Assembly (NCBI GenBank): GCA_964522195.1
Contig: CAZFSV010000001.1
Location: 44,680-108,679, forward strand
From: an uncultured Candidatus Saccharibacteria bacterium
GTDB lineage: Bacteria; Patescibacteriota; Minisyncoccia; Phycocordibacterales; UBA9973
Length of the DNA stretch: 64,000 nucleotides
Direction of reading: 5' to 3'
The notes under the pieces are model-generated. The model had not been told where the DNA came from. It worked only from the letters and a program-made list of their open reading frames with translations, and did no database searches. The position numbers and the translations under genes were made by a program. Below, one piece after another: positions 1-64,000 of the stretch. Position 1 is the stretch's first letter. Every line of letters starts with the position of its first letter.

Positions 1-1066
1 TGGACGTATTTTGCGTATGCATGCAAATGATCGTGAAGAAGTTAAAAAAGTTTTTGCTGGAGAAATCGCAGCAGCAGTAGGGCTTAAAGACACTATTACT
101 TCAGATACTTTGTGTGATGAAAATGCACCAGCAGAATTAAACCGTATTGTATTTCCAGAACCTGTTATCTCTCTTCGTATTGAACCTAAGACAAAAGCGG
201 ATCAAGAAAAAATGGGTATGGCGCTCAATCGTTTAGCGCAAGAAGATCCAACTTTCAAGGTTTCTACTGATCAAGAAACAGGCGAGACTATTATCGCAGG
301 TATGGGAGAATTACACCTTGAAATTATCGTTGATCGTTTAAAAAGAGAATTTTCTGTAGAAGCAAATGTTGGTAAACCTCAAGTTGCATATAGAGAAACT
401 ATTACAGCTACGGCAGACGCTGAAGGTAAATATATTAAGCAATCTGGAGGTCGTGGTAACTACGGTCACGTAAAAATTAAAGTTAAACCAATGGTAGCTA
501 TGACAAAAGAAGAAGCTGCCGATTTACCTAAAAATGTTAAAAGAGATGCAGAGTTTGAATTTGTTAATAATATAAAAGGAGGTGTTATTCCTCAAGAATA
601 TATTACTCCTTGTGAAAAAGGATTTAAAGAAGGCCTTGATCGTGGAGTTCTAGCTGGATTTAAAATGGTAAATGTTTCTGTTGATCTTTGGGATGGAAGT
701 TATCACGAAGTTGACTCAAACGAAATGGCTTTCAAAATTGCAGCTTCTATGGCTGTACAAGATGCATGTAAAACTGCTCGTCCTGTTATTTTGGAACCTA
801 TGATGAAAGTTGAGGTAGTCACACCTGATAAATTTATGGGAGATGTTACAGGTAATCTTTCCTCAAAACGTGGACTTATTGAAGGTATGGAATCTCGTGG
901 TATGAATCAGGTTGTTAAGGCTGTGGTTCCATTATCTGAAATGTTTGGATACATGACAGGTCTTCGTTCTATGACAGAAGGTCGTGCTTCATTCACTATG
1001 GAATTCTTGCGTTACGACATTGTACCTAATTCTGTAGCTGAAGGAATTATTGCTTCAAGAAAATAA
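1..1066 (+). CDS. fusA: Elongation factor G, C-terminal portion (gene starts upstream of window)
   Basis: ORF 11..1066 is open to the window edge; EF-G domain III-V sequence ([39 protein letters not shown]). Confidence 0.9.
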
Positions 1067-1094
1067 TTTTAATTAAAAATATAATTAAATAATA

Positions 1095-1127
1095 AAAAGC
1101 GCGGGCAAAACCCGCGCTTTTTATTAT
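1095..1127 (+). terminator. Rho-independent terminator after fusA
   Basis: GC hairpin aaaaagcgcggg-caaaa-cccgcgcttttt followed by T-run. Confidence 0.7.
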
Positions 1128-1164
1128 TTTAGAATTTTTTTTAATAATGTGTTATATTTAAAAT

Positions 1165-2247
1165 ATGTTTAACCAAGTAGATAATAAAATTGTCTCTATT
1201 TCAACTGGAACTATTTTTAGAACTTTTTTAATTCTTATAGCTTTATTTTTAGTGTGGTTTTTGCAAGATTTAGTTTTAGTTGTTCTAACTTCTATTGTTT
1301 TAGCTTCTTTTGTTGAAGCTTTTATTCCTTATTTTAGAAAAATAGGCATAGGAAGGGTTTTGGGAGTAGTTTTATTTTATATTGTTGGAGCGTTAATTTT
1401 TTCTGGTTTTTTCTATTTATTTGCTCCATTGCTGATCACAGAAATTTATAATTTTGCTAATTTCATTTCAACTTATATTCCAGGAGTGACTTTTCTTGAT
1501 TTTTTTCAAAATGATATTTTTGGAGGAGCTACTGATGTTATTGAAAATTTAGATGGTGATTTATCTCTTGCTTCACTTTTAACTATTTCAAAAACTTTTA
1601 TTGATAATTTATCCGGTGGATTTTTCCAAGTTTTTTCAAATATTTTCGGAGGTATTTTTAATTTTATTTTAATTATAATTATTTCTTTTTATCTTTCAGT
1701 AGAAGAGAAGGGTATTGAAAAATTTTTGAGAATTATTTTACCTATTAAGTATGAAGACTATGTAGTAGATCTTTGGAATCGTTCAAGGAGAAAAATTGCT
1801 TTATGGATGAAGGGCCAAATGTTCTTGGCTTTCTTGATTGCAGTTTTGATATATTTATTGCTCCTTTTAATAGGAATTAAATATGCATTATTACTTGCTT
1901 TGATTGCGGGAATTATGTCTTTCTTGCCTTATGGTTCTATTATTGCTTTAATTCCAGCTATATCTTTTTCTTATCTCTCTGGAGGATGGGAAGACGCAGT
2001 GTTAGTTTTTGCAGTTTATACAATTATACATCAGTTTGAAGTTTTCTTATTTACTCCTTTGATTATAAATAGAGTTGTAGGGCTTTCGCCTTTAATGGTA
2101 ATATTATCTGTTTTGGTTGGTTTTGAATTAGCAGGTTTTTGGGGTATGATACTTGCTATACCTGTATCAGTTTTTATTATGGAATTAATGAATGATGCAG
2201 AAAAGAAAAAAATAATTTTGCGTAATGCTGAAAAAAACAATGACTAA
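1165..2247 (+). CDS. AI-2E/PerM (UPF0118) family integral membrane transporter
   Basis: 360-aa polytopic hydrophobic protein with ~8 predicted TM helices; architecture typical of UPF0118 permeases; family call from memory, not searched. Confidence 0.5.
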   Translation: MFNQVDNKIVSISTGTIFRTFLILIALFLVWFLQDLVLVVLTSIVLASFVEAFIPYFRKIGIGRVLGVVLFYIVGALIFSGFFYLFAPLLITEIYNFANFISTYIPGVTFLDFFQNDIFGGATDVIENLDGDLSLASLLTISKTFIDNLSGGFFQVFSNIFGGIFNFILIIIISFYLSVEEKGIEKFLRIILPIKYEDYVVDLWNRSRRKIALWMKGQMFLAFLIAVLIYLLLLLIGIKYALLLALIAGIMSFLPYGSIIALIPAISFSYLSGGWEDAVLVFAVYTIIHQFEVFLFTPLIINRVVGLSPLMVILSVLVGFELAGFWGMILAIPVSVFIMELMNDAEKKKIILRNAEKNND

Positions 2248-3682
2248 AAAAACATTTTACTTAACAACAACACTTCCTTATGTAAACGCAGAACTTCATA
2301 TGGGTCATGCTTTAGAATTCATTCGAGCTGATGCTATAGCTCGCTACAAAAAACTTCAAGGTTTTGATGTGTTTTTTAATACTGGTACAGATGAGCATGG
2401 TATTAAAATTTTAGAAAAAGCTAGCGAAGAAGGTTTAGAGGTACAAGAATTTGTAAATCAAAATTTTTTAAAGTTTAAAGAGTCTTTATCTTCTTTTGGT
2501 ATGACTTCTGATTTAAATTTTATTCGTACCACTGATGAGAATCATGTTAAATTAGCACAAGAGTTTTGGAATAGGGTTTATGAGAATGGATATATTTATA
2601 AAAAGAATTACGAGGCGAAATATTGCGTAGGTTGTGAAAGTGAAAAAACTGACAGTGAATTAAATGAAAAAGGTTTTTGTCCAGATCATGATGGACGAGA
2701 ATTACAGACTATCAATGAAGAAAACTACTTTTTCAAATACAGTAGCTTTACTGAGAAGCTTTTAAAATTCTATGAAGAGAATCCTAATTTTATAATTCCA
2801 GAATTTAGATTTAATGAAATGAAAATGTTCGTTTCTCGTGGATTGCAAGATTTTTCTATTTCTAGACTAAAGTCTAAGATGCCTTGGGGAATACCAGTAC
2901 CTAATGATTCGGATCATGTGATGTATGTTTGGTTTGATGCCCTTACTAACTATATCAATACTTTAGATTGGCAAAATAATCCAGAGCAATTTAAAAAGTA
3001 TTGGATAGAAGGCAATCCGACTCAATATTGTGGTAAAGACAATACTCGTTTTCAAGGAGCTATGTGGCAAGCTATGCTTATGGCGGCAGACTTTCCGAAT
3101 TCAAGTCAGATAGTGGTGAACGGTTTTATTACTGGGGATGGAGGAGTGAAGATGAGTAAGACTTTAGGAAACGTTGTGAATCCAAGAGAGATAGCGGAGG
3201 AATATGGAACTGATGCATTAAGGTATTTTATGCTTCGTGAAATTTCTAGTTTTGAAGATAGTCCTTTTACTCGTGAGAGATTTCTTGAATCTTACAATTC
3301 AGGTCTTGCGAATGGTCTAGGGAATTTAACTAGTCGTATTTTAACTTTATCTGAAAAGTATTTGGATCAATGCCCAGAAATTTCTACCGAATCTATCCCT
3401 GAAGAATTTTTTGTACATTTGCAAGTTTTTGATATCAAAAGTGCTTGTGATTTTATATGGGAGAGAATAGGGGATTTAGATAAAAAAATTCAAGAGACAG
3501 AGCCATTCAAGGTTGTAAAAGTTGATTTAGAGAAAGGTAAAGAATTAATTTCTGAGATGGTACTCGAACTTTATAAAATAGCGAGGATGTTAAATCCAAT
3601 AATGCCAGAAAAGTCTGCAAAAATAATTGAATTAATAAAGAGTAACAAAAAACCCGAAATACCTCTTTTTTTAAGGAAATAG
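2225..3682 (+). CDS. metG: Methionyl-tRNA synthetase (short form without C-terminal tRNA-binding domain)
   Basis: Class I aaRS HIGH-like motif (YVNAELHMGHA), KMSKS motif (KMSKTLGNVV), VWFDALTNYI motif and zinc-knuckle insertion CVGCESE...CPDHD typical of MetRS. Confidence 0.8.
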   Translation: MLKKTMTKKTFYLTTTLPYVNAELHMGHALEFIRADAIARYKKLQGFDVFFNTGTDEHGIKILEKASEEGLEVQEFVNQNFLKFKESLSSFGMTSDLNFIRTTDENHVKLAQEFWNRVYENGYIYKKNYEAKYCVGCESEKTDSELNEKGFCPDHDGRELQTINEENYFFKYSSFTEKLLKFYEENPNFIIPEFRFNEMKMFVSRGLQDFSISRLKSKMPWGIPVPNDSDHVMYVWFDALTNYINTLDWQNNPEQFKKYWIEGNPTQYCGKDNTRFQGAMWQAMLMAADFPNSSQIVVNGFITGDGGVKMSKTLGNVVNPREIAEEYGTDALRYFMLREISSFEDSPFTRERFLESYNSGLANGLGNLTSRILTLSEKYLDQCPEISTESIPEEFFVHLQVFDIKSACDFIWERIGDLDKKIQETEPFKVVKVDLEKGKELISEMVLELYKIARMLNPIMPEKSAKIIELIKSNKKPEIPLFLRK

Positions 3683-3694
3683 TAATCATTATAT

Positions 3695-4048
3695 ATGAAA
3701 AATAAAACTATCTTGTGGAGTAAAATAATTATTTTCATTGAGTATCTTTTTTTGTTTATTCTTATAATTACACTTGCTAATTTCGAAAACTTAGGAGCTG
3801 TGATTGTTTTTATACCTTGGTTGTTTGTTGTTTCAATTATTATAAGTATAATTGGAATTTTACTAAGTATAAAAATGAAATTAGAAAACTTAGATGAAAA
3901 GATTGATGATTTGGGTCCTTTGGGACCTAAACCTCAGATATTTTATTCTTCTCAAAAACAGTTATTGTTTTATTCAATTTTGTTTTTACTCTTTAGCACT
4001 GCTGGGCTTGTATTAATTATCAATCAGTTCCACTTTAGCTTATTTTAA
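3695..4048 (+). CDS. Small membrane protein, unknown function
   Basis: 117-aa ORF with three hydrophobic helices, tightly packed between metG and tatD. Confidence 0.4.
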   Translation: MKNKTILWSKIIIFIEYLFLFILIITLANFENLGAVIVFIPWLFVVSIIISIIGILLSIKMKLENLDEKIDDLGPLGPKPQIFYSSQKQLLFYSILFLLFSTAGLVLIINQFHFSLF

Positions 4049-4049
4049 T

Positions 4050-4838
4050 ATGCCAAAATACATAGATATACATTCACATATTAATTTAGAGCCTTTGTTT
4101 TCTAATAAAGAAGAAGTTATAGCAAAAATGAAAGAAAACGAAGTAGGAACTATCGTTATAGGGACTGATTTTGAAATATCAGAAAAAGCTATTGAAATAG
4201 CTGAAAAGTATGATTTTATTTATTCTGGAGTAGGGCTTCATCCGAATGATAATTTAAATGAGGAGTTTGATTATGAAAAGTATTTAGCTTTAGCTAAAAA
4301 TGAAAAAGTAGTCTGTATTGGAGAAACCGGACTGGATTATTTTCGGAATGAAGGAGAAGATTTTAAGATTCGTCAAAAAGAAATTTTTAAGCGTCATATA
4401 GAACTAGCTATAGAATTAAACAAACCTCTAATGATTCATGCTCGTCCGAGCAAGGGTAGCATGGATGCATATATCGATGCGCTTGATATTTTAGAAATTT
4501 ATAAAAAAGAAAATCCTGCACTTCACGCGAATTTTCACTTCTTTGTAGGAGATTTGGAAATTGCTAAAAGAATTATAGAAAATAATTGGACTGTGTCTTA
4601 TGATGGTCCTATTACTTTCTCGCATGACTATGATGAGGTTATTAAGTTTTTGCCAATAGAGAATATCATGGCGGAGACTGACGCACCTTTTGCTGCACCT
4701 GTGCCTTACAGAGGCAAGACTTGTGAACCCTTTATGGTTATTGAAGTTATAAATAAAATAGCCGAAATAAAAGGACTGGATTTAGAAATTACTACAACTC
4801 AAATTCGCGAAAATGCGAAAAGAATATTTAAGATTTAA
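4050..4838 (+). CDS. tatD: TatD family metal-dependent hydrolase/DNase
   Basis: TatD motifs IDIHSHINL, GETGLDY, HARPS, ETDAPF. Confidence 0.8.
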   Translation: MPKYIDIHSHINLEPLFSNKEEVIAKMKENEVGTIVIGTDFEISEKAIEIAEKYDFIYSGVGLHPNDNLNEEFDYEKYLALAKNEKVVCIGETGLDYFRNEGEDFKIRQKEIFKRHIELAIELNKPLMIHARPSKGSMDAYIDALDILEIYKKENPALHANFHFFVGDLEIAKRIIENNWTVSYDGPITFSHDYDEVIKFLPIENIMAETDAPFAAPVPYRGKTCEPFMVIEVINKIAEIKGLDLEITTTQIRENAKRIFKI

Positions 4839-7025
4839 TTATTCAAAATGAAAGTGATTTATTTTCTCTTTTATTTTTTGTTTTAAAATAGGATATTTTT
4901 TTAAATCTTGATCTTCTTTAATTATTTTTGTAGCTTCATTACGAGCAGCTTCTACCATTTTGATATTTTTAATTGCTTCCATAGCCATATCACTCACGCC
5001 CCATTGTTTAACTCCTGATAATTCTCCTGCTCCTCTTAAATTTAAATCAAGCTCAGATAATTCAAAACCATTTTTTGCTGTTTTGAGAGCTTGTAATCTG
5101 TCAATGGTTTTTTGGCTTTTTGCATCAGCAAAAATATAACAATAAGCTTGATGGTTTCCACGAATTACTCTACCTCGAAGTTGATGAAGTTGAGAGAGTC
5201 CAAATCTTTCAGCCCCTTCAATTATTATCATAGTAGCGTTAGGAACATTTACCCCAACTTCTATCACAGAAGTAGCAACTAAAATATTTATTTTCCCTTC
5301 ACTAAAATTTCTCATAATTTCTTCTTTTTTTTGCTTAGTCATTTTGGAATGCAAAACCCCAATTTCGTATTTTGGAAAAACATCTTTCTTTAATCTTTTT
5401 GCCTCCGCAATAGTGTTTTTAACATTTAATTTTATTTCCTGTTCTGGATCTGGTTCATCTATACGAGGGCAAATTACATAAAGTTGTCTTCCATTTTGAA
5501 GCTCTTTTCTAATTTCTTCGTAAGTTTGTTCTCTTTTGTTTGGGGTTATTATTTCAGTTATGATCGGTTTTCTACCCGTTGGCATTTCTTTTAAAAGTGA
5601 TAAGTCTAAATCTCCGTAAATTGTTAAAGCTAAAGTTCTTGGTATTGGAGTTGCTGTCATTGAAAGCAGGTGAGGATAAATACTGTCTTTTTTTACTAAT
5701 TCGCTTCTTTGTTTTGTTCCGAATCTGTGTTGTTCGTCTATAATAACTAATGCTAAATGTTTGAATTTTACATTCTTTTGAATTAAAGTATGAGTACCTA
5801 TTAAAATAGGTATTTCTCCATTTACCACCCATTTTAATAATTGAGATCTTGAAATATCTGTCCAGCCTTCAGGATTTATTTTAGAAGGGAACTTTCTGCA
5901 AGTTTTTCCTGTAATTAAACCAATATTAATACCTAAATTTTTAAAATATTTTATAAATGATTCAAAATGTTGGACTGCTAGTATTTCTGTCGGTACCATA
6001 TAGGCAACTTGCAAGTTACCAAAATCTTGTTTTTTATTAAGTTCTATATTAATAGGTTTTTCATTTATTACTGCATAACTAATTGCACCTGCCACTAAAG
6101 TTTTACCTGAGCCCACATCTCCTTCAAGTAGTCTTGTCATAGGATATTCTTTTTTTAAATCTTCTAAAATTGTATTTATAGAATAACTTTGAGAATCTGT
6201 TGGTTTGAAAGGAAAATTATTTAAAAAATTTTTTACTTCTTCTTGATTAATATTTATTTGAAAAGCTTTGTGTTTTTGATATTCTAAGCGAGCTTTTTGT
6301 CTTTCTAATTGTATAAAAAATACTTCTTCAAAAGCAAACCTTTTAAAAGCAATATCTCTGTCTTTTTTATTTTTTGGCATATGTATCCAAATTAAAGCTG
6401 TCTTTAGGCTAGGTAAATTATATTTCTCTAAAATTTCTTTTGGTATATAGTCTACTGCATTATCTAAACTTTTATCTTTAATAATTTTACTAACTGCATG
6501 ATAAAACCATTTTGAAGTTATTCCACGAGTTTCTCTATAAATAGGGTAAGATAGACCATATTCTTGTTTTTGTTCTTGATTAAATAAAGTGTCATGATGA
6601 TCTATTGGTAAATCAATTGTTTTTTCAATTTCAGGATTTACTAAATAAATTCCATTTTTATTTTGCATAATTTTTCCTGTTAATTTAACATTTTGACCTT
6701 CTTTTATCATTTTAGCTAAATAAGGTTGATTAAACCAAATTATTTTAATTTTACCCGTTAAGTCTTCTAGATAACCTTCACCTAGAGGAATATTGCTTTT
6801 GAAAGCTTTTTTGGTTTTTAGTTTTGAAATTTTCCCATAAATGGTTGCATTTTCTCCTCCAGTCAAATCAATAATATTTTTAATTTCACTAATATCGCTA
6901 TAACGTACAGGAAAGTAAAACAATAAGTCACTAATAGTAAAAAGCCCTAGTTTCTTTAGAGCTTTTTTTTGATTATCGTCTAGTCTAAATTTTTTTTCTA
7001 AATTTTCAGCAAGCATTTTAGCCAA
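4839..7025 (-). CDS. recG: ATP-dependent DNA helicase RecG
   Basis: 728 aa; N-terminal wedge domain; helicase motifs LLEGDVGSGKT, DEQHRFG, TATPIPRTL; characteristic RecG C-terminal region. Confidence 0.85.
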   Translation of the reverse strand: MAKMLAENLEKKFRLDDNQKKALKKLGLFTISDLLFYFPVRYSDISEIKNIIDLTGGENATIYGKISKLKTKKAFKSNIPLGEGYLEDLTGKIKIIWFNQPYLAKMIKEGQNVKLTGKIMQNKNGIYLVNPEIEKTIDLPIDHHDTLFNQEQKQEYGLSYPIYRETRGITSKWFYHAVSKIIKDKSLDNAVDYIPKEILEKYNLPSLKTALIWIHMPKNKKDRDIAFKRFAFEEVFFIQLERQKARLEYQKHKAFQININQEEVKNFLNNFPFKPTDSQSYSINTILEDLKKEYPMTRLLEGDVGSGKTLVAGAISYAVINEKPINIELNKKQDFGNLQVAYMVPTEILAVQHFESFIKYFKNLGINIGLITGKTCRKFPSKINPEGWTDISRSQLLKWVVNGEIPILIGTHTLIQKNVKFKHLALVIIDEQHRFGTKQRSELVKKDSIYPHLLSMTATPIPRTLALTIYGDLDLSLLKEMPTGRKPIITEIITPNKREQTYEEIRKELQNGRQLYVICPRIDEPDPEQEIKLNVKNTIAEAKRLKKDVFPKYEIGVLHSKMTKQKKEEIMRNFSEGKINILVATSVIEVGVNVPNATMIIIEGAERFGLSQLHQLRGRVIRGNHQAYCYIFADAKSQKTIDRLQALKTAKNGFELSELDLNLRGAGELSGVKQWGVSDMAMEAIKNIKMVEAARNEATKIIKEDQDLKKYPILKQKIKEKINHFHFE

Positions 7026-7392
7026 TTATAGATTTTATCTTTAGCACAAGTTCATCTAAAGTAAAATTGGATTTAACCATAAATTCGTTAACTCCTATTT
7101 TTTTGGTTTCTTTTATGTATGATTCTTCAGCTAGATTAGAAAAAACTATTATTGGAGTCGAAGAAACTTTTTGATTTTCTTTTATTTTTTTTAAAATATC
7201 AATCCCGCTAGTTCCAGGTAATAATAAATCTAAAAGAATTAAATCAATCTTATTTGCAGAATCTTCTATTTGCTTAAAAGCCATATCACTATTACCTGCA
7301 ACCAAGGTTGCGTAACCTTCTTTTGTTAATTTTTTTGCTTCTAATCCTTGTAAAAATTCATCGTCTTCTATTATTAGTATTGTTTTAGTCAT
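7018..7392 (-). CDS. Single-domain response regulator (CheY-like receiver)
   Basis: 124 aa; receiver fold with conserved D (IIEDDE), phospho-acceptor LLDLLLPG, K-box. Confidence 0.75.
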   Translation of the reverse strand: MTKTILIIEDDEFLQGLEAKKLTKEGYATLVAGNSDMAFKQIEDSANKIDLILLDLLLPGTSGIDILKKIKENQKVSSTPIIVFSNLAEESYIKETKKIGVNEFMVKSNFTLDELVLKIKSIIG

Positions 7393-7401
7393 ATAAATAA
7401 T

Positions 7402-7776
7402 TTATCCTATTAATTTTATTATTTTTTCAGCTAATTCATCTAAAGTAAAATTAGATTTTATTAAAAATTCATTTGCTCCTAAAGTGTTTGCTTTTTTTAT
7501 GTCTTCATCATTAAATAAATTAGAAAAAATGATTATTGGAACCATAGAATATTTTTCATCTTCTCTAATTTGTTTTAAAATTTCAAAACCATTGGTACCG
7601 GGTAATAATAAATCTAAAAGAATTAAATCAATCTGATTTGATCCATCTTTAATAAACTTAAAAGCATTTTCGCTGTTTATTGCAGGTAAAATATTATAAC
7701 CTTTTTCGGTTAATTTTTTACTTTCCATGCTTTGTAGGAATTCATCGTCTTCTATTATTAATATCGTTTTAGTCAT
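7402..7776 (-). CDS. Single-domain response regulator (CheY-like receiver), tandem paralog
   Basis: 124 aa; first 15 residues identical to the neighbouring receiver (MTKTILIIEDDEFLQ); same receiver motifs. Confidence 0.75.
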   Translation of the reverse strand: MTKTILIIEDDEFLQSMESKKLTEKGYNILPAINSENAFKFIKDGSNQIDLILLDLLLPGTNGFEILKQIREDEKYSMVPIIIFSNLFNDEDIKKANTLGANEFLIKSNFTLDELAEKIIKLIG

Positions 7777-7817
7777 TACTTTAATTATAAACTAATAAAA
7801 AAAAATGTAAATTTAAT

Positions 7818-8579
7818 TTATTTATATATAGGTACAGTAAAAAAGAAGGTTGTTCCTTGTTTTTGAGTACTTTCAAACCATATTTCACCACCCATTTTTT
7901 CTATAATTTGCTTAACTGTGTATAAACCAACCCCAGTTCCAGTAACTTCTCTTTTTTGAGCTTCTGTGTCTCGGTAAAATTTTTGAAATATTTTATCTTT
8001 ACCATCTTCTGATATACCTGTACCTGTATCTTTTACAGACATTTGTAAAAATTCACTTTCCTCCTTAATAGTTATAAAAACTTTTCCATTAGGATCGCTG
8101 TATTTAATTGCATTTTCAATAAGATTTTGTAATACTACTCGCATTTTCTCATTATCAACTTTTGCATATCTTATTTTCTGCTGAGGTTTTAAAAATATTA
8201 TTTCAATATTTTTCATATGAGCTTCTCCAGAAAAATCAAAAACAGTATTTTCGGTTAATTCCAGTAAATCAACTTCTTCAAAGTTATATGTTTTTTCTAT
8301 GATGTCTTCTGTTTTATTTGCTAGTAAGAGTTCATTTAAATTATTAATAGCTCTTTCATTTGTTTCATATCCTTTTTTTAATAAGTTTTCTTGTTCTGGA
8401 GTTAATTTACCTAAGTCTCCATCTAAAAACATTTTTATTATCCATTTTAATCCAGATAAAGATGTTTTAACTTGGTGAATTAAAATAGATACAATATCTG
8501 TTTTTTTAGTTATTACTTCTTTTAAACGTTCATTTTCTTTTTTTAATTCTTCAGTTTCCATCCTGTAGTGAATTTTCAA
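7818..8579 (-). CDS. Soluble sensor histidine kinase (HisKA + HATPase_c), no TM segment
   Basis: H-box LIHQVKTSLSGL, N/G boxes (NLIENAIKYS, DTGTGI, GTGVGL); annotated start is TTG, first ATG is 18 nt downstream (METEE...). Confidence 0.7.
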   Translation of the reverse strand: MKIHYRMETEELKKENERLKEVITKKTDIVSILIHQVKTSLSGLKWIIKMFLDGDLGKLTPEQENLLKKGYETNERAINNLNELLLANKTEDIIEKTYNFEEVDLLELTENTVFDFSGEAHMKNIEIIFLKPQQKIRYAKVDNEKMRVVLQNLIENAIKYSDPNGKVFITIKEESEFLQMSVKDTGTGISEDGKDKIFQKFYRDTEAQKREVTGTGVGLYTVKQIIEKMGGEIWFESTQKQGTTFFFTVPIYK

Positions 8580-8694
8580 ATTATTGTTAAAAACTTTATT
8601 TGAAAATATAATTAATTGTTAATAATAAAACTAAACTTGTATTTTATTTAAAACTATTACCCAGTAATTATTTGAAAATCTACTACCGGATCCA
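8553..8694. repeat. Left copy of ~140-bp long-range inverted repeat (promoter region + first 9 codons MKIHYRMET)
   Basis: Reverse complement matches 45375..45524 at ~90% identity (tccatcctgtagtgaattttcaaatt...ctactaccggatcca). Confidence 0.8.
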
Positions 8695-8730
8695 TCTTTT
8701 AATTATATCAATTTAATTATATTTATAAAA

Positions 8731-9621
8731 CTAGTCTAATTTAGTTAATAATTCTTTTAAATCTGTGTATTTATAAACAAATCCTTCTTTTTTAATTTTT
8801 GTATTATCTATGTTTTGTCCACCTATTAAAGCATCTATAAATTCACCATATAAAATATATCCAAAAATTCTAGGGATTCTCCATAAAATAAACCCTCCAT
8901 ATCTTTCTTTGAAAGTTTTCATAAATTCTTTTTGAGTAGGATTCGATGCAGCTGTATTGTAAATTCCGTTTAAATCCTTCTCTATGCTAAAAATATATAA
9001 ATCTACCAAGTCTTCTAAAGATATAAAAGGCATTCTTTGTAGTCCATTACCAAAATATCCTCCAATTTGTTTTTGGAAAAGATTTTTTAAAACTTTAGCT
9101 AAGCCACCTTGACCTATAACATGAGCTGTGCGTAATATTACAACTTTTGTATCTTTGTTTTGAATTTTAAGTGCTTCATTTTCCCAGTCTATGCAAACCT
9201 TAGCTAAGAAATCTTCTCCAGCTGTATTTTCTTCGTTTAATAATTCTTCTTTGCGGTTTCCATAATATCCTATAGCAGAAGCACTTACTAGAAATTTAGG
9301 TTTTTCTATAGTTTCTGAAATTGTTTTTACTATGTTTTTTGTGGTTTCTATTCTGGAATCATAAATTAATTTTTTGTATTTCTTTGTAAATCTTCCAAAT
9401 ATAGGTACACCTGCAAGATTTATAACTGCGTAAGAATTTTCCACAAGAGAATTATCAATTTTTTCACTCATTAAATTTATTTTTTTAAATTCTAAATTTT
9501 CATGAGAAATCGGAGTAGGGGAAATATCTAAAACTAGAACTTTGTAATTTTTTTCTAAAAGTTTTAAAGTTAAAGCTTTACCTACAAAACCCGAACCCCC
9601 TAAAATAATTATTTTTTTCAT
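8731..9621 (-). CDS. NAD-dependent epimerase/dehydratase family protein (YfcH/TIGR01777-like)
   Basis: Rossmann motif MKKIIILGGSGFVGKAL; 296 aa; overall layout of the SDR39U1 'epimerase family protein'. Confidence 0.65.
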   Translation of the reverse strand: MKKIIILGGSGFVGKALTLKLLEKNYKVLVLDISPTPISHENLEFKKINLMSEKIDNSLVENSYAVINLAGVPIFGRFTKKYKKLIYDSRIETTKNIVKTISETIEKPKFLVSASAIGYYGNRKEELLNEENTAGEDFLAKVCIDWENEALKIQNKDTKVVILRTAHVIGQGGLAKVLKNLFQKQIGGYFGNGLQRMPFISLEDLVDLYIFSIEKDLNGIYNTAASNPTQKEFMKTFKERYGGFILWRIPRIFGYILYGEFIDALIGGQNIDNTKIKKEGFVYKYTDLKELLTKLD

Positions 9622-9746
9622 GTATAAATTATATCAGAGAAAATAATTTCTGGCGGTGTATGTGAGTTAAGTACCCACGCTATCAATGTTAATAAGGATA
9701 TTTTAGCATGTTTTTGACTAGGTCACTAAGGCAAGTGAGTCGGTCT

Positions 9747-10283
9747 TCATTTTTTAAAATCCCAGTTGTTTTCGTACTTTTCAGCTAACGGTGTTTTAAT
9801 TTTATACTTTTCTTTACTTACACCTAATCTAAAGTTTCTCATCTCGGTTATTTTAAACTTTTCCTTATTGTTTCTTTTTGTCTTTATCCATAATTCGCGC
9901 TCATCTTTAATATATTTAGCCACAACACTACTTGGCACAATATAAAATTTAAAATTTTCAGTTTTATTAGATATATTCACAAAGCAGTAAAACAAATCAG
10001 GATCTTTTATTGTTTCGTGTTTTTTATGCATTATCCAACCACTAACAGTTTTACCAAAAATTCTTGATTCAGATGTTTGATTTCGGTTATTTTTAAAGTT
10101 AGTTTTTACTTCTAATTTATACATCTTTTTTGTGAATGGATTTGAAACTAAGATGTCTACATTTTTTGTATTACCTAATGTCATATTTGCATCCAACCCT
10201 CGTAGTACAAGTTGTGAAAGCACGGCAAATTCTCCAGCCAGAGAAACAGAATTTCTATTTATTTTTTCTTTATTATTTTCCAT
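9747..10283 (-). CDS. Predicted PD-(D/E)xK nuclease (Hjc/restriction-endonuclease-like fold)
   Basis: N-terminal LAGEFAVLSQLVLRG helix followed by VDILV...YKLEVKT (D...ExK) core; 178 aa. Confidence 0.45.
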   Translation of the reverse strand: MENNKEKINRNSVSLAGEFAVLSQLVLRGLDANMTLGNTKNVDILVSNPFTKKMYKLEVKTNFKNNRNQTSESRIFGKTVSGWIMHKKHETIKDPDLFYCFVNISNKTENFKFYIVPSSVVAKYIKDERELWIKTKRNNKEKFKITEMRNFRLGVSKEKYKIKTPLAEKYENNWDFKK

Positions 10284-10360
10284 ATATAACTACATTTTAA
10301 CACTTTTTATAATAAGTTTAGACCATACCCACATAGACACAATAGACACCTCTTTATAGA

Positions 10361-11419
10361 CTAAGGAAATAATTCTAGATACTTTTCTGGACCCCATGCT
10401 TTCAGTAGTTTTTTGAAGATTTCAATATCTCTATCTTTCAGGGGTTGGTCGTTAAAACCACCATATTGGTTAAGGATGTTTAATTCTCTTTGGGTTTTAT
10501 TTGGATTAGCTTTCCATTCTTTTAATACCCTATAAATCTTTTCGGCTTCAATCTTGGTGTGTTCTTTTAGTTGTTCTTTGATTTGATTTACCTCAATAAG
10601 CATTTGGGCTCCGTTTGGAGTTTCGTATTTATGAAGAAGATTTTCATAAGCATATTTATCCATTTCTTTTGTAGCCACAGGAATTCTTCTTATGTATTTA
10701 CTACTACTGCCATTTGGTAGTAAAAATTCATACTGGCGATATTCGACACCTTCTTCATCTGTGTGAGATGCCCATTCTCTAGCAAAGCCGTTATCTATAT
10801 GATCTTTCATTGCTAGATTTAAGAACTTTTCTTTTCCTTTGGCATCAGAAGCTTCCCAACATTCACAAATTAATTGAGCTCTCATCCAGATAAAGCTCGA
10901 GTGAGCTTTGTTGTCCATTAATAATTCCCAAGCTTTTTTACTTAATTCTTTATCATCACTAATTATTGCCTGTTGAATCATTTTGTATTTATCTTCATAA
11001 GTCATAGCTGAAAACTTTCTGATTGTTTCAATTGCTTTTTCTCCTTCATCTCTAGTTTTCTTTACAAACCTTTCTATCTCAGCAAAAATTCTTTCATTCT
11101 TTTCTTTCTTTTGATCAATTTCAGCTTTTCTATAAAAAATAGTTCCTGTGTCATTAGCTAAATACATCAATGCATCTGGTTTGTAGTCCTTTATTTCTTG
11201 AGCGTAGTATTCACTACCAAAGAAGATGATAATAAATGGATTTATTTCTTCAATTTTAGATTTCCAATTGGTTGGAGTTTGGTTAGAGTAATATACATTT
11301 CCTAAATCATACTTGGAAATTAAATCCTTGTAATAACTATTATCTCTAAGTTCCTTAGCTTTTCTGTTCGCCATTTCAGTCAAAGGAACATATCCTATTA
11401 TTAAAGTATTTATTTCCAT
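10361..11419 (-). CDS. Hypothetical protein (352 aa), middle gene of nuclease cassette
   Basis: Long ORF tightly coupled (2-nt spacer) to upstream gene; no recognisable motif. Confidence 0.45.
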   Translation of the reverse strand: MEINTLIIGYVPLTEMANRKAKELRDNSYYKDLISKYDLGNVYYSNQTPTNWKSKIEEINPFIIIFFGSEYYAQEIKDYKPDALMYLANDTGTIFYRKAEIDQKKEKNERIFAEIERFVKKTRDEGEKAIETIRKFSAMTYEDKYKMIQQAIISDDKELSKKAWELLMDNKAHSSFIWMRAQLICECWEASDAKGKEKFLNLAMKDHIDNGFAREWASHTDEEGVEYRQYEFLLPNGSSSKYIRRIPVATKEMDKYAYENLLHKYETPNGAQMLIEVNQIKEQLKEHTKIEAEKIYRVLKEWKANPNKTQRELNILNQYGGFNDQPLKDRDIEIFKKLLKAWGPEKYLELFP

Positions 11420-11421
11420 AT

Positions 11422-11934
11422 TTATTTAATATCCCATTCAAACAAAATAAAGTTCTCTGGTAGTAAACCTTCTTTCAAAGATTCTTCAAGCCAGAGTATT
11501 TGTGTGTCTTGAATTTTATCTTTCTTTTTTCTTTTGAGTTCTATAAAAAGTATTTGACTATCTTTCCAAACAAGCACATCCCAACAGCCACCAGATTTCC
11601 CAGTTTTCTCTTTTATCTTATTTATCAAATCTTCTTTATCTTTAGGTATTTCTATTGGTTCAACAACTTTAGGTAAACCAATTCTGTATTTTCTTCTGTA
11701 TGAATCCACCCAAACACCGCTCCAACCATTTTCTTCAAAAATACGTAAAACAGCGAGCTCTGCAAAAAGAGGCTCGCTGTTATAATCAATCACGGCTTTA
11801 TTGCCATAAGTATAATCTATGGGTTTTCCTTTCCATTCGTTGAATTCAAAAAAGTATTTCTGAATTGGTATTTGTTTTTTATCTGACAATAAAAATATTT
11901 CATCATCAGTTTGATGTTTTTTAAGAAATTGCAT
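11422..11934 (-). CDS. Predicted VRR-NUC-like PD-(D/E)xK nuclease
   Basis: AELAVLRIFEENGW helix then CWDVLVW...ILFIELKRKK...QDTQILWLEE (D..ExK followed by conserved Q..W), pattern typical of VRR-NUC domains. Confidence 0.4.
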   Translation of the reverse strand: MQFLKKHQTDDEIFLLSDKKQIPIQKYFFEFNEWKGKPIDYTYGNKAVIDYNSEPLFAELAVLRIFEENGWSGVWVDSYRRKYRIGLPKVVEPIEIPKDKEDLINKIKEKTGKSGGCWDVLVWKDSQILFIELKRKKKDKIQDTQILWLEESLKEGLLPENFILFEWDIK

Positions 11935-11936
11935 TG

Positions 11937-12099
11937 CACTCTAGCGGGTTAGTGCAGGCTAGGAACTTTTGTGTATCAAAAGGCTCCCAGCCATTGCGAT
12001 AGACCGAAGTCTACCCGTATAAGTTTCCCTATACGACCCGCTAGAGTGACTCTGACTGGGAGTCCTTTGATCTCTAGCGGGAGATTTGCGACCATGCCT
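11937..12099. other. GC-rich structured repeat element (13-bp inverted repeats cactctagcgggt/acccgctagagtg plus third partial copy)
   Basis: Abrupt GC-rich block in AT-rich DNA. A perfect 13-bp inverted repeat at 11937-11949/12036-12048 encloses ~85 nt with sub-hairpins (tagac-UUCG-gtcta on minus strand, cgtata...tatacg). ctctagcggg recurs at 12071-12082. Confidence 0.4.
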
Positions 12100-12528
12100 C
12101 AAATAAATAAGGTTTAGGTCTTCTATTCAATTGTTAATGAAATTATACCTTATTTTCAAAGGTCCTGCATCTTAGCTTAATCCTTGAGATTTGTGTAGTC
12201 ATTAAAAATCCATCTGTGGATAACTTTTGATTTTTTATTTACACACCTTTTTGTATTAAAACTAGGTCATCTTTCTTAAAAGAAAAATCACAAAAATTCT
12301 ATTTACACTACTGACAGAATTTCTGTGATTTTTTGTTTGCAATAAAAAATATGTGTGTATAAAATACAAATATAACTAAATTGTGAGATTTTAATATCCC
12401 TAAACTGTTTGAGTAAGATCGGTCGATGAAAAGATCAAACTCGGAAGTGGGATATTTTTATTTCAACTTCACTTAATTGAGAACTAAACTGACTACCTAA
12501 ATTGAATTAAAAGCTAATTCAAAATTTT

Positions 12529-13851
12529 ATGAATAAAAATTTAAATATCGTTTATGTTCCAATTAAAAAACTCAAATTATCCGAATACAATCCTCGCAAA
12601 CAAAGCGAAGAGCAAGTAAAAGCTCTCACAGAAAGTATTAGTAGATTTGGTCTTGTCGATCCTGTCGTTTGTAATAGTGCCCCTCAAAGGATGAATGTCC
12701 TAATAGGAGGGCATTTCAGATTGAGGGTTGCTAAAGATCTCGGGTACACAGAAATGCCAGTAGTGTATGTAAATATCTCAGACATTGAAAAGGAAAAGGA
12801 ATTAAATATAAGATTAAATAAAAATGTTGGAGAGTTTGATTATGCTTTGCTTCAAGATTTCAACGAAGAATTCTTGGCAGGGGTAGGTTTTACCAGTGAA
12901 GAATTAGACACTATCTTTGACATAGACCCCAATCCAGAACAATTCAATCTCAAGGAAGAGCTTGAGAAGATGGATATAAAAGTGAAGGTTCAGAAAGGAG
13001 ATATTTATGAGATAGATGGTTCATACCTTATGTGTGGAGATTCAACCATAGAAGCAGATATGCTCAAATTAATGGAAGGTGCTCAAGCAGATATGGTGTG
13101 CACTGACCCGCCATATATTCTTGACTATCTAAAAGGCAAAACCAAACAAAAAGACGGTGTAACTGTCGGCTTTGGTGCCAAGAAGAACAGAAGATATCTT
13201 GAAACCGAATCTTTGCCTGATAACTTTACTGATTTGTGGATGGCGAATGTGCATAAGGTTCAGAAACCTGATTTTTCAATCATCATATTTGAAAATCCAA
13301 AGAACTTACGAATCATTTGGAATGCTCTCGAGAAGTACTGGAAATATCGTAACACGATTGTGTGGCATGTGCCAAACAGAATGCAAGGTTTTTCTGCAAA
13401 GATGAAATTCTTTAACAAGCACGATATAGCATTAGTCGGTAGCACAGATAGCGTGACCATCAACCTCGAGCCAGAAGAAGAGATATTTCAGAATGAATAT
13501 GAGAATGCTCTCTTTGCTTCATCTGGCAAACCACATTGGGAATCTTATGGTAAAGGTAAAAAGATATGCCCAACGGACTTTATCGAACACATCGCCGCTG
13601 ATAAAAAATCCTCAGGACAAGATATTATCTTTGGAACAAAACCACTTGAACTTTTGATTCCATATATCAAGGTTCTAACTACACGAGGTCAATTAGTACT
13701 TGAGCCATTTGGAGGCTCTGGATCTACTCTTATAGCTTCTTTAAAGCTAGGTCGAAAATGCAGAATAATGGAAAAGTCTCCTGTCTATACAGAAGTGATT
13801 ATCAAAAGATGGGAAAAGCACACAGGCAAAAAGGTTACCAAAATTAATTAA
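12529..13851 (+). CDS. ParB-like nuclease domain fused to beta-class N6A/N4C DNA methyltransferase (orphan MTase, phage/plasmid type)
   Basis: N-terminal ParB/Srx-like region (LIGGHFRLRVAKDLG); MTase motif IV DPPY (MVCTDPPYIL) preceding motif I FxGxG (LEPFGGSGSTLIA) = beta permutation. Confidence 0.8.
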   Translation: MNKNLNIVYVPIKKLKLSEYNPRKQSEEQVKALTESISRFGLVDPVVCNSAPQRMNVLIGGHFRLRVAKDLGYTEMPVVYVNISDIEKEKELNIRLNKNVGEFDYALLQDFNEEFLAGVGFTSEELDTIFDIDPNPEQFNLKEELEKMDIKVKVQKGDIYEIDGSYLMCGDSTIEADMLKLMEGAQADMVCTDPPYILDYLKGKTKQKDGVTVGFGAKKNRRYLETESLPDNFTDLWMANVHKVQKPDFSIIIFENPKNLRIIWNALEKYWKYRNTIVWHVPNRMQGFSAKMKFFNKHDIALVGSTDSVTINLEPEEEIFQNEYENALFASSGKPHWESYGKGKKICPTDFIEHIAADKKSSGQDIIFGTKPLELLIPYIKVLTTRGQLVLEPFGGSGSTLIASLKLGRKCRIMEKSPVYTEVIIKRWEKHTGKKVTKIN

Positions 13852-13859
13852 TCATCCAT

Positions 13860-14543
13860 ATGGCTAAAGACAAAACATCAAGACATGAATTGAAACGAAA
13901 CAGAGAACTAAAAGGAAATCTTGAATTAGCCAAGGGTAGTATATCCAGAGAGAGTAAATCTTTCTCTAGGTATGACCCTGATGAATTCATTACTAAAGGT
14001 AAACCAAACATACCCAAAGACATTCCAGAAAAAGAAAGAAAAAGATTAGAAAAACTTGCAGAAGAAACTGAGAAGAATAAAAAAGCTTTGGTATCACAAT
14101 TGCGAAAAACTCCCATAGCTCAGATAGCTTGTGAAAAGACTGGAATAGGCAGATCTACTTATTACAAATGGCGAGCAAATGACTTCATTTTTGCTCGTGT
14201 CGCTGATAAAGCGATGGATGCAGGTAGATTCTTCATCAATGATATGGCTGAATCAAAACTAATCAAACTCATTCAAGATAGTAATATGCAAGCCATTAGT
14301 TTATGGCTAAGACATAACCACCCTAGATACACATCTTTAGGTAGGATTATTAAAGACTTTGAAATTCTAACTGAAACTCTCTCAACAGAAGAGAAGAATG
14401 TTGCAGAACAAATGCTCTCAGAACTGGTGATGAATAAAGCAAAGTTAAACTATTCGAGCAAAGATTTGAAGGAGTATTACAACAAAGAAGAGAGTAAGAA
14501 TCCTGAAGATGAAAAAAGAATGCGGGGGTTTGATGAGGATTAA
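13860..14543 (+). CDS. HTH-domain protein (terminase-small-subunit/transposase-HTH-like), unknown function
   Basis: Basic N-terminus, putative HTH IACEKTGIGRSTYYKWRAND; 9 nt downstream of ParB-MTase. Confidence 0.4.
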   Translation: MAKDKTSRHELKRNRELKGNLELAKGSISRESKSFSRYDPDEFITKGKPNIPKDIPEKERKRLEKLAEETEKNKKALVSQLRKTPIAQIACEKTGIGRSTYYKWRANDFIFARVADKAMDAGRFFINDMAESKLIKLIQDSNMQAISLWLRHNHPRYTSLGRIIKDFEILTETLSTEEKNVAEQMLSELVMNKAKLNYSSKDLKEYYNKEESKNPEDEKRMRGFDED

Positions 14544-14552
14544 TGGTTAACA

Positions 14553-14580
14553 AAAATACCAGCTACGGCTGGTATTTTTT
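14553..14580. terminator. Bidirectional rho-independent terminator between convergent genes
   Basis: aaaaataccagc-tacg-gctggtatttttt perfect hairpin flanked by A-run/T-run. Confidence 0.75.
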
Positions 14581-14595
14581 ATGATGGTTTAGGTT

Positions 14596-17500
14596 TTACC
14601 TTCGATATTTAAGTTTACGGTTGTCAAATGCCGGTAATGTTCCTTCAAGTATATCGACAACGTACTTATTGATTTTTGGATTTTCAATAGAACCCGAATA
14701 AAAATCGAAGTCGTTCTTATTCTTTTTGTCTATGTGTACGTGGATTATCTGTTCCGCGTCTGCCACAACTGCAAGATTTGGGTTGTGGGTGACCATAATA
14801 ATTTGACGACGCTTCTTTGCTTTTTTAAGAAATGTCACAAGGATTTCGTATACACTTTTGTTATCGAGGTTATCTTCCGGTTGGTCTATGACAAGTGGTA
14901 TATCCCGACGATCAAGCATTAGATAGAAGATAAGCAGAAGACCACCCCTTTCGCCCGGCGACAATTCACTAAGGTCTTTCTCATCGACTTTCAGGTCATA
15001 CTTAGTCTCCAAGTAATCGAATCCAAAAATATAATCATATAGATCGACGGGTTCCTTGCCTTGCTTCATCTGCTTGAACACACCACGAGCCTTATTTTCG
15101 TTAGCAGGTAGACCAACTCTTTTATCAGTATCGATATTGGCCGTCACGGAGTCGAGGAAAGACATTACCATTTTCTCATTCTGCCAATTGGTTACTTCCT
15201 CAACAATTCTTTTAAGCACACTTTTACCATCCTCTGTTCCGTAAAAACTACCTTTAACCGCCTGATTAACAAATCTAAAGAATTCATCGAAAAATGTTTT
15301 GTCGAAGCGAAGACTCGCTTCTATAGAGATGTCGTAGTCGCCTAACTCTTCGCTATATTTTTCAATTTCTCCGTCGATTGATTTTTTCACCGAGTCGTAG
15401 AAGGTAGCCAACGTCACCTTCTTGGCGAAGATTTCCTTGCTGACTCTTGTCCGTTCTTCCTTGGCAGTGGTCAGTTCCGCAGGGTAAGTTGATGTAATCG
15501 CAACAAGTTCCTTCGTAAGCCAGTTAAGCGTATCCGCGACTGGGGTTGTATCATCGCCAACCAATTCTTTCAGTTGATTTTCCCACTTTTCCTTATCTTT
15601 CAGATAGGCTTGGTATTCCTGATTCGGTTTATCAAGCCGGTCAACGATTTCTTTTCTCTGTTTAGACAACAGCGCCTGTTTGCAGACTAGGCTTTTTCCC
15701 AACGCAAGTTTCTTGTCAGCATCATTCAGACCTAATGTCTCAATATCGGCTTCAGTTTTGAGGAGTTCATTTATCTCGGCGAGTCGGTCCTCATTGGTTT
15801 TGACAAAATCATCGATTTTTTTGGAATCAAACGATACTGTGACAATGTCATCGAATTTTATGTCTGCAGCCGTAAGTTGCTCTCGGTATTTAGTCTTTAA
15901 ACCCGTAATACCCATGACTTGGCGAGAGATTGCCAGTTTTATTTGTCCAAAGTCCTGAACTTTCTTTGCAACGGACGCCTGCTCCGTCTTAATTGCAGTG
16001 ATTGATGTGGCTAACGTGGTCAATTCAGTTTCTATGGGCGTAATCTCAGACACACCTCCCGTCGCAACCTCAGTGGCTTGTGCTGGTTTTGGGGCGTCTT
16101 TTGGTTTCAGCTTGTTATGGGTATCTACCTCCTCTTCCTTGATCCGCTTCTTTTCCTCAATCGACTTCTTGTAATCAGGCGCGAGTTTTCGTTCAGCGGC
16201 AACAACCTTGTTGTTTGCCTCATGCAATGAGTCCTTAGCTAATTTTATATCCTCCTCTATCTGACTTGAGAGATAGGTGATGAGTTCCTCTAAGGTCGTC
16301 TTTTCAAATCGGTCCTTTTCTTCAACGTACCCAAAAATGACCTCATTTAATTTTCCCCTGAACTCATCATCTTCTATATTCGCACAAATCTTCTCAAGAT
16401 ATTTTTGGGGTAGGTACTCGACCTTTTCAGAAAGGGTTTTGTCGACTTCTGCATCCAGAAGGATTCCGTCCGGCTCTCCCGCATGCCAATGTAATTCACC
16501 AGAAAAATTCGAAGCGCACCGCCCTTTGAGAAATTTGTCTTTATTCAAGAAGGAGAATAATTCTTCGGATCGACCGTTCGTACCGTCATACTTCTGGTTA
16601 TGACTATTGCCAAACAACCCCACTATGTCCGTGACAGCACTTTTACCACTTCCTTTGTTACCAATGATGGCAACAAGTTCGGGATTCAGGTCGATCTTTT
16701 CGTCTTTAAACCATGTGCCGTGTTTTCCGTCGTACCCTTCAATCTGGTCAATATGTAGAGTTTTTATGTACTTAGTCTGATTGGTACGCACGCGATCCAA
16801 AATGCCAGGCTCATCTCCTATGAATATTCGTTCATCAGGTTCATACGTGATGTACTTGAGACCCTCAAACGTTAGGTCCGCCTTAACCCAGGTGATGTCT
16901 CTTTCTATCACGGTCAGATTTTCGGCGTCCGTTTTTATGATCCTTTTGCCAAGCGCATTTTCAAGATCATTAAAAGAGTGAGCGTCACTACCGCATGCGA
17001 CAGGCTTGGGTACCGAACCTTCGTAACGCTCACCGAGAAAGAAATCCTTATCATCAGCACGTCCGAAAAATACTGGGCAAACATCGTCTATAGTTTTCGC
17101 GTACTCCGTGTGTCTGCCCTCATGTTGCGGCGGGCGGATTCCACCGTAACCATTTGCTACACCAAAAACTAGAAAAACATCGCGATTTCCGAATGTCTTC
17201 TTTAGTGAGTTAAGAATTGCATCACTAGTAACAATTGCCTTATCATATCCGATGCGCGCCAAGTCAGTTTGTACGCATTTAGATTTTGAACCGTCTACAT
17301 TAACATTTCTTAGCTCAATACCGCTCAGAAATCTTTCGATTTCCTCTTTTGTTGCCTCATCTGAGAAAACAATGTGAATATTTATGTGATCGTTCTCTTT
17401 ATTTTTATCTTCAAGTCTAAATTCAATATTTGGAAAAAATATTTTCTTTGAATCTGGATATTTTGTCTTAAATTTTTCAATAAAAGTGAAGTAACCATCC

Positions 17501-17688
17501 GCAGAGAAATAATCGGTGATACCAAAGGCATATACATCAGATTCTTCCAACTTTCTACAATATTCATCCCACACGTCTTTACCAGAAGAAACAGCGTACT
17601 GGTCATTTAGTTTTGTGGTTGGTGGATGAATATGAAGATCCCACTTTCTCCATACTGAACCTATTCTAAACTCGTCTTTCTGAACCAT
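14596..17688 (-). CDS. PHP-domain phosphoesterase fused to SMC/RecN-like ABC ATPase with central coiled-coil (PplA-like defence protein)
   Basis: N-terminal PHP motifs (WDLHIHPP HxH, ...ACGSDAHS). Walker A AIIGNKGSGKS. ~450-aa coiled-coil/low-complexity spacer. ABC signature LSPGERGG, Walker B VIDQPEDNLD, H-loop IIMVTHNP. 2-nt spacer to upstream res gene. Confidence 0.7.
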   Translation of the reverse strand: MVQKDEFRIGSVWRKWDLHIHPPTTKLNDQYAVSSGKDVWDEYCRKLEESDVYAFGITDYFSADGYFTFIEKFKTKYPDSKKIFFPNIEFRLEDKNKENDHINIHIVFSDEATKEEIERFLSGIELRNVNVDGSKSKCVQTDLARIGYDKAIVTSDAILNSLKKTFGNRDVFLVFGVANGYGGIRPPQHEGRHTEYAKTIDDVCPVFFGRADDKDFFLGERYEGSVPKPVACGSDAHSFNDLENALGKRIIKTDAENLTVIERDITWVKADLTFEGLKYITYEPDERIFIGDEPGILDRVRTNQTKYIKTLHIDQIEGYDGKHGTWFKDEKIDLNPELVAIIGNKGSGKSAVTDIVGLFGNSHNQKYDGTNGRSEELFSFLNKDKFLKGRCASNFSGELHWHAGEPDGILLDAEVDKTLSEKVEYLPQKYLEKICANIEDDEFRGKLNEVIFGYVEEKDRFEKTTLEELITYLSSQIEEDIKLAKDSLHEANNKVVAAERKLAPDYKKSIEEKKRIKEEEVDTHNKLKPKDAPKPAQATEVATGGVSEITPIETELTTLATSITAIKTEQASVAKKVQDFGQIKLAISRQVMGITGLKTKYREQLTAADIKFDDIVTVSFDSKKIDDFVKTNEDRLAEINELLKTEADIETLGLNDADKKLALGKSLVCKQALLSKQRKEIVDRLDKPNQEYQAYLKDKEKWENQLKELVGDDTTPVADTLNWLTKELVAITSTYPAELTTAKEERTRVSKEIFAKKVTLATFYDSVKKSIDGEIEKYSEELGDYDISIEASLRFDKTFFDEFFRFVNQAVKGSFYGTEDGKSVLKRIVEEVTNWQNEKMVMSFLDSVTANIDTDKRVGLPANENKARGVFKQMKQGKEPVDLYDYIFGFDYLETKYDLKVDEKDLSELSPGERGGLLLIFYLMLDRRDIPLVIDQPEDNLDNKSVYEILVTFLKKAKKRRQIIMVTHNPNLAVVADAEQIIHVHIDKKNKNDFDFYSGSIENPKINKYVVDILEGTLPAFDNRKLKYRR

Positions 17689-17690
17689 GA

Positions 17691-19961
17691 TTATTTCAAT
17701 TCAAAAAATTCCCATCCTTTCATCGACGAGTCGAAAGAATATTTTGCGTTTTTGTTTATCTTCCATCCATTTGGCCCATCTTGGACAGCTATACCACCGG
17801 CAAAACCTTTTTTGCCCTTTAGCCATGCTTGAAGTGCCTCGGCTTTGTACTTTGTATCGTTGCTCTCCGCAGTAATTCCGCCTTTAGTATCAACAATGTA
17901 GAGAGTGTCTTTGGTCTGTACAATCCAGTCGGGATAGAAAAGTTTTTCCTTGTTTTCATCCTGATTGTAGTAAGAGATAGAGAAGTATTCGCTTCCCGAG
18001 TCGCCGTTTTTGTACCACCACACTACGCCCCTAGATGATTCGAGGAATTTTACAAACGCTTCCTCGTTAGTTCGTCCTGCATAATCTTTTTCTATCCAAA
18101 ACGGCTCCATAGCTGACTTCTTAACAGAAAGTGCTTCGTATTGATCAGTGAAGAACAAAGCTTCGCGTGGGATTTCAATATTCTCAACGCGCTTTGCGCG
18201 TGCAGATTTTTTGTTTACTTCTTGTTCACGAACAGGTCGATATTCAAGAAGTGCATCACCAATTACCGGAGCAAGTGCACCAGATGGACTCAAGAGATCG
18301 TTTACGATGATTTTATAGGCATCAATACGCTCCGCCTTAAGCTTATTCATTAGCCAAATATTTAAAGCTGTTTTCAGCTTTCCCCACGAACGCTCAGGAG
18401 CAAATTTTCTGTTCTCGTCTGTCTGTTTTGCAATAATTTTGAAGCAGAGGAGGTTATAGAGTCGCTCGAGATCGTGTCGAGACATTTCCTGCTCATGACT
18501 TCCTCCTTCTGCAAGAAGCTCCTTAGTAAAGTTGTCGTAATCATCAATTTCTACCCCAACGATCAAGCCGTTTGTGACTTTCGGCTTCAAATCCATTTTC
18601 TTTACATCTAGTTTTTTATCCGCAACTTTCTTGAATGTTTCTTGGAATGTATCGCCAAGGTCGTTATAGTCGGCACGAGTCATAAAGACCGATTCAAGCT
18701 TGATCGGCTTTATGTTTTTCTTGCGATAGCTTCCGTTTATTGCAGGGCGGTTTTCTGTCTTTGATTTTGCATACTCGGCAAGTACCTCGTTTCGCTTGTA
18801 GTTTGTATAGAGATAACCCAAATTAAGTTCAGGGTGTGCGAAATGCACGCCAAACGGCATTCGCAAGATGCGCCCTACAGTCTGAATTGCAAAAGTAGGA
18901 TTTTTGATTTCGCGGAACATCACAAGCACGCCCGCGCGCGGACAGTCCCAGCCAGTCGCGGCGGCTTGCTTGAAAAGCAAGAACGAAACCGGAGAATTAC
19001 TCTTTTCCAAGTCTTCAAGATTTTCCTTTTCTTTAGAAAGCCATACTGCAATTTCGTTTCCTTTTACACCCTTACGCTTTAGATATTCCAAAACAATTTG
19101 CTGTTTAGTTGTACCACCTGTTTCTTTTGTTGCTTGGTCGTCATTTGGTAGCTGTATCAGTACAAGCGGATTTACTTCTGCTTTTATTTCTTTATAGAGA
19201 GAAACGAGCTCCTCGCGCTTTGAATACGCAAGCTCTAAAAGCATTTCATCTTGATCAAGTTTCTTGATTGCTTTCTGACCCAAATCTTCCTCAGTTTGAA
19301 AAACAATTTTTTCCTTAATGAGTCCCGCTTCCACAACTTCAGCTCGCTTTACCTCGATATATCCGGCAACATCAGCACGGGTAGGGATGTATTTCGGCGT
19401 AGCCGACACGCGAATAGTGATTTTGGGTTTAACAACCCCATTTATAACTTCGTCCGCAAGTTCTGTATCAGAGCCAATATGCTCCTCGTCAATAATCACG
19501 ACAATTTTTCTTCCGTCCTCGTGGGTTTCGGCGATAAAATTATCAAAAGTTAGTCCTTGTTCATTATCTCGGCGAAGCTTTCGGCTATCTTTCGTCTTAC
19601 CTTTGATTTTTTGCCAGTTTATGAAAAAGACATTGTTCTTCTTTAGCTTTCCGCGCGAAAGATCGTTAAGATCAATCAAATCAAGCTCGGATGCTCCTCC
19701 ATAGTATTCAAAAAGTTTCTTTTTACTTTGTTCGTATGATTCTTCGCTAAACGAGAACCAAACAAATGCCACATCATTTCCCTCAAAACGAGGATCGCTC
19801 ACAATATCGCGTAAAAATTGCGCAAGCATGATTGTCTTACCCGAGCCAGTAGGCGATTTAAAGACGACGGGTGTATTTTCGTTCGGTAATTTCCACAGCG
19901 AAAGAAACTCATTTTTGAGATTCGATACTGCGGTTTCTTGAAATGGTTTTAGTGCAAACAT
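17691..19961 (-). CDS. res: Type III restriction enzyme Res subunit (SF2 helicase + PD-(D/E)xK endonuclease)
   Basis: Helicase motifs I FKSPTGSGKT and II VIIDEEH; C-terminal endonuclease motif YPDWIVQTKDTLYIVDTKGG (PD...DxK). Confidence 0.75.
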   Translation of the reverse strand: MFALKPFQETAVSNLKNEFLSLWKLPNENTPVVFKSPTGSGKTIMLAQFLRDIVSDPRFEGNDVAFVWFSFSEESYEQSKKKLFEYYGGASELDLIDLNDLSRGKLKKNNVFFINWQKIKGKTKDSRKLRRDNEQGLTFDNFIAETHEDGRKIVVIIDEEHIGSDTELADEVINGVVKPKITIRVSATPKYIPTRADVAGYIEVKRAEVVEAGLIKEKIVFQTEEDLGQKAIKKLDQDEMLLELAYSKREELVSLYKEIKAEVNPLVLIQLPNDDQATKETGGTTKQQIVLEYLKRKGVKGNEIAVWLSKEKENLEDLEKSNSPVSFLLFKQAAATGWDCPRAGVLVMFREIKNPTFAIQTVGRILRMPFGVHFAHPELNLGYLYTNYKRNEVLAEYAKSKTENRPAINGSYRKKNIKPIKLESVFMTRADYNDLGDTFQETFKKVADKKLDVKKMDLKPKVTNGLIVGVEIDDYDNFTKELLAEGGSHEQEMSRHDLERLYNLLCFKIIAKQTDENRKFAPERSWGKLKTALNIWLMNKLKAERIDAYKIIVNDLLSPSGALAPVIGDALLEYRPVREQEVNKKSARAKRVENIEIPREALFFTDQYEALSVKKSAMEPFWIEKDYAGRTNEEAFVKFLESSRGVVWWYKNGDSGSEYFSISYYNQDENKEKLFYPDWIVQTKDTLYIVDTKGGITAESNDTKYKAEALQAWLKGKKGFAGGIAVQDGPNGWKINKNAKYSFDSSMKGWEFFELK

Positions 19962-19965
19962 AGTT

Positions 19966-21651
19966 TTATAGGCGATTTATTTCTTTGTATACCTCAAGGA
20001 TCGGCTCGGGAATATCCTCGACTCGGATATGTGCGGATGAATATTCACCCTTGTATTCGTTCTTGCCCCAACTGAAAATATACAGAGCGACAGGTAAACT
20101 TTTCTTTTCAAGTTTTTCAATCAATTCTGCAAGCTTTGATTTGTCCTCCTTGAAATAGATTGCTGTCATTCGTCCGCGACCTTCAAAAATCTGCCACCAT
20201 TCATTTTTTTCAACTTCATTGAGAGTATCTTCACGGACAGCAATCATTTCTCCGGCTTGATAGGTAACACGAATTTTTGCTTCGTCAGGTATCTTCTGAA
20301 GATGTTCAATCTCAACAATATCTGTTTTGTAGTATGCAAGATTTCCTCCAAGCCCTTCAATTTTTTCACCAGTTTTTAAATTTTTATAGCCACTCATTAC
20401 TCGTTTTACGCGTTCGTAAGTCACTTCCTTGCAAATATTGTTTTCATTGTTAGTGCAAAGAATAAATCTACGATGACCACCGTCCTCTTTATTTATCTCG
20501 AGTACAGCATGACCAGTAGTACCAGATCCAGCAAAAAAGTCTACAACAAGAGCGTTGCGCCTATTTTTTGTTGTGGCAATTAAACACTCTTTTGTGTTGT
20601 AAAGTGATTTCGGAAATGGGAATTTTGTATCGATTATTTGATTTACCAAGCTTGAACCATAAGTATTAGAGTTATGTTTTGAATCCACCCATACTGTTTT
20701 GTATCTGTATTGACTCTTATATCTGTTGATTACAAGTTCACCTTTATTTTCTTCACACTTTAGTTCTCCCCAAATATCCTCAACTGTTTGTCTTGCAAAT
20801 CGCCACTTTCTTTCCACACCATTTCCATCAATGGGGTAAATTTCAACATTCCCATCTTTTCTTTTCTCGTTTGCGGATTTCGGATGTATCTCATCTTGAA
20901 GAACATCGCCAAATCCAATAATTTTCTTTGTTTTAGGATCAACAATAATTGAATAGAAACAATTTCGTGCTGTGTTCCTCTTAGATTCATCGCCACCCCA
21001 GTCTCTTAATGGGGTGGGTTTAACATCTTCTCTTTCTACGCGAGAAATATATTCCTTTCCTTTCGGAAAAATGAAATATGCATATTCGTGGGTATATGAG
21101 AAATTATCTCCTTGAATTCCACCTGGATTATGAATGATGGTTACGCAGACCTTTTCATGGGTAGGAAAAATATCCTCGAGCAAGAGACCTAGTGTCTCTT
21201 GCTCGTTGTGATCAATAGCACAAATTAAAATTCCATCTTGATTAAGAAGTTCCCTTGCGAGCTTCAATCTGTGACTCATAAAAGACAACCATTTGCTATG
21301 ACGATATTCGTCTTCCTTGTCTACATAGTCGTTGTTGTATCTCCAGTTTTTCGCTCCTGTGTTGTAGGGTGGATCAATGTAAATAACATCAACCTTCTTT
21401 TTATGAGTATAAACAAGAGCTGAAAGTGCATGATAGTTATCACCCTCAATCAGAAGATTATAGATTTCATTATCTGACTTCTTAACCTTAAGGTTTTTTA
21501 TTTGTCTCAATACAGGTATATTTTTTTGACCATCTACAACGACATCTTCTGGTTTTTCCTCCCAGATTAAGCCGTACTTGCGATCTTTTTTCAGACGTCT
21601 CAGTTCTGATTTCAAATCCGCTATCTCTTTTTGTAAATCTTTTTCAGACAT
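19966..21651 (-). CDS. mod: Type III R-M Mod subunit, N6-adenine DNA methyltransferase (beta class)
   Basis: Motif IV IYIDPPYNTG upstream of motif I VVDFFAGSGTTGHA; central variable TRD; 4 nt upstream of res. Confidence 0.8.
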   Translation of the reverse strand: MSEKDLQKEIADLKSELRRLKKDRKYGLIWEEKPEDVVVDGQKNIPVLRQIKNLKVKKSDNEIYNLLIEGDNYHALSALVYTHKKKVDVIYIDPPYNTGAKNWRYNNDYVDKEDEYRHSKWLSFMSHRLKLARELLNQDGILICAIDHNEQETLGLLLEDIFPTHEKVCVTIIHNPGGIQGDNFSYTHEYAYFIFPKGKEYISRVEREDVKPTPLRDWGGDESKRNTARNCFYSIIVDPKTKKIIGFGDVLQDEIHPKSANEKRKDGNVEIYPIDGNGVERKWRFARQTVEDIWGELKCEENKGELVINRYKSQYRYKTVWVDSKHNSNTYGSSLVNQIIDTKFPFPKSLYNTKECLIATTKNRRNALVVDFFAGSGTTGHAVLEINKEDGGHRRFILCTNNENNICKEVTYERVKRVMSGYKNLKTGEKIEGLGGNLAYYKTDIVEIEHLQKIPDEAKIRVTYQAGEMIAVREDTLNEVEKNEWWQIFEGRGRMTAIYFKEDKSKLAELIEKLEKKSLPVALYIFSWGKNEYKGEYSSAHIRVEDIPEPILEVYKEINRL

Positions 21652-21653
21652 AA

Positions 21654-21980
21654 TTATTTTCTTTTTACTATTTCTTCTCCTAAAGGACCTTCAATAAGTT
21701 TAACAGTTTCCTTTATAAACTGTTCCCATGTATACACTTCTTTGTACCACAATAAAACAACGTCGGTTCGATGCTTTAGAATTCTCAGAAATTTTTGCCA
21801 TGTAAATCCTACCGGTTTTAGTTCATCTTTCCACGCTTCCCATAAATATTTAGGGAGCTGATTTCCGTACCACACATTGAGATTTTCCCATTTAATAGAA
21901 GTATCTTTTGTGGTCATTTTTTCAATTGAACGAATCCAATCTTTTACATGCTGGGGTTCTTTTGGGGTAAAAAGTTTCAT
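21654..21980 (-). CDS. Hypothetical Trp-rich small protein, first gene of mod-res-PHP/ATPase operon
   Basis: 108-aa ORF ending 2 nt before mod start; no recognisable motif. Confidence 0.4.
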   Translation of the reverse strand: MKLFTPKEPQHVKDWIRSIEKMTTKDTSIKWENLNVWYGNQLPKYLWEAWKDELKPVGFTWQKFLRILKHRTDVVLLWYKEVYTWEQFIKETVKLIEGPLGEEIVKRK

Positions 21981-22088
21981 ATCCTAAGTATATGGTATAT
22001 TAAAAGAAAAGTAAAGTAATAAGATTACCAACATCTAGCAAATGAGACGCTCTGGACTCCTTGAGGGATATGCGTCATTCATTAGGGT

Positions 22089-23366
22089 ATGGAAACAGAA
22101 AAAGTAAAATATTGCTTATATGCAAGAAAATCAACTGAATCAGAAGAAAGACAGGTCCTTTCTATAGATTCACAGATTAAAGAGATGCTTCAATTAGCAG
22201 ATAGAGAGGGGTTAGAGATTGTAACGATGAAGCGTGAAAGCCACAGCGCCAAGGAAACAGGTCAAAGACCAGTCTTTAACGAAATAATAGAAGAATTAAG
22301 GGCTGGTAAGTTTAATGGAATACTCACATGGGCACCTGACCGTATTAGTAGAAATGCGGGAGATTTGGGAAAGATAGTGGACCTGATGGATGCAGGAAAA
22401 CTGAAAGAAATACGAACCTTTGGGCAAAAGTTTTCAAACAATCCGAATGAGAAGTTTCTTCTGATGATTTTAGGAAGTCAGGCAAAACTTGAGAATGATA
22501 ATAGGGGTATCAATGTAAAGCGAGGATTACGAACAAGGGTTGAGATGGGTCTCTGGCCAGGAGTGGCACCGCTCGGATATCTTAATCAAAGAGATTTAGA
22601 TAAAAAGTGTCAGCTAGTAGTAGACACACTTCGTGCTCCAATAGTGAAAAAGATATTTGAAAAAGTAGCTTATGAAAAAATGAGTGGTAGGAAAATATAT
22701 AACTGGCTCAGGTTTGAAGCGAATTTCTATACTCGAGGCAATAAACCCTTAACTCTCGCAGGAGTATATAGAATTCTAGAGAGTCCTTTTTATTATGGAA
22801 TGTTTGAATATCCGAAAGATAGCAGTAATTGGTATCAAGGTAAGCATAATCCATTAATTACAAAAGAATTATTTGAACAAGCTCAGGCACAACTGAAGAG
22901 AGATAATATACAAAGAGAGAATAAAGAATTCGCATTTACCAAACTATTTACTTGCGGATATTGTGAAAGTGGAATATCTGCAGAAGAGAAATGGAAACAA
23001 CTAAAAGATGGTACACATACAAAATACATATACTATTCGTGCAGTAGATCCCGAGATAGAAATTGTAAAAATAAATATATTCGTGAAGAGGAACTTATTA
23101 CTGAAATGTTGAATATATTAGATAAAGTAAATATAAATGAGCTTGGTATGAGGCAGAAGCTAGAAGACGAAATTACAAGATTTAATATATTCCAAAGGTC
23201 AGTACTTGGTGCGACAGATAAAATTAAAAACAACACAGAAGCAGATATACGAAACTATGCTAAGTATATTCTAAAAGAAGGGATGGTAAGTGAGAAAAGA
23301 GAATTGTTAGCCAACCTCAGAAGCAGGATTGTATATAAGGATAAGAAGCTAACACTAATAGAATAA
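22089..23366 (+). CDS. Large serine recombinase (resolvase/integrase family)
   Basis: N-terminal catalytic domain YARKSTESEERQ...SIDSQ, recombinase domain, Cys-rich zinc ribbon CGYCESG...YSCSRSRDRNC, C-terminal coiled coil. Confidence 0.85.
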   Translation: METEKVKYCLYARKSTESEERQVLSIDSQIKEMLQLADREGLEIVTMKRESHSAKETGQRPVFNEIIEELRAGKFNGILTWAPDRISRNAGDLGKIVDLMDAGKLKEIRTFGQKFSNNPNEKFLLMILGSQAKLENDNRGINVKRGLRTRVEMGLWPGVAPLGYLNQRDLDKKCQLVVDTLRAPIVKKIFEKVAYEKMSGRKIYNWLRFEANFYTRGNKPLTLAGVYRILESPFYYGMFEYPKDSSNWYQGKHNPLITKELFEQAQAQLKRDNIQRENKEFAFTKLFTCGYCESGISAEEKWKQLKDGTHTKYIYYSCSRSRDRNCKNKYIREEELITEMLNILDKVNINELGMRQKLEDEITRFNIFQRSVLGATDKIKNNTEADIRNYAKYILKEGMVSEKRELLANLRSRIVYKDKKLTLIE

Positions 23367-23373
23367 TTTATTT

Positions 23374-24762
23374 TTACTCATATTGAGAATGAATATTTTT
23401 AACATAGTCATCTGCAATTTGTAGAATTTCACTAAAAGTGAGTATTTCAATATTATGAAGTGAGTTACGAAGTTTCGTAAAGTCTCTCTTGAGACTTTTT
23501 TCTTTTACTTTATTTAATTTACTTTTAGTTAATTTGTGTTCAGAAGAAATAATAATTATTCCTCTTGGATGATAAAGGTTCTCTTCCTCGGTCATGTTAG
23601 TAATCTTATTTTCGTCAGAATTATTTTCAAATCGTTTCTGTACAATAGCATCCATGTAATTCATTGTTTGAATTACTGCTCTACTTAACTCAGAAGAAAA
23701 GCTAAAGTTTTTGTGAGAAGAATCCCAAGTAACAGCATTCTTAAGATGTGTTTTGATTTCGATAATATCAAGACCATTATAATGATTAATACCTATAAAA
23801 TCAGGATACTTTTTGTCACCATCAATATCTTTAAATTCAATTTTTGGATATATCTTTTTATATGAAAATACTAAATACAATAGATACTTTTCAAAGTATT
23901 TTTGCCAAAGATTTTCTAACTGTTTTATATCTGAAGTATCATCTGTGATTTTTGCGATAATTTTTTTAGCTTTCTCGGTGCTCATATCCGTAGAGCCAAG
24001 ATTAAGAATTTCTTTACCAACAGCAATAATGTCTTTGAGCTTTTCTTTTATAAAATACTCATCTAAAGATCTTAAAAAGTCTGGAGTAAATACCTCGTCG
24101 CGTATCAATTTTTCTGTAAAATACTCAAGATTCTTCACATCCTCTGTATCTAAAAAGTTATCGTAGTCTTTCTTTTTATTCTTATTTTTAAGATTGAAAC
24201 GCTCAATCATAAAAGAAAAATCTCCTTTGCCTATAGTTGTAGTTTCTTTTGGTGCTTTATTTGTGTACTTAAGTTTTAATTTATTTATTAAAAAAGTCTC
24301 GATGCGATCTCTACTAGATTTACCTTTTTTAAAAACATCATATGAATCACTTAAGATATCTATTAATACTGACTCTGGTATTTGTATTGTTTTTTCATTA
24401 GCTTTTCTTAAAATCTTTTTACCAGAGTTTAAGATTTTTATCTTAGAAAGAGTATCATCAATACCGAGAATATCTTTTATGTATTGAAACCATGGAATAT
24501 TATAGTCACTACCGTAACGGGTTCGTAGTACATTACTTATGTCTACCTTGTCTGAAATAAGTAATGACTGTTTATTATTTATTTTATCGTAACTATTTTG
24601 CTGTCGATTATAATAATGAAATTCTATGGTTGTGTCTTTTTTATTAAATATCACAACATCACCAGAAGGACAGGATATTTTAGAATCCTCAAAAACCATC
24701 CCTGGCCAGCTTAGGGATTGAAAAAACTCAACAATCTTTTCTTTTTGTGTTTTTTCTTCCAT
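23374..24762 (-). CDS. RecB-family PD-(D/E)xK nuclease-like protein (possibly Shedu/DUF4263-like)
   Basis: C-terminal KYPDFIGIN...GLDIIEIKT (PD, ExK) followed by QTMNY (QxxxY motif of RecB-family nucleases); 462 aa with long unrecognised N-terminal region. Confidence 0.4.
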   Translation of the reverse strand: MEEKTQKEKIVEFFQSLSWPGMVFEDSKISCPSGDVVIFNKKDTTIEFHYYNRQQNSYDKINNKQSLLISDKVDISNVLRTRYGSDYNIPWFQYIKDILGIDDTLSKIKILNSGKKILRKANEKTIQIPESVLIDILSDSYDVFKKGKSSRDRIETFLINKLKLKYTNKAPKETTTIGKGDFSFMIERFNLKNKNKKKDYDNFLDTEDVKNLEYFTEKLIRDEVFTPDFLRSLDEYFIKEKLKDIIAVGKEILNLGSTDMSTEKAKKIIAKITDDTSDIKQLENLWQKYFEKYLLYLVFSYKKIYPKIEFKDIDGDKKYPDFIGINHYNGLDIIEIKTHLKNAVTWDSSHKNFSFSSELSRAVIQTMNYMDAIVQKRFENNSDENKITNMTEEENLYHPRGIIIISSEHKLTKSKLNKVKEKSLKRDFTKLRNSLHNIEILTFSEILQIADDYVKNIHSQYE

Positions 24763-24776
24763 GCTTATATTTTACC

Positions 24777-24806
24777 AAAAAAAAGCAGATTAATCTGCTG
24801 TTTTTT
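24777..24806. terminator. Bidirectional rho-independent terminator
   Basis: aaaaaaaagcagat-taa-tctgctgtttttt perfect hairpin. Confidence 0.7.
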
Positions 24807-24865
24807 GGTACGTGAGTCACACCGCTTGCACGGGCAAGTGGGTTGACTCCGATACTAAATTGTGT

Positions 24866-24955
24866 TGGCGGAGAGAGCGAGATTCGAACTCGCGGTCCTG
24901 TTTAAGGGACGACGGTTTAGTAAACCGTTGATTTAAACCACTCATCCATCTCTCC
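24866..24955 (-). tRNA. Type II (long variable arm) tRNA, Ser-like, apparent anticodon ACU
   Basis: GGAGAGATGGATGAGTGGTTTAAATCAACGGTTTACTAAACCGTCGTCCCTTAAACAGGACCGCGAGTTCGAATCTCGCTCTCTCCGCCA. Acceptor 7 bp, T-arm GCGAG/TTCGAAT/CTCGC, G73, encoded CCA, 3-bp D-stem typical of tRNA-Ser. Anticodon loop TTACTAA reads A34-C35-U36. Confidence 0.65.
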
Positions 24956-25021
24956 ATGAAACACAATTAATAATATAGCATAAAATGGAAAAATAGTAAT
25001 AATATGCTAAAGTATTTCTAT

Positions 25022-25111
25022 GGAGCCGTGGGAGAGTGGTCTAATCTACCTCTTTGCTAAAGAGGCAGGCTGTAAAAGGCCTCGAGGGTTCGAATCCCTC
25101 CGGCTCCGCCA
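25022..25111 (+). tRNA. tRNA-Ser(GCU)
   Basis: GGAGCCGTGGGAGAGTGG...CCTCT-TTGCTAA-AGAGG anticodon arm (GCU), long variable arm, T-arm AGGGTTCGAATCCCT, G73, CCA encoded. Confidence 0.85.
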
Positions 25112-25134
25112 GATTTTAATACTATAATAAACTT

Positions 25135-25530
25135 ATGAATTCATATAATTGGTATAGTACTTTAATCAAGCCTAGTTGGGCTCCGCCTAGTTATCTTTTC
25201 GGTCCAGTTTGGACTGTTTTATATATTTTAATTTTTATTTCTTTTGGAAAAGTTTTTATGCTTTTTTTTGAAAAAAAGATACCTTGGGTGGTGGCTTTAC
25301 CTTTTGTTTTAAATTTATTTTTTAATTTTATTTTTACTTATTTTCAGTTTACTTTAAAAAATAATTTATTAGCTTCCTTAGATATTCTTCTGGTTTTAAT
25401 AACTTTAATTTGGGCTATGTTTGTTATTTATCCTTATGTAAAATGGATTACCTATATTCAAATACCTTATTTACTTTGGGTTTCTTTTGCTACAATATTG
25501 CAATTAACTATTACATATCTAAATAGATAA
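25135..25530 (+). CDS. TspO/MBR family tryptophan-rich membrane protein (short)
   Basis: N-terminal signature [23 protein letters not shown] characteristic of TspO; 131 aa, multiple TM helices. Confidence 0.55.
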
Positions 25531-26691
25531 TTATTTAAATAAAGAAATTTTATTAGCTACAATTTCTACTACTTTTTTATCAAACATAGAAGGGATAATT
25601 TTTTTTGGATTTATGTCTTCTGTCATATCGGCTAAAGCTTCAGCAATAGCTCCAAACATTTCAATTTTAAATTGGGAAATATTATTTTCAAGTATACCTT
25701 TAAATGCTCCAGGAAAAACTAAAGAATTATTGATTTGATTAGGATAATCACTTCGTCCAGTAGCTACTATATATGCTCCAGCAGATATAGCTTCTTCGGG
25801 CATTATTTCAGGGGTAGGGTTTGCGAGAGCAAAAATAATAGGATTTTCTTTCATGGTTTTTATCATATCTTTTGTTAAAGTATTTGGTTTGGAAAGACCA
25901 ATAAATACTTGGGCGTGTATTATTGCATCTTCTAATTTTCCTTCTCCCGTTTTTGTTATACTATTTTCTATTAATTCTATTTTTTCTTTATTTAAATCTT
26001 TTCTTCCTTTATGAATTATTCCTTTACTATCACAATAAATAATATTTTTAAATCCGTAATTATTAAGTAATCTACCAGTTGCAACTCCTGCTGCTCCAAC
26101 TCCACTGATGACTATTTTAAAATTTTCTTTTTTATTTTTAAAATTTATGTCTAATAATTTTAAAGAATTAATTAAAGCAGCAAGAGTAACTGTTGCAGCT
26201 CCCCATTGATCATCGTGCATTACTGGAATATCTAGCTCATTTCGTAATCTTTCTTCAATCTCAAAACATCTAGGAGCCGATATGTCTTCTAAATTAATTC
26301 CACCAAAAACAGGAGATATATTTTTAACTATATTTATTATTTCTTCTGTGTCTTGAGTTTTAAGACAAATTGGAAAAGCATCAACATTTGCAAATTCTTT
26401 AAAAATACAAGCCTTGCCTTCCATTACAGGTATAGCAGCTAAAGCACCTAAATTGCCGAGACCAAGTATTGCTGAACCGTCGCTTATTATAGCGACGGTA
26501 TTTTTTTTCAAGGTATATTTTTTTGCAAAATCAGGGTCACTAGCTATAACTTTTGAAACTTCTGCAACTCCCGGACTGTAAGCTAAAGATAAAATTTCTT
26601 TTGAATCTAATTTTATCTTACTTTTTGTTTCTAATTTACCATTATTATTTTCGTGTAATTCTAAAGATTTTTTATATATATCATTTTCCAT
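25531..26691 (-). CDS. NAD(P)-dependent malic enzyme (short form)
   Basis: LAYSPGVAEV, GLGNLGA, ISGVGAAGVA dinucleotide-binding motif; 386 aa. Confidence 0.8.
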   Translation of the reverse strand: MENDIYKKSLELHENNNGKLETKSKIKLDSKEILSLAYSPGVAEVSKVIASDPDFAKKYTLKKNTVAIISDGSAILGLGNLGALAAIPVMEGKACIFKEFANVDAFPICLKTQDTEEIINIVKNISPVFGGINLEDISAPRCFEIEERLRNELDIPVMHDDQWGAATVTLAALINSLKLLDINFKNKKENFKIVISGVGAAGVATGRLLNNYGFKNIIYCDSKGIIHKGRKDLNKEKIELIENSITKTGEGKLEDAIIHAQVFIGLSKPNTLTKDMIKTMKENPIIFALANPTPEIMPEEAISAGAYIVATGRSDYPNQINNSLVFPGAFKGILENNISQFKIEMFGAIAEALADMTEDINPKKIIPSMFDKKVVEIVANKISLFK

Positions 26692-26726
26692 TTTTACATT
26701 TTACACTTTTTTTAATTTTATTAAAA

Positions 26727-27377
26727 CTAATGAGCTATAGTGAAGGCTATTATTTTATTTGCACCATTTTTCTTTAGTGCTTTTTTTGCTTCTTTGAGAG
26801 TTGCTCCTGTTGTGGTTACATCATCTATTAAAATAATATTTCTATTTTTAATTAAATCTTTATTTCTGATTTCAAAAGTATTTATTAAGTTCTTCAATCT
26901 TTCTTGTTTGTTTTTTATATGAGCTTGATGCTCTGTTTCTTTGTTTTTGTATAAAATATTTTTATTTAAAACAAAGTTTTCTTTTTTGTCTAATTTTTCT
27001 AAATTTTTACCAATAAGTAAACTTTGATTATAACCTCTTTCCTTCAATCTTTTTTTGGAAAGGGGAATTGGTATCAATATTGCTTTATTAAAATTTTGAA
27101 GTAACTTCAATTCTGATAATTCTTCTAAGATTCTAGGATATAAATAATTTGCAAGTATTATAGATAATTGTTTTTTATTTTTATATTTAAGATTCCAGAT
27201 AATTTTTTTCATAATTGGATTCCGGTAATCAAATATGGTATAGATAAAACTTTCTAGTTCTTTTTCGTTTAAATCCAAGCTATTTAAGCAATTCTCACAT
27301 ATTAAAATACTTGCTTTTTGACAATTTAAGCATCTTTCAGGGAATACAAAATCAATAATTGTTTTTAGAAAATTCAT
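26727..27377 (-). CDS. comF: ComF/GntX family phosphoribosyltransferase (competence protein F)
   Basis: N-terminal zinc finger CLNCQK...CENC, C-terminal PRTase motif IILIDDVTTTGATL. Confidence 0.75.
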   Translation of the reverse strand: MNFLKTIIDFVFPERCLNCQKASILICENCLNSLDLNEKELESFIYTIFDYRNPIMKKIIWNLKYKNKKQLSIILANYLYPRILEELSELKLLQNFNKAILIPIPLSKKRLKERGYNQSLLIGKNLEKLDKKENFVLNKNILYKNKETEHQAHIKNKQERLKNLINTFEIRNKDLIKNRNIILIDDVTTTGATLKEAKKALKKNGANKIIAFTIAH

Positions 27378-27401
27378 TTTGTGCTATAATTCTATTATAT
27401 T

Positions 27402-28538
27402 ATGTCAGGAATTTTTTCAAAAATTTTAGATACAGTTAAAGAGATTACAGATAAAAATATTACTGGTGATACTAGCGCTGTTGGTATTGATATTGGTACT
27501 TCTTCTATTAAGGTTGTAGAAATAAAAAAGAAAAACGGCAAAGCTATGCTTGAGACTTACGGATCTATAGCCTTAGGTCCATATGCGGGACTTGATTTGG
27601 GTGCTATAACAAATTTACCTTTAGAAAAAATTACTGAAGCTTTAAGTGAAGTTTTTAAGCAAGCGGGTATTAATTCTAATTCAGTCGCTATTGCTGTTCC
27701 AGTTCAATCCAGTTTAGTTTTTTCTATGCAATTACCACTTCAGGTTAACGAAAAAGACATTTCAAGTATCGTAACTACAGAAGCTCGTAAATATATACCG
27801 ATTCCTATTAATGAAGTTTCGTTAGACTTTTTTGAAATACCAAAGAAGGAACTAAATTTTGAGGAAGCAAATAATCCAGAATTTGTAGCAAATGATGATT
27901 TAAAAAAAGATATGTTGGTTGTTGCAATTCAAAATGATGCAATTGAAAAATTAAAATCAATTACTAATTCTGCAAAATTAAATAGTAGTTTTTTTGAAGT
28001 TGAAATCTTTTCTTCAGTGCGTTCTTGTTTTGAACATGAATTATCTTTAGTTGCGTTAATTGACTTTGGTGCTTCTAGAGTAAAAGTTTCTTTTGTTGAA
28101 TTCGGAATTGTGAAAAATTATCACACAATAGAGAGAGGAAGTTTTGATATTTCTTCTTCTGTTTCAAAATCTTTAAGCATTACTTTTGAAAAAGCAGAAA
28201 ATTTAAAAAAAGAATATGGGATGTATGATAATGACGTAGAGAAAAACTTAAAAGACGTGATTAAAGTTCACACAGACTATATCTTTTCTGAAATAAATAA
28301 TGTATTATTAAGATATGAGAAAACACACAGTAGATCTGTTACTAAAATAATTTTCACAGGCGCTGGATCTTTAATGAAAGGTTTTAAAGAAGAAGCTGAA
28401 AATAATTTTAAAGTAGAGGTAGAAATGGCAACTCCGTTTAAAAAAGTAGGCAGTCCAGCTTTTTTGGAAAAAGTATTAGATGAAATTGGTAGAGAATTTT
28501 CTGTTGCTTTGGGTTTAGCGTTACGTAAATTACAATAA
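27402..28538 (+). CDS. pilM: Type IV pilus assembly protein PilM (actin-like ATPase fold)
   Basis: VGIDIGTSSIKVVEI N-terminal actin-fold motif; 378 aa; first gene of pilMNO-pilB-pilT-pilC cluster. Confidence 0.8.
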   Translation: MSGIFSKILDTVKEITDKNITGDTSAVGIDIGTSSIKVVEIKKKNGKAMLETYGSIALGPYAGLDLGAITNLPLEKITEALSEVFKQAGINSNSVAIAVPVQSSLVFSMQLPLQVNEKDISSIVTTEARKYIPIPINEVSLDFFEIPKKELNFEEANNPEFVANDDLKKDMLVVAIQNDAIEKLKSITNSAKLNSSFFEVEIFSSVRSCFEHELSLVALIDFGASRVKVSFVEFGIVKNYHTIERGSFDISSSVSKSLSITFEKAENLKKEYGMYDNDVEKNLKDVIKVHTDYIFSEINNVLLRYEKTHSRSVTKIIFTGAGSLMKGFKEEAENNFKVEVEMATPFKKVGSPAFLEKVLDEIGREFSVALGLALRKLQ

Positions 28539-28581
28539 AGTATAGTATAATATTACTATAATAATGTGTTAGTATAAAAAT

Positions 28582-29226
28582 ATGGAGCAAAATTTTCAAA
28601 CATCTTTTATCCCTAAAAAACCAATAATAGAAGAAAGTAATGTTAAAGAGAAAAAATCTATGGGTTTTTTCTTGCTTCTTTCTATTATAATCTTTTTATC
28701 AATTAGCTTGTTTTATTTTGCAATATTTTTATACGGAGAAAGCTTAGATTCTAAAATAGTAAAAAATAAAGAATCTATTAAAAGATTTAAAGATAGTTTT
28801 GAAATTTCTGTTATTGAGACATTGGAAGTATTAGATAAAAGATTAATTGCCTCTACTAAGATTCTTGAAAAACATATCACAGTTAGCCCAATTTTTAAAA
28901 TTTTGCAAGAAATTACAATGAAGTCAGTAAGTTATACCAAGTTTTCTTATCAAATATCAGAAAAAGATGAAGTTGTTATAAAAATGAGCGGAAAAGCTGA
29001 AAGTTATAAATCGATTGCTCTGCAGTCTGATTTATTTTCTAATAATAAAAATTTAATAGAGCCAGTTTTTTCAAATTTAACTTTAGATGAAAAGGGGAAT
29101 GTGTTATTTGATTTAGAGTTTAAAGTAGATCCTGTTTTGGTAAATTATAAACATACTTTAGATAAAGAAAGAAATATTGCAGTACCGGTTGAAAATAATA
29201 ACATTATAATTAATAATCCAAATTAA
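28582..29226 (+). CDS. PilN-like bitopic membrane protein
   Basis: Single N-terminal TM after short cytoplasmic segment, position after pilM. Confidence 0.5.
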   Translation: MEQNFQTSFIPKKPIIEESNVKEKKSMGFFLLLSIIIFLSISLFYFAIFLYGESLDSKIVKNKESIKRFKDSFEISVIETLEVLDKRLIASTKILEKHITVSPIFKILQEITMKSVSYTKFSYQISEKDEVVIKMSGKAESYKSIALQSDLFSNNKNLIEPVFSNLTLDEKGNVLFDLEFKVDPVLVNYKHTLDKERNIAVPVENNNIIINNPN

Positions 29227-29227
29227 A

Positions 29228-29809
29228 ATGAAATTTTTAATACCAATTTTATTAATAATAATATCAGGAACAGGTTTTTTTATGCTTGTTAGTCCAAAGT
29301 ATGAAGAAATTAAAATCTTAAAACAAGAAGTTGATGCTTATGATAATGCTTTAGCTAATTCTAAGGTTTTAACTGATGAGAGAGATAAATTAGCAACTAA
29401 ATATAACAATATTAATAAGTCTGACTTAGAAAGACTAAATAAATTATTGCCTGATAATATTGATAATATCAGAATGATTTTAGAAATAGAAAAACTAGCT
29501 CTTTATTATGATATGTATTTAAAAGATATAAAATATGACGACAAGAAAGAAAATGAAGAAAATGTAGAGGTCCAAGCTGGTGTTCAAAATAATAATTTCA
29601 ACAGTGAATATGGTTCATGGGATTTAGAATTTACTACAGAAGGGTCTTATGGTAACTTTATATCTTTATTAAAAGATATAGAAAAAAACTTAAGATTAGT
29701 TGATGTTGTTTCAGTAGACTTTGTTTCTAGTGATTTATCTGGAAGTAAAAAAGATTCTGATAATTATAAATATATTATTAAAATTAGAACCTATTGGTTA
29801 AAAAGATAA
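29228..29809 (+). CDS. PilO-like bitopic membrane protein
   Basis: N-terminal TM then coiled-coil; position in pilus operon. Confidence 0.5.
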   Translation: MKFLIPILLIIISGTGFFMLVSPKYEEIKILKQEVDAYDNALANSKVLTDERDKLATKYNNINKSDLERLNKLLPDNIDNIRMILEIEKLALYYDMYLKDIKYDDKKENEENVEVQAGVQNNNFNSEYGSWDLEFTTEGSYGNFISLLKDIEKNLRLVDVVSVDFVSSDLSGSKKDSDNYKYIIKIRTYWLKR

Positions 29810-29810
29810 T

Positions 29811-30194
29811 ATGAGCAATAAACAAAAATTAATCATTTTAATAGTAATCGGTATAATTTTATCTGTTTTATTTTTTTTGAATAATAAAAAAGAGGAAGAA
29901 GATTTAGCCTTAACCTCTAGTAATGTTATTGTACCTACAAATGTAGAAATTAATAAGATTGAATTCTTAAATGAAGAAGACGCTTTATTGTCTAATAGTG
30001 TATTAAATACCTTGAATAGTTTAGAGAAAATATCTTTAAATACAGATATTTTTGATACATTATCTTTTAAAACTCTTATTGATGGAACTGTTCCTTTAGA
30101 ACAGGATAAAGATATAGGACGTAATAATCCTTTTGCTCCTATCGGTTTAGAAAATATAATTAATAAAATAGAAGAGGAAGAACAAGTAAACTAA
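29811..30194 (+). CDS. Small pilus-operon membrane protein (PilP-like?)
   Basis: 127 aa, N-terminal TM, operon position; no motif. Confidence 0.3.
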   Translation: MSNKQKLIILIVIGIILSVLFFLNNKKEEEDLALTSSNVIVPTNVEINKIEFLNEEDALLSNSVLNTLNSLEKISLNTDIFDTLSFKTLIDGTVPLEQDKDIGRNNPFAPIGLENIINKIEEEEQVN

Positions 30195-30202
30195 ATTTAT
30201 TT

Positions 30203-31963
30203 ATGATTTTTTTAGAAGAATTATTCAAAAGAGGTGTAATTACCCAAAATCAAATTTTAGAGATAAAAAATAGAGCTAATGAAAAATATAGTGGTGATTT
30301 TGAGTCTGCTTTAGAAGAATTTGGTATTACTCAAGATCAATTACTAAATATAAAAGGAGATTATTATAATATTCCAATAAAAAAAATAGTTAAAGAAAAT
30401 ATTTCTTTTGCAATCTTAAAATATATTCCGGAAGAATCTGCTAGGCACTATAATTTCGTGCCTATCGCTTTAAATGAAGGTGTGCTTGAAGTTGGTATTA
30501 TTGACCCCGAAAATGTGCAAGGTATAGATGCGTTGCAGTTTATTTCTACAAAAGGAGGTGTTCCTTTTAAAATTTTTTTAATAACAAAAAATGATTTTAA
30601 TTTAGTGCTTTCCTTATACCAAGGTGCAAATGTGCAAGTAGATCAAGCTCTCGAAGGTATAAATCAAAAAGATCAAGATATTTTTTCTGATAAAGATAAA
30701 GCCACAGAAGATAATTCTTTAAATCAAGAATTTAAAGATCATAAAAACACACAAGAAGCAAAGATAGTGGAAGATGCACCAATTATTAAAATTGTTGCTG
30801 TGATTATAAAAAACGCAATAGAAGGAAATGCTTCTGATATTCATATAGAACACAATGGAGATAAAATAAAAGTTAGATATCGCGTTGATGGAGAATTACA
30901 CACAACCTTAGTTTTACCTGTTAATGTCCACAGCGGAGTAGTTGCTCGTATCAAAATTTTAGCTAAACTTCGTTTAGATGAAAAAAGAAAACCTCAAGAC
31001 GGTTCCTTTAGTACAGATTTTGATGACAGAAAAGTTGATTTCCGTGTTTCCACAATGCCGTCTTATTATGGAGAAAAAGTTGTGATTCGTATTTTGGATT
31101 CTCAAAAAGGCGTAAAACCACTTGAAGCTTTAGGATTATCACCCAGAAATCTTGATTTAATGAAAGAAGCTATTTCAAGACCTTATGGGTTAGTGTTAGT
31201 TACAGGTCCTACTGGTTCTGGTAAATCTACCACACTGTATTCAGTAATGAATGCCTTAGATAAAGAAAAAAGCAATATTATAACTTTAGAAGATCCTGTT
31301 GAGTATCACATGCCTGACATTAATCAATCTCAAGTTTTACCTGAAATAGGTTATACTTTTGCATCAGGTCTTCGTTCTGTTTTAAGACAAGACCCAGATA
31401 TAATAATCGTAGGAGAAATTCGTGATAAAGAAACTGCTCAATTGGCTATTCAAGCAGCTTTAACAGGACACTTGGTTTTTTCAACTTTGCACACCAATAA
31501 TTCCATAGGAGCAATACCTCGTTTAGTTGATATGGGTGTAGATCCTTATTTAATTGCTCCAACTTTAGTCCTTTCTATTGCACAAAGACTTGCTAGGCTG
31601 ACTTGTGTTTCTTCTAGAAAAGAAATTCCTATGGATTCAAGTATTAAAATGCAAATAGAAGATTCTTTTAAAGATTTACCAGAGGAGTATAAAAATCAAA
31701 TTCAATTAAAAAATACCATGATAGACACAGTCCCTTCTTCAGAATGTTCTTCTGGTACACGTGGCCGTATTGCTATTTTTGAAATGTTTAAAATAGATAA
31801 AGAAATTCAAACTATGATCTTAAAAGATCCAACTTATGGTTCTATTTACAAAATCGCTCGCAGAAATGGGATGATTACAATGAAAGAAGATGCAATGCTT
31901 AAAGCAATAGAAGGCATTATTCCTTATACAGATGTTTATAATTTCAGTAATGAAGGAGAATAA
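30203..31963 (+). CDS. pilB: Type IV pilus assembly ATPase PilB/GspE family
   Basis: N-terminal T2SSE_N domain, Walker A LVLVTGPTGSGKSTTL, Asp box, His box, tetracysteine-like CVSS...SSECSSGTRGR. Confidence 0.85.
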   Translation: MIFLEELFKRGVITQNQILEIKNRANEKYSGDFESALEEFGITQDQLLNIKGDYYNIPIKKIVKENISFAILKYIPEESARHYNFVPIALNEGVLEVGIIDPENVQGIDALQFISTKGGVPFKIFLITKNDFNLVLSLYQGANVQVDQALEGINQKDQDIFSDKDKATEDNSLNQEFKDHKNTQEAKIVEDAPIIKIVAVIIKNAIEGNASDIHIEHNGDKIKVRYRVDGELHTTLVLPVNVHSGVVARIKILAKLRLDEKRKPQDGSFSTDFDDRKVDFRVSTMPSYYGEKVVIRILDSQKGVKPLEALGLSPRNLDLMKEAISRPYGLVLVTGPTGSGKSTTLYSVMNALDKEKSNIITLEDPVEYHMPDINQSQVLPEIGYTFASGLRSVLRQDPDIIIVGEIRDKETAQLAIQAALTGHLVFSTLHTNNSIGAIPRLVDMGVDPYLIAPTLVLSIAQRLARLTCVSSRKEIPMDSSIKMQIEDSFKDLPEEYKNQIQLKNTMIDTVPSSECSSGTRGRIAIFEMFKIDKEIQTMILKDPTYGSIYKIARRNGMITMKEDAMLKAIEGIIPYTDVYNFSNEGE

Positions 31964-31997
31964 TGTTTTTTAATTGTTTTTATAATATAATAGATTT

Positions 31998-32411
31998 ATG
32001 TCAGTAGATAAAAATAAAATTTTAATAGTAGATGATGATGGTTTTTTGCTTGATATGTATTCGTTTAAATTTAGCCAAGATAATTTTGAAGTTTTTACAG
32101 CGATCAACGGTGCTTTAGCTTTAGAAAAATTACATGAAGGATTAAAGCCAGACGTTATTTTAATGGATATTATGATGCCTGAAATGAATGGTTTTGAAAC
32201 TTTAGAAAAGATTAATCAAGAAAGCTTGTCTAAAGATTCAGTAAAAATTATATTATCAAACAATAACCAAAAATCTGAAATAGAAAAAGGTCACGCTTTA
32301 GGAATAGATGGTTATATAGTAAAAGCAAATTCAACACCAGCTGAGGTTATAGAAAGAGTTAATGAAATTTTATTAAATAAAAAAATACATTCAAAAGAAA
32401 ATGAATTATAA
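31998..32411 (+). CDS. Single-domain response regulator within pilus operon (PilH/PilG-like)
   Basis: Receiver motifs ILIVDDD, phospho-acceptor ILMDIMMP, conserved K. Confidence 0.7.
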   Translation: MSVDKNKILIVDDDGFLLDMYSFKFSQDNFEVFTAINGALALEKLHEGLKPDVILMDIMMPEMNGFETLEKINQESLSKDSVKIILSNNNQKSEIEKGHALGIDGYIVKANSTPAEVIERVNEILLNKKIHSKENEL

Positions 32412-33459
32412 AGAAACAATTGAAAATTTAATTTTAAATCTTATTAGAGAAAGTGGGTCTGATTTGCATTTAGGAGGAGGTAGGATGCCAGCAATTCGTG
32501 TTTTCGGAGAGTTGATTTTTTTAGTAAAATATCCAGTTTTTACGAAGGAAGACATGGAAGGTATTTTAAAAGAATTAATTGACGCAGAAAGGTTTGAGAA
32601 ATTTAAAATAGAACAAGAATTAGATTTTTCTTATGATTTTAAAGGTGAGGCTAGGTTGCGTTGTAATGCTTTTATACAAAAAGGACTTATTAATCTTGCT
32701 TTTAGATTAATACCACAAGTTAAAGATTTAAAAGAATTAAATCTACCTCCAATCATTGCAGAAATTAGTAGGAAAAAACAAGGGTTTTTCTTGGTTGTGG
32801 GCCCAGTTGGTCAAGGTAAATCAACAACACTTTCTGCTATGGTAAATTTAATAAACAAAGAACAACCTAAACACATCATTACAATAGAAGATCCAATAGA
32901 ATATATTTATACCGCAGATAAATCTATCATTAATCAAAGAGAAGTTAATATTGACACTAATAGTTTTCAAAGTGCTTTAACTTCTGTTTTTCGTGAAGAT
33001 GTGAATGTTATTATGATTGGAGAAATGAGAAGCCCTGAAACTATGTCTACCGCTGTAACTGCGGCGGAAACAGGCCACCTTGTTCTATCAACCCTACATA
33101 CTAATAATGCTTCGCAAACAATAGATAGAATAATAGACTCTTTTCCAAGTCATCAACAGGATCAAATTAGAGTTCAATTGTCTAATTCATTACTGGGTAT
33201 TTTTTCTCAAAGATTAATTCCTCGTATTACAGGAGGCTTAATACCAGCTTTTGAATTACTTTTAAATAATAATGCGGTAGCAAACTTAATTCGTGAGAAA
33301 AGAACTCATGAAATTGATGTTGTTATAGAAACAGGTATGGAACAAGGCATGATTGATCTTAATCACTCTTTGCTTGATTTGGTTCGTCGTGGAGAGATAA
33401 CTATAGAGAATGCTTATCAGTACTCCTTAAATCCAAAAGGACTTGAAAGAATGTTATAA
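32401..33459 (+). CDS. pilT: Twitching motility retraction ATPase PilT
   Basis: Walker A GFFLVVGPVGQGKSTTL, Asp/His boxes, 352 aa typical PilT size. Confidence 0.85.
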   Translation: MNYKETIENLILNLIRESGSDLHLGGGRMPAIRVFGELIFLVKYPVFTKEDMEGILKELIDAERFEKFKIEQELDFSYDFKGEARLRCNAFIQKGLINLAFRLIPQVKDLKELNLPPIIAEISRKKQGFFLVVGPVGQGKSTTLSAMVNLINKEQPKHIITIEDPIEYIYTADKSIINQREVNIDTNSFQSALTSVFREDVNVIMIGEMRSPETMSTAVTAAETGHLVLSTLHTNNASQTIDRIIDSFPSHQQDQIRVQLSNSLLGIFSQRLIPRITGGLIPAFELLLNNNAVANLIREKRTHEIDVVIETGMEQGMIDLNHSLLDLVRRGEITIENAYQYSLNPKGLERML

Positions 33460-33477
33460 ATTTAATTTTTAATTTTT

Positions 33478-34686
33478 ATGTTATTTAAATATAAAGCAGT
33501 AGATGAAAGGGGTATAAAAAAAGAGGGTGAAATAGATGCACCAAATAGAGATTTGGGAATTTCGGCTCTACAAAGAAGAAACTTGATTGTTGTTTCTATT
33601 ATAGAAGCAGAAAAAAAGAAATCTTTTTTAGAAATATCTTTTTTTGAAAAAGCTTCCAATAAAGATGTGGTTATTTTATCTCGTCAAATTGCAACTTTAT
33701 TTGAAGCTCAAGTTTCGGCTCTTAAAGCTTTTTCTATGCTTGCAAGTAATTCCGAAAATAAATTTTTAGCAAAAAGATTAATTATCGTGGGCGAAGATTT
33801 GCAAGCTGGTATGTCTGTATCTGGGGCTTTAAGCAAGCACCCAGAAATATTTTCTCAATTTTATATAAATATGGTTAAAGCAGGAGAAGAAACAGGTAAA
33901 TTAAATCAAACTTTCCTTCATTTAGCAGATTATTTAGATAGGCAATATGCAATAACCTCTAAAACTCGAAATGCTTTGATTTATCCAGCTTTCGTTGTTG
34001 TAACTTTTTTTGTAGTTATGGGACTTATGTTTACTATGGTTATTCCTAGGCTTTCTGGAATTTTAAAAGATTCAGGTCAAGAAATTCCTGTTTTTACTCA
34101 AATTATTCTTTCTTTATCAGAATTTTTCGTGAATTATGGTATAATTTTCTTAATTTTTATAGCATTATTTGGAGTTTGGGTTTTTCAAATGTCTCGAACA
34201 GAATCAGGTAAAAATTTAATAGATAAATACCGTTTATCAATACCCGCAATTGGTAATTTGTATAGAAAACTATATCTTTCTCGTATTTCAGATAACTTAG
34301 ACACTATGCTCGTTTCTGGAATTACGATTATTAAATCTTTAGATATAACTTCTGATGTTGTAAATAGTAATATTTATAAAAGCATCTTAAAAGAAGTTAC
34401 TGTTGATGTAAAAGCGGGACTTTCCTTATCTCAAGCTTTTGAAAAACACCCTGAATATTTACCAGGAATTATGGTTCAAATGGTAAAAGTAGGAGAGGAA
34501 ACAGGGTCTTTAGGGCCAATTTTAAAAACTTTGGGAGATTTTTATAAAAGAGAAGTTGATGATGCTGTAGATACTTTAATAGGACTTATTGAACCTGTTA
34601 TGATCGTGGTTTTAGGTCTTGGGGTGGGAATACTACTTGTAGCTGTTCTTATTCCTATTTATAACATTGCAGGTAATATAGGATAA
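33478..34686 (+). CDS. pilC: Type IV pilus platform protein PilC (two T2SSF domains)
   Basis: 402 aa, duplicated GspF-like domains, three TM segments. Confidence 0.85.
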   Translation: MLFKYKAVDERGIKKEGEIDAPNRDLGISALQRRNLIVVSIIEAEKKKSFLEISFFEKASNKDVVILSRQIATLFEAQVSALKAFSMLASNSENKFLAKRLIIVGEDLQAGMSVSGALSKHPEIFSQFYINMVKAGEETGKLNQTFLHLADYLDRQYAITSKTRNALIYPAFVVVTFFVVMGLMFTMVIPRLSGILKDSGQEIPVFTQIILSLSEFFVNYGIIFLIFIALFGVWVFQMSRTESGKNLIDKYRLSIPAIGNLYRKLYLSRISDNLDTMLVSGITIIKSLDITSDVVNSNIYKSILKEVTVDVKAGLSLSQAFEKHPEYLPGIMVQMVKVGEETGSLGPILKTLGDFYKREVDDAVDTLIGLIEPVMIVVLGLGVGILLVAVLIPIYNIAGNIG

Positions 34687-34879
34687 TGAAGTTGTAAATT
34701 AATAGCTCATAATTTTACATTCGTGAGTTATTTTAAAATACTTTTAACTTTAAAATTTAATTGTGGATAACTAATTTGCAATAGTATTTTAGGATTATGT
34801 TATAATTAATATATAAAAATAAAGTCGAAATTATTTTATTAAATTATTAAAAGTTTTTATTATTAATCAAATATATATT

Positions 34880-35335
34880 ATGAAATTAAATTTCAAAAAA
34901 GGTTTTACATTGATTGAATTATTGGTGGTTGTTGCTATTATAGGTATTTTGGCTTCTGTTGTGTTGACTTCATTAGGATCAGCAAGAAACAAAGCTAAAG
35001 ATTCTTCTGCTATTGCTTCTCTCTCTTCAATGAGAGGTCAAGCAGAATTAGGAGTTTCTACTTCAGGTAATTACCTTAACAACCTTTGTAATGCAACAAC
35101 AGGTTCTGGAGAAATTGGAACTTTGCTAGCTGCTGCTAGAACTCAATTAGGTGGTGTTGCAAACGTTGATTGTTATGACGATGACTCAGATGACGCAACA
35201 GCAACAGTTACTCCAACAGCTTGGAGAGTTGAAGGTGACTTGTTAACAGGTACTTTCTTCTGTGTTGATTCTACTGGTATTGCTACAGAAGTTGCTGTTA
35301 CAAATACTACAGCTACAGACTATACTTGTAATTAG
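34880..35335 (+). CDS. pilA: Type IV pilin (major pilin candidate)
   Basis: Class III signal: KKG|FTLIELLVVVAIIGILA with Glu+5; C-terminal disulfide D-region (C...C); own promoter and terminator. Confidence 0.8.
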   Translation: MKLNFKKGFTLIELLVVVAIIGILASVVLTSLGSARNKAKDSSAIASLSSMRGQAELGVSTSGNYLNNLCNATTGSGEIGTLLAAARTQLGGVANVDCYDDDSDDATATVTPTAWRVEGDLLTGTFFCVDSTGIATEVAVTNTTATDYTCN

Positions 35336-35344
35336 TTTTTATTT

Positions 35345-35370
35345 AAAAAAGCCCCAAATGGGGCTTTTTT
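35345..35370 (+). terminator. Rho-independent terminator after pilin 1
   Basis: aaaaaagcccc-aaat-ggggctttttt. Confidence 0.8.
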
Positions 35371-35427
35371 AAATTTAATAGATTTGTTATAATTTGTATG
35401 TATTTTATTATTAAATATTTATAAAAA

Positions 35428-36024
35428 ATGAAATCATATAATTTTTTCAAAAAAGACTCTGTTGGTATTAATACAAGTAAAACTGTTGCAGGTGGATTTA
35501 CTTTAATTGAGTTGTTGGTGGTTGTTGGAATTATAGGTATTTTAGCCGCTTTGGTTACAGTATCTTTGGGTTCTGGTAAAGACAAAAGTAATGATTCAAA
35601 AAGAGTATCTCAGATAAGCCAAATGGGTTCACAAGCTTTTTTGTTTACTGGTACTTTAGGTACAGCCTATGTTGTTACTACTCCTTATCTTTCTAGTGGG
35701 GGTATAACAGGCGCTGCTATTGGAGGGTCAGTTTTAACCGGTACATTATTTAATGATACTAATTTAGCAAATAACAGTCTTTGGTTGCTAGCTAATACTT
35801 TACCTGCTGGAACTTATATTTATTATGGTTGGAATGGGCAAAATACTGCTACAAATGGTGCTTGGTTCTTTGCTTCTTCTTTAAGTACTGGAGGTTTTTG
35901 TATTGATTCAACTGGTTTTAAGAAAACTTATACTGGTACTCCTTTAGCTGGAACCTTATCAGCTTGGACTGCCGCTGGAGTATTTCCTAACGCAACTGCA
36001 GTAGGAGGATATCGCTGTAATTAA
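35428..36024 (+). CDS. Type IV pilin (second pilin)
   Basis: Prepilin signal AGG|FTLIELLVVVGIIGILAA; C-terminal Cys pair (FCIDSTG...YRCN). Confidence 0.75.
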   Translation: MKSYNFFKKDSVGINTSKTVAGGFTLIELLVVVGIIGILAALVTVSLGSGKDKSNDSKRVSQISQMGSQAFLFTGTLGTAYVVTTPYLSSGGITGAAIGGSVLTGTLFNDTNLANNSLWLLANTLPAGTYIYYGWNGQNTATNGAWFFASSLSTGGFCIDSTGFKKTYTGTPLAGTLSAWTAAGVFPNATAVGGYRCN

Positions 36025-36040
36025 TTTATTTAATTTTTTA

Positions 36041-36065
36041 AAAAAGCCCTTCGGGGCTTTTTTTG
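36041..36065 (+). terminator. Rho-independent terminator after pilin 2
   Basis: aaaaagccc-ttcg-gggcttttttt (UUCG loop). Confidence 0.8.
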
Positions 36066-36092
36066 TTTCAATAATATTGGTATAATATTTGT

Positions 36093-36884
36093 ATGTATAC
36101 GACTTTAGCAATTATTTTTTTCTTATTAGGTATTGTTATTGGTAGCTTTTTAAACGTGGTAATTTTTAGACTTAATACTAATAAATCTTTCGGCGGTAGA
36201 AGTATCTGTTTATCTTGTAGGAACCAAATATGCTGGCATGATCTTATTCCACTATTTTCTTTTTGTTTTTTAGGTGGTAGGTGTCGTCATTGCAAGACAA
36301 GGCTATCCTGGCAATATCCGATAGTAGAATTTATTACTGGTATTGTTTTCCTTTTATTATTTTGGAAATTTTATTATTTATTTGAAATAGTACCAATGAC
36401 TTTTGCTTTTACTTATGGATATTTTGCTGCAATTTTTGCTATTTTAATTATTATTACTTTTTATGATATCCGCCATAAAATTATTCCAGACTCTCTATCT
36501 TTAATTTTCGGTTTACTTTCTTTCTTTAGTGTATTTTTGTTTTCTGATTTTATTTTAAACCTTCATGTGCCTTCCTTAAATGAATTTAGTGGTATTTTAC
36601 TTAGTTTACCTTTTGCTTTTCTTTGGTTTGTTTCTTCTGGTCGCTGGATGGGTTTTGGAGATGCGAAACTAGCTATTGGTATTGGTCTTTTATTGGGTTT
36701 TACAAAAGGATTAACTGCTATTATCTTTGCTTTTTGGATTGGAGCAATTGTAGGGATTTTGTTAATTTTACTTAATAAAATAAAAGGAATGAAAAGTGAA
36801 ATGCCTTTTGCTCCATTTTTAATTTTAGGTACTTTGATAGTTTTTATTTTAGAATTAACTTTATTTAATTTGAATGTATTTTAA
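36093..36884 (+). CDS. pilD: Prepilin peptidase (A24 family) PilD
   Basis: N-terminal Cys-rich region CLSCRNQICWHD...CRHCKTR, multi-TM, Asp-containing C-terminal half. Confidence 0.8.
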   Translation: MYTTLAIIFFLLGIVIGSFLNVVIFRLNTNKSFGGRSICLSCRNQICWHDLIPLFSFCFLGGRCRHCKTRLSWQYPIVEFITGIVFLLLFWKFYYLFEIVPMTFAFTYGYFAAIFAILIIITFYDIRHKIIPDSLSLIFGLLSFFSVFLFSDFILNLHVPSLNEFSGILLSLPFAFLWFVSSGRWMGFGDAKLAIGIGLLLGFTKGLTAIIFAFWIGAIVGILLILLNKIKGMKSEMPFAPFLILGTLIVFILELTLFNLNVF

Positions 36885-37494
36885 ATTTAAAAAATTAAAT
36901 AAAGGTTTTACTTATGTTGAATTAATTGTTGTTCTTGCAATTACCACAATTTTATCTTCAATCTCTTTGTTTAATTATCAGACATTTCAAAATAAAGTAG
37001 ATATGAAAAATTTATCAAATAGTGTCGCCTTAAAAATAACTGAAATGCAAAAATTCGCAATTGCAGGTAAAAGGCCAGTTCATACTATTCCAGTATCAGG
37101 TTGGAAGCCGTCATATGGTATTTATTTTCCAGCAATTACTCCAACTACAAATAAAACTTTTTATTTATTTGCCGATTTACTTTTATTAGGTGCTCAAGAT
37201 AAAAAATTAGGATTAACAACTCCTTGTCCTGGAACAGAATGTATGTCTGTATTTACTATTGGTAAAGGCAATTATATAGAAAAAATTGATATTAAATATC
37301 AAAACGGTACTACTGTAAGTCATACTACTCCTTTACATATAACTTATACTAGACCTAACGTAGGCGCTGCGTTTTGGTCTGATACAAGTCAATTGTCAAA
37401 TGTTGATTATATAGAAGTTAGCTTAAGAAATTCTAATAATTCTGCTTCTGCAAAAATTAATATTTATGCTTCTGGTAGAGTTCAAATAATTTAA
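36874..37494 (+). CDS. Minor pilin/pseudopilin
   Basis: Prepilin N-terminus KG|FTYVELIVVLAITTIL. Confidence 0.6.
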   Translation: MYFKFKKLNKGFTYVELIVVLAITTILSSISLFNYQTFQNKVDMKNLSNSVALKITEMQKFAIAGKRPVHTIPVSGWKPSYGIYFPAITPTTNKTFYLFADLLLLGAQDKKLGLTTPCPGTECMSVFTIGKGNYIEKIDIKYQNGTTVSHTTPLHITYTRPNVGAAFWSDTSQLSNVDYIEVSLRNSNNSASAKINIYASGRVQII

Positions 37495-37498
37495 TATA

Positions 37499-38080
37499 AT
37501 GATAAAAAATAAACTTAAAATTAATTCCGGATATACAATAATTGAAACAATGGTAGCTGTGTCTATTTTTCTTGTTGTTGTATCTATTTCTATGAATTCT
37601 CTACTCAATGCTAATTTGCTTTTAAATAAATCTAAAGATATGCGTTCTGTTATGGATAATCTTTCCTTCATAATGGAAGATATGTCTAGAAATTTAAGAA
37701 CAGGATATGATTATCGTTGCCAAGCTGAAACAACTTATTTAGTGACGCCCTTGAGTTGTATCTCTGGCGGAACTGTTTCTTTTACAGAAGCTATATCTAA
37801 TACAAGATGGGTGTATAAAATTTCTTCAACTGATCTTGTAAATTATAATATTTTTAAATCTGTTGATGGCGGAGCAACTTTTGTTAAATTAAATGATGAT
37901 TTTATTAAAATAAAACCACAATCAGGCTTCTCTGTTTCGGGTGCAGAGTCAATTGCTTCTGGAGACAACAAGCAACCTTTCATTACTATTAAATTAATTG
38001 GAGAAATTCATTATAAAAATATTATTACTCCATTTTCATTACAAACTTCAGTTTCACAAACAAAAATAGATATTTTATGA
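37499..38080 (+). CDS. Minor pilin/pseudopilin
   Basis: Prepilin N-terminus SG|YTIIETMVAVSIFLVVV. Confidence 0.6.
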   Translation: MIKNKLKINSGYTIIETMVAVSIFLVVVSISMNSLLNANLLLNKSKDMRSVMDNLSFIMEDMSRNLRTGYDYRCQAETTYLVTPLSCISGGTVSFTEAISNTRWVYKISSTDLVNYNIFKSVDGGATFVKLNDDFIKIKPQSGFSVSGAESIASGDNKQPFITIKLIGEIHYKNIITPFSLQTSVSQTKIDIL

Positions 38081-38693
38081 TAAAATCAAAAAAACAATTT
38101 AATAAAGCTCCTGCCCGAAATGCTAAGCATAGCTTTGTAGGCGGGTTTACTTTAATAGAATCCATGGTAGCTATATCTATTTTTACTACTTCTGTTTTAG
38201 GTATGCTGACTTTGACTGCAGGGAATATTAGTAATACTAATTATGCTAAGAACAAATTAATGGCTACTTTTTTGGCTCAAGAAGGTTTAGAATATGTGAG
38301 AAATTTAAGAGATGCTTATACTGTGTTTGTCTACAATGGATTTGAAGAATTTCAAACTAAAGTAGTCCCTTGTACTACTCCTAATGGATGCTATTTTAAT
38401 GCTGATTTAGTTGGTCATAATGGAGATATAATTCAAAATATTGTATTAACTGAGTGCTCTTCTGGAGTTTGTCCTTTTTTGCGCTATGATGAAAATAGTT
38501 ATACAAAACAATATAATTACACTACCGGTAATTTAAGTAATTTTTCAAGAAAGCTTAAAATAGAAATTATTTCCACTTCAAATCCTGCACAAAAAGAAGT
38601 TAAGGTAACTTCTATGGTAACTTTTAATTTAAGTGGTAAAAGTCATACAGTATATTTTACGAGTTATTTGAATAATTGGGCTGAATATATATA

Positions 38694-38694
<1 letters not shown>
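38077..38694 (+). CDS. Minor pilin/pseudopilin
   Basis: Prepilin N-terminus GG|FTLIESMVAISIFTT; overlaps neighbours by 4/1 nt. Confidence 0.6.
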
Positions 38695-41271
<2,577 letters not shown>

Positions 41272-41281
41272 GATATTTTGG

Positions 41282-41482
41282 CGGTATGTTCTGGACAAAA
41301 TTCGAACTTTTTTCGAAGAAAATCCAAACGATTAAAACTAATAAAATGGACTCGGCAGGGCGAAACAATTTGTCTGGGGTTTTGGATTCGCCCTGCCTCG
41401 GCTGATTTCCCGCCCGCAGGAGGGGTCTGGGGAGGAATGCGGGCGGGTTTCGGACTGGGGGTTTTCGGAAATTCGGCGGCTA
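41282..41482. repeat. 201-bp GC-rich terminal inverted repeat, copy A1
   Basis: Identical (by eye) to reverse complement of 43090..43290. Contains perfect hairpins ggcagggcgaa...ttcgccctgcc (11 bp) and cccgcccgca...tgcgggcggg (10 bp). Outer end carries tRNA-3'-end-like AGTTCGAATTTTGTCCAGAACATACCGCC. Confidence 0.85.
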
Positions 41483-41489
41483 ACACTAA

Positions 41490-42113
41490 TCAAAAATTGA
41501 CATCTTTTACAAACCAATTTTTGAATCTTTTTAGAAAACTTTTTAAACTCTTAAAACTTCTTTTTATAAATAACCAAATATTTTCAAAAACAGTTTTTTT
41601 ATTTTTATATACCAGAAAGTTTAAAAAGTTTGCAGAATTGATTTCTTTAAGTTTATCTTTTATTTCGTCTTTTTCCCAAAAAGCAGTAAAAGATATTTTC
41701 TTTATAGATTCTGAGCCAAAGTAAAATTCCAGCGAACCACTATCTTCCAATTTATCTTTCGGTATTTCAAAATATAGAATTTCCAAAGTAGTTTCTGGTG
41801 GTAATTTAAAATATTCTTTTGTATATCCATATAGATATGAACCACCACCCAAATTAGAACTTTTGATATAGAAACTACTTTGTTCATCTAATCCTGGTGC
41901 AAAATTTGTTTTTGCTATTCCTACAAAAGCAGAAAACCATACCGTATTTATGAGTGTCTTTTGATTATTTTTTAATAAGACCGAAAAACAAATTTTGTCT
42001 TTATCTTCAGGATTTCTTATAACGAAAAAATACCTCAAATCACTTTTAGTTTCCTTTTCCTTTTCTTTGTTTACATTCAAATTATTATTAACAGTAAAAA
42101 GTGTGGGGTTCAT
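41490..42113 (-). CDS. Hypothetical protein (207 aa) in IR-bounded cassette
   Basis: ORF, last gene of XRE-led minus-strand operon; no motif. Confidence 0.4.
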   Translation of the reverse strand: MNPTLFTVNNNLNVNKEKEKETKSDLRYFFVIRNPEDKDKICFSVLLKNNQKTLINTVWFSAFVGIAKTNFAPGLDEQSSFYIKSSNLGGGSYLYGYTKEYFKLPPETTLEILYFEIPKDKLEDSGSLEFYFGSESIKKISFTAFWEKDEIKDKLKEINSANFLNFLVYKNKKTVFENIWLFIKRSFKSLKSFLKRFKNWFVKDVNF

Positions 42114-42118
42114 ATTTT

Positions 42119-42772
42119 TTAAATAGTTTCTTCCACCTCTTTGTTCAATTCGTTATAGTCCAGTTTAGAAAATTCGGTAAATAACGAATTGGCTAAAATA
42201 TGGATTATTTTTTCGTCTAGAAAGACATCGTTTGCGTATTTATTACTTGAACCATCGCCAGAAAGTATACTTGCAACTTTCATCATAAATCTATTTTTTA
42301 AGGTGTTTTCAAAAAATCTTATCTTAAACTCATCCGTTGCGTTAAAGGTTTGTCTTAATCTAATTTGGAATACATCAAGGATACTATTGCCTTTATACTC
42401 AGATAATTTTTGGTGTGCTTCGGGAGTAAAATTTTCATACATTTCACGAATCATTTTTTTATGTCCCTCAAAATCTTTTTCTTTATCTTTGTGGTCAAGT
42501 AATAAGGAAACTATAAGTATCATGTGTTCATTTAAAGCATCAGAAAATATTTTCTGATCTTCTTTGTCCATGTGTTGTTTAAATTTTTCTCCAACATAAT
42601 AATGTCCAAACATCGCAGCTTCCAAAAGTAAAGTTCCAAATGCAGAAGGGTGGACATTGACATTTTTAAGAACTTTTAATTCATTTCTCCAAGAAGAAAC
42701 GACTTTTTGTGAAATATCCCCAACAAGAGTTGCGACTGTCAAAGCAAGTTTTTCGATATTTTCTTTTTCCAT
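42119..42772 (-). CDS. Hypothetical protein (217 aa) in IR-bounded cassette
   Basis: ORF 12 nt downstream of XRE gene; no motif. Confidence 0.4.
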   Translation of the reverse strand: MEKENIEKLALTVATLVGDISQKVVSSWRNELKVLKNVNVHPSAFGTLLLEAAMFGHYYVGEKFKQHMDKEDQKIFSDALNEHMILIVSLLLDHKDKEKDFEGHKKMIREMYENFTPEAHQKLSEYKGNSILDVFQIRLRQTFNATDEFKIRFFENTLKNRFMMKVASILSGDGSSNKYANDVFLDEKIIHILANSLFTEFSKLDYNELNKEVEETI

Positions 42773-42784
42773 AATATTAGTTAA

Positions 42785-42991
42785 TTATTTTAATAAATCC
42801 TCCATAGGAACGCCTAACGACTTGGCGATTTTTTGGATTGTTTGAACACTTGGTTTTGTGACAACACCACCCTCAATTTTTGTAAGAGTAGAGTATTTGA
42901 TGTCCGCTTTCTTTGCCAAGTCGTCTTGCGTCAATCCTTGTTTTGTTCGTATTCGTTTTATGTTTTGTGATATAGTTGCCATAGTATCCAA
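42785..42991 (-). CDS. XRE-family helix-turn-helix transcriptional regulator
   Basis: 68 aa; HTH_3 signature QNIKRIRTKQGLTQDDLAKKADIKYSTLTKIEGG. Confidence 0.75.
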   Translation of the reverse strand: MDTMATISQNIKRIRTKQGLTQDDLAKKADIKYSTLTKIEGGVVTKPSVQTIQKIAKSLGVPMEDLLK

Positions 42992-43089
42992 ACTTTGATA
43001 GTATTATCTTATGAGTAGATTCTTTCTTTGCTCACAAAACAATGATAGCAAAAATTATGGATTTTATCAATCTGTATTTTCTAATTTTG

Positions 43090-43290
43090 TAGCCGCCGAA
43101 TTTCCGAAAACCCCCAGTCCGAAACCCGCCCGCATTCCTCCCCAGACCCCTCCTGCGGGCGGGAAATCAGCCGAGGCAGGGCGAATCCAAAACCCCAGAC
43201 AAATTGTTTCGCCCTGCCGAGTCCATTTTATTAGTTTTAATCGTTTGGATTTTCTTCGAAAAAAGTTCGAATTTTGTCCAGAACATACCG
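43090..43290. repeat. 201-bp GC-rich terminal inverted repeat, copy A2
   Basis: Reverse complement of 41282..41482. Confidence 0.85.
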
Positions 43291-43407
43291 CAACAAATCG
43301 GAATTCAAATTTCCGCAAAAAATATGGTCGGCACGAAGTGCCGTCTGTTCTGAATTCCCCCCAAAAAATCCTGAATCTGAAAGGGTTCGCCACGCAGAGC
43401 GTGGCTC
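43287..43407. repeat. 121-bp inverted repeat, copy B1, abutting A2 at shared CCGC
   Basis: Matches reverse complement of 44821..44940; begins CCGCAACAAATCGGAATTCAAATTTCCGCAA (degenerate tRNA T-arm/3' end). Confidence 0.85.
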
Positions 43408-43428
43408 CTCGTTAGCCAATACAACAAT

Positions 43429-44973
43429 ATGAATAATCAAACTAGAAAATTTTTTATATATACTCGCAAATCTACCGACACCGAAGATCGGCAAGTTAGA
43501 AGCATTTCGGATCAACTGGCCGAATTAAAAGAATTGGCGGTAAAAGAACAAATTGAGGTTATAGATATTTTTGTGGAAAAACAAACTGCTAAAGCTCCGG
43601 GTCGGCCAGTATTTAATGAAATGCTTCTCCGTATCGAAGCAAATGAGGCAAATGGAATTTTAGCGTGGCATCCCGATAGATTGGCTAGAAATAGTGTTGA
43701 TGGTGGTAAAATAATATATTTGCTCGATACAGGGAAAATTACCGAGCTAAAGTTTCCAACTTTCTGGTGTGATACAACTCCGCAAGGTAAGTTCATGCTT
43801 TCTATTGCATTTTCACAATCCAAGTATTATGTGGACAACCTAAGTGAGAATATTAAACGAGGTCATCGTAACAAAGTGAAAGAAGGAATATGGCCTCAAA
43901 TGTCGCCGATTGGATATGTAAATGTGAAAGGTGCTGGAATTGTACCCGACGAGAATATTGCCCCTTTAATCAAGAAAATATTTGAGGCCTATGCAACTGG
44001 AAATTTCACTTTGCGACAACTTCACGATAAGTTTAATGCTCTTGGATTGAGTAGAAAGAATAGAAAGGTGCTTTCCGTTTCCAACTACCAACAAATTTTG
44101 AGAAATCCGATATTCACTGGCTTAATGAGATATGGTGGTGAAATCTATGAAGGAAAGCACAAACCGATTATCACAAAGAAACTTTTTGATTCCGTTCAAG
44201 AAGTGATGAGCCGAAAATCTAAACCGCATAGCAAAGGACTAAAGTCATTTTTGTATAGAGGATTTTTCCGTTGCGGAGAATGCGGCTGTTTCATTACTAC
44301 CGAAACACAAAAAGGTCATAACTATTTACGATGTACTAAACGGAAAAATCCTTGTGAACAAAAATATGTCCGCGAGGAACTCATCACTTCTCAAATTAAG
44401 GAAGAAATCAAAAAAGTTTCTTTACCACTCGATTGGGCAAATTGGATGATTGTCGAAAACGAAAAAGACCGACAATCAGAAAATCAATCGAGTGAGATTT
44501 TTTCTCAAAAAACAAAAGATGAAATTTCTCTTTTGGATTCAAAAGTTGAAAAGTTGATGAACTTATATTTAGAAAATGTTTTGTCTTTAGAAGAATATCG
44601 AGATTCTAAAAATAAGTTAGTTAATCAAAAACAACTTTTAAAAGAGAAATTATCAGCTTTTGAGAAAAAATCTCATAATCGGTTCGAACTTACCGAAAAT
44701 TTTCTAAAAGCTAATATTCATATCGTGGAATTGGCTAACGAGAAAACAAATGAAGAAAATCTTCATTTGTTTAAAAAAGTCGGTTCGAACTTTTTAATTA
44801 AAGATCGAACCGTACTTTTTGAGCCACGCTCTGCGTGGCGAACCCTTTCAGATTCAGGATTTTTTGGGGGGAATTCAGAACAGACGGCACTTCGTGCCGA
44901 CCATATTTTTTGCGGAAATTTGAATTCCGATTTGTTGCGGAGGGTGGGAGATTCGAACTCCCGATGCCCGTGA
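43429..44973 (+). CDS. Large serine recombinase, paralog of 22089..23366 (C-terminal ~50 codons read through repeat B2/tRNA; true C-terminus uncertain)
   Basis: YTRKSTDTEDRQ...SISDQ catalytic domain, recombinase domain, zinc ribbon CGECGC...LRCTKRKNPC, coiled coil; ~45% identical by eye to first recombinase in N-terminal 100 aa. Confidence 0.8.
   Translation: MNNQTRKFFIYTRKSTDTEDRQVRSISDQLAELKELAVKEQIEVIDIFVEKQTAKAPGRPVFNEMLLRIEANEANGILAWHPDRLARNSVDGGKIIYLLDTGKITELKFPTFWCDTTPQGKFMLSIAFSQSKYYVDNLSENIKRGHRNKVKEGIWPQMSPIGYVNVKGAGIVPDENIAPLIKKIFEAYATGNFTLRQLHDKFNALGLSRKNRKVLSVSNYQQILRNPIFTGLMRYGGEIYEGKHKPIITKKLFDSVQEVMSRKSKPHSKGLKSFLYRGFFRCGECGCFITTETQKGHNYLRCTKRKNPCEQKYVREELITSQIKEEIKKVSLPLDWANWMIVENEKDRQSENQSSEIFSQKTKDEISLLDSKVEKLMNLYLENVLSLEEYRDSKNKLVNQKQLLKEKLSAFEKKSHNRFELTENFLKANIHIVELANEKTNEENLHLFKKVGSNFLIKDRTVLFEPRSAWRTLSDSGFFGGNSEQTALRADHIFCGNLNSDLLRRVGDSNSRCP
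44821..44940. repeat. 121-bp inverted repeat, copy B2, ending at tRNA-Ser(GGA) 3' end
   Basis: Reverse complement of 43287..43407; terminal ...TTGTTGCGG overlaps tRNA discriminator. Confidence 0.85.
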
Positions 44974-45024
44974 AGACATACAGACTTTCCAGGTCTGCGC
45001 ACTAGACCACTATGCGAACCCTCC
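44938..45024 (-). tRNA. tRNA-Ser(GGA), CCA not encoded
   Basis: GGAGGGTTCGCATAGTGGTCTAGTGCGCAGACCTGGAAAGTCTG...CGGGAGTTCGAATCTCCCACCCTCCG. Anticodon loop CTGGAAA (GGA), long variable arm, 3-bp D-stem, G73. Confidence 0.8.
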
Positions 45025-45270
45025 AAAATAATTTTTTAATTTGTTTTTTAAAACTTCTCTACCGTGACCAGTTTTGAAATATTTTTCTGCTTCTTGTGCA
45101 TCTTTTTTGTTTAAATAAGCTTCATAAAATATAAGATCAAAATCCCCATTTCTTGAAGTAAAATCAGAATTATGAGATTTGTGTTCTTTAATCCTTCTTT
45201 TTAAATCACTGGTAAATCCATAATACAGTTTACCATTTTTATGAAATTTTAATACATAAAAATAATACAT
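45010..45270 (-). CDS. GIY-YIG nuclease superfamily protein (UPF0213/YhbQ-like); start taken at MYYFYVLKF, not the TTG of the 45010..45330 ORF
   Basis: YYFYVLKF...NGKLYYGFTSDLKRRIKEH = GIY-YIG motif; last 4 codons plus stop lie inside tRNA-Ser(GGA) 5' end. Confidence 0.7.
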   Translation of the reverse strand: MYYFYVLKFHKNGKLYYGFTSDLKRRIKEHKSHNSDFTSRNGDFDLIFYEAYLNKKDAQEAEKYFKTGHGREVLKNKLKNYFGGFA

Positions 45271-45374
45271 ATTTGACCACTTCCGCCTCTTCGGCGGATG
45301 CGCCGTTGAGGCGCAATGCGAACCCTCCAATATATTAAATTTACACTATTTTAATAAAAAAGAAAGAAATGGTA

Positions 45375-45524
45375 TAATATAGGTATGGATCCGGTAGTAG
45401 ATTTTCAAATCATTACTGGGTAATAGTTTAGAGTAAAATATAAGTTTAGTTTTATTATTAATTTTAATTATATTTTCAAATAAAGTTTAAAAACAATTTG
45501 AAAATTCACTACAGGATGGAAACT
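45375..45524. repeat. Right copy of ~140-bp long-range inverted repeat (promoter + first 9 codons MKIHYRMET)
   Basis: Reverse complement matches 8553..8694. Coordinates approximate (+/-10 nt): one printed line (45481) holds fewer bases than its label implies. Confidence 0.75.
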
Positions 45525-45770
45525 TTAATAAAAGCAGATATATTCTTTTTTATAGCAAGTATTGGTTTTATTATTATAACCTTTTTGTTTATTATTGCTC
45601 TTTATCATTTAATTAAAATCTTAAAAGATTTTGAATTCATTTCAGATAAATTACAAAAAGGTGTGAATTTCGCTTCTTCTAATTTAGAAGATTTAGCAAA
45701 GAATGTTAATGAAAGTTCAATTTTTCAAACTATCTTTGGTAAAAAAAGAAAAACAAAAAGTAAAAAATAA
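45498..45770 (+). CDS. Small membrane protein (DUF948-like?), shares promoter and first 9 codons with histidine kinase gene
   Basis: 90 aa, one TM then coiled-coil; TTG annotated start, ATG 18 nt downstream. Confidence 0.4.
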   Translation: MKIHYRMETLIKADIFFFIASIGFIIITFLFIIALYHLIKILKDFEFISDKLQKGVNFASSNLEDLAKNVNESSIFQTIFGKKRKTKSKK

Positions 45771-45798
45771 TTATTATTAATTAAAAATATTTAATACA

Positions 45799-46206
45799 AT
45801 GAAAAAACAAAAAAAGGGTAGTAGTACATTAAAAAAAGGTGTAGTGGTAGGCGCTCTAGGGGCTTTGGCTTATGAATTTATGGGTCCAGATGGTAAGAAG
45901 AATAGAGCTAAAGTTATGAAACTTGGTAAAGAATTAAAAGAAGAAGCATTTGATATGATTAAAGATGTAAAAGAGGTGGTAGGTCCTACTTATAAAAAAG
46001 TTAAAAAAGAAATTCAAAAAATAGACCAGAAGGAAGTAAAGAGAGATGTAAAGAAAAAGATTGTAGAAGCAAAGAAAGATGTGAAAGCTGTAGTAAAAAA
46101 TATTAAAAAAAATGCAAAAAGTACAGCAAAAAATATAAAACAAGATACTAAGAAAATCGTAAAGACCGTAAAGAAAAATGCAAAAAAAGTTTTATCTAGT
46201 AAATAA
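45799..46206 (+). CDS. Lysine-rich YtxH-like protein
   Basis: N-terminal GVVVGALGALAYEFMGPDGKK (YtxH-like) followed by K-rich repeats. Confidence 0.4.
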   Translation: MKKQKKGSSTLKKGVVVGALGALAYEFMGPDGKKNRAKVMKLGKELKEEAFDMIKDVKEVVGPTYKKVKKEIQKIDQKEVKRDVKKKIVEAKKDVKAVVKNIKKNAKSTAKNIKQDTKKIVKTVKKNAKKVLSSK

Positions 46207-46993
46207 AAAAGAAGGCGAAACACCTCTGGAATCTCTAGAGGTGTTTCGTATTAAGAATAAGATTCCTTTTGATATACCTATGACTTATGCGGGGAGACTC
46301 GATCCGTTGGCTTCTGGGCTATTGATTATTCTCTCGGGTGAAGAATGTAAAAACAAAGAAAAGTATTTAAACCTGGACAAAGAATATGAGTTCTCAGTTT
46401 TATTTGGCTTCAAAACTGACACATATGATATTTTAGGAAAAGTTATAGAGATAACACCTAAAGCCCTGTCTGGAAATCTTGCAAATGTTTTACCTTTGCA
46501 AGACACAAAGAGTAACCCTTTGCAGAAAGAAGAATTAGAATTGGAGAAATTGATTAAGAAAAATTTAAAATATTTTAAAGGAAAAATAATTCAAAAATAT
46601 CCTATGTATTCTTCCAAAACCATCGACGGGAAGCCATTATTTGCTTATGCTCGGGAGAATAAAGAGGTTGATATTCCTGAGAGAGAAGTATGGGTTAAGA
46701 GTCTAAAATATTTAAATCTTAAAAAAGTATCTTCTAAAAATCTTTTACAAAAAATAGAGAAAAGAATAAATAAAGTAGGTGGTGATTTTCGTCAAAAAGA
46801 AATATTAAAGATTTGGGAAAAAGAGCTTAACAATGAAAAAATGCCAAAGCGTTTTTTCATCGCGTTTTTCAAAACTCGGGTAAGCTCTGGGACTTATATA
46901 CGCTCTATAGCAAATATGCTAGGCGAGAAAATATCTATACCAAGCCTAACTTTTTCTATTAAAAGAACCAAAGTAGGTAAATATAGTATTTAG
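46178..46993 (+). CDS. truB: tRNA pseudouridine synthase TruB family
   Basis: Catalytic motif YAGRLDPLASGLLIIL (TruB GxLDPxAxG with catalytic Asp). Confidence 0.65.
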   Translation: MQKKFYLVNKKEGETPLESLEVFRIKNKIPFDIPMTYAGRLDPLASGLLIILSGEECKNKEKYLNLDKEYEFSVLFGFKTDTYDILGKVIEITPKALSGNLANVLPLQDTKSNPLQKEELELEKLIKKNLKYFKGKIIQKYPMYSSKTIDGKPLFAYARENKEVDIPEREVWVKSLKYLNLKKVSSKNLLQKIEKRINKVGGDFRQKEILKIWEKELNNEKMPKRFFIAFFKTRVSSGTYIRSIANMLGEKISIPSLTFSIKRTKVGKYSI

Positions 46994-47007
46994 GTTATAA
47001 TATTAAT

Positions 47008-49995
47008 ATGTCTTTATTTGATCTAGAATATAAAAAACTAAATTCAAAGCAAAAAGAAGCCGTAGATACTATAGAAGGCCCCGTTATGGTGGTAGCAGGT
47101 CCGGGTACAGGTAAAACTCAGATTTTAACGCTCCGTATTGGAAATATTTTAAGAAAAACTGATACAAGCCCTGATTCAATCCTTTGTTTAACTTTTACTC
47201 GTTCGGGAGTTCGTGCAATGAAAAATCGCCTTTTAGAATACATAGGTACAGACGCTAATAAGGTAAATATTTCTACTTTTCATTCTTTTGCTATAAAAAT
47301 AGTAGAAGAGAATTATGATTTACTTGATTTTGATCAAATACCAAAAATTCTCGAAGAAGACGAAGTAGTTTTTTTGATTGATGATATTTTACAAAATTAT
47401 GATTGGCAATATCTCCGTCCTCGCAACAACCCTCAAATGTATTTTAATGATTTAAAATCTTTGTTTTCTATTTTAAAAAGAGAAAATATTACTGTAGAAG
47501 AATTTTTCTCTCAGGTAGAGCGCGATATAGAGAATTTAAAAAATGACCCTGATAGTATCTCTTCGAGAGGAGAGAGTAAAGGGAAACTTAAAAAAGAAAT
47601 TGAGAAAAAAATAGAAGGTTTAAATAAAACCTTAGAAGTTGTAGAGTTTTATAAAATATATGAAGAGAAAAAGAAAGAGTTTGCTTTGATGGATTATGAT
47701 GATGCCCTAGAGTATGCTCTAGAGATTGTAGAGAATTCTTCTGATGTTAAATCTTCTATTTTTGAAAATTTCCTTTATGTTTTAGTAGATGAGCATCAAG
47801 ACTCAAGTGGTATTCAAAATAAATTCTTAAAAGCAGTTTGGGGTGGAATTGAAAATCCAAATATTTTTGTGGTGGGTGATGATAGGCAACTTATCTATGC
47901 TTTTTCTGGAGCGAATTTGTCTTATTTTGAAGATTTTAAAAATTATTTTGGAAAAGCACATTTGATAACTTTAGTTGAAAATTATCGTTCTACAGAAAGG
48001 ATTTTGAATCTAGCTCATGATTTACTTAAAAGCTCTATTTCACCTGAAAAGTTAAAAAGTAATAAAAAAGAAGATGAAAATATTTATTTAAAAGAATACG
48101 ATTATCCTCGTGATGAAATACTTGGCGCTGCTCTTTATTTTAAAAATCTGATTGATAAGGGGGAGAAGGCAGAAGAGATGGCTATTTTGGTTCCTAAGAA
48201 TTACCATGTCAGAAACGCAACTTCTTTATTGCGTAATATGAATTTACCAGTAGACAATGATAAAAATTTATCTTTATTCTCTTTAAATAAAACTGAATCT
48301 TTTCTTAAAATTTTAAATATTATAGATAATCCTTTTGATAATGTAGCTTTAGGTGAACTTATTTTAGATAAAGTAAGCAATATAGAAATTCTCGAAGCTC
48401 ATAAATTTCTGCGTTCTAAAAAGAAAGAAGAAATTGGGCTTCCCGATTTAATAAATCATACAAATGAGGTAGGTTTATTTGCAGGAGAAAATAATATTTC
48501 TGTGTTTGGCAAATTACTTAAAGTCTTTTTAGATAAAAAAGACGAAAAATTAACAAACCTTTTAAGTGAAATAGGTAATACTTTTTTTATAGATAAATCA
48601 GAAAACCATAAAGAGCTTTTAGAAAATGTTGAATTCGTTAGGACTTTTATTCATTTAGGGAATTTATTTGAGCAAAAGCATTTAAATCCAAAAATTAAAG
48701 ATTTCTTAAAATATATAGGTCGTCTGAAAGAATATGGCAATCATATTGATGTAGCTGTTTTAGGTAAAGAGTCAGGTATAGAAGTTATGACACTACACAA
48801 ATCCAAAGGTCTTGAATATAAATACGTTTGGATTGCTCATATGAATGAAGAAGTTTTAATGTCTCAAAAAAGAATGCCTTTTACTTTACCTGAATATGTA
48901 AAAAATCGCTTAGCGAAAAGAGACATAGAAGACGTTAAAAGAGAGCTTTATGTAGCGATAACTCGGGCAAGAGAATTTTGTACTATATCTTATGCAAATC
49001 AAAATTATACAGGAGGGGAACTTACTTTATCTTCTATTTTAAATGAGCTTGATCAACTTCATTTTGAGAAAAAAAATAGTGAAGAAAATGAGCATGAGCT
49101 TTTAGAAAACAATATTAACGGAGCGAAAATTTTTGCTACTAATTTTGTAGCTCAATTAGAAGACAAGTCTTCTTTAGAAGAAGTGAAATTTTTTGTAAAA
49201 GAAAATTATAAAGACTCGGTGATTTCGGTATCTTTGCTTAATAACTTTTTTGAATGTCCTTGGAAATGGTATTTTAGAAATTTCTTGAAAGTTCCGGAAG
49301 TAAAAAGCATTTCACTTGCTTTAGGTTCGGCAGTTCACAATACCATAGAACATATATTAAAAAATAATAAAATTCCAAAAGAAAAAGAATTATCACATTT
49401 TATTTCAAAAGAACTTCTAAAAGAAGGGGTAGATGATGAAAAAGAGCTTATTCGTTTAGAAAAACAAGCTTTAAATATTATTTTAGATTGGCTAAACTCT
49501 TTTTATAAAAATTTAGAAAGAGAATACAAATCAGAACGATCAGTTTCTTTTAAAGATAAAGATTTAGATATTTCTATTTATGGTAAACTCGACCTTACTG
49601 AATGGCGAGAAGATAAAGCCATAATTATTACTGATTTTAAAACAGGTAAACCAAAGACAAAAAACGAAATAGAAAAAATAGATGAAGAGGGTAGACTTTC
49701 TTCTTATGTGCGCCAACTCGCTATGTATGCGTATTTAGTTTATGAAACCAGTGAGAAATATCCTGAAATTTGCAAATTGCTTTTCTTGGAAGCTGACAAA
49801 GATGATAAAAATAAGATTTATGCTACGAGTATTAATACCGAACAAATTGATTTACTTAAAAAAGATATAAAAGAATATGTTTTAAGTTTAGAAAATGCTA
49901 ATTGGGTAGAAAGAAAATGTAATTTTAAACCTTTTGGCGGCAAAAATGAATCTTGCCCAAATTGCACTCTTGCCCAAAAAATCTTTTTGAAATAA
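47008..49995 (+). CDS. UvrD/PcrA-like SF1 helicase fused to C-terminal RecB/AddB-type PD-(D/E)xK nuclease with Cys cluster
   Basis: Motif I VVAGPGTGKTQIL, II LVDEHQDS, VI VAITRARE. C-terminal nuclease region with KLDLTE..., QLAMYAYL (QxxxY) and Cys cluster CNFKPF...CPNC. Confidence 0.8.
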   Translation: MSLFDLEYKKLNSKQKEAVDTIEGPVMVVAGPGTGKTQILTLRIGNILRKTDTSPDSILCLTFTRSGVRAMKNRLLEYIGTDANKVNISTFHSFAIKIVEENYDLLDFDQIPKILEEDEVVFLIDDILQNYDWQYLRPRNNPQMYFNDLKSLFSILKRENITVEEFFSQVERDIENLKNDPDSISSRGESKGKLKKEIEKKIEGLNKTLEVVEFYKIYEEKKKEFALMDYDDALEYALEIVENSSDVKSSIFENFLYVLVDEHQDSSGIQNKFLKAVWGGIENPNIFVVGDDRQLIYAFSGANLSYFEDFKNYFGKAHLITLVENYRSTERILNLAHDLLKSSISPEKLKSNKKEDENIYLKEYDYPRDEILGAALYFKNLIDKGEKAEEMAILVPKNYHVRNATSLLRNMNLPVDNDKNLSLFSLNKTESFLKILNIIDNPFDNVALGELILDKVSNIEILEAHKFLRSKKKEEIGLPDLINHTNEVGLFAGENNISVFGKLLKVFLDKKDEKLTNLLSEIGNTFFIDKSENHKELLENVEFVRTFIHLGNLFEQKHLNPKIKDFLKYIGRLKEYGNHIDVAVLGKESGIEVMTLHKSKGLEYKYVWIAHMNEEVLMSQKRMPFTLPEYVKNRLAKRDIEDVKRELYVAITRAREFCTISYANQNYTGGELTLSSILNELDQLHFEKKNSEENEHELLENNINGAKIFATNFVAQLEDKSSLEEVKFFVKENYKDSVISVSLLNNFFECPWKWYFRNFLKVPEVKSISLALGSAVHNTIEHILKNNKIPKEKELSHFISKELLKEGVDDEKELIRLEKQALNIILDWLNSFYKNLEREYKSERSVSFKDKDLDISIYGKLDLTEWREDKAIIITDFKTGKPKTKNEIEKIDEEGRLSSYVRQLAMYAYLVYETSEKYPEICKLLFLEADKDDKNKIYATSINTEQIDLLKKDIKEYVLSLENANWVERKCNFKPFGGKNESCPNCTLAQKIFLK

Positions 49996-50000
49996 AAAAA

Positions 50001-50040
50001 GCAGCTTGTTATTAGCAACAAACTGCTCTGTTCTTTTGTT
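50001..50040 (+). terminator. Terminator hairpin after helicase-nuclease gene
   Basis: gcagcttgtt-attagc-aacaaactgc (9/10 bp) followed by T-rich tract. Confidence 0.55.
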
Positions 50041-50195
50041 TCTGAGTACTTAGATGTTTCATTTCCCCAGACGCTAGAGAATCTAGAGGTTAGCGGTCGC
50101 TTGCACCTACCAATAGCTTATCGTAGCTTGCCACGCTCATTATCGCTTTACACTTCCGCACGTATCATTGCATATTTGAAGTGTGTATATAAAAG
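50040..50195 (-). rRNA. Orphan 23S rRNA 5'-domain fragment (~160 nt; pseudogene or 5.8S-like piece)
   Basis: Minus strand reads ...GTGCGGAAGTGTAAAGCGATAATGAGCGTGGCAAGCTACGATAAGC...GGGGAAATGAAACATCTAAGTAC. This aligns to conserved bacterial 23S positions ~30-200 (GGTGGATGCC..GGCGATGAAGGACGTG..CTGCGATAAGC....GAACTGAAACATCTAAGTA). Similarity decays on both sides. Confidence 0.5.
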
Positions 50196-50347
50196 AACTA
50201 AAAATAATTTTAACTTGCATCAAGCATTTGATGCTAAGTTTATCAAAGAACTTTTTGTCTTTATCAAGAGAAAAGACAAGAAAACTACAAATTTAGTTAT
50301 TTCAACTTTTTCTTTTAAAAGAATCAATAACTTGTTTTAGTGTAGCG

Positions 50348-51439
50348 TTGTTTTATATGTTAGTCAATTTCTTGCAAAAAGGCTCTTTTGAGAGTATATT
50401 TTATATATTAAAAAATTTTATGCATAAGAAAGTTAATACTAAATCTAAAGAAGAACTTTTGCGAGATATTGAAAATGAGGATTTTGCTCGTAAGACTTTA
50501 TCTTTTTATAAATACGTCAAAATAGAAAATCCAAAAGATATGAGAGATTTTCTATTTGATAAATTCTCTGAACTTAAGTGTTTAGGTAGAATTTATGTAG
50601 CTCACGAAGGAATAAACGCTCAGATGAATGTGCCTGAACATAATTGGGAAAAGTTTGATTCTTTCATTCAAAATATTCCTGAGTTTAAAGGAGCACCTTA
50701 TAAGGTGGCAGTAGAAGAAGTTGGTAAATCAAGTTTCTTGAAACTTATAGTTAAAGTCCGCCCAAAAATAGTAGCTGATGGACTTGATGATTCTACTTTT
50801 GATCCTGCTAATACTGGGGAATATGCGACGGCTGAAGATGTAAATAATATGATAGATCGTGGAGTTACTGTGATAGATATGCGCAATATTTACGAAGCAG
50901 CTATTGGGCATTTTGAAAATGCTAAATTGATGAATGTAGATACTTTTAGAGAGCAGCTCAAAAAAGTAACGGATATGTTTAAAGACAAAAAAGATGAAGA
51001 AGTCTTGCTTTATTGTACTGGAGGTATTCGTTGCGAGAAAGCTTCGGCTTGGATGAAGCATAATGGTTTTAAAAATGTTAAGCATATAAAAGGAGGTATA
51101 ATTGATTACGCTCATCAAGTAAAAGAAAAAGGATTACAAAACAAATTCAAAGGTAAGAATTTTGTTTTTGATGAAAGAATGGGGGAGAGAATAGGGGATG
51201 AAATTATCTCTTATTGTCAGGCTTGCGAGAAAGCTAAATCCGACGATTATATTCACTGTAGAAACACTTCTTGCCATGTTTTGTTTATTTGTTGCAAGAA
51301 TTGCGAGACTAAGCTTTCTGGATATTGTAGTAAAATTTGCCATATTTGTGATAAATTCCCTAAAAAGGTTAATCAATTGATAGTAGGTAAAAATAGGCAA
51401 AAGCATAAAAATCAATTTAAGAAAAATTATAAAAGATAA
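50348..51439 (+). CDS. trhO: Rhodanese-domain protein TrhO/YceA family (tRNA U34 hydroxylase); true start may be internal Met (MHKKVN)
   Basis: Rhodanese active-site loop YCTGGIRCEKASAWM; C-terminal Cys-rich tail typical of YceA. Confidence 0.7.
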   Translation: MFYMLVNFLQKGSFESIFYILKNFMHKKVNTKSKEELLRDIENEDFARKTLSFYKYVKIENPKDMRDFLFDKFSELKCLGRIYVAHEGINAQMNVPEHNWEKFDSFIQNIPEFKGAPYKVAVEEVGKSSFLKLIVKVRPKIVADGLDDSTFDPANTGEYATAEDVNNMIDRGVTVIDMRNIYEAAIGHFENAKLMNVDTFREQLKKVTDMFKDKKDEEVLLYCTGGIRCEKASAWMKHNGFKNVKHIKGGIIDYAHQVKEKGLQNKFKGKNFVFDERMGERIGDEIISYCQACEKAKSDDYIHCRNTSCHVLFICCKNCETKLSGYCSKICHICDKFPKKVNQLIVGKNRQKHKNQFKKNYKR

Positions 51440-51440
51440 A

Positions 51441-51466
51441 CAAAAATCCCTTAAAAGGGATTTTTG
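51441..51466. terminator. Bidirectional terminator between trhO and pheS
   Basis: caaaaatccctt-aaaa-gggatttttg. Confidence 0.75.
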
Positions 51467-51467
51467 T

Positions 51468-52604
51468 TTATCTTACTTGAGCATTAAATTTTAGAGTTGT
51501 TTCTTCTTCTAGTTTTTTGTGAAGAATATCTATTTCTTCACTAGTTAAGGTTCTCTCTATTGAGCGGTAAACGATATGGAAAGCATAACTCATTTTATCA
51601 GAACCGAATTTAGTGTCGTTTTCATATTTATCAAGTAAACTAATTTCTTCTACTAAATCTCCTGCAATTTCGCGGGCCAAATCAAAGTAATCATTAGGTA
51701 CGAAAGTCTTAGGAACTATAAAAGATATATCTCGTGCAATAGGAGGGAATTTTGAAACCTCGTTGAATTTTTGACCTAGATTAAGTTGCTTGGTAACTCT
51801 CTCATCGTTACTCCAAAGTAAGCGTATATCAGGCAAATCCATACTTATAATAGCAAGACGTTCAAGCCCAAAACCAAAAGCCCAATTACTCCATTTTTCT
51901 GGATCAAGTCCTAGATTCTTAATAATTGTATCAGTCATAATTCCGCAACCTAAAACTTCAACCCACCTGTCTCCAATTAGAACTTCCATCTCAAGTGACG
52001 GATCAGTATAAGGAAAAGTATCTTTATTAAAACGATATTGTATATTTTCTCCAAAAACAGCTTTTGCAATATCAGATAAAACATTTTGTAAATCCTCTAT
52101 AGTAATTTCTTTTTTACTTTTTGGAATTAAAAATCCTCCATCCATTTGATGAAAAACATTCATATGGTTTCTATCAATTTCATCTTTACGATAAACTTTA
52201 CCAAAAGAGAAAAATCCTAAAGTTTCTTCATTTACTATTTTCTTTTTAATTTCTTCTTGGGTTAAATAGTAATACCACATTACAGTAGTATGAGGACGAA
52301 GTATATATTTATCATCCAAGAAATAAGTATCTGAACGAGAGCGAGCAGGGTGATCTGGAGCGAAATTATATAAATCAAAAGTCACATCAGTAGGTACCAT
52401 TTCGGGAGCTTTAATAATATCAAAATTCTTAAATTCTTCTATGTTTAATATTCGTTTTACTATTTCATTTATCGGTGAACCAACCTTTCTAGACAAATCA
52501 TCCATAGAAAGATATCTTTGCATTCGGAGTGCTTCAGTGTCTTTTCTTTGATTTAAATTAGCTTTTAATTCTTCTTGATTGTTAAGTTTAATATTGTATT
52601 CCAT
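51468..52604 (-). CDS. pheS: Phenylalanyl-tRNA synthetase alpha subunit
   Basis: HPARSRSDTYF motif; class II motif 2 FSFGKVYRKDEIDRNHMNVFHQMDG; motif 3 region; no pheT adjacent. Confidence 0.85.
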   Translation of the reverse strand: MEYNIKLNNQEELKANLNQRKDTEALRMQRYLSMDDLSRKVGSPINEIVKRILNIEEFKNFDIIKAPEMVPTDVTFDLYNFAPDHPARSRSDTYFLDDKYILRPHTTVMWYYYLTQEEIKKKIVNEETLGFFSFGKVYRKDEIDRNHMNVFHQMDGGFLIPKSKKEITIEDLQNVLSDIAKAVFGENIQYRFNKDTFPYTDPSLEMEVLIGDRWVEVLGCGIMTDTIIKNLGLDPEKWSNWAFGFGLERLAIISMDLPDIRLLWSNDERVTKQLNLGQKFNEVSKFPPIARDISFIVPKTFVPNDYFDLAREIAGDLVEEISLLDKYENDTKFGSDKMSYAFHIVYRSIERTLTSEEIDILHKKLEEETTLKFNAQVR

Positions 52605-52640
52605 CTTTTAAATATAATGAAAAATTAAGGAAAAGTAAAC

Positions 52641-52677
52641 CCCGCACGAAAAAATTCTAGGAATTTTTTCGTGCGGG
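52641..52677 (-). promoter_or_regulatory. Perfect 16-bp-stem hairpin in pheS 5' leader (candidate attenuator/regulatory structure)
   Basis: cccgcacgaaaaaatt-ctagg-aattttttcgtgcggg, 36-72 nt upstream of pheS start, in divergent intergenic region. Confidence 0.4.
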
Positions 52678-52775
52678 TCAAAGTTGGTTTTGTATTATAT
52701 TTTTGTTATAATAACCTTAAATCTGATTTGAGAAATTAGATTATTTATGTAAATTAGTTTTTGTAACATTTTACA

Positions 52776-53780
52776 ATGTTTAAAAAAAATAAGTTAAAAA
52801 TAGATAAATTTAAAAAATATTTTTTTTCCGACAGAATTATTTATATTTTTATTATACTAATATTAGTCTGTTTAATTATTTTTAATAAACCCGAAGATAG
52901 AAATAAATTTTTAATTTCTCACGATAAATCAACTCAATATCAATTTACCAATCCTATACTTGATTGTGAATTCGAGATAGAGAATTCTGCTTTGTTTTTG
53001 GAAGATATCAATAAAGAAACAAATAAATTAAAAACTAAATATAGTTTAGACTCTTTTTCTTTTTATTACAGAGAGCTAAATAATGGAGTTTGGTTTGGTA
53101 TTAATGAAAAAGAATATTTTTCACCAGCCAGTTTATTGAAAGTGCCTATACTAGTTGGATTTTTAAAAAATGTTGAAAAAGATAATTCATTATTAAATAA
53201 AAAAGTGATAGTTCAAGAACAAGATTTTGTAGAGAATGTTAATTCTAATATTGTTTCATATAACTTGCTTGAAAGAAATAGAGAATATTCATTACTTGAA
53301 GTTGCAGAACATTTAATTCAAAAATCTGACAATACCGCTATACCTATTTTATTTGAAAATATTTCAGAAGATTACCTTGAAGAAGTTTTTAAAGCAGTTG
53401 GTTTGAATGCTATAGATGGAGAACATGACACTGAGATTCGCGTGAAAGATTATGCAGGTCTTTTTAGAGTTTTGTTTAACTCTTCTTATTTGGGTAGAGA
53501 TATGTCTGAATTAGCATTAAATATCTTATCAAGCACTGAGTTTGATCAAGGTATTGTAGCTGGTCTTCCAAAAAACATTAAAGTTTCTCATAAATTCGGA
53601 GAAAGAAAAATTGATAATTTGAAAAATAATACTCAATTGCATGATTGTGGAATAGTTTATTATCCTGACAATCCTTATATTTTTTGTGTTATGACAAGAG
53701 GTGATGATTTTAATAATCAAGCTAATTTTATTAGAGATTTATCTGAATTTATTTTTAGTCAAGTAGATAAAAATAAATAA
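52776..53780 (+). CDS. Class A beta-lactamase-like serine hydrolase with N-terminal membrane anchor
   Basis: S-x-x-K motif FSPASLLKVP, N-terminal TM; 334 aa. Confidence 0.45.
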   Translation: MFKKNKLKIDKFKKYFFSDRIIYIFIILILVCLIIFNKPEDRNKFLISHDKSTQYQFTNPILDCEFEIENSALFLEDINKETNKLKTKYSLDSFSFYYRELNNGVWFGINEKEYFSPASLLKVPILVGFLKNVEKDNSLLNKKVIVQEQDFVENVNSNIVSYNLLERNREYSLLEVAEHLIQKSDNTAIPILFENISEDYLEEVFKAVGLNAIDGEHDTEIRVKDYAGLFRVLFNSSYLGRDMSELALNILSSTEFDQGIVAGLPKNIKVSHKFGERKIDNLKNNTQLHDCGIVYYPDNPYIFCVMTRGDDFNNQANFIRDLSEFIFSQVDKNK

Positions 53781-53846
53781 TAAAACAAGCTAATTTTTAT
53801 TTAAATAAGCTGGTTTTTAGTATTTTTTTTGCTATAATATATTAAT

Positions 53847-55922
53847 ATGGCAAAAGACAAAGAAACTAAAAAAGGTAGCTATGGAGCGGATCAAATATCT
53901 GTTCTTGAAGGTTTAGAACCAGTTCGTAAGCGTCCGGGTATGTATATCGGAACTACAGGTCCTGATGGTATGCATCACTTAATTTGGGAAATTTTTGATA
54001 ACTCTCGTGATGAGGCTATGGGTGGTTATGCAAACGATATTGAAATAGTACTTCTACCGGGAAACACAATTCGTGTAGCTGATAATGGTCGTGGTATTCC
54101 TGTTGATGTTCATAGTAAAACAAAAGTTTCTGCCTTAGAAACAGTTATGACTACTTTGCATGCTGGAGGTAAATTTGGAGGAGAAGGTTCAGGTTATAAA
54201 GTCTCTGGAGGACTTCACGGCGTAGGTGCTTCTGTTGTAAATGCTTTGTCTATTTATTGTAAAGCTATTGTTCATCGTGACGGAGGTAAACACTGTCAAG
54301 AATATTCCCAAGGTAAGAAAAAAGGTCCTGTAAAAAAAGTAGGTAGTTCAAAGAATAACGGAACTATTGTTACTTTTACTCCGGATGAAGAGATTTTTGG
54401 TAAAATTTTATTTGATTGGAATACTGTTGTGAATCATGTTCGTCAGCAAGCTTATTTAGTTAAAGGTTTACGTATTTCTGTTATTGATGCTCGTGATATG
54501 GATGCAGAAGCATTAGTCTATTCTAAAAAAGAAAAATTAGACCCAGACGAAGTTCATTACTTTAGAGAATTAGGTCTTGAGGTTCCTTCTATTACTTATT
54601 ATTTTGAAGGAGGTTTAATTTCTTTGGTTAAGTATTATAATAAATTCCAAAAAGCGGTTCAAAATAATATTTTTTATATTGAAAAAGAATTAGATGGAGT
54701 TCAGGTTGAAATTGCTTTGCAATATGTAGACGATATTGCTGATCGTATTGTAGCTTTTGCTAACAATATCTATACACCTCAAGGCGGTACTCATGTTACC
54801 GGTTTTAAAACAGCATTAACTCGTACATTAAATACATACTGCAAGAAAAATGAAATGCTTAAAGAATCCGAAGGAGGATTTACTGGGGAAGACGTGCTCG
54901 AAGGTTTGACTGTTGTGGTTTCTGTGAAATTACCTGAAATTCAATTTGAAGGTCAAACAAAAGCAAAGCTTGGTTCTATGGAAGCTCAAGGAGCAACTGC
55001 AACAGTTTTTGGTGAAGCTTTTGCTGCCTTCCTTGAAGAAAATCCTGATGATGCAAAAGTAATAATCAATAAATCAATTCTTGCATTAAAGGCTCGTAAA
55101 GCAGCAAAAGCTGCGAAAGATTCAGTATTGCGTAAAGGAGCACTCGAAGGTATGACTTTACCTGGAAAACTTGCAGACTGTCAAACAAAATCAGCGGAAG
55201 AATCAGAATTATTCATAGTAGAGGGAGACTCTGCGGGAGGTTCAGCTAAGCAAGGTCGGGATAGAAGAACTCAAGCAATTCTTCCACTTCGTGGAAAAAT
55301 CTTAAACGTAGAAAGAGCTCGTATTGATAAAATGCTCGCTTCGAAAGAGGTTCGGGCTTTAGTTATTGCTATGGGTGCATCAATAGGAGACACTTTTGAT
55401 TTAGAGAAAATGCGTTATCATAAAATAATTATTGCAACTGATGCCGACGTTGACGGTTCTCATATTCGTACTTTGCTTTTAACTTTATTCTACAGATATT
55501 TCAGGCCAATTATTGATGCAGGATATATTTATATAGCTCAACCACCTTTATATAAACTTAAAAAAGGAAAAGAAATTCATTATGCTTATACTGATGAAGA
55601 AAGAAATAAAATTGTTGGTAAAGAAGTTGATATCGCTGAAATTGTAAATGCTGAAGATGAAGTAAAGGAAGAAGAAACCGAAGAAGAAGTAAAAGTAAAA
55701 TCAGGTAAATTTCATATTCAAAGATACAAAGGTCTCGGAGAAATGAACCCTGAAGAGCTTTGGGAAACAACTATGGATCCTAAAAACAGAGTCTTAAAAA
55801 GAGTAGATATTACAGACGCCGAAGAAGCCAATAAAGTATTTGATATATTGATGGGCTCCGAAGTTCCACCAAGAAAATCCTTTATTCAGTCTAACGCTAA
55901 AATGGCTGAGATTGATATATAA
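53847..55922 (+). CDS. gyrB: DNA gyrase subunit B
   Basis: GHKL ATPase (EIFDNSRDEA, LHAGGKFGG..GYKVSGGLHGVGASVVNALS), TOPRIM (EGDSAGGSA), GyrB C-terminal tail. Confidence 0.9.
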   Translation: MAKDKETKKGSYGADQISVLEGLEPVRKRPGMYIGTTGPDGMHHLIWEIFDNSRDEAMGGYANDIEIVLLPGNTIRVADNGRGIPVDVHSKTKVSALETVMTTLHAGGKFGGEGSGYKVSGGLHGVGASVVNALSIYCKAIVHRDGGKHCQEYSQGKKKGPVKKVGSSKNNGTIVTFTPDEEIFGKILFDWNTVVNHVRQQAYLVKGLRISVIDARDMDAEALVYSKKEKLDPDEVHYFRELGLEVPSITYYFEGGLISLVKYYNKFQKAVQNNIFYIEKELDGVQVEIALQYVDDIADRIVAFANNIYTPQGGTHVTGFKTALTRTLNTYCKKNEMLKESEGGFTGEDVLEGLTVVVSVKLPEIQFEGQTKAKLGSMEAQGATATVFGEAFAAFLEENPDDAKVIINKSILALKARKAAKAAKDSVLRKGALEGMTLPGKLADCQTKSAEESELFIVEGDSAGGSAKQGRDRRTQAILPLRGKILNVERARIDKMLASKEVRALVIAMGASIGDTFDLEKMRYHKIIIATDADVDGSHIRTLLLTLFYRYFRPIIDAGYIYIAQPPLYKLKKGKEIHYAYTDEERNKIVGKEVDIAEIVNAEDEVKEEETEEEVKVKSGKFHIQRYKGLGEMNPEELWETTMDPKNRVLKRVDITDAEEANKVFDILMGSEVPPRKSFIQSNAKMAEIDI

Positions 55923-55934
55923 AACTTAAAACAA

Positions 55935-55960
55935 AAACCTCTCCATTGAGAGGTTTTTTA
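55935..55960. terminator. Bidirectional terminator between gyrB and thrS
   Basis: aaacctctc-cattg-agaggtttttt. Confidence 0.75.
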
Positions 55961-57709
55961 TTAATTCAAACTTTTATTTTTGATTTCTTCTTTTAATTTT
56001 AGAATAAAATTCTCTAGAGTTATTTCTTGTTTGTCGGTACGACTTTCTACTGTTAGGTTACCACTTTCGAGTTCTTTATCACCCAAGACTATTACGTATG
56101 GGACTTTTTGAGCTTTAGCGTGATTGATTCTTTTACCTAAGGAATTATTGTCGTCTTCTAATTCTACGCGTATGCCTTCCTTTTTTAAAGCTTCATAGAT
56201 TTCTCTAGCTTTATCATTATGATTCTCTCTGACCGGTACGATAGAGACTTGGACAGGGGAAAGCCAGGTAGGGAAAGCGCCTTCAAAATGTTCGATTAAA
56301 AAACCAATAAATCTTTCATGTGTACCTAAAGGGGCACGATGAATAACAGCAGGAATTTTTTTTGTCCCATCTTGGTCTGTATATTCTAAGTTAAAAGCTT
56401 TACCCATATATAAATCAAGTTGATTTGTTGAAGCAGTAAAAGCTCTACCTGTTGATGAAAATATTTGAAAATCCATTTTTGGTCCATAAAAAGCGGCACC
56501 TTCATTAACTACAGTAAATGGCACTTTAGATTTTTCCATAGCCTCTTTTGTCATATTTTCAGCTTCTTTCCAGTCTTTCTCATTGCCATGATATTTATCC
56601 ATATTGTTAGGGTCTCTCAGCGCTAATTCCATTTGGTAATTATTTATACCAAGAATTTTATAATAATATTCATGTAATTTGATTACGTTAACAAATTCAT
56701 CTACCGCTTTTTCTTTTTGTATATAAATATGAGCATCATTCATCTGCATTCCTCTTACACGCATAAGTCCAAATAAGCTTCCTGAGTCCTCATATCTATG
56801 GCACCAGCCATATTCTGCAAATCTTACAGGTAAATCCCTATAACTTTTAGGTCTAGCTGCATAAGTTTTGTGATGAAAAGGACAGTTCATTGGTTTGATG
56901 TAGTAATTTTCATTTTCTATTTCTATAGGAGCATACATACTTTGTTTATATAAAGGTAAATGGCCTGATGTATAAAAAAGATTCTCTTTTGTGATAATAG
57001 GAGTAGTAACTCTTTGATATCCCCATTTTTCTTCTGTTTCTTTTGCCCAATTTTCTAATTCTTCTTTGATTATGTTACCTTTAGGTAGCCAAATTGGTAA
57101 ACCTTTACCTATTGATTCATCAAAATAAAATAAATCTAATTTTTCTCCTAATGTTCTATGATCTCTTCTTAAAGCTTCTTCTCTTTGCGAAATATAATTT
57201 TCTAATTCTTCTTTTGTGTCAAAAGCGAGTCCATAAATACGAGTTAGCATTTTATTTTTTTCATCTCCTCGCCAATACGCTCCCGCGACCCGGTCGAGTT
57301 TAAATGAATCAATATTTATTTCTTTGCTAGGGTTCTCAGAATGTCCTCCACGGCAAAGATCAGTAAAATCTTCACAAGTATAGAAAGTTATTTTTTCACC
57401 TTTTTCGGCTATTTCATTTATGAGTTCTAATTTGTAAGGATTATTTTTAAAGTTTTCTTTTGCTTCTTCTTTAGTCTTTTCTTGGTGAGTAAAAATTTCC
57501 CAATTCTTCAAAGACTTTTTCATTTCTTTTTCTATTTTTACTAAATCGTTTTCTGAAAAAGGATTTGTGAATTCAAAGTCGTAATAAAAGCCGTTTTCAA
57601 TAGCAGGCCCTATTGTGTTTTTAGTATCTGGATAAAGTTTTAATACTGCATCTGCAAGCAGGTGAGCGAGTGTGTGTCTTTTGTTTTCTAAATTTTTATT
57701 GTTTTCCAT
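55961..57709 (-). CDS. thrS: Threonyl-tRNA synthetase (lacks N-terminal TGS domain)
   Basis: Editing-domain motif HTLAHLLADAV, class II motif KSYRDLPVRFAEYGWCHRYE, anticodon-binding C-terminal domain. Confidence 0.85.
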   Translation of the reverse strand: MENNKNLENKRHTLAHLLADAVLKLYPDTKNTIGPAIENGFYYDFEFTNPFSENDLVKIEKEMKKSLKNWEIFTHQEKTKEEAKENFKNNPYKLELINEIAEKGEKITFYTCEDFTDLCRGGHSENPSKEINIDSFKLDRVAGAYWRGDEKNKMLTRIYGLAFDTKEELENYISQREEALRRDHRTLGEKLDLFYFDESIGKGLPIWLPKGNIIKEELENWAKETEEKWGYQRVTTPIITKENLFYTSGHLPLYKQSMYAPIEIENENYYIKPMNCPFHHKTYAARPKSYRDLPVRFAEYGWCHRYEDSGSLFGLMRVRGMQMNDAHIYIQKEKAVDEFVNVIKLHEYYYKILGINNYQMELALRDPNNMDKYHGNEKDWKEAENMTKEAMEKSKVPFTVVNEGAAFYGPKMDFQIFSSTGRAFTASTNQLDLYMGKAFNLEYTDQDGTKKIPAVIHRAPLGTHERFIGFLIEHFEGAFPTWLSPVQVSIVPVRENHNDKAREIYEALKKEGIRVELEDDNNSLGKRINHAKAQKVPYVIVLGDKELESGNLTVESRTDKQEITLENFILKLKEEIKNKSLN

Positions 57710-57872
57710 CTCAGTCTTAAAATTTAATTTTTAATGTTATTTTTTATTGCCTGTGATTAAAATTTTAATACAGGACAAGTAATATCTCTAAATAATAGCA
57801 AAAAATAAAGACTTTTCATATACTTGACTTTTAATTTTTATGTGATAATATATTTTTGATACAAAGTTCGTT

Positions 57873-58502
57873 GTGATCTTTGAAATTTTTTTTAATTTCC
57901 AAAAACAGTTTGTAATGGAAAATAATGTTTTAACAAAATCCCAATTTGAGGAAACCTTCAATTTTCTGAAAACTATGGGTTATTCAGAAATCCGTTTCCC
58001 GGGTGGAACAGATAAAAACTACGATCATTTTTCTGGAGTGATAATTTATCAATACAACTCAGAAAAAAAGAAAGTGTTTTTTTTGGTTGTACCTTACAAC
58101 TCAGACTTTTTTAAAAGTCACGAGGAAGACAGAAGTAGAAAACCACAAAAAGAAACTTATAAAAAAACTGCAGTTCGAGAGGTCTATGAAGAAACAGGCC
58201 TTATTGTTTCTCAAGACCATTTAATTGAACTCCCCGAAGCTCGTTTTGTGGCGAAGAAAAATGTTGGTACTGGAACCCATACCAAAAATTGGTTTATTAC
58301 TAACAATTTTTCAGGTCATCCAGCTAAATTCGAAGCTGGAAATCTTATTGAGGCTGAGACCGCCTCGCCGATGTGGGTAGAGGGAACAATATTAAAAGAA
58401 TTTCTTTCAAGAAAGCACAAAATTGCTTTCGAGAAAGGTGTCAATTATCTGGCAAGCAAAGATAGAGAACTTTGCATGGCCATGATGGATTATCTTGATT
58501 AA
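57873..58502 (+). CDS. NUDIX hydrolase (start possibly at internal MENNVL)
   Basis: Nudix box AVREVYEETGL. Confidence 0.7.
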   Translation: MIFEIFFNFQKQFVMENNVLTKSQFEETFNFLKTMGYSEIRFPGGTDKNYDHFSGVIIYQYNSEKKKVFFLVVPYNSDFFKSHEEDRSRKPQKETYKKTAVREVYEETGLIVSQDHLIELPEARFVAKKNVGTGTHTKNWFITNNFSGHPAKFEAGNLIEAETASPMWVEGTILKEFLSRKHKIAFEKGVNYLASKDRELCMAMMDYLD

Positions 58503-58607
58503 TTAAAAAAAGTTAATTCATTAAAAAAGTAAAGCCGGTTTGTTAATAAAATAACACCCGGCTTTTTTATTTTGCATTTTTGTAGATATGTGCTAATATA
58601 GAGAAAT

Positions 58608-58826
58608 ATGGTTATAAGAATGAGACATACAAAAGGGCATACAGGAAACAGGCGTTCCCACCATGCTCTTAAAAATAGAACTTTAGCAATTGATCCTGAA
58701 ACAGGAACAAAGCATTTAAGACACCGTGTTAATCCTACTACAGGAATGTATAAAGGAAGACAAGTTTTAAATATTGTTAAAAAAGTAGAAAAGAAACAAA
58801 AAAAAGCTAAAGCTAAGACTGCTTAA
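58608..58826 (+). CDS. rpmF: 50S ribosomal protein bL32
   Basis: RRSHHAL...KHLRHRV...G.YKGRQVL pattern characteristic of L32. Confidence 0.7.
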   Translation: MVIRMRHTKGHTGNRRSHHALKNRTLAIDPETGTKHLRHRVNPTTGMYKGRQVLNIVKKVEKKQKKAKAKTA

Positions 58827-58868
58827 TTTTTAGCTTTTTTATTTTGTGTTTTTTATATTAAATCAATT

Positions 58869-59795
58869 ATGGCAAACAGGCACCTTTCAAGATCAATAGT
58901 TCTTCAGACTCTCTTTGAGTGGGATTTTATGACGTCTAAAGAAAATCCTAAAGATTTCAATAAAGAAGATATTGAAAATTCTTTAAAAAGAAATTTAGAA
59001 GAATTTGCTCCTGGACTAGAAGACGATAAATTTGTTTTTGGTTTGATAGATTCTATTCTAAAAAAGAAAGCTATTATTGATGAAATAATTACTAAAGCAG
59101 CTCCTGATTGGCCTATTGATAAAATTTCTGTTGTAGACAGAAATATTTTGCGTATTGGTTTAACTGAACTTTTATTTGGAGATAGGCGAGATGTACCTCC
59201 AAAAGTTGCTATAAATGAAGCAATTGAACTTGCAAAAACTTTTGGTGGAGAAAACTCTTCTAAATTTATTAACGGAGTTTTAGGTGCAGTTTATAAAGAA
59301 ATAGGGGAACCAGGCAAAGAAGAAATAAGTAGAAAGAAAAAAATAGAAGAACCAGTAGATATTACTAAATTACCTAAAGAAAAATTAGGTGGAGCTTTAG
59401 TTTTTGCTTATAAAGACAATAATTTGTATTTTGCTTTAGTGCATGATGTGTTTGGTTATTGGACTTTATCTAAAGGTAAAATTGAAGAAAACGAAGATTT
59501 AGAACAAGGAACTAAAAGAGAAATTAAGGAAGAAATTGGACTTGATATAAAAATCATAACTAAATTAGGCGAGAATGAATATGTAGCTAGTCATCCAGAA
59601 AAAGGTAAAAAAGTTAAGAATGTTTCTTATTTTTTAGCTGAATCAGAATATAAAGAACTTAATTTAGAAGTTTCAGGTGGCTTAGATCAAGCCCGTTGGT
59701 TTTCTCTTAAAGAATTACCAGAACTAAAAATTTATAATGATATAGTTCCTCTGATTGCCCGTGCTGTTGAAATTATTTCTAATAATAAAAAATAA
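58869..59795 (+). CDS. nusB: NusB antitermination factor fused to C-terminal NUDIX hydrolase domain
   Basis: N-terminal NusB ([17 protein letters not shown]...[26 protein letters not shown]) ~140 aa, then Nudix box [12 protein letters not shown]. Confidence 0.7.
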
Positions 59796-60492
59796 AATGA
59801 TTGATTTTAGTGATTTTGAAGAAAAAACAAAAATATTTTTTAAAAATAAAGATTTATTAAAACAAGCGTTTATTCATCGTTCATATATAAATGAAAATCC
59901 TCAAATAGGTCTTGCTCACAACGAAAGGCTAGAATTTTTAGGAGATGCTGTTTTAGAGTTAGTAGTGACAGATTTTTTATATTCAAAATATCCTAATTAC
60001 ACAGAAGGAGAATTAACAGCAATTCGGAGCGCTTTAGTGAATGCAATTATTATATCTGATGTTGCCTTTAAATTAGAAATGAATGAGTATTTATTACTTT
60101 CTAAAGGAGAGTCCAAAGATAAAGGTAAGGCTCGTCAATATATTTTAGCCAATACTTATGAGGCTTATGTTGGTGCAGTTTATTTAGATCAAGGTTATGA
60201 AATTGCAAAAGTTTTTATTGATCATACTTTGTTAATACATACAGAAACAATTGTGAAAAATAAATTATGGAGAGATGCAAAAAGTTTAGTTCAAGAAAAA
60301 GCTCAAGAGCATGTTGGAGTTACTCCTTCTTATAAAGTTTTAAATGAATCTGGTCCAGATCATGATAAGTATTTTACTGTTGGAATTTATTTTGGTTCTA
60401 ATTTGATAGGTCAAGGTAAAGGTCATTCAAAACAAGAAGCAGAACAACAAGCAGCACTCAATGCATTAAAAATAAATAATTGGATTGATTAA
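59794..60492 (+). CDS. rnc: Ribonuclease III (start chosen at MIDFSDFEE; ORF track begins 59755)
   Basis: RNase III signature ERLEFLGDAVLELVV, catalytic E in YEAYVGAVYLDQG, C-terminal dsRBD. Confidence 0.85.
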   Translation, partial: KMIDFSDFEEKTKIFFKNKDLLKQAFIHRSYINENPQIGLAHNERLEFLGDAVLELVVTDFLYSKYPNYTEGELTAIRSALVNAIIISDVAFKLEMNEYLLLSKGESKDKGKARQYILANTYEAYVGAVYLDQGYEIAKVFIDHTLLIHTETIVKNKLWRDAKSLVQEKAQEHVGVTPSYKVLNESGPDHDKYFTVGIYFGSNLIGQGKGHSKQEAEQQAALNALKINNWID

Positions 60493-62713
60493 TATGAGAT
60501 TACTTGATTTAGAAGTAAATGGTTTTAAATCTTTCGCAAAAAAAACAAATTTAGAATTTAATACAAGAATTGTTGCTATTGTTGGCCCAAATGGTTCTGG
60601 TAAATCAAATGTGGTTGAAGCGTTTCGTTTTGTTTTAGGTGAACAGTCTATGAAATCTATGCGCGGTCGCGGAGGTGCAGATCTTATTTTTAAAGGTTCA
60701 AAAGATTTACCAAAAGGAACAAAGGCTAGTGCTACTATTTATTTTAATAATTCTGACAGAGTTTTTAAATTATCTTCTGATAATGGGGAAGAAATGAATT
60801 TAAATTTTGATACTATTTCAATTACTCGCGAAGTTTATATAGATGGTTTAAATAAATATATTTTAAATGGAAGTGAAGTTCGCTTGAAAGATATTCACAA
60901 TCTACTTGCTTCTTTAAATATTGGTTCTTCTGGGCACCATATCATTTCTCAAGGAGAAGCTGATAGGATACTTAATGCAAATGCAAAAGAAAAAAGAGAA
61001 ATGATAGAGGACGCTTTAGGTCTTAAAGTTTTTCAATATAAAATAAAAGAATCTACTCGTAAGCTTGAAAGATCTAATGAAAATTTAAAAGAAGTTATTT
61101 TACTTAAAAGAGAAAATGCTCCACATTTAGCTTATTTAAAAAAACAAATTGAAAAATTTGAAAAAATTAAAGAATTAAAAGAAGAGTTAATAAATCTGTA
61201 TAATGAATTCCTGTCTAAGGAAAGTGTTTATATACAAAAGCAAAAAATTTCTTTAAATCAAGAAAAAGAAATTTTAAAAAAAGAAGTTCACGAAACTAGT
61301 CTTTTGATTAATCAAATTTCTATTGGAGAAAATATAGAAAATCCAAAATTAGAAGAATTAAAAAAAATAGAAAATGACTTGAATTCTTTGCGTAGGGTAA
61401 AAAGTGAAATTGAGCGCAAATTAGGAAGAATGGAAGGCATGATTGAATCTCGAAAATGGAAGCAAGATGAAGTAAAAAATGTAAAAGTTTTTAATCAAGA
61501 TGAAATTCAAAATATTATTTTTGAAGTTGATTCTTATATTAATGAAGCTTTAAATCAGGATGATTTAAATAATATTAAAAATATTTTAAGAAATATCAAA
61601 AATATTTTTATAAAATTAAATAAAGAAGAAAATAATACCATAAATCATGATTTGGAAATTAAAGAATTAGAAAATGATTATAAACAAGTTCTCTCTGAAT
61701 TAGAATTTATTAAAAAAGACGAAGAAGAAAAATCTAAAATTATTCTTTCCTTAAAAGAAGATATTAACAAAGAAATGGAAGCTGGTATAGACAAAGAAAG
61801 AGAGCGTTTTGCTCTTAAGGTTAAATATCAAGAATTAAATTCAAAACTTTCTTTATGTGAAGTTAGATTAGAAAATCTGGCTCGCGAAATAGAACAATTT
61901 GAGAATGAAATTCGTGAAGGTGAAGTATTGATAGGTAATGATATTTATAAATTTAAAGATTTTAATATTGGTGGTGAAATAGATAAATCTATTCAAGATG
62001 ATTTAAAGAGAAGAATTGAGAGAATAAAAATTAAAATTGAAGACAGTGGACTAGGTAATTTAGATGAAACTTTAAAAGAATACAATACAGTAAATGAAAG
62101 AGATGTTTTCTTAATAAAAGAGATAGAAGATTTAACATCAAGTATATATTCTTTAGAGCAATTAATTTTAGATCTTAAAAATAAAATTGATATTGAGTTT
62201 AAAAATGGCATTAATAAAATTAATATTTATTTTAAAGAATTTTTTTCGCTTATGTTTGGAGGAGGAGATGCAAAAATAATCATTAGTCAAATTTCAAAAA
62301 AGAAAAAAGATATAGAAGAAGGGGATGAAATCATAGAAATTGAAGAAGAAGAAAAAGAAGAAGGAATAGAGATTGATGTATCTCTTCCTCATAAAAAAGT
62401 AAAAGAATTACATTCCCTTTCAGGAGGAGAAAGATCTCTTACTTCTATCGCACTTCTTTTTGCTATGTCATCTGTTAATCCACCACCTTTCTTAATCTTA
62501 GATGAAACCGACGCAGCCTTAGATGAAGCGAATTCTCGTCGCTACGGAGATATGCTTGAGAGATTAGGTAAAGGATCGCAACTAATCGTAGTTACTCACA
62601 ATAGAGAGACTATGTCGAGAGCAAATATTCTTTATGGAGTAACGGTTTCTTCCCAAGGAGCGTCTCAATTACTTTCTGTAAAATTTGACGAAGCTTCCGC
62701 TCTCGCAAAATAA
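60485..62713 (+). CDS. smc: SMC-family chromosome-condensation ATPase, unusually short (742 aa)
   Basis: N-terminal LEVNGFKSFAKKT...VGPNGSGKSNVVEAFRFVLGEQS; C-terminal LSGGERSLTSIALLFAM, LILDETDAALD; long coiled coil, no obvious hinge. Confidence 0.6.
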   Translation: MINMRLLDLEVNGFKSFAKKTNLEFNTRIVAIVGPNGSGKSNVVEAFRFVLGEQSMKSMRGRGGADLIFKGSKDLPKGTKASATIYFNNSDRVFKLSSDNGEEMNLNFDTISITREVYIDGLNKYILNGSEVRLKDIHNLLASLNIGSSGHHIISQGEADRILNANAKEKREMIEDALGLKVFQYKIKESTRKLERSNENLKEVILLKRENAPHLAYLKKQIEKFEKIKELKEELINLYNEFLSKESVYIQKQKISLNQEKEILKKEVHETSLLINQISIGENIENPKLEELKKIENDLNSLRRVKSEIERKLGRMEGMIESRKWKQDEVKNVKVFNQDEIQNIIFEVDSYINEALNQDDLNNIKNILRNIKNIFIKLNKEENNTINHDLEIKELENDYKQVLSELEFIKKDEEEKSKIILSLKEDINKEMEAGIDKERERFALKVKYQELNSKLSLCEVRLENLAREIEQFENEIREGEVLIGNDIYKFKDFNIGGEIDKSIQDDLKRRIERIKIKIEDSGLGNLDETLKEYNTVNERDVFLIKEIEDLTSSIYSLEQLILDLKNKIDIEFKNGINKINIYFKEFFSLMFGGGDAKIIISQISKKKKDIEEGDEIIEIEEEEKEEGIEIDVSLPHKKVKELHSLSGGERSLTSIALLFAMSSVNPPPFLILDETDAALDEANSRRYGDMLERLGKGSQLIVVTHNRETMSRANILYGVTVSSQGASQLLSVKFDEASALAK

Positions 62714-62727
62714 AATTTAAAAATAAA

Positions 62728-62762
62728 AAACCTGCAATTAAAAAATTAATTTGCAGGTTTTT
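62728..62762. terminator. Bidirectional terminator between smc and capA-like gene
   Basis: aacctgcaa-ttaaaaaattaat-ttgcaggttttttt. Confidence 0.7.
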
Positions 62763-63825
62763 TTCTTAGGTCTATTTTTTCTTCTTTGCCCTGAATTATT
62801 TTATCTGGTTGGAATAATTTATTTAATTTAACAGTATTCTTTTTATAATCAATACTACCATCACGCCAAAGTTTTAAATCAAGTAGCATTCCTTGCATAG
62901 TGTTTTCTGAAAAACCTTGATCAAAAATAAAATTACCTAAAGAATAAATTATTAAACTATCTTTATAAATCTCTGTATTTTGAATTACATGAGGGTGATG
63001 ACCTATGACTAACTTTGCCCCAGCGTCGACTGCTTTTTTTGCTAAAGTTTCTTGTCTTTTATTGTTTTTCGTTTTGTATTCGTCTCCCCAGTGAATAGAC
63101 ACTACTAGATAATCAACTTGAGCTTTTGCTTTTTTAATTATTTCTTCAAAGCGGGGATTGTTTGCAAGAAGTATTCCAACTTGATCTACTTTAGGCGTTA
63201 ACCCGTTTGGTCCAACATCAGAGAAAGCCAAGAATCCAATCCTCATATCGTATTTTTCTATTATTGTAGGGTTTTCTATATTGCTTGATAAACCAGCCCC
63301 AGCGTATAGAATTTCATTTTCGGTTAGTCTATCCATGGTATCTGATAAAGCTTCTCGTCCCCAATCCCCAGCATGATTATTAGCTAAAGATAGAATACTA
63401 AAATTTGCTCCCTTTAGAGCAGGGATAGTATCAGGATTCATTCTGAAAGAGTATAAGTTTTTTAAGTCGCGACCCTTATCCGAAGCTGGTCCTTCTAAGT
63501 TTCCAAATACAATATCTGATTTTTGTAGAACTTCTAAGTTAGTAAATAGCTTAGAATAATCTCCTAAAAAATTTTTATTAACAGAACTTCTAACTCCACG
63601 ATCAAGCATTATATCTCCCACAAAAGAAAAAGTTATATAATCAGGGTCTTTTATGCTCGGTATATTTAATTTTTCTTTTATCCAGTCTGCATAAGCATCA
63701 CTTTCACCCCCATAATAAACATTTTTATTTAAATATTTTAAAATATTTTCTACGTCACGAACACGATCATTTGAACGAAGTAAAACGATACCAATAGGGC
63801 GAGTTCCTTCTTTCCCTAATGGCAA
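62746..63825 (-). CDS. CapA/PgsA-family metallophosphoesterase (poly-gamma-glutamate capsule synthesis-like)
   Basis: Metallophosphatase motifs FVGDIM, GNLEGP, ANNHAGDWG, IGHHPHVIQ...YSLGNFIFDQ. Confidence 0.65.
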   Translation of the reverse strand: MPLGKEGTRPIGIVLLRSNDRVRDVENILKYLNKNVYYGGESDAYADWIKEKLNIPSIKDPDYITFSFVGDIMLDRGVRSSVNKNFLGDYSKLFTNLEVLQKSDIVFGNLEGPASDKGRDLKNLYSFRMNPDTIPALKGANFSILSLANNHAGDWGREALSDTMDRLTENEILYAGAGLSSNIENPTIIEKYDMRIGFLAFSDVGPNGLTPKVDQVGILLANNPRFEEIIKKAKAQVDYLVVSIHWGDEYKTKNNKRQETLAKKAVDAGAKLVIGHHPHVIQNTEIYKDSLIIYSLGNFIFDQGFSENTMQGMLLDLKLWRDGSIDYKKNTVKLNKLFQPDKIIQGKEEKIDLRKKPAN

Positions 63826-64000
63826 ATTAAATACTGAGATTACTGTTTGTTTTGCTGGATTAGTAAAACCACTTTTACCACCAATGTATTCTTTTTTATG
63901 TAAAAATTGATTTGTGCTAAACCAGTTATGATTTTTAATATTATAACTTCTCTTGCGACTTATTTCTAAAATATTTGATTTTTTCTGATATAAATATCCA

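Follow-up and report, generated by a model that had tools for sequence, protein, structure and literature searches.

Related integrative elements

Serine-integrase prophages and elements of the phiC31, Bxb1 and A118 type combine an integrase of Resolvase, Recombinase and zinc-ribbon architecture, encoded near one end, with short att sites of which only a few bases are common to both junctions, and their target is a protein-coding gene. The island studied here lies in a window of 64,000 nucleotides (the whole stretch of DNA that was analysed). It shares with them the recombinase domain architecture, the short att sites with few common bases and the location of the integrase gene near the element end, but its target is the 3′ end of a tRNA gene, it has no virion genes, and its P and B half-sites resemble each other to an unusual degree (18/30 here, and 74% over 47 nt in the related element L088). 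With Islander-type tDNA islands, which use a tyrosine integrase, it has in common a site at the 3′ end of a tRNA gene that stays intact, a tRNA-like distal border, an onboard recombinase gene and cargo; here, however, the recombinase is a large serine recombinase (LSR), the identity segment is only 6 nt instead of a long one, and the distal tRNA-like sequence is an element-borne half-site rather than a displaced host fragment. SCC elements (SCCmec; CcrAB/CcrC) and the Enterococcus cassette chromosome are likewise LSR-mobilised cassettes at the 3′ end of a conserved housekeeping gene, with modular cargo and tandem or composite arrays with degenerate repeats, but our element targets a tRNA instead of rlmH, has a phage packaging module as its backbone and a host that belongs to the Patescibacteria. 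Moreover, the best NCBIfam match of our LSR, CcrB, scores 125.7 bits, far below the family cut-off of 900, and thus it is not a Ccr recombinase. Finally, PICI-like phage satellites and Prochlorococcus tycheposons are also small, tRNA-linked and integrative, with a terminase subunit gene, defence or adaptive cargo and no virion genes; among 937 tycheposon-type elements, 27 rely on a large serine recombinase (bioRxiv 10.1101/2020.12.28.424599). The differences are that no primase or replication module was recognised in the island, that most members of its family possess TerL as well as TerS, and that its hallmarks, the ParB-methyltransferase and the LOOT RNA, have not been described in satellites or tycheposons. 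Dependence on a helper phage is putative.

Borders of the island

The 15.2-kb block is a mobile island with swappable anti-phage cargo in a Patescibacteria genome. We consider it quite probable that positions 9651-24865 (15,215 bp) form a single integrative mobile element, abutting tRNA-Ser(ACT) and inserted by its own LSR. Its borders could be placed to within a few bases at both ends:

9622..9650, no strand: host flank, B′ side of the presumed former attB, running to the epimerase start codon
9651..9656, no strand: distal TGGCGG identity block (CCGCCA in tRNA sense), the sole sequence common to both junctions
9657..9746, no strand: distal terminal module, made of the candidate P half-site ATGTGAGTTAAGTACCCA (tRNA 3′-end-like), the block TAAGGnTnTTTAG and the motif AGGCAAGTGAGTC at 9728-9743
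24808..24865, no strand: tRNA-proximal terminal module (candidate P′ half-site), with the dyad GAGTCA..GCTTGCACGGGCAAGT..TGACTC and the motif GGCAAGTGGGTTGACTCCGATA
24866..24955, minus strand: tRNA-Ser, anticodon ACT, the integration target (ARAGORN; Rfam tRNA 57.4 bits)

The first-pass annotation had proposed an island reaching from 9651 to the 3′ end of a tRNA gene. ARAGORN and Rfam both call this tRNA, with its 3′ end pointing toward the block, and the extent is confirmed by conserved termini at both borders in related elements. The proximal 58-nt module is kept in L097, L166, L168, L169 and L171 despite differing adjacent cargo (alignments A1 and A6). The distal module, about 95 nt when counted from TGGCGG (9651), is conserved in L097 (LSR 89% identical), L169 (90%) and L165 (98.9% nt) beside unrelated neighbour genes (alignments A2 and A7); TGGCGG-NNN-ATGTGAGTTAAGTACCCA, together with further blocks, terminates these three elements, similarity ceases at TGGCGG, and the host flank at 9622-9650 is without similarity to any of them. 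A motif common to this flank and to the host-side flank of L098 is GAAATTRTT beside CCGCCA.

The sequence at 9651-9680 that had been quoted as tRNA-like is present exactly as given, and it does resemble the tRNA 3′ end, including TGGCGG, but 12 rather than 13 of the 24 further positions match (18/30 in total). This is the single best non-tRNA score in a scan of the whole window, where ten sites reach 17, and on its own it is weak evidence. Restricting the test to the 125-nt intergenic region between the epimerase gene and that of the 178-aa protein (c178), marked independently as a border by synteny, gives 18 in 0/2516 window tiles and 12/5000 shuffles (∼0.002). Judging from the alignments, the decisive support for a border-marking repeat is the conservation of this sequence at the ends of related elements. 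An alternative would be that the space between the tRNA pair and the epimerase gene is a variable hotspot filled piecemeal by homologous recombination, with a chance match at 9651-9680 and no discrete element. Two relatives, L004 and L053, indeed hold different content at the same place, without a recombinase, and 18/30 is one step above the 17/30 background. However, the border-restricted test, the conservation of both terminal modules elsewhere, in elements of different loci and hosts, an independent contig delimited by the two borders, and 18 family members at tRNA 3′ ends in a fixed orientation make this explanation very improbable.

The origin of the repeat is another matter. It had been attributed to duplication of the tRNA 3′ end, as in a classical tDNA island for which a tyrosine integrase would be responsible, the distal copy having since decayed to 18/30. 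This is the commonest route to such islands (PMC4383910), and it would fit both the position of the island beside a tRNA 3′ end and the tRNA-like sequence at its far border. However, profile searches with Pfam, PADLOC, PHROG and NCBIfam found no tyrosine integrase among the 13 ORFs, the sole recombinase being the LSR. Furthermore, the distal sequence is near-identical in L097, L169 and L165, which lie at other tRNA-Ser genes, and is by far closer to these copies than to its own tRNA, with which only about 6 nt are common; it is therefore not host-derived. Nor would decay to 60% identity be compatible with genes that are intact and a sister element that is 93% identical. Duplication by a tyrosine integrase is already contradicted, and we give it practically no credence. 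The distal repeat is a genuine, element-borne attP half-site and not a decayed duplication.

Gene content and cargo exchange

Between the terminal modules, the island carries the following features:

9747..10283, minus strand: 178-aa protein, function unassigned by profiles (two PHROGs of unknown function)
10361..11419, minus strand: 352-aa protein, function unassigned by profiles (75 homologues, without Pfam domain)
11422..11934, minus strand: VRR-NUC-domain nuclease, 170 aa (PF08774, 24.1 bits, just over the cut-off)
11998..12120, minus strand: LOOT RNA (RF03000; 76.6 bits against a gathering score of 46.4)
12529..13851, plus strand: ParB-N / N6_N4 DNA methyltransferase fusion, backbone (Pfam; phrog_498)
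13860..14543, plus strand: HTH protein like a small terminase subunit (TerS-like), backbone (PF13022; terminase-small PHROGs, E 1.5e-5)
14596..17688, minus strand: TrlF-family AAA-like ATPase, slot 1 cargo (NF045780, 651 bits; PADLOC Ppl, 55 bits)
17691..19961, minus strand: Type III restriction subunit (Res), slot 1 cargo (ResIII and Helicase_C; PADLOC REase_III)
19966..21651, minus strand: Type III methyltransferase (Mod), slot 1 cargo (PADLOC MTase_III, 246 bits)
21654..21980, minus strand: 108-aa protein, first gene of the leftward cargo operon (retained in L168)
22089..23366, plus strand: LSR, 425 aa, element integrase (Resolvase, Recombinase and Zn_ribbon_recom domains; phrog_95 integrase, E 2.6e-64)
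23374..24762, minus strand: Shedu SduA, slot 2 cargo (PF14082, 66.6 bits; PADLOC SduA)

The accessory genes are as the first-pass annotation described them, and its defence island holds, with Type III R-M, TrlF and Shedu identified by profile searches; two names had to be refined, the ‘RecB-like nuclease’ being Shedu SduA and the ‘PHP-ATPase’ the TrlF-family ATPase, which is related to the Ppl anti-phage protein and whose gene has a GC content of 0.415. The 108-aa protein has no family match in Pfam, PADLOC, PHROG or NCBIfam. In L125, slot 1 is filled by a Res of 70% identity, and in backbones related at 92-98%, Type I R-M replaces Type III R-M and TrlF while other genes replace Shedu. Slot 2, which always follows the LSR stop codon and precedes the P′ module, holds a 1250 aa protein in L168, one of 151 aa in L166, a helicase in L097 and an ABC transporter in L171. 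At the left, the LOOT RNA precedes the VRR-NUC cassette as a leader, at a distance of 63 nt, and is divergent from the ParB-methyltransferase gene. The 352-aa gene adjoins VRR-NUC also in L086, where the VRR-NUC homologue is 63% identical, indicating a conserved partnership; the AlphaFold model of the 352-aa protein (pLDDT 90.7) has no significant match in PDB or BFVD. The 178-aa protein, without a Pfam, PADLOC or NCBIfam match, is dispensable cargo, its gene being precisely deleted in the 93%-identical element L165. The function of the cassette is probably nucleolytic.

It had also been suggested that the island was possibly built from more than one insertion, and a partly elevated GC had been noted. 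Elevated GC and a deviant tetranucleotide composition apply to about 12-23 kb only (GC up to 0.48, z up to 6.1), both end modules being host-like. One could therefore think of a composite, in which an LSR element of about 12.1-23.4 kb was joined by a VRR-NUC cassette (9.7-12.1 kb) and a Shedu gene (23.4-24.8 kb) that are older host sequences or other islets, the more so as tandem and nested elements are known in the family (L097, L104, L106/L107 and L169, with two LSRs or attP-like junctions). However, host-like GC is expected for cargo long resident in low-GC Patescibacteria, the conserved termini (9657-9746 and 24808-24865) lie outside both end modules, L086 has the 352-aa gene, VRR-NUC and LOOT at the same position relative to the ParB-methyltransferase gene, L165/L168 retains VRR-NUC and the 352-aa gene between the same termini, and slot 2 cargo keeps its fixed place. 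We thus regard a composite as improbable. Since both termini lie outside all cargo and closely related backbones carry different cargo, a better description of the island is a single element whose backbone is conserved and whose cargo slots are exchangeable. The backbone would consist of the ParB-methyltransferase, the TerS-like HTH protein and the LSR, plus TerL in most relatives, and defence genes would be exchanged in slots between and beside these genes.

Relatives and the element family

The comparison with relatives that had been proposed shows the flanking genes retained and the island block absent. In L004, the order is TspO, tRNA-Ser(GCT), tRNA-Ser(ACT), one 382-aa ORF, epimerase, HK, RR and RecG, and in L053 a copper-resistance cluster occupies the island position. 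L004, the closest relative, is not a naive empty site: it holds that different ORF and a likely P′-arm remnant, CCGCAGAGACAAT. Neither an excised circle, nor a circular junction, nor a same-strain empty site was seen. Breaks of Logan contigs in SRR13355620-22 were considered as island polymorphism and rejected; they are due to the tRNA and to the LOOT hairpin, common to other genomes.

A Logan contig of 17,004 nt, ERR4450734_20452, found in 5 samples and 92-93% identical, runs from 9652, inside the distal TGGCGG block, to 24873 and so covers the element from att site to att site. Another element, with a 98%-identical LSR and Type I R-M cargo, occupies another host locus (RuvX/CutA/Ddl), where its target is tRNA-Ser(TGA). 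Related elements in other genomes (LSR 89-98% identical) have both terminal modules and differing cargo, and abut tRNA-Ser(ACT) or tRNA-Ser(TGA) genes that share TGGCGGAG-N5-GAGATTCGAACTC.

The element belongs to a large Patescibacteria family. From 67 IMG/VR loci fetched, about 66 were analysed; the gene order is ParB-methyltransferase (in 55/66), TerS (46/66), TerL (48/66) and LSR. The family is probably satellite-like, because it has a phage packaging module without virion genes; the ‘viral’ labels of IMG/VR are weak evidence for a viral nature. A tRNA gene (Ser, Gln, Asn, Asp, Glu or Trp) is found downstream of the LSR in 18 of the ∼66 loci, with its 3′ end facing the LSR in all 18, and in such loci a GACC(C)-type motif is located at a distance of 21-23 nt from the end of the tRNA. 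LOOT RNA occurs in 18 of the ∼66 loci. The L088 element, at tRNA-Asn, is flanked by a 47-nt direct repeat of 74% identity, and in L169 the P′ arm, TGCGG and the P arm are contiguous, as in an attP-like junction of tandem elements.

Proposed integration and mobility

The LSR is full-length with invariant catalytic residues (motif Y11-A-R-K-S15 in alignment A4), and has more than 8000 homologues, the named ones from Patescibacteria. We propose that it inserts the element at the very 3′ terminus of the tRNA-Ser(ACT) gene. The attP of the circular element would be composed of the proximal module, the core TGGCGG and the distal module, reading …AAATTGTGT-TGGCGG-TGTATGTGAGTTAAGTACCC…, and attB, …AATAATTTC-TGGCGG-AGAGAGCGAGATTCGAAC…, of the tRNA 3′ end together with the flank that precedes the epimerase gene, with a B half-site roughly at 24866-24895. 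Strand exchange within or at the edge of the 6-bp CCGCCA would keep the tRNA whole at one border and place the tRNA-like P arm at the opposite one. Judged from the two junctions, the crossover must lie in the 9651-9656 block or at its edge; L097 has CCGCAG at the tRNA junction and CCGCCA at the distal one, and dyad centres, estimated by eye from the sequence, lie 0-4 nt away from the identity block. That the P half-site looks like the T-arm and acceptor 3′ strand of tRNA-Ser would follow from the need for the same recombinase subunits to bind attP as well as attB.

Whether mobility persists is less certain. The island copy has no TerL, unlike 48/66 relatives, and may for this reason no longer transfer. 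It could have the same origin but now be a fixed, immobile remnant, such as a decayed satellite or prophage fragment, kept for its useful defence cargo; this we find rather unlikely, although it deserves consideration, as no replication genes and no recombination directionality factor were recognised in the element and circular junctions went unobserved. On the other side, the LSR and both att modules are intact, the 92-93% identical sister element in other samples is likewise TerL-less and has exchanged cargo, and the 98%-identical LSR sits at another tRNA-Ser gene, which implies that the TerL-less lineage has been mobile recently.

Borders and termini of the element

The stretch from 9651 to 24865 (15 215 bp) is one element with conserved ends, which abuts the 3′ end of an intact tRNA-Ser(ACT) gene, itself divergent from a second tRNA-Ser gene. 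Both genes were recognized by ARAGORN and Rfam:

24866-24955, minus strand, tRNA-Ser with anticodon ACT
25022-25111, plus strand, tRNA-Ser with anticodon GCT

The two border coordinates put forward in the first-pass annotation proved correct, as judged from the conserved termini of related elements and from a contig spanning both borders. Att-type sequences are found at both ends, with TGGCGG at each, and the two terminal modules (distal, 9657-9746; proximal, 24808-24865) are kept in related elements. The 58 nt of the proximal module, between the Shedu gene and the tRNA, are ∼86% identical to their equivalent in L097, a comparison locus with a different adjoining cargo gene. The large serine recombinase (LSR) of L085/L097 is 89% identical to the one in the window (22089-23366, plus strand) and adjoins a tRNA-Ser(TGA). 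The far end of the L097 element is 77% identical to window 9640-9708, including TGGCGG-NNN and the perfect 18-mer ATGTGAGTTAAGTACCCA, and the distal similarity ends exactly at TGGCGG. L169, on a 746-kb contig (LSR 90% identical; tRNA-Ser(ACT)), has the P-arm 18-mer 11.9 kb upstream of the tRNA and also carries a matching proximal module. At two further loci, L166 and L171 (LSR 98 and 91% identical, respectively), the proximal module abuts a tRNA-Ser(TGA) at another host locus (RuvX…) and the cargo consists of Type I restriction-modification (R-M) or other genes. A search of viral contigs with the exact P-arm 18-mer also returned L099, where the hit falls within an otherwise dissimilar ORF and was discarded as a chance match.

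A sister element was found in Logan contig ERR4450734_20452 (17 004 nt, 5 samples), which is 92-93% identical to the window. It starts GGCGGTGTATGTGAG (window 9652), exactly at the distal core, and ends …AAATTGTCTTGGCGGAG (window 24873), only 8 nt into the tRNA; from these positions, the contig spans the element from att site to att site. Its cargo has been exchanged: c178, the 178-aa ORF at 9747..10283 (minus strand), is cleanly deleted and a 1250-aa ORF takes the place of Shedu. Recent mobility can be argued from this 93%-identical sister with swapped cargo together with the element with a 98%-identical LSR at another tRNA-Ser.

The tRNA-like sequence and the attachment sites

The 30-mer at 9651-9680, which the first-pass annotation took for a duplicated tRNA 3′ end, is indeed present. 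It shares TGGCGG with the plus-strand image of the tRNA end, but only 12 of the 24 following positions, and not 13, i.e. 18 out of 30 in total. In a scan of the whole window this was the top non-tRNA score, but ten positions scored 17, so that the match is not compelling alone. Within the 125-nt epimerase-c178 intergenic region only, a border marked independently by synteny, a score of 18 was reached by none of 2516 tiles and by 12 of 5000 shuffles. The sequence is far closer to its counterparts in other elements than to its own tRNA and, therefore, is element-borne rather than a displaced host fragment. Duplication of the tRNA 3′ end is not borne out, given this origin and an identity of only 18/30. 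The only sequence common to both junctions is the 6-nt TGGCGG (CCGCCA in the tRNA sense), and no long direct repeat was found within the window beyond AT-rich chance pairs.

The reconstructed attP reads …GACTCCGATACTAAATTGTGT-TGGCGG-TGTATGTGAGTTAAGTACCCACGC… and the predicted empty attB …GAGAAAATAATTTC-TGGCGG-AGAGAGCGAGATTCGAACTCGCGG…. The model of half-site resemblance compares GAGTTAAGTACCC in P with GAGATTCGAACTC in B; a motif is common to the P arm, GAGTTAAGTACCCACG, and to the B arm of the tRNA, GAGATTCGAACTCRCG, as would be expected were both att sites bound by the same recombinase subunits. In 18 family members, the element-side flank has a GACC(C)-type motif at a distance of 21-23 nt from the tRNA end. 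The P′ arm of the window has ACCCA; its P arm has TGGGT, the inverse of this motif, at 22 nt from the CCA end. The reconstructed attP would therefore come close to a dyad (TGGGT-N44-ACCCA) with its centre near the CCA end, about which it is approximately symmetric, as far as can be told from sequence. Crossover would occur inside TGGCGG, with the LSR as the probable catalyst of insertion. Because the two L097 junctions differ at the CA/AG positions (CCGCAG at one, CCGCCA at the other), junction sequences do not fix the crossover dinucleotide.

Two relatives provide further views of the termini. In L088, a locus with a related LSR, the tRNA-Asn 3′ end and its flank make up a 47-nt direct repeat at the termini (74% identity). 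At 480-531 of L169, a P′-like arm, TGCGG and a P arm are contiguous, an attP-like arrangement such as would be expected at the joint of tandem elements. Each terminal module of the window also contains one copy of a AGGCAAGTGRGTYGAC-type motif, in direct repeat (9728-9743 and 24831-24848), ∼78 nt from the distal core and, for the other copy, ∼20-35 nt from the proximal core. This motif hardly varies among related elements and could be a site for an accessory protein or a site of the arm type. No recombination directionality factor was recognized in the island.

Absence of the element from relatives

The flanking malic-enzyme gene points to Patescibacteria (Paceibacterota/Nomurabacteria-like MAGs). 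In the closest relative, L004 (malic enzyme 83% identical), the gene order is TspO, tRNA-Ser(GCT), tRNA-Ser(ACT), one 382-aa ORF, epimerase, HK, RR, RecG and TatD, and the whole 15-kb block is absent; in L053, a copper-resistance cluster occupies its position. Both loci keep the flanks without the block; with malic enzymes 72-83% identical, they are distant relatives, and no empty site was found within the same species. The L004 tRNA is the same as that of the window up to …CTCTCTCCGC and then diverges. After this tRNA-Ser(ACT), at 13103-13125 of L004, lies CCGCAGAGACAAT. Elements of the L097/L171 type have a matching sequence where their P′ arm starts (CCGCCAAGACAATTT). The L004 stretch is probably a scar left by a former element, in which case L004 is not a naive empty site.

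Metagenomes were searched for the predicted empty site, and the sole hit was L098, a distant relative that is not an empty site. There, the 3′ end of the window-type tRNA-Ser(ACT) is repeated perfectly over 26 nt (7657-7682) beside the HK gene. The flank of this copy is also the same (AATTTC), which gives information on the host side, and 194 nt away lies an intact tRNA-Ser(ACT) with a different acceptor stem (7877-7965). The copy looks like a relic of an earlier event at the site. The tRNA-Ser(ACT)/tRNA-Ser(GCT) pair is kept in at least 10 Paceibacterota/Nomurabacteria loci. The former tRNA has an A34 anticodon, which is unusual in bacteria for a tRNA other than tRNA-Arg(ACG), and host genes use AGT about three times more than AGC.

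Gene content and comparison with known systems

The gene list of the first-pass annotation was confirmed, with two refinements: the last gene, described as RecB-family nuclease-like, encodes Shedu SduA (PF14082, the DUF4263 nuclease domain, 66.6 bits for a cut-off of 27; PADLOC SduA, 48 bits), and the PHP-ATPase belongs to the TrlF family of AAA-like ATPases and is a relative of Ppl. The Type III R-M genes are contiguous on the minus strand (PADLOC MTase_III 246 bits, REase_III 63.5 bits). The elevated GC content reported there for part of the island was also confirmed. Overall, GC is 0.363 compared with 0.29-0.30 in the flanks, but both the rise (up to 0.48) and the deviation in the tetranucleotide composition scan suggested by that annotation (z up to 6.1) are confined to ∼12-23 kb, while the VRR-NUC cassette (0.303) and Shedu (0.279) are host-like. 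For the partner of VRR-NUC, c352 (10361-11419, minus strand), 75 homologues were found, none of them with a Pfam domain. A confident AlphaFold model of c352 (pLDDT 90.7) combines an N-terminal alpha/beta domain of four strands with a helical bundle and a beta-meander, and gave no significant Foldseek match in the PDB or BFVD.

The LSR (425 aa; Pfam domains Resolvase, Recombinase and Zn_ribbon_recom) is the sole recombinase of the island: none of the 13 island ORFs encodes a tyrosine recombinase. Its residues R13 and S15 do not vary in alignment A4. In textbook accounts, tRNA genes are targeted by tyrosine integrases, and the island, like Islander-type islands, lies at an intact tRNA 3′ end with its own recombinase. 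However, a tDNA island of the tyrosine-integrase type has a tyrosine recombinase and a near-identical displaced tRNA fragment, and this island has neither. Serine integrases have been stated not to use tRNA genes (PMC4383910). An LSR was nevertheless reported in 27 of 937 tRNA-linked tycheposon-type elements (bioRxiv 10.1101/2020.12.28.424599) and, thus, the tRNA-LSR arrangement is unusual, not unprecedented.

Two known systems are the nearest functional analogues. SCC cassettes are mobilized by an LSR, target a conserved gene at its 3′ end and occur as composite arrays, but the island LSR, whose best NCBIfam match is CcrB, is not a Ccr equivalog, its score of 125.7 bits being far below the cut-off of 900. 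PICI-like satellites have a packaging gene and no virion genes; the island is comparable in size and content (15.2 kb, an LSR, a TerS-like HTH protein and no virion genes), and most of its relatives also have TerL. A prophage would bring virion structural and lysis genes, of which the island has none. No replication module was recognized in the island.

The element family

A profile scan with seven LSRs gave 67 IMG/VR loci. Duplicate views of one contig were excluded, leaving ∼66 loci for analysis, and the backbone was defined by clustering 733 ORFs. It comprises the LSR (66 loci), the ParB-methyltransferase (55), TerL (48), a ∼500-aa large terminase subunit (phrog_38, E 5e-81), and the TerS-like HTH protein (46), in the order ParB-methyltransferase, TerS, TerL, [cargo], LSR, [cargo], tRNA. 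The target preference is plain: a tRNA (Ser, Gln, Asn, Asp, Glu or Trp) is found downstream of the LSR in 18 of the ∼66 loci, and in all 18 its 3′ end faces the LSR. L086, also with a related LSR, has c352, VRR-NUC, the LOOT RNA, ParB-methyltransferase, HTH and LSR before a tRNA-Gln, and L088 has ParB-methyltransferase, HTH, LOOT and LSR … tRNA-Asn.

TerS-like and TerL are the only phage genes of the family; no capsid, portal, tail or lysis gene was found in the window element or in its relatives, including the complete elements L088 (12.2 kb) and L169 (11.9 kb). The family would, accordingly, be satellite-like. The window element is without TerL and has the Type III R-M genes, TrlF and a 108-aa gene in its place; Type III R-M occupies the same slot in L125 and L107. 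We infer that the window copy is still able to move. The cargo consists mainly of Type I and Type III R-M, reverse transcriptases, helicases and uncharacterized proteins. Reverse-transcriptase genes (phrog_1423, RVT_1) are recurrent, e.g. at L119 4423-5481 and L171 4191-5459, with 5-6 other loci. Tandem or composite elements are also seen (L169, L097 with two LSRs, L104, L106/L107 and L116), and several family contigs carry two or three LSR genes.

It could well be, though we stop short of calling it probable, that these loci belong to an abundant family of Patescibacteria elements which we did not find described in the paper library searched: satellite-like (ParB-methyltransferase, TerS and TerL, no virion genes), mobilized by a large serine-integrase clade specialized on tRNA 3′ ends through a tRNA-like attP half-site, and acting as exchangeable defence carriers, with LOOT, an orphan Rfam motif, as leader or regulator of leftward cargo operons. 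The LSR clade is very large, with >8000 matches at E<1e-50 in a database of 5.8 billion proteins; >120 clusters are ≥83% identical, with names, where given, from Patescibacteria, and the tRNA-3′-end arrangement is fixed wherever the context is visible (18 of ∼66 loci). If this reading were true generally, the family would provide a natural collection of serine integrases whose attB sites are predictable and highly conserved, of use in integrase prospecting, as well as a route for defence systems among the small CPR genomes, whose mobile elements are poorly known. It would possibly be the first satellite-like element family for Patescibacteria and would give the orphan LOOT RNA a genomic context and testable hypotheses.

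The LOOT RNA

The window copy of LOOT (RF03000) scores 76.6 bits, for a gathering threshold of 46.4, over model positions 1-121. A covariance model built from six copies was run on the family loci and detected LOOT in 18 of ∼66, always within the element:

11998-12120, minus strand, LOOT RNA of the window element
3454-3581, LOOT copy in L086
5232-5345, LOOT copy in L088
15174-15286, LOOT copy in L097
9710-9832, LOOT copy in L107
others among the 18 loci

In 15 of the 18, the RNA is located within 90 nt upstream of a cargo gene on the same strand, or slightly overlaps it, and it is usually divergent from the ParB-methyltransferase or LSR gene. The downstream genes include those for VRR-NUC, an OB-fold protein, a bPH_2 protein and Type III Mod. 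This placement suggests that LOOT is a leader or regulator of leftward cargo operons. A literature search on LOOT RNA, TrlF and CPR serine-recombinase elements yielded nothing specific.

In SRR13355620-22, the Logan contigs are interrupted at both edges of the 48-nt hairpin in the centre of LOOT (12035-12082; CCCGCTAGAG…CTCTAGCGGG), which implies that the same 48 nt are present elsewhere in these samples. Breaks in these samples were considered as a sign of island polymorphism and rejected as such: they bracket this hairpin and the whole tRNA (24867-24958), sequences shared with other genomes, and are not att junctions.

Follow-up and report, generated by a model that had tools for sequence, protein, structure and literature searches.

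Do three adjacent minus-strand genes, two of them resembling nucleases, form one dedicated system at the edge of a genomic island? The window (the whole stretch of DNA that was analysed, 64,000 nucleotides) comes from what its sequence indicates to be a CPR (Patescibacteria-type) bacterium, and an earlier note on it described a cassette of two small nucleases bracketing an uncharacterised larger protein. Its three minus-strand ORFs, with their coordinates, lengths and 2-nt and 77-nt spacers, are reproduced here. Absent from that description was an RNA: a LOOT RNA lies directly upstream of the first gene, on the same strand. We conclude that the conserved organising feature of the locus is this structured RNA leader, not the nuclease pair, and that the apparent three-gene nuclease cassette is, as judged by sequence comparison, an RNA-led two-gene operon next to an unrelated mobile endonuclease gene. 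The genes are as follows:

g1, 11422-11934, minus strand: predicted VRR-NUC-type PD-(D/E)xK nuclease of 170 aa, the first ORF behind LOOT
g2, 10361-11419, minus strand: 352 aa, member of a small, apparently CPR-restricted family, starting 2 nt past the g1 stop
g3, ORF 9747-10283, minus strand: 178 aa, predicted free-standing PD-(D/E)xK endonuclease, preceded by an upstream region of its own
g3-carrying insertion, 9745-10333, minus strand: about 589 nt, missing from the near-identical element L055

The reading of g1, g2 and g3 as one operon does not survive comparison with L055, a near-identical element whose g2 is 98% identical to that of the window. Beyond a point 27 nt past the g2 stop, L055 has 6 nt and then continues with what lies behind g3 in the window, the empty site reading GTGTCTA-CTACAT-ACCGACTC. 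Because L055 joins the two flanks without g3, this gene and about 50 nt upstream of it constitute a separate insertion of about 589 nt, which appears to be self-contained and to carry a free-standing homing-endonuclease-like PD-(D/E)xK gene. The call of a nuclease fold for g3 holds up: the modelled structure contains the alpha-beta-beta-beta-alpha-beta core, and the catalytic residues E18, D43, E58 and K60 are invariant among 31 sequences. The family is large, with 962 matches, the best 120 of the 962 at 57% identity or more, and relatives occur in unrelated contexts. g3 belongs to no Pfam or NCBIfam family, has no match in PADLOC-DB v2, matches only PHROG families of unknown function (E 3.3e-7), and as a profile finds no real match among PDB sequences. 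Its identity to the I-Ssp6803I homing endonuclease, the NhoI restriction endonuclease and archaeal Hjc resolvases is 11-17%, and it lies outside any intron.

The first nuclease assignment also stands, though narrowly. g1 passes the Pfam VRR_NUC (PF08774) cut-off by a marginal 24.1 against 23.8 bits (E 3.8e-5), four of the six members of its family match (best E 8.4e-6), and E59, D119, E132-x-K134 and Q145 are invariant in the six sequences, which retain the D...ExK core and downstream Q of VRR-NUC nucleases. These are known as stand-alone phage and bacterial proteins and as the C-terminal domain of FAN1; g1 differs from them by an N-terminal extension of about 100 aa. Its profile has no real match among PDB sequences, and its best PADLOC-DB v2 hit (PDC-M29B, E 0.009) falls short of a system component. 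The lack of a recognisable motif in g2 is borne out by searches of Pfam, NCBIfam, PHROGs and PADLOC, none of which gave a family match (best PADLOC E 0.096), alongside a weak Replic_Relax match (E 0.014), not taken as meaningful. Nothing in BFVD resembles its predicted structure at E <= 0.001 (Foldseek), and an exhaustive HMM search returned the same small family and fragments only; from these sequences, the family appears to be small and restricted to CPR. PADLOC has no model that fits the locus.

What, then, accompanies g2 in other genomes? Among 24 distinct g2-anchored loci, homologues of g1 occur in six and homologues of g3 in none, so that the co-occurrence of the trio, which the earlier note had itself proposed to check, was not found, and a self-contained two-nuclease module around g2 is contradicted. 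LOOT, by contrast, precedes g2 in the same orientation in 17 distinct g2-anchored loci. Because most loci were gathered through g2, the association has been viewed from that side alone; g2 is missing from six LOOT loci that were found independently (L032, L042-L045 and L050/L051). The first ORF behind LOOT varies: it is a VRR-NUC protein in six loci, a member of the gA family in five, and elsewhere an HNH, NucS-like, SNase or PG_binding_1 protein, and in six loci a small membrane or secreted protein. At least nine first ORFs fall into four Pfam-supported nuclease families. The gA proteins are called nucleases from the motif AEY...DxD...IEVK alone, neither comparison with the g1 and g3 profiles (hhalign) nor a search of the PDB having given a match. 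Annotation suggests that the first gene product would be harmful. The leader in front of this slot is composed of the following elements:

LOOT RNA core (Rfam RF03000), 11998-12120, minus strand: helices P1, P2 (A:A'), P3 and P4
LOOT leader 3' extension, 11932-11997, minus strand: outside the Rfam model; holds B', C, A2 and the g1 AUG (11932-11934)
segment A (CCCGCUAGAG), 12072-12081, minus strand: 5' arm of P2, pairs with A'
segment A' (CUCUAGCGGG), 12037-12046, minus strand: partner common to A and A2
segment A2, 11939-11948, minus strand: exact duplicate of A, with 4 nt between its end and the g1 AUG
segment B, 12053-12062, minus strand: apical part of P2, complementary to B'
segment B', 11984-11993, minus strand: pairs with B or, alternatively, with C
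segment C, 11957-11971, minus strand: alternative partner of B'
conserved LOOT 5' flank, 12121-12225, minus strand: UUAACAAUUGAAUA box, TAUAAU, covarying hairpin, CUAAGCUAAG box and DnaA-box-like TTATCCACA

The core is a full-length member of the LOOT family, a motif from the Weinberg/Breaker metagenomic collection, scoring 76.6 bits, where the gathering score is 46.4, over model positions 1-121 of 121 (Rfam cmscan) and lying 63 nt upstream of the g1 AUG. It shares P1-P4 and their covariation with the known motif, including an 11-nt-receptor-like internal loop in P1 and an invariant GAAA loop in P3. Across 20 related sequences, 98.7% of the helix cells are paired and 26 of 29 pairs show compensatory changes; none of 500 shuffles reached the whole-structure measures, and slid controls gave 28-41%. 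In the 17 canonical loci measured, the distance from the start of LOOT to the AUG is 159-200 nt. The searchable literature presents LOOT only as a metagenome-derived family, with no function or gene association stated; it was described in 2017 and reportedly first seen in marine metagenomes near tRNA genes. To the known family our loci add a consistent CPR phage context. The conserved 5' flank, whose DnaA-box-like 9-mer (TTATCCACA, at 12215-12223 in the window) is kept about 85-150 nt upstream of LOOT, may be either a promoter or further RNA.

The leader differs from the Rfam model in a 3' extension of about 65 nt, in a helix, B:B', formed in competition with the apical part of the model's P2 stem, and in the additional copy of A at the start codon of the downstream gene. 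It contains two sets of three covarying segments, A/A'/A2 and B/B'/C, and the predicted fold of 11925-12140 has z = -7.9 relative to shuffled sequences. In covariance-model alignments, both of which were fitted to the structures under test, helix A:A' is 99.5% paired and helix A':A2 95.9%, each with compensatory changes in nine of ten pairs and with none of 500 shuffles matching the whole-structure measures. Whereas P3 and P4 contain G-U pairs, A:A' has none in 20 sequences. In 19 of 24 LOOT loci the A of that locus recurs, exactly or nearly so, 0-10 nt before the AUG of the first ORF, with at least nine different A sequences represented. In 14 of the first 20 loci the copy beats all 1000 shuffles; five of the 24 (L009, L018, L020, L042 and L045) have no clear A2, L045 being without an ORF directly behind LOOT. 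No consistent Shine-Dalgarno sequence is seen in A2 across the loci.

B:B' runs of 9-15 bp, against about 5-6 bp in shuffles, occur in 22 of 24 loci tested, with sequences that differ between loci and G-U pairs among them; the run in L018 was found only by a wider search. L042 gave 7 bp by automatic detection, and a 12/13-bp pairing is read there by eye. The MAFFT leader alignment was too poor in the variable helices and the model-X alignment placed the tails of divergent sequences wrongly; B:B' is therefore given per sequence with shuffle controls and not as column counts. The RNA alignment A7 includes one spurious minus-strand row and excludes L023. Nearly every locus is predicted to form a B':C hairpin.

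Together these pairings allow two folds. Fold X would combine A:A' (P2) with B:B' and leave the g1 start region single-stranded; fold Y would combine A':A2 with B':C and bury the ribosome-binding region. Because A2 copies A exactly and abuts the AUG (19 of 24 loci, 0-10 nt), the start region is base-paired in fold Y, and the leader has covarying alternative pairings that include the translation-initiation region, as expected of a cis-regulatory leader. The two folds are mutually exclusive and, by prediction, nearly equal in energy: for the window about -79.6 kcal/mol for X (nested -57.4 plus a duplex term of -22.2, with the pseudoknot penalty ignored), -78.6 for X' and -83.7 for Y. Minimum-free-energy predictions switch between X and Y from locus to locus. 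Other classes of element fit poorly. A2 is not followed by the U-run of a transcription terminator; LOOT is not a split att site, because it is intact inside an integrated island; and it has no tandem repeats such as those of a type III toxin-antitoxin RNA, while direct neutralisation of a protein by the RNA would call for a less variable first ORF.

The surroundings connect the locus to phages:

ParB_N-N6_N4 DNA methyltransferase (ParB-MTase), 12529-13851, plus strand: Pfam, PADLOC and PHROG matches, divergent from LOOT
terS-like HTH protein, 13860-14543, plus strand: Pfam HTH_Tnp_1_2 (1.2e-6) and PHROG terS (1.5e-5)
large serine recombinase, 22089-23366, plus strand: Pfam Resolvase, Recombinase and Zn_ribbon_recom

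An island of about 15 kb with raised G+C, its boundaries drawn from G+C and gene content, has the cassette at its far edge and the tRNA-Ser genes at the opposite one. The large serine recombinase is likely the integrase of the island, and homologues 52-60% identical to it adjoin LOOT in L042, L043 and L044; the g3/epimerase spacer and the tRNA-Ser edge share no repeats of at least 9 nt, direct or inverted, as is expected where a serine recombinase acts. Genes for Shedu, a TrlF-family ATPase and ResIII are near the cassette. No protein neighbour of LOOT is more constant than ParB-MTase, whose homologues adjoin LOOT in 12 loci and in L032, L044 and L050, and a terS-like homologue is followed by terL in L043, L044 and L050. 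LOOT also occurs without g2 in CPR prophage and phage contigs, beside a ParB/MTase-terS-terL module and a large serine recombinase. The island in the window has a serine recombinase, ParB-MTase and a terS-like gene, and no terL, capsid or structural genes; because terL (PHROG 38, E 5e-83) and genes for portal and major head proteins are present in related LOOT loci, we regard it as phage-derived, perhaps a remnant or satellite-like, and its sequence suggests that it is integrative. The fallback suggestion of the earlier note, a module of the integrated element, comes closer than its main proposal, in that ParB-MTase and the terS-like gene adjoin the operon in what appears to be a phage-derived island.

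How might these parts work together? We consider it probable that a LOOT-led g1-g2 operon carries a cis-acting translational switch within a phage-derived CPR island, into which g3 was separately inserted. The region would then be the accessory arm of the integrative island, in which a structured 5' leader of at least about 190 nt heads the two genes. Nascent RNA would form X first, an ON state, and may then relax into Y, an OFF state, the balance being set by some input: a ligand, a protein (g2 or ParB-MTase, for example) or simply the kinetics of folding. Such a switch would limit the synthesis of a harmful first gene product.

Could the same observations be read otherwise? A single dedicated defence or toxin-antitoxin module in which both nucleases act with g2 would explain why three genes lie adjacent on one strand with short spacers, why both nuclease folds are real, why Shedu, the TrlF-family ATPase and ResIII are nearby, and why homologues of g3 close LOOT operons in L032 and L050/L051. 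Its genes do not travel together, however: the counts among g2-anchored loci, the precise lack of g3 in L055, the far larger size of the g3 family with its unrelated contexts, and the lack of a PADLOC match make this reading very improbable. We give still less credence to the view that the repeats act as DNA, as a replication origin, operator set or recombination site of the element. The DnaA-box-like 9-mer, the strictly Watson-Crick pairing of A:A', and the location between divergent genes, with a serine recombinase adjoining in some loci, would suit it, but the abundant G-U pairs of P3, P4 and B:B' become A-C mismatches on the other strand, the GAAA loop and the CCUAA...AUGG receptor-like loop are RNA motifs, and a protein-binding site would not vary freely in sequence yet keep its complementarity. 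If the RNA is accepted, it might still be an independent trans-acting phage small RNA that merely shares a location with g1, as the Rfam type 'Gene; sRNA', the LOOT copies found without g2 and before many unrelated genes, the five copies without A2 and the LOOT of L045, with no ORF directly behind it, would allow. This we hold to be improbable, since A2 follows the locus-specific A and abuts the start codon whichever gene comes next, LOOT is always on the strand of the downstream ORF, within a narrow range of distances from its AUG (159-200 nt in the 17 loci measured), and B' and C covary past the Rfam 3' end.

Two further readings accept the switch or the gate and differ over what it controls. 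The more plausible of them, unlikely yet deserving serious attention, is that g1 and g2 serve the ordinary DNA processing of a phage, in replication, recombination or packaging, and are not harmful or conflict effectors, while LOOT times an early or late gene set. A PHROG Holliday-junction-resolvase match (E 8.5e-4) points this way, nucleases of the VRR-NUC and HNH types are frequent in modules with which phages replicate and package their DNA, the operon borders on the packaging module, and in L045 LOOT stands before genes for portal and head proteins. Against it, a fixed enzymatic step would hardly be filled by unrelated proteins that include tiny membrane peptides, g2 is without counterpart in PHROGs or among BFVD structures, and the operon is retained in an island without terL or structural genes. 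Alternatively, a restriction-modification-like or addiction module may be imagined in which ParB-MTase protects, the LOOT-gated gene is its cognate nuclease, and LOOT delays that gene as a controller would; an RNA gate suits late nuclease expression, the methyltransferase is the most constant and usually divergent neighbour, and the first ORF belongs to a Pfam-supported nuclease family in at least nine cases, with five gA proteins in addition (motifs only). The constant methyltransferase-endonuclease pair of a type II system is nevertheless not found, the first ORF being a small membrane or secreted protein in six loci and a PG-binding protein in one; VRR-NUC and HNH are unusual as folds of sequence-specific restriction enzymes; and the methyltransferase, which is not divergent in L003, L010 and L042, heads an MTase-terS-terL operon, as fits an orphan phage methylase. 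We judge such a module to be distinctly improbable.

Returning to a cis-acting switch ahead of an exchangeable gene, we speculate, with considerable reserve, that LOOT loci are RNA-gated effector systems of CPR phages, in which the two-state leader would detect a signal of infection or of the lifecycle, perhaps by way of g2, a partner in many elements, or of ParB-MTase, and then free a swappable toxic effector for translation. The effector could be a nuclease or a membrane protein, and the outcome abortive infection, superinfection exclusion or timed host killing; this would give a function to an RNA family for which none is known, and to the g2 family, which has no recognisable fold.

LOOT is one of many structured RNAs from comparative genomics that are still without function or host. 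It gains here a host group (the phages and phage-derived islands of CPR/Patescibacteria), a fixed place in the genome next to a ParB/MTase-terS packaging module and an integrase, a structure longer than the Rfam model, and a testable mechanism in which two interlocked pairings would expose or bury the start codon of the next gene. Should this mechanism be true, LOOT would be a portable translational gate before dangerous genes in phages of ultra-small, poorly studied bacteria, and would offer a route to finding its trigger and characterising g2.

Among known systems, the leader most invites comparison with translational riboswitches and bistable leaders of the sequester/anti-sequester kind, in which likewise one strand, here A', has two partners, in the structured domain or in the initiation region, and in which the predicted energies of the folds are close, as they are here. 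Leaders governed by folding kinetics are known from the MS2 maturation gene and the hok mRNA. The LOOT leader differs in using two interlocked three-segment sets instead of one, and the likeness, drawn by analogy, is a resemblance of switching logic, not family membership. Type II restriction-modification systems with a controller (C-protein) also place a DNA methyltransferase beside a nuclease gene, apparently gated separately, as here. At LOOT loci, however, the gate would be an RNA, the gated slot sometimes holds a gene other than a nuclease, and the methyltransferase belongs to a phage packaging-module operon, so that membership in the C-protein regulated systems is not supported.

The three minus-strand genes are organised as the earlier note described, with spacers of 2 nt and 77 nt between them. 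The 590 nt upstream of the first contain a markedly G+C-rich, self-complementary segment, and here lies a full-length copy of the structured RNA family LOOT, which the note overlooked.

Features of the g1-g2-g3 locus
9747-10283, minus strand: g3, ORF of 178 aa, Hjc-like nuclease
10361-11419, minus strand: g2, ORF of 352 aa
11422-11934, minus strand: g1, ORF of 170 aa, VRR-NUC-like nuclease
11998-12120, minus strand (that of g1): LOOT RNA (RF03000), full length, Rfam 76.6 bits against a gathering score of 46.4

Both nuclease calls of the note were correct. g1 passes the Pfam VRR_NUC cut-off narrowly (24.1 bits against 23.8), the model is matched by four of six g1-family members, and the family holds E59, D119, E132-x-K134 and Q145 invariant; a PDB sequence search with g1 gave no match. 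g3 belongs to no curated family in Pfam or NCBIfam; E18, D43 and E58-V-K60 do not vary among 31 sequences, and its confident AF2 model (pLDDT 89) superposes on PD-(D/E)xK nucleases. The absence of a recognisable motif in g2 is likewise borne out, with no match in Pfam, NCBIfam, PHROGs or PADLOC, and a profile search run exhaustively over 1.84 billion representatives returned 57 matches, all of them the g2 family or its fragments; named members come from MAGs of Paceibacterota, Taylorbacteria, Saccharibacteria and Moraniibacteriota. The g2 structure model is confident (pLDDT 90), and has no matches but generic flavodoxin/CheY-like ones, over the first ~95 residues, and none among viral structures.

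Do the three genes belong together? The proposal of a novel three-gene nuclease cassette fails the co-occurrence check: among loci collected by g2 homology (5 genome, 26 metagenome and 1 viral), just six have a g1 homologue, which in one of them lies downstream of g2, and none has a g3 homologue. At 17 distinct loci of this set a LOOT RNA precedes g2 in the same orientation; five g2 loci with sufficient upstream sequence lack one. The same element is found on another contig (L055), which has a g2 98% identical to that of the window and the same gene order (MTase-ResIII-TrlF-HTH-ParB-MTase-g1-g2). This contig is collinear with the window, a few substitutions aside, up to 27 nt beyond the g2 stop; 6 nt (CTACAT) follow, and then the window sequence lying beyond g3. 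This junction without g3 identifies window ~9745-10333, comprising g3 and its own upstream region, as a discrete insertion. The g3 family has 962 matches, the best 120 of the 962 all being at least 57% identical to g3, and while some members close other LOOT operons (L032, L050/L051), others neighbour a tRNA gene and Abi_alpha (L036-L039) or stand in one of two further LOOT-free contexts (L052-L054). Such varied contexts, together with an I-Ssp6803I-like fold, would fit a free-standing, homing-endonuclease-like mobile gene.

Because the g2-anchored locus set is biased towards g2, we scanned IMG/VR with the LOOT-flank pattern, which yielded four more LOOT loci (L042-L045; Rfam 78-85 bits), all without g2; two more (L032, L050/L051) were reached through g3 homologues. 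The most constant protein neighbour of LOOT is a usually divergent ParB_N-N6_N4 methyltransferase (ParB-MTase). The ORF directly behind LOOT varies from locus to locus, and g2, where present, is next in line, with an overlap or gap of a few nucleotides.

First ORF behind LOOT
VRR-NUC (g1 family): window, L008, L014, L015, L016, L040
gA family (~195 aa, E...DxD...ExK motif, nuclease by motif only): L001, L002, L003, L010, L032
HNH: L024
NucS_C-like plus DUF5655: L020
Membrane-anchored SNase (Pfam 1e-25): L013
PG_binding_1 protein: L050
Proteins without family assignment, 268 aa and 359 aa: L042, L044
Small membrane or secreted proteins: L009, L021, L023, L026, L028, L043
g2 itself: L018

The RNA extends beyond the Rfam model, and two sets of three segments covary across loci. 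In the first set, segment A (CCCGCUAGAG in the window), the 5' arm of stem P2, pairs with A', and a second copy of A, termed A2, follows 70-92 nt further on, its end 0-10 nt short of the AUG that starts the next ORF. A exists in at least nine versions between loci, and A2 matches it in 19 of 24 (no copy was found in L009, L018, L020, L042 and L045); in 14 of the first 20 loci the copy is better than all 1000 shuffles. In the second set, segment B, in apical P2, can form a run of 9-15 bp with B', a segment immediately beyond the 3' end of the Rfam model. Such a run was detected in 22 of 24 tested loci, against 5-6 bp in shuffles; the sequences differ between loci and include G-U pairs. The run in L018 was seen in a wider search only, and L042 gave 7 bp by automatic detection and a 12/13-bp pairing read by eye; L050/L051 were left out of the per-locus A2 and B:B' tests. 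Alternatively, B' can pair with C, the segment behind it, and almost every locus is predicted to form this hairpin.

When 20 sequences were realigned to a covariance model built for each fold, helix A:A' was paired in 99.5% of cells and A':A2 in 95.9%, each with compensatory change in 9 of 10 pairs; slid controls were 28-44% paired and 0 of 500 shuffles reached the observed whole-structure values, although these alignments are fitted to the structures tested, which makes the per-sequence shuffle tests the more independent line of evidence. Thermodynamic predictions switch between the two folds from locus to locus, and in the window the fold energies lie within about 5 kcal/mol of each other: about -79.6 kcal/mol for A:A' + B:B' (nested fold -57.4 plus a duplex term of -22.2, without pseudoknot penalty), -78.6 for A:A' + B':C and -83.7 for A':A2 + B':C. 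The P3 loop is an invariant GAAA, and the P1 internal loop, CCUAA(A/C/G)...(C/U)AUGG, appears to resemble the classical 11-nt GAAA-tetraloop receptor. A:A' (12072-12081 with 12037-12046) contains only Watson-Crick pairs in the 20 sequences, which hold dozens of G-U pairs in P3 and P4; the requirement that A equal A2 does not by itself explain this.

From the alternative helices, their covariation and their position we infer regulation, with a direction and a trigger: LOOT and its 3' extension would act as a cis-acting bistable leader. In the nascent RNA, A:A' and B:B' would form first and leave the start region accessible; transcription of C and A2 would then permit refolding to A':A2 and B':C, burying the ribosome-binding region. 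The balance might be shifted by a ligand, by a protein such as g2 or ParB-MTase, or by the refolding rate alone, and the purpose would be to cap or time the synthesis of a harmful product.

Several rivals were weighed. A trans-acting sRNA has to be set against the strongest argument for action in cis on translation of the next gene, namely that A2 fits its own leader whatever gene comes behind. A DNA-level element has to be set against the plentiful G-U pairs in P3, P4 and B:B', which assign the structure to RNA of the LOOT strand. The other candidates were an R-M-like pair, ordinary phage DNA processing and the three-gene module. The cis-acting leader is itself weakened by the five LOOT copies without A2, the lack of a consistent Shine-Dalgarno sequence in A2, the missing G-U pairs in A:A' and sampling biased towards g2.

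The 5' flank of LOOT is also conserved (window 12121-12200, minus, and the corresponding 75 nt at 24 further loci), with a UUACAAYUGAAUA box, a TAYAAT hexamer, a CUAAGCURRG box and a hairpin that stops just before TAYAAT or overlaps it, its arms varying between loci, with G-U pairs. The RNA may start further upstream, giving a conserved leader of ~280 nt; alternatively, the flank is a promoter with an operator-like repeat. Between ParB-MTase and LOOT, ~85-150 nt upstream of the RNA, a DnaA-box-like 9-mer (TTATCCACA / TTATNCACA) recurs.

DnaA-box-like 9-mers
Window: 12215-12223 and 12354-12362, minus strand
L001: 3418-3426
L002: 5101-5109
L008: 5178-5186
L028: 5292-5300
L032: 629-637
L010: 7181-7189 (MTase located elsewhere, 9-mer upstream of it)

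The whole window holds 5 copies of the 9-mer for 2.8 expected, a count that does not rise above chance, but its position is conserved; an origin or a promoter regulated by DnaA could lie here. Midway in the divergent region, a long A/U-flanked hairpin (12279-12345, AAAAAUCACAGAAAUUCU...AGAAUUUUUGUGAUUUUU) with the look of a two-way terminator has weak sub-threshold Rfam matches only (rli51, 22.6 bits), and suggests that another small transcription unit sits between LOOT and the MTase gene.

The surroundings of related loci are those of a phage. Behind the MTase, L043, L044 and L050 carry an HTH/terS-like gene and then a large terminase (PHROG 38, E 5e-83 in L044 and 8e-75 in L043; a weak Pfam Terminase_6C match in L050), L045 has portal and major head genes, and the serine recombinases of L042-L044 are 52-60% identical to that of the window. 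Several phage contigs carry DGR-type reverse transcriptase and bAvd genes near LOOT (L043 2333-3391, PHROG 1423, E 9e-111; L045 565-1668; L050/L051 1-867), and the defence or mobile-element cargo adjoining the module at other loci includes type I R-M genes, a KAP NTPase, Dam methylase and S24 peptidase.

A ~15-kb stretch of the window has a G+C content of 0.37-0.44, higher than the 0.24-0.31 of its flanks, and g1-g2-g3 lie at the left end of this stretch.

Other genes of the island
14596-21651, minus strand: TrlF-family AAA-like ATPase (NCBIfam NF045780, 651 bits; PHP-like region at the N-terminus), ResIII helicase and a second, N6_N4 methyltransferase
23374-24762: Shedu protein (SduA_C)
Also ParB-MTase, an HTH protein similar to terminase small subunit, and a large serine recombinase
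24866-24955, minus strand, and 25022-25111, plus strand: two divergent tRNA-Ser genes, at the other end of the island

The retained recombinase, ParB-MTase and terS-like gene, with the phage setting of related loci, indicate that this island, which has no terL or structural genes, is phage-derived, either a remnant or a satellite-like element. The TrlF-ResIII-methyltransferase block, present also in L055 (1-6822), is likely defence cargo; the helicase-methylase pair again adjoins a LOOT-g2 module in L021 (4366-8819). The tRNA-Ser nearest the island, with the anticodon ACU (ARAGORN), unusual in bacteria, does not duplicate the neighbouring tRNA-Ser(GCU), and could be carried by the island or tied to the integration site. 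The presumed ends share a short motif, GGCAAGTGAGTC in the g3/epimerase spacer (9728-9745) and GTGAGTCAC and GGCAAGTGGGTTGACTC in the Shedu/tRNA-Ser spacer (24815-24855), spotted by eye alone and shorter than the 9-nt repeat-search threshold, which may relate to recombinase sites or to chance. The host flank holds two tandem 124-aa stand-alone response-regulator receivers (7018-7392 and 7402-7776, minus), clearly paralogous with identical N-termini, adjoining a histidine kinase.

In the searchable literature LOOT is listed only as a metagenome-derived family, with no function or gene association. Within that literature, what is new is its extended two-state architecture, its place in cis to a variable gene, mostly a nuclease or membrane protein, its housing in phage-derived elements of CPR bacteria beside the packaging module, and g2 as a frequent partner without assignable fold. 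The RNA itself falls within an established family, and the nucleases add new members to folds already described; as a kind, the LOOT leader would belong with regulatory mRNA leaders.

Follow-up and report, generated by a model that had tools for sequence, protein, structure and literature searches.

The window, that is the whole stretch of 64,000 nucleotides that was analysed, contains a nuclease gene, a structured block immediately upstream of its start codon, and two divergent genes on the far side of that block. The genes are located as follows.

11422-11934, minus strand: putatively regulated gene of a 170-aa VRR-NUC-like PD-(D/E)xK nuclease, start codon 11934-11932 (Pfam)
12529-13851, plus strand: divergent gene of a ParB_N + N6_N4 DNA methyltransferase (Pfam, PHROGs, PADLOC)
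13860-14543, plus strand: divergent gene of an HTH protein, terminase small subunit-like (Pfam, PHROGs, PADLOC)

The Pfam VRR_NUC match of the 170-aa ORF is weak and lies just above threshold (24.1 bits, cut-off 23.8). More than 200 homologues of the protein are found in Patescibacteria at about 60% identity, with D119, E132, K134 and Q145 conserved. Its AF2 model has a pLDDT of 90.9, and the best fold matches, both weak, are the FAN1 VRR-NUC domain and Hjc resolvases. The Foldseek comparison with the PDB covers only the C-terminal nuclease core and gives no match for the N-terminal domain of about 100 aa. A marginal match to a Holliday-junction resolvase is all that PHROGs returned for the nuclease, and no PADLOC model matches it. 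The neighbouring ParB-methyltransferase gene had been correctly noted in a preliminary description of this DNA. The locus resembles an integrated island, DnaA-box-like sites are not enriched over the whole window, and hardly any of its genes is preceded by a Shine-Dalgarno sequence or has a long leader. Searches with Pfam, PHROGs and PADLOC found no reverse transcriptase in the neighbourhood, and on that ground a retron ncRNA was rejected.

The block upstream of the nuclease gene was recognised from its repeats. Reading of the sequence and a repeat finder agree that cactctagcgggt (11937-11949) and acccgctagagtg (12036-12048) are complementary at 13 of 13 nt across a spacer of 86 nt, in line with the perfect 13-bp inverted repeats and spacer of about 85 nt of the preliminary description. 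The third copy that it listed, ctctagcggg, is present at 12072-12081; the limits given there, 12071-12082, take in one flanking base on each side. With one mismatch or less allowed, the 10-mer CCCGCTAGAG occurs three times in the 64-kb window, every time within the repeat element, where 0.57 occurrences are expected from shuffling and three were reached in 2 of 100 shuffles. A second inverted repeat of 19 nt (11975-11993 and 12053-12071, 84% complementary) was returned by the repeat finder, and this is the best-conserved helix of the element, called b:b' below. The block is GC-rich within AT-rich DNA, as had been claimed: the GC fraction is 0.42-0.51 over 11900-12100, compared with 0.20-0.34 in the flanking intergenic DNA of 12100-12600 and 0.25-0.27 just within the gene (11800-11950). 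The minus strand from 12130 to 11920 folds at -84.3 kcal/mol (z = -7.7), and none of 200 shuffles was as stable. The structured unit reaches 12120, beyond the coordinates first given for it. At the other end, only 2 nt separate the arm end at 11937 from the ATG at 11934, so the element does abut the start of the nuclease gene. It is also true that this leaves no room for a canonical ribosome binding site; however, the lack of space is not anomalous, because Shine-Dalgarno sequences are nearly absent from the genes of the window.

An Infernal scan against Rfam, which the preliminary description had proposed, identified the element. The minus strand from 12120 to 11998 matches the LOOT RNA (RF03000) over model positions 1-121 of 121, with 76.6 bits and E = 1.2e-12 (cmscan), about 30 bits above the gathering score of 46.4 bits. 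Aligned to the Rfam consensus, the element has four hairpins, the CCUAAA...GCAUGG internal loop in P1 and GAAA in P3. Both the score and this arrangement of hairpins and loops assign the sequence to LOOT as a full-length member. The motif originates from the Weinberg/Breaker ZWD metagenomic collection (Weinberg et al. 2017, PMC5737381) and is figured in the Rfam 14 paper (PMC7779021). It is metagenome-derived, and Rfam types it as 'Gene; sRNA' (RF03000). In the papers searched, among them the main text of Weinberg et al. 2017 (PMC5737381), which has no LOOT passage, no function, gene association or host lineage is stated for LOOT. The Rfam model ends at P4, 63 nt short of the ATG of the nuclease gene, whereas the conserved unit in the window and about 60 relatives continues about 65 nt further, to the start codon. 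The whole unit measures about 190 nt and runs to 11934, so that the P1-P4 of Rfam (12120-11998) cover just its first two thirds. What the model misses is b:b', which with 19 bp is the best-supported helix, and a2, a second partner of the 3' arm of P2 and the arm that would mask the start codon. The LOOT family itself was already known; the cis-regulatory architecture proposed here is apparently undescribed. The parts of the leader are listed below.

11929-12122, minus strand: full conserved leader, from the LOOT core through about 65 nt of 3' extension to the start codon (R1 and R2 covariance models)
11998-12120, minus strand: LOOT RNA core (RF03000), hairpins P1, P2, P3 and P4 (cmscan)
12142-12147, minus strand: candidate -10 box TATAAT of the leader promoter (cross-locus conservation)
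12090-12120, minus strand: P1 hairpin (outer pairs 97.5% paired and covarying)
12118-12113 opposite 12096-12092, minus strand: internal loop of P1, CCUAAA opposite CAUGG (likeness to the 11-nt GAAA-tetraloop receptor)
12072-12081, minus strand: a, the 5' arm of LOOT P2 (CCCGCUAGAG) and the third copy mentioned above; pairs with a'
12053-12071, minus strand: b, the 5' inner half and loop of P2 (AUCAAAGGACUCCCAGUCA); complementary to b'
12036-12048, minus strand: a', the proposed switching strand and 3' arm of P2 (CACUCUAGCGGGU); complementary to a and a2
12016-12035, minus strand: P3 hairpin with an invariant GAAA loop at 12027-12024 (covariation)
11998-12015, minus strand: P4 hairpin with a UUCG loop at 12008-12005 (covariation)
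11975-11993, minus strand: b', the 3' partner of b (UGGCUGGGAGCCUUUUGAU), beyond the Rfam model (RNAalifold, pair counts)
11957-11992, minus strand: P5 hairpin, b' with the downstream segment d; excludes b:b' (minimum-free-energy fold)
11937-11949, minus strand: a2, the second copy of a (ACCCGCUAGAGUG), 2 nt 5' of the ATG; pairs with a'

The UUCG-closed minus-strand stem seen earlier corresponds to P4. R1 and R2 are home-built covariance models of 192 positions, which the window leader matches at full length with 158.6 and 153 bits. The complementarity of a' in the window amounts to 10 bp with a and 13 bp with a2. On sequence grounds, a2 is best read as the strand of the initiation region that a' could mask.

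Related loci were gathered by way of the nuclease protein, and all LOOT counts refer to these nuclease-seeded loci. Among 29 genome loci, 16 carry the Rfam LOOT immediately 5' of the VRR-NUC homologue and on its strand, and a seventeenth carries it on the opposite strand. The extended models R1 and R2 match at full length, through the ATG, in 63-64 places, once in the window. Upstream sequence of at least 300 nt is available for 87 related loci, and 58 of these keep the unit of about 190 nt as far as the start codon; where the nuclease protein is at least 54% identical, the figure is 55 of 69 loci. About 14 close nuclease homologues lack LOOT. Each related locus has one leader copy, in a constant place 5' of this gene. 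This is a single unit and not a tandem array, and a type III toxin-antitoxin RNA was rejected for that reason. The ParB-methyltransferase gene adjoins LOOT in 47 loci and the HTH gene in 41, in constant order.

These observations bear on the possibility that LOOT is a free-standing, trans-acting sRNA and only a chance neighbour of the nuclease, with a2 and the downstream sequence irrelevant to its function. The Rfam type would agree with this, as would the compact, GC-rich, four-hairpin form of the core and one locus (L148) in which the core lacks a2 and precedes a different ORF; a2 is likewise missing in L141 and L211. However, about 60 loci agree in strand and in order relative to the gene, the position of a2 is fixed at 0-5 nt from the start codon, and the 63 nt past the Rfam model are conserved and covary with the core, to which b:b' and a':a2 join them. 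A terminator scan also found no terminator-like site on the minus strand between P4 and the ATG. A free-standing sRNA is thus considered unlikely.

Further evidence for a function in cis comes from covariation. In every one of the 51 distinct leaders, strands a and a' form 8-12 perfect Watson-Crick bp, and in 49 of them a' and a2 form 8-13 perfect bp. All three co-vary over at least nine arm-sequence variants, and because they vary jointly, a' can pair either with a, in which case the start is free, or with a2, in which case it is covered. Cognate duplexes are far more stable than non-cognate ones, at -18.7 and -5.6 kcal/mol for a:a' and -20.8 and -9.3 kcal/mol for a':a2. Nine of the 11 modelled pairs of a':a2 have changes on both sides, with 96-98% of cells paired, counts to be read with the knowledge that alignments A3 and A5 were fitted to the covariance models, which inflates them for modelled helices. 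The a':a2 helix finishes 0-5 nt 5' of a start codon, and the ORF that begins there is always at least 100 codons long.

The helix b:b' was selected by RNAalifold unprompted. Its pairs were counted on two alignments, one fitted to b:b' and one not, and its support persists on the latter; 13 of its 19 pairs have both-side changes, 93.7-93.8% of cells are paired, columns hold up to four pair types, and 10 core columns have no unpaired cell. Hairpins P1, P2, P3 and P4 covary among 53 distinct relatives. All eight pairs of P3 covary (95.7% of cells paired), as do five of the six pairs of P4. Support for the inner stem of P2 (b:c) is weak (72.6% of cells paired; -6.5 kcal/mol cognate, -5.1 non-cognate). 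For P5 (b':d) the support is moderate: the hairpin is present in the minimum-free-energy fold, and the duplex is found in nearly all relatives with -13.3 kcal/mol cognate and -9.9 non-cognate. Position and strand are conserved, then, and a:a', a':a2, b:b', P1, P3 and P4 covary. With a match to LOOT and helices that covary across more than 50 distinct relatives, the small structured ncRNA named in the preliminary description was the right kind of element. Open reading frames of 47-48 aa on both strands of the GC-rich block were dismissed as small genes because the pattern of conservation is that of base pairs.

The three other candidates of the preliminary description, namely a MITE-like element with 13-bp TIRs, a cluster of sites for the neighbouring ParB-like protein, and an att/oriT-type site of the island, all explain the repeats at the level of DNA and are not supported. 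Three 10-bp copies occur within 145 bp beside a ParB-domain gene, in what appears to be an integrated island. The direct copies a and a2 have also mediated a deletion in two loci (L139 and L196), where the entire switch between them is lost and the gene retained. Nevertheless, a MITE was rejected since the 64 kb hold a single copy and each locus has one, at a constant syntenic position, and the supposed TIRs are internal arms of alternative RNA helices within a larger unit. Neither ParB/parS sites, an HTH operator cluster nor an att/oriT-type site agrees with arms that differ wholly in sequence between lineages, in at least nine variants, while their complementarity is kept: it is base pairing and not sequence that is conserved. 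G-U pairs are abundant, many of them in b:b', and they are compatible with the gene-sense strand only, a tolerance that makes sense only for an RNA read from one strand. Moreover, the complementarity of a' and a2 is longer than the identity of a and a2 (13 and 10 nt in the window, 12 and 9 in L125), and the element matches a curated RNA covariance model. No match to the leader (blastn) or the nuclease (tblastn) was found among 50,697 phage records, and the module is present on only one IMG/VR contig (L230); for these reasons a phage origin is unsupported by these collections. A loose pattern, CCTAAACC N6-26 GGCATGG, gave 120 stretches on viral contigs, which a second-motif filter identified as chance matches. 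Taken as a whole, a DNA-level explanation is extremely improbable.

A further question is whether the leader adopts one fold or two. When a:a' or a':a2 was forced, the folds differed by 0.85 kcal/mol on average, with a':a2 favoured in 27 of 48 leaders. The two pairings of a' are nearly isoenergetic. A static fold, for example b:b' together with a':a2 as a pseudoknot or a domain-swapped dimer with b:b' in trans, might act as a constitutive brake, an mRNA stabiliser or a protein platform without any switching. Permanently low translation is plausible for a nuclease, b:b' is the best-supported helix, and if pseudoknots are allowed, a crude sum makes b:b' with a':a2 the most stable combination, by about 10 kcal/mol over the nested folds; ViennaRNA, which was used for the fold-energy comparisons, cannot score pseudoknots. 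It may be that b:b' sterically excludes a:a', or that it coexists with a:a' or a':a2 as a pseudoknot. A static structure is judged improbable, however. The near-equal energies argue against it, a:a' covaries as strongly as a':a2, and b' likewise covaries with both b and d, though less strongly with the latter. A single fold is insufficient because both pairings of a' are under selection and one fold cannot use both.

Control at the level of transcription has been weighed as well. Most relatives have U-rich sequence (UUUUG or UUUUUG) where b' ends on its 3' side, and the GC-rich b:b' comes just before it, so that b:b' with its U-run (GCCUUUUGAU) could be an attenuator or terminator and P5 or P2 the antiterminator. 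Yet the U-run is 4-5 nt long and interrupted, and it pairs with an A-run in b that covaries with it (AU 36, GC 16 and GU 1 in one column). Some 75 nt (a', P3 and P4) would lie inside such a hairpin, which is unlike intrinsic terminators; the terminator scan was empty here on the minus strand, and a2 and its fixed distance from the AUG would be left unexplained. Transcriptional control of this sort is very unlikely. As for the promoter, a sigma-70 scan was no better than chance in the AT-rich region of the leader, and the assignment rests instead on conservation across loci. The sequence TAnnAT is kept 27-33 nt upstream of P1 in 46 loci, with a TGn extension where the hexamer is imperfect, and 12142-12147 is probably the -10 box from which the leader would be transcribed. 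Co-transcription with the nuclease gene, and with it the 3' end of the leader, is presumed.

The reading that we consider probable is that the minus-strand LOOT transcript is the 5' leader of the nuclease mRNA and acts in cis as a bistable translational switch. It would have two sets of mutually exclusive helices, in which a' pairs with a or a2, and b' pairs with b or d. Pairing of a' (12048-12036) with a (12081-12072) would close P2, and pairing with a2 (11949-11937) would form a helix that ends 2 nt short of the AUG; b' (11993-11975) would likewise choose between b (12071-12053) and d, the latter giving P5. With P2 and P5 formed, a2 and the AUG would be single-stranded and ribosomes could initiate. 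This is proposed to be the open, and presumably the 'on', state. In the closed state, b:b' would disrupt P2 and a' would clamp a2, placing the initiation region inside a GC-rich helix of 10-13 bp. The closed state is expected to be strongly inhibitory because the mRNAs of this organism are otherwise AU-rich and without Shine-Dalgarno sequences. Docking of the P3 GAAA tetraloop into the receptor-like loop of P1 might form a clamp over P2 and favour the open state. The trigger may be the nuclease itself, the HTH or ParB-methyltransferase protein, a small ligand or Mg2+; alternatively, mere co-transcriptional timing may suffice, as in hok mRNA. A classical small-molecule riboswitch is disfavoured since there are few conserved unpaired nucleotides for a ligand pocket, and the gene concerned encodes a nuclease and not a metabolic or transport protein.

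Several known systems resemble the proposed switch. As far as sequence can tell, the leader has two features of a riboswitch: a 5' position on the strand of the gene, and exclusive pairings, one of which would occlude the initiation region. Like translational riboswitch platforms with their SD, anti-SD and anti-anti-SD segments, it has a structured 5' domain followed by a strand, a', that could pair within the domain or with the initiation region, all in cis and directly 5' of the ORF that would be regulated. It differs from them in that the segment to be masked is not a conserved Shine-Dalgarno sequence, which is rare in this genome, and in that the second coupled pair, b:b' against P5, is unusual. 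In hok/sok-family mRNAs, coupled three-way covariations reportedly led Gultyaev, Franch and Gerdes in 1997 to metastable and fold-back hok mRNA structures. The evidence here is of the same type, one strand covarying with two partners, and as proposed for the LOOT leader, successive exclusive long-range pairings within the mRNA would govern the translation of a dangerous product. However, the LOOT leader has no sequence or structural homology to hok, its product is a nuclease and not a membrane toxin, and it is not known to have an antisense partner RNA or to undergo 3' processing.

The P1 internal loop can be compared with the 11-nt receptor of the GAAA tetraloop, CCUAAG...UAUGG, that Costa and Michel are said to have described in 1995, and which we take it to be by resemblance. 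The two halves read CCUAAA/CAUGG in the window; 23 relatives share this form, and 20 have CCUAAC/UAUGG. The position of the receptor's G-U wobble is A/C or C/U in LOOT P1, making this a near and not an exact match. The loop of P3 is GAAA in 50 of 50 leaders, whereas that of P4 varies (GAAA, GCAA, UUCG, CACG, GUAA). By analogy, a contact between the P3 loop and P1 is predicted.

LOOT has until now been one of many orphan structured RNAs that were found only in metagenomes and lacked a host or function. A host in the ultra-small Patescibacteria, a fixed position as a nuclease leader and the elements missed by Rfam turn it into a testable regulatory element, and the Rfam family could gain about 70 nt and be re-typed. 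The design is unusually explicit, since a, a' and a2 covary three ways and the alternatives are nearly equal in stability, and it offers a good system for the study of RNA switches in organisms that are poor in Shine-Dalgarno sequences and long leaders. The switch may, in addition, be the means of restraining a potentially self-damaging nuclease that is paired with a divergent DNA methyltransferase. A broader reading, for and against which we would give even odds, is that LOOT is no trans-acting sRNA but the sensor half of an unrecognised bistable leader, which with its two coupled sets of exclusive helices and a tetraloop-receptor clamp would gate the translation of a structure-specific nuclease in response to a protein or ligand. 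The nuclease would belong to the conserved HTH, ParB-methyltransferase and nuclease core of defence-island-like elements across Patescibacteria. Were this reading true, LOOT would be among the first regulatory RNAs of Patescibacteria to be given a role and would represent a new class of switch. A variation on the design is seen in leaders of the CCGTCCAA type, which have an extra copy of a within the ORF at +7 to +15, so that a' matches both sides of the AUG.

The GC-rich element in front of the nuclease gene (a VRR-NUC-like ORF) is a member of the LOOT RNA family. A scan of the window with Rfam 15 returned a single non-tRNA match, to LOOT (RF03000) at 12120-11998 on the minus strand, which covers the complete model and scores 76.6 bits versus a gathering score of 46.4. 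A structured RNA was one of the guesses of the preliminary description, and that guess was right. The sequence features that it reported were also recovered. A repeat finder returned the 13-nt perfect complements cactctagcgggt (11937-11949) and acccgctagagtg (12036-12048), spaced by 86 nt, and the third repeat copy, ctctagcggg, is present at 12072-12081. The GC content is 0.42-0.51 over 11900-12100, compared with 0.20-0.34 in the intergenic DNA past 12100 and 0.25-0.27 just within the nuclease gene. The repeat finder also identified a second inverted repeat of 19 nt (11975-11993 and 12053-12071) that had gone unmentioned. The repeat 10-mer has no other occurrence in the 64-kb window; when up to one mismatch is allowed there are 3 matches versus 0.57 expected, a number reached by 2 of 100 shuffles. 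The minus-strand fold of the element has an energy of -84.3 kcal/mol (z = -7.7 against shuffles).

In the Rfam alignment LOOT helix P2 is formed by the third copy and the arm at 12037-12046, and the UUCG stem noted earlier is P4. P3 bears a GAAA loop and P1 a conserved internal loop, CCUAAA...GCAUGG. The Rfam model stops at 11998, so that the 63 nt left to the nuclease ATG (11934) fall outside it, and the arm at 11937-11949 sits within this stretch. Reading of the sequences showed that the stretch from LOOT to the ATG is also conserved among relatives. No published function, host or gene association of LOOT was found in the searchable literature, where LOOT is confined to an example figure, a mention as a case of 'cross-covariation' and an entry in a table of improved structures. 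What is added here is an extended, covariation-supported switch architecture and a gene and lineage assignment for LOOT. A regulatory reading of this RNA has apparently not been described before. The parts of the leader are as follows.

Features of the leader, 5' to 3' on the minus strand
12147-12142, minus strand: putative -10 box TATAAT, from cross-locus conservation
12120-12090, minus strand: P1, with internal loop CCUAAA...GCAUGG
between P1 and a, minus strand: A-rich linker
12081-12072, minus strand: a, the 5' arm of P2
12071-12053, minus strand: b, the inner half and loop of P2
12052-12048, minus strand: c, a short segment
12048-12036, minus strand: a', the switching strand
12035-12016, minus strand: P3, GAAA loop
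12015-11998, minus strand: P4, UUCG loop
11993-11975, minus strand: b', beyond the Rfam model
11992-11957, minus strand: hairpin P5, closed by pairing of segment d with b'
between P5 and a2, minus strand: A-rich linker
11949-11937, minus strand: a2
11934-11932, minus strand: AUG, preceded by CA

Homologues of the nuclease number more than 200 at about 60% identity, many of them in Patescibacteria genome bins. Related loci were gathered via the nuclease protein (29 genome, 80 metagenome and 1 viral). This sampling shows that the nuclease gene usually has LOOT, not that LOOT always has this nuclease gene. Among the 29 genome loci, 16 have the Rfam LOOT directly upstream of the nuclease gene and on its strand, and a 17th (L148) has it on the opposite strand. 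Two covariance models of the whole unit, 192 positions long, gave full-length matches in 63-64 places. In the window the models match only once, which leaves the suggestion of a MITE unsupported. The extended unit is present in 58 of the 87 loci having at least 300 nt of upstream sequence. With the same upstream requirement it occurs in 55 of 69 loci whose protein is at least 54% identical and in 3 of 18 loci with more distant homologues, a group that includes several from other phyla.

The central observation is that a' has two alternative partners. In 49 of 51 distinct leaders it forms perfect Watson-Crick helices with both a (8-12 bp) and a2 (8-13 bp). The arm takes at least nine sequence forms (CCCGCUAGAG, CCGUCCAAGG, CCGUCCAAAG, CGCGACGAAC, CGCAACGAAC, CGCGACAAAC, CCUUCCCAG, CCGUGCAAGG and CGUAGGACA), across which a, a' and a2 vary in concert. 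The complementarity to a' is kept while the arm sequence changes, and the proposals of binding sites for the ParB-like protein or of an att/oriT-type site thus found no support. When the alignment was fitted to the a':a2 fold, this helix had 11 pairs, 9 of which vary at both positions, with 96-98% of cells paired. An alignment-free comparison of duplex energies gave -18.7 kcal/mol for cognate versus -5.6 for non-cognate a:a' partners, and -20.8 versus -9.3 kcal/mol for a':a2. The a':a2 pairing is often longer than the part shared by a and a2 (13 versus 10 nt in the window, 12 versus 9 in L125); therefore it is complementarity to a' that is conserved and not mere repetition. The a':a2 helix stops 0-5 nt ahead of a start codon, and an ORF of at least 100 codons begins there in every leader. 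In constrained folding a:a' and a':a2 are nearly isoenergetic (mean difference 0.85 kcal/mol), with a':a2 favoured in 27 of 48 leaders.

A long-range helix, b:b', was selected by RNAalifold without guidance. It has 19 pairs, 13 changed on both sides, with up to four pair types per column and 93.8% of cells paired (93.7% on an alignment from a model lacking b:b'). Its core contains 10 columns without any unpaired cell among the 52 distinct sequences having letters there. G-U pairs are frequent in b:b' and would be A-C mismatches on the opposite strand; therefore the structure exists as RNA of the gene-sense strand. The b:b' helix excludes both P5 (b':d) and the inner P2 stem (b:c). Support for P5 is moderate, and nearly all relatives can form it; support for b:c is weak (72.6% of cells paired). 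Segments a and b adjoin each other and a' lies ahead of b', so that a:a' and the full b:b' cross; they are probably mutually exclusive. The b:b' and a':a2 helices also cross but might coexist as a pseudoknot, and a crude energy sum suggests that this would be the most stable combination.

It is proposed that the leader acts in cis as a bistable translational switch. In the open state P2 (a:a') and P5 would be present, leaving a2 and the AUG unpaired. In the closed state b:b' would be present and a2 would be clamped by a'. The working principle resembles that of riboswitch expression platforms and of the hok mRNA folding pathway, but the leader is a member of neither. Conserved unpaired nucleotides are scarce, which argues against a classical metabolite pocket. 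A protein effector (the nuclease itself, the divergent HTH protein or the ParB-methyltransferase) or a hok-type co-transcriptional timer is at least as likely a signal as a small ligand. VRR-NUC and Hjc relatives bind branched nucleic acids; the fold matches of this nuclease to VRR-NUC/Hjc are weak. GAAA forms the P3 loop in 50 of 50 leaders, and the P4 loop is variable. The internal loop of P1 reads CCUAAA/CAUGG or CCUAAC/UAUGG, and in a few leaders the flanking C-G becomes U-A. This internal loop resembles the 11-nt GAAA-tetraloop receptor (CCUAAG/UAUGG). The predicted contact from P3 to P1 would clamp across P2.

Among 46 ORF starts checked in the window, Shine-Dalgarno sequences are almost absent, and TATAAT stands 7-10 nt ahead of the ATG in many of the genes. 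This suggests that mRNAs in this genome (31% GC) are leaderless or have very short leaders. A GC-rich leader of 190 nt is therefore exceptional in the window, and initiation should be strongly affected by a helix adjoining the AUG. The related loci share a -10 box, TAnnAT, located 27-33 nt ahead of P1, and imperfect hexamers are accompanied by a TGn extension. The position of the box suggests that the leader transcript would begin about 15 nt before P1.

Natural variants of the arrangement were also found. L139 (about 2940-3000) and L196, which have the same sequence, have lost the DNA between the direct repeats a and a2 by deletion, and with it the whole switch; the ATG and the nuclease gene remain, together with one repeat copy and the 3' half of P1. 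In six loci without LOOT (L124, L129, L161, L170, L171, L187) the nuclease ORF begins about 7 nt past the 3' end of a tRNA gene (...CCAGCTTATG...), so that it is another structured RNA that adjoins the start codon. The tRNA may mark an island boundary. Leaders of the CCGUCCAA type have an additional a-copy at +7 to +15 of the ORF, so that a' matches either side of the AUG. In CCGTCCAA-type leaders (L127, L133, L143, L165, L173 and others) the in-ORF repeat at +7 to +15 corresponds to codons T/S-V-Q. LOOT-less L193 has these codons as well, a hint that the repeat arose from the 5' end of the nuclease gene. L148 (2524-2720, minus strand) has the LOOT core and b:b' without a2. It is divergent from a VRR-NUC homologue, and a different ORF begins about 50 nt further on. 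This is the sole other LOOT arrangement met among the gathered loci. L141 and L211 are likewise without a2. In several loci (L126, L135, L160, L168, L175, L215) an extra N-terminal domain or ORF of about 150 aa (starting M-Q-F-x-Y-P-E-D-R-E-F-F) comes after the leader and ahead of the nuclease domain. In alignment A1, about 11 codons that follow Met-Gln in most homologues are missing from the window nuclease.

The conserved neighbourhood consists of an HTH protein and a ParB_N-methyltransferase on one strand, with LOOT and the nuclease divergent on the other. The pairing of nuclease and methyltransferase invites a restriction-modification-like reading, in which translation of the nuclease would need restraint. 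Genes downstream of the nuclease differ among genomes and are mostly for restriction-modification or defence (C5 methylase with NgoFVII, Type ISP, Z1, NurA with HerA, D12 methylase and serine recombinase). In the window the nuclease gene is followed after 2 nt by a 352-aa ORF (10361-11419, minus strand) without a match in Pfam, PHROGs or PADLOC; only 6-7 other loci have a homologue of this ORF behind the nuclease. The stretch from about 9700 to 25111 looks like an integrated defence island, bounded by tRNA-Ser genes; beyond it there are housekeeping genes (RecG, malic enzyme, type IV pilus, LigA).

Further features of the island
14596-17688: OLD/AAA-like ATPase
17691-21651: type III restriction enzyme and methylase
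22089-23366: large serine recombinase
23374-24762: Shedu SduA_C
24866-25111: divergent tRNA-Ser gene pair, at the island border

The intergenic region between LOOT and the ParB-methyltransferase gene (12121-12528 in the window) spans about 320-430 nt, unusually long by the standard of these genomes, and alignment A4 of the loci shows conserved blocks within it. One block, TTACAAYTGAATA, lies between the -10 box and P1, and a covarying short inverted repeat (ACCTT...AAGGT in the window) overlaps the -10 box. Further blocks are CTAAGCTAGGRTG and CTTCGCAA, and there is a hairpin with the loop GATCGACC at about 12418-12437. The blocks may be operators or promoter elements of the divergent genes, or more RNA structure. 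DnaA-box-like sequences TTATCCACA and TTATACACA occur at 12215-12223 and 12354-12362 on the minus strand; the motif is not enriched across the window (5 matches versus 2.8 expected). Most related loci have a GTTATCCACAG-like column at the 12215-12223 box, and an inverted copy, CTGTGGATAAC, is also found in several relatives. At the island border, the tRNA-Ser gene at 24866-24955 (minus strand) has the unusual anticodon ACT, with A at position 34, and stands back-to-back with tRNA-Ser(GCT).
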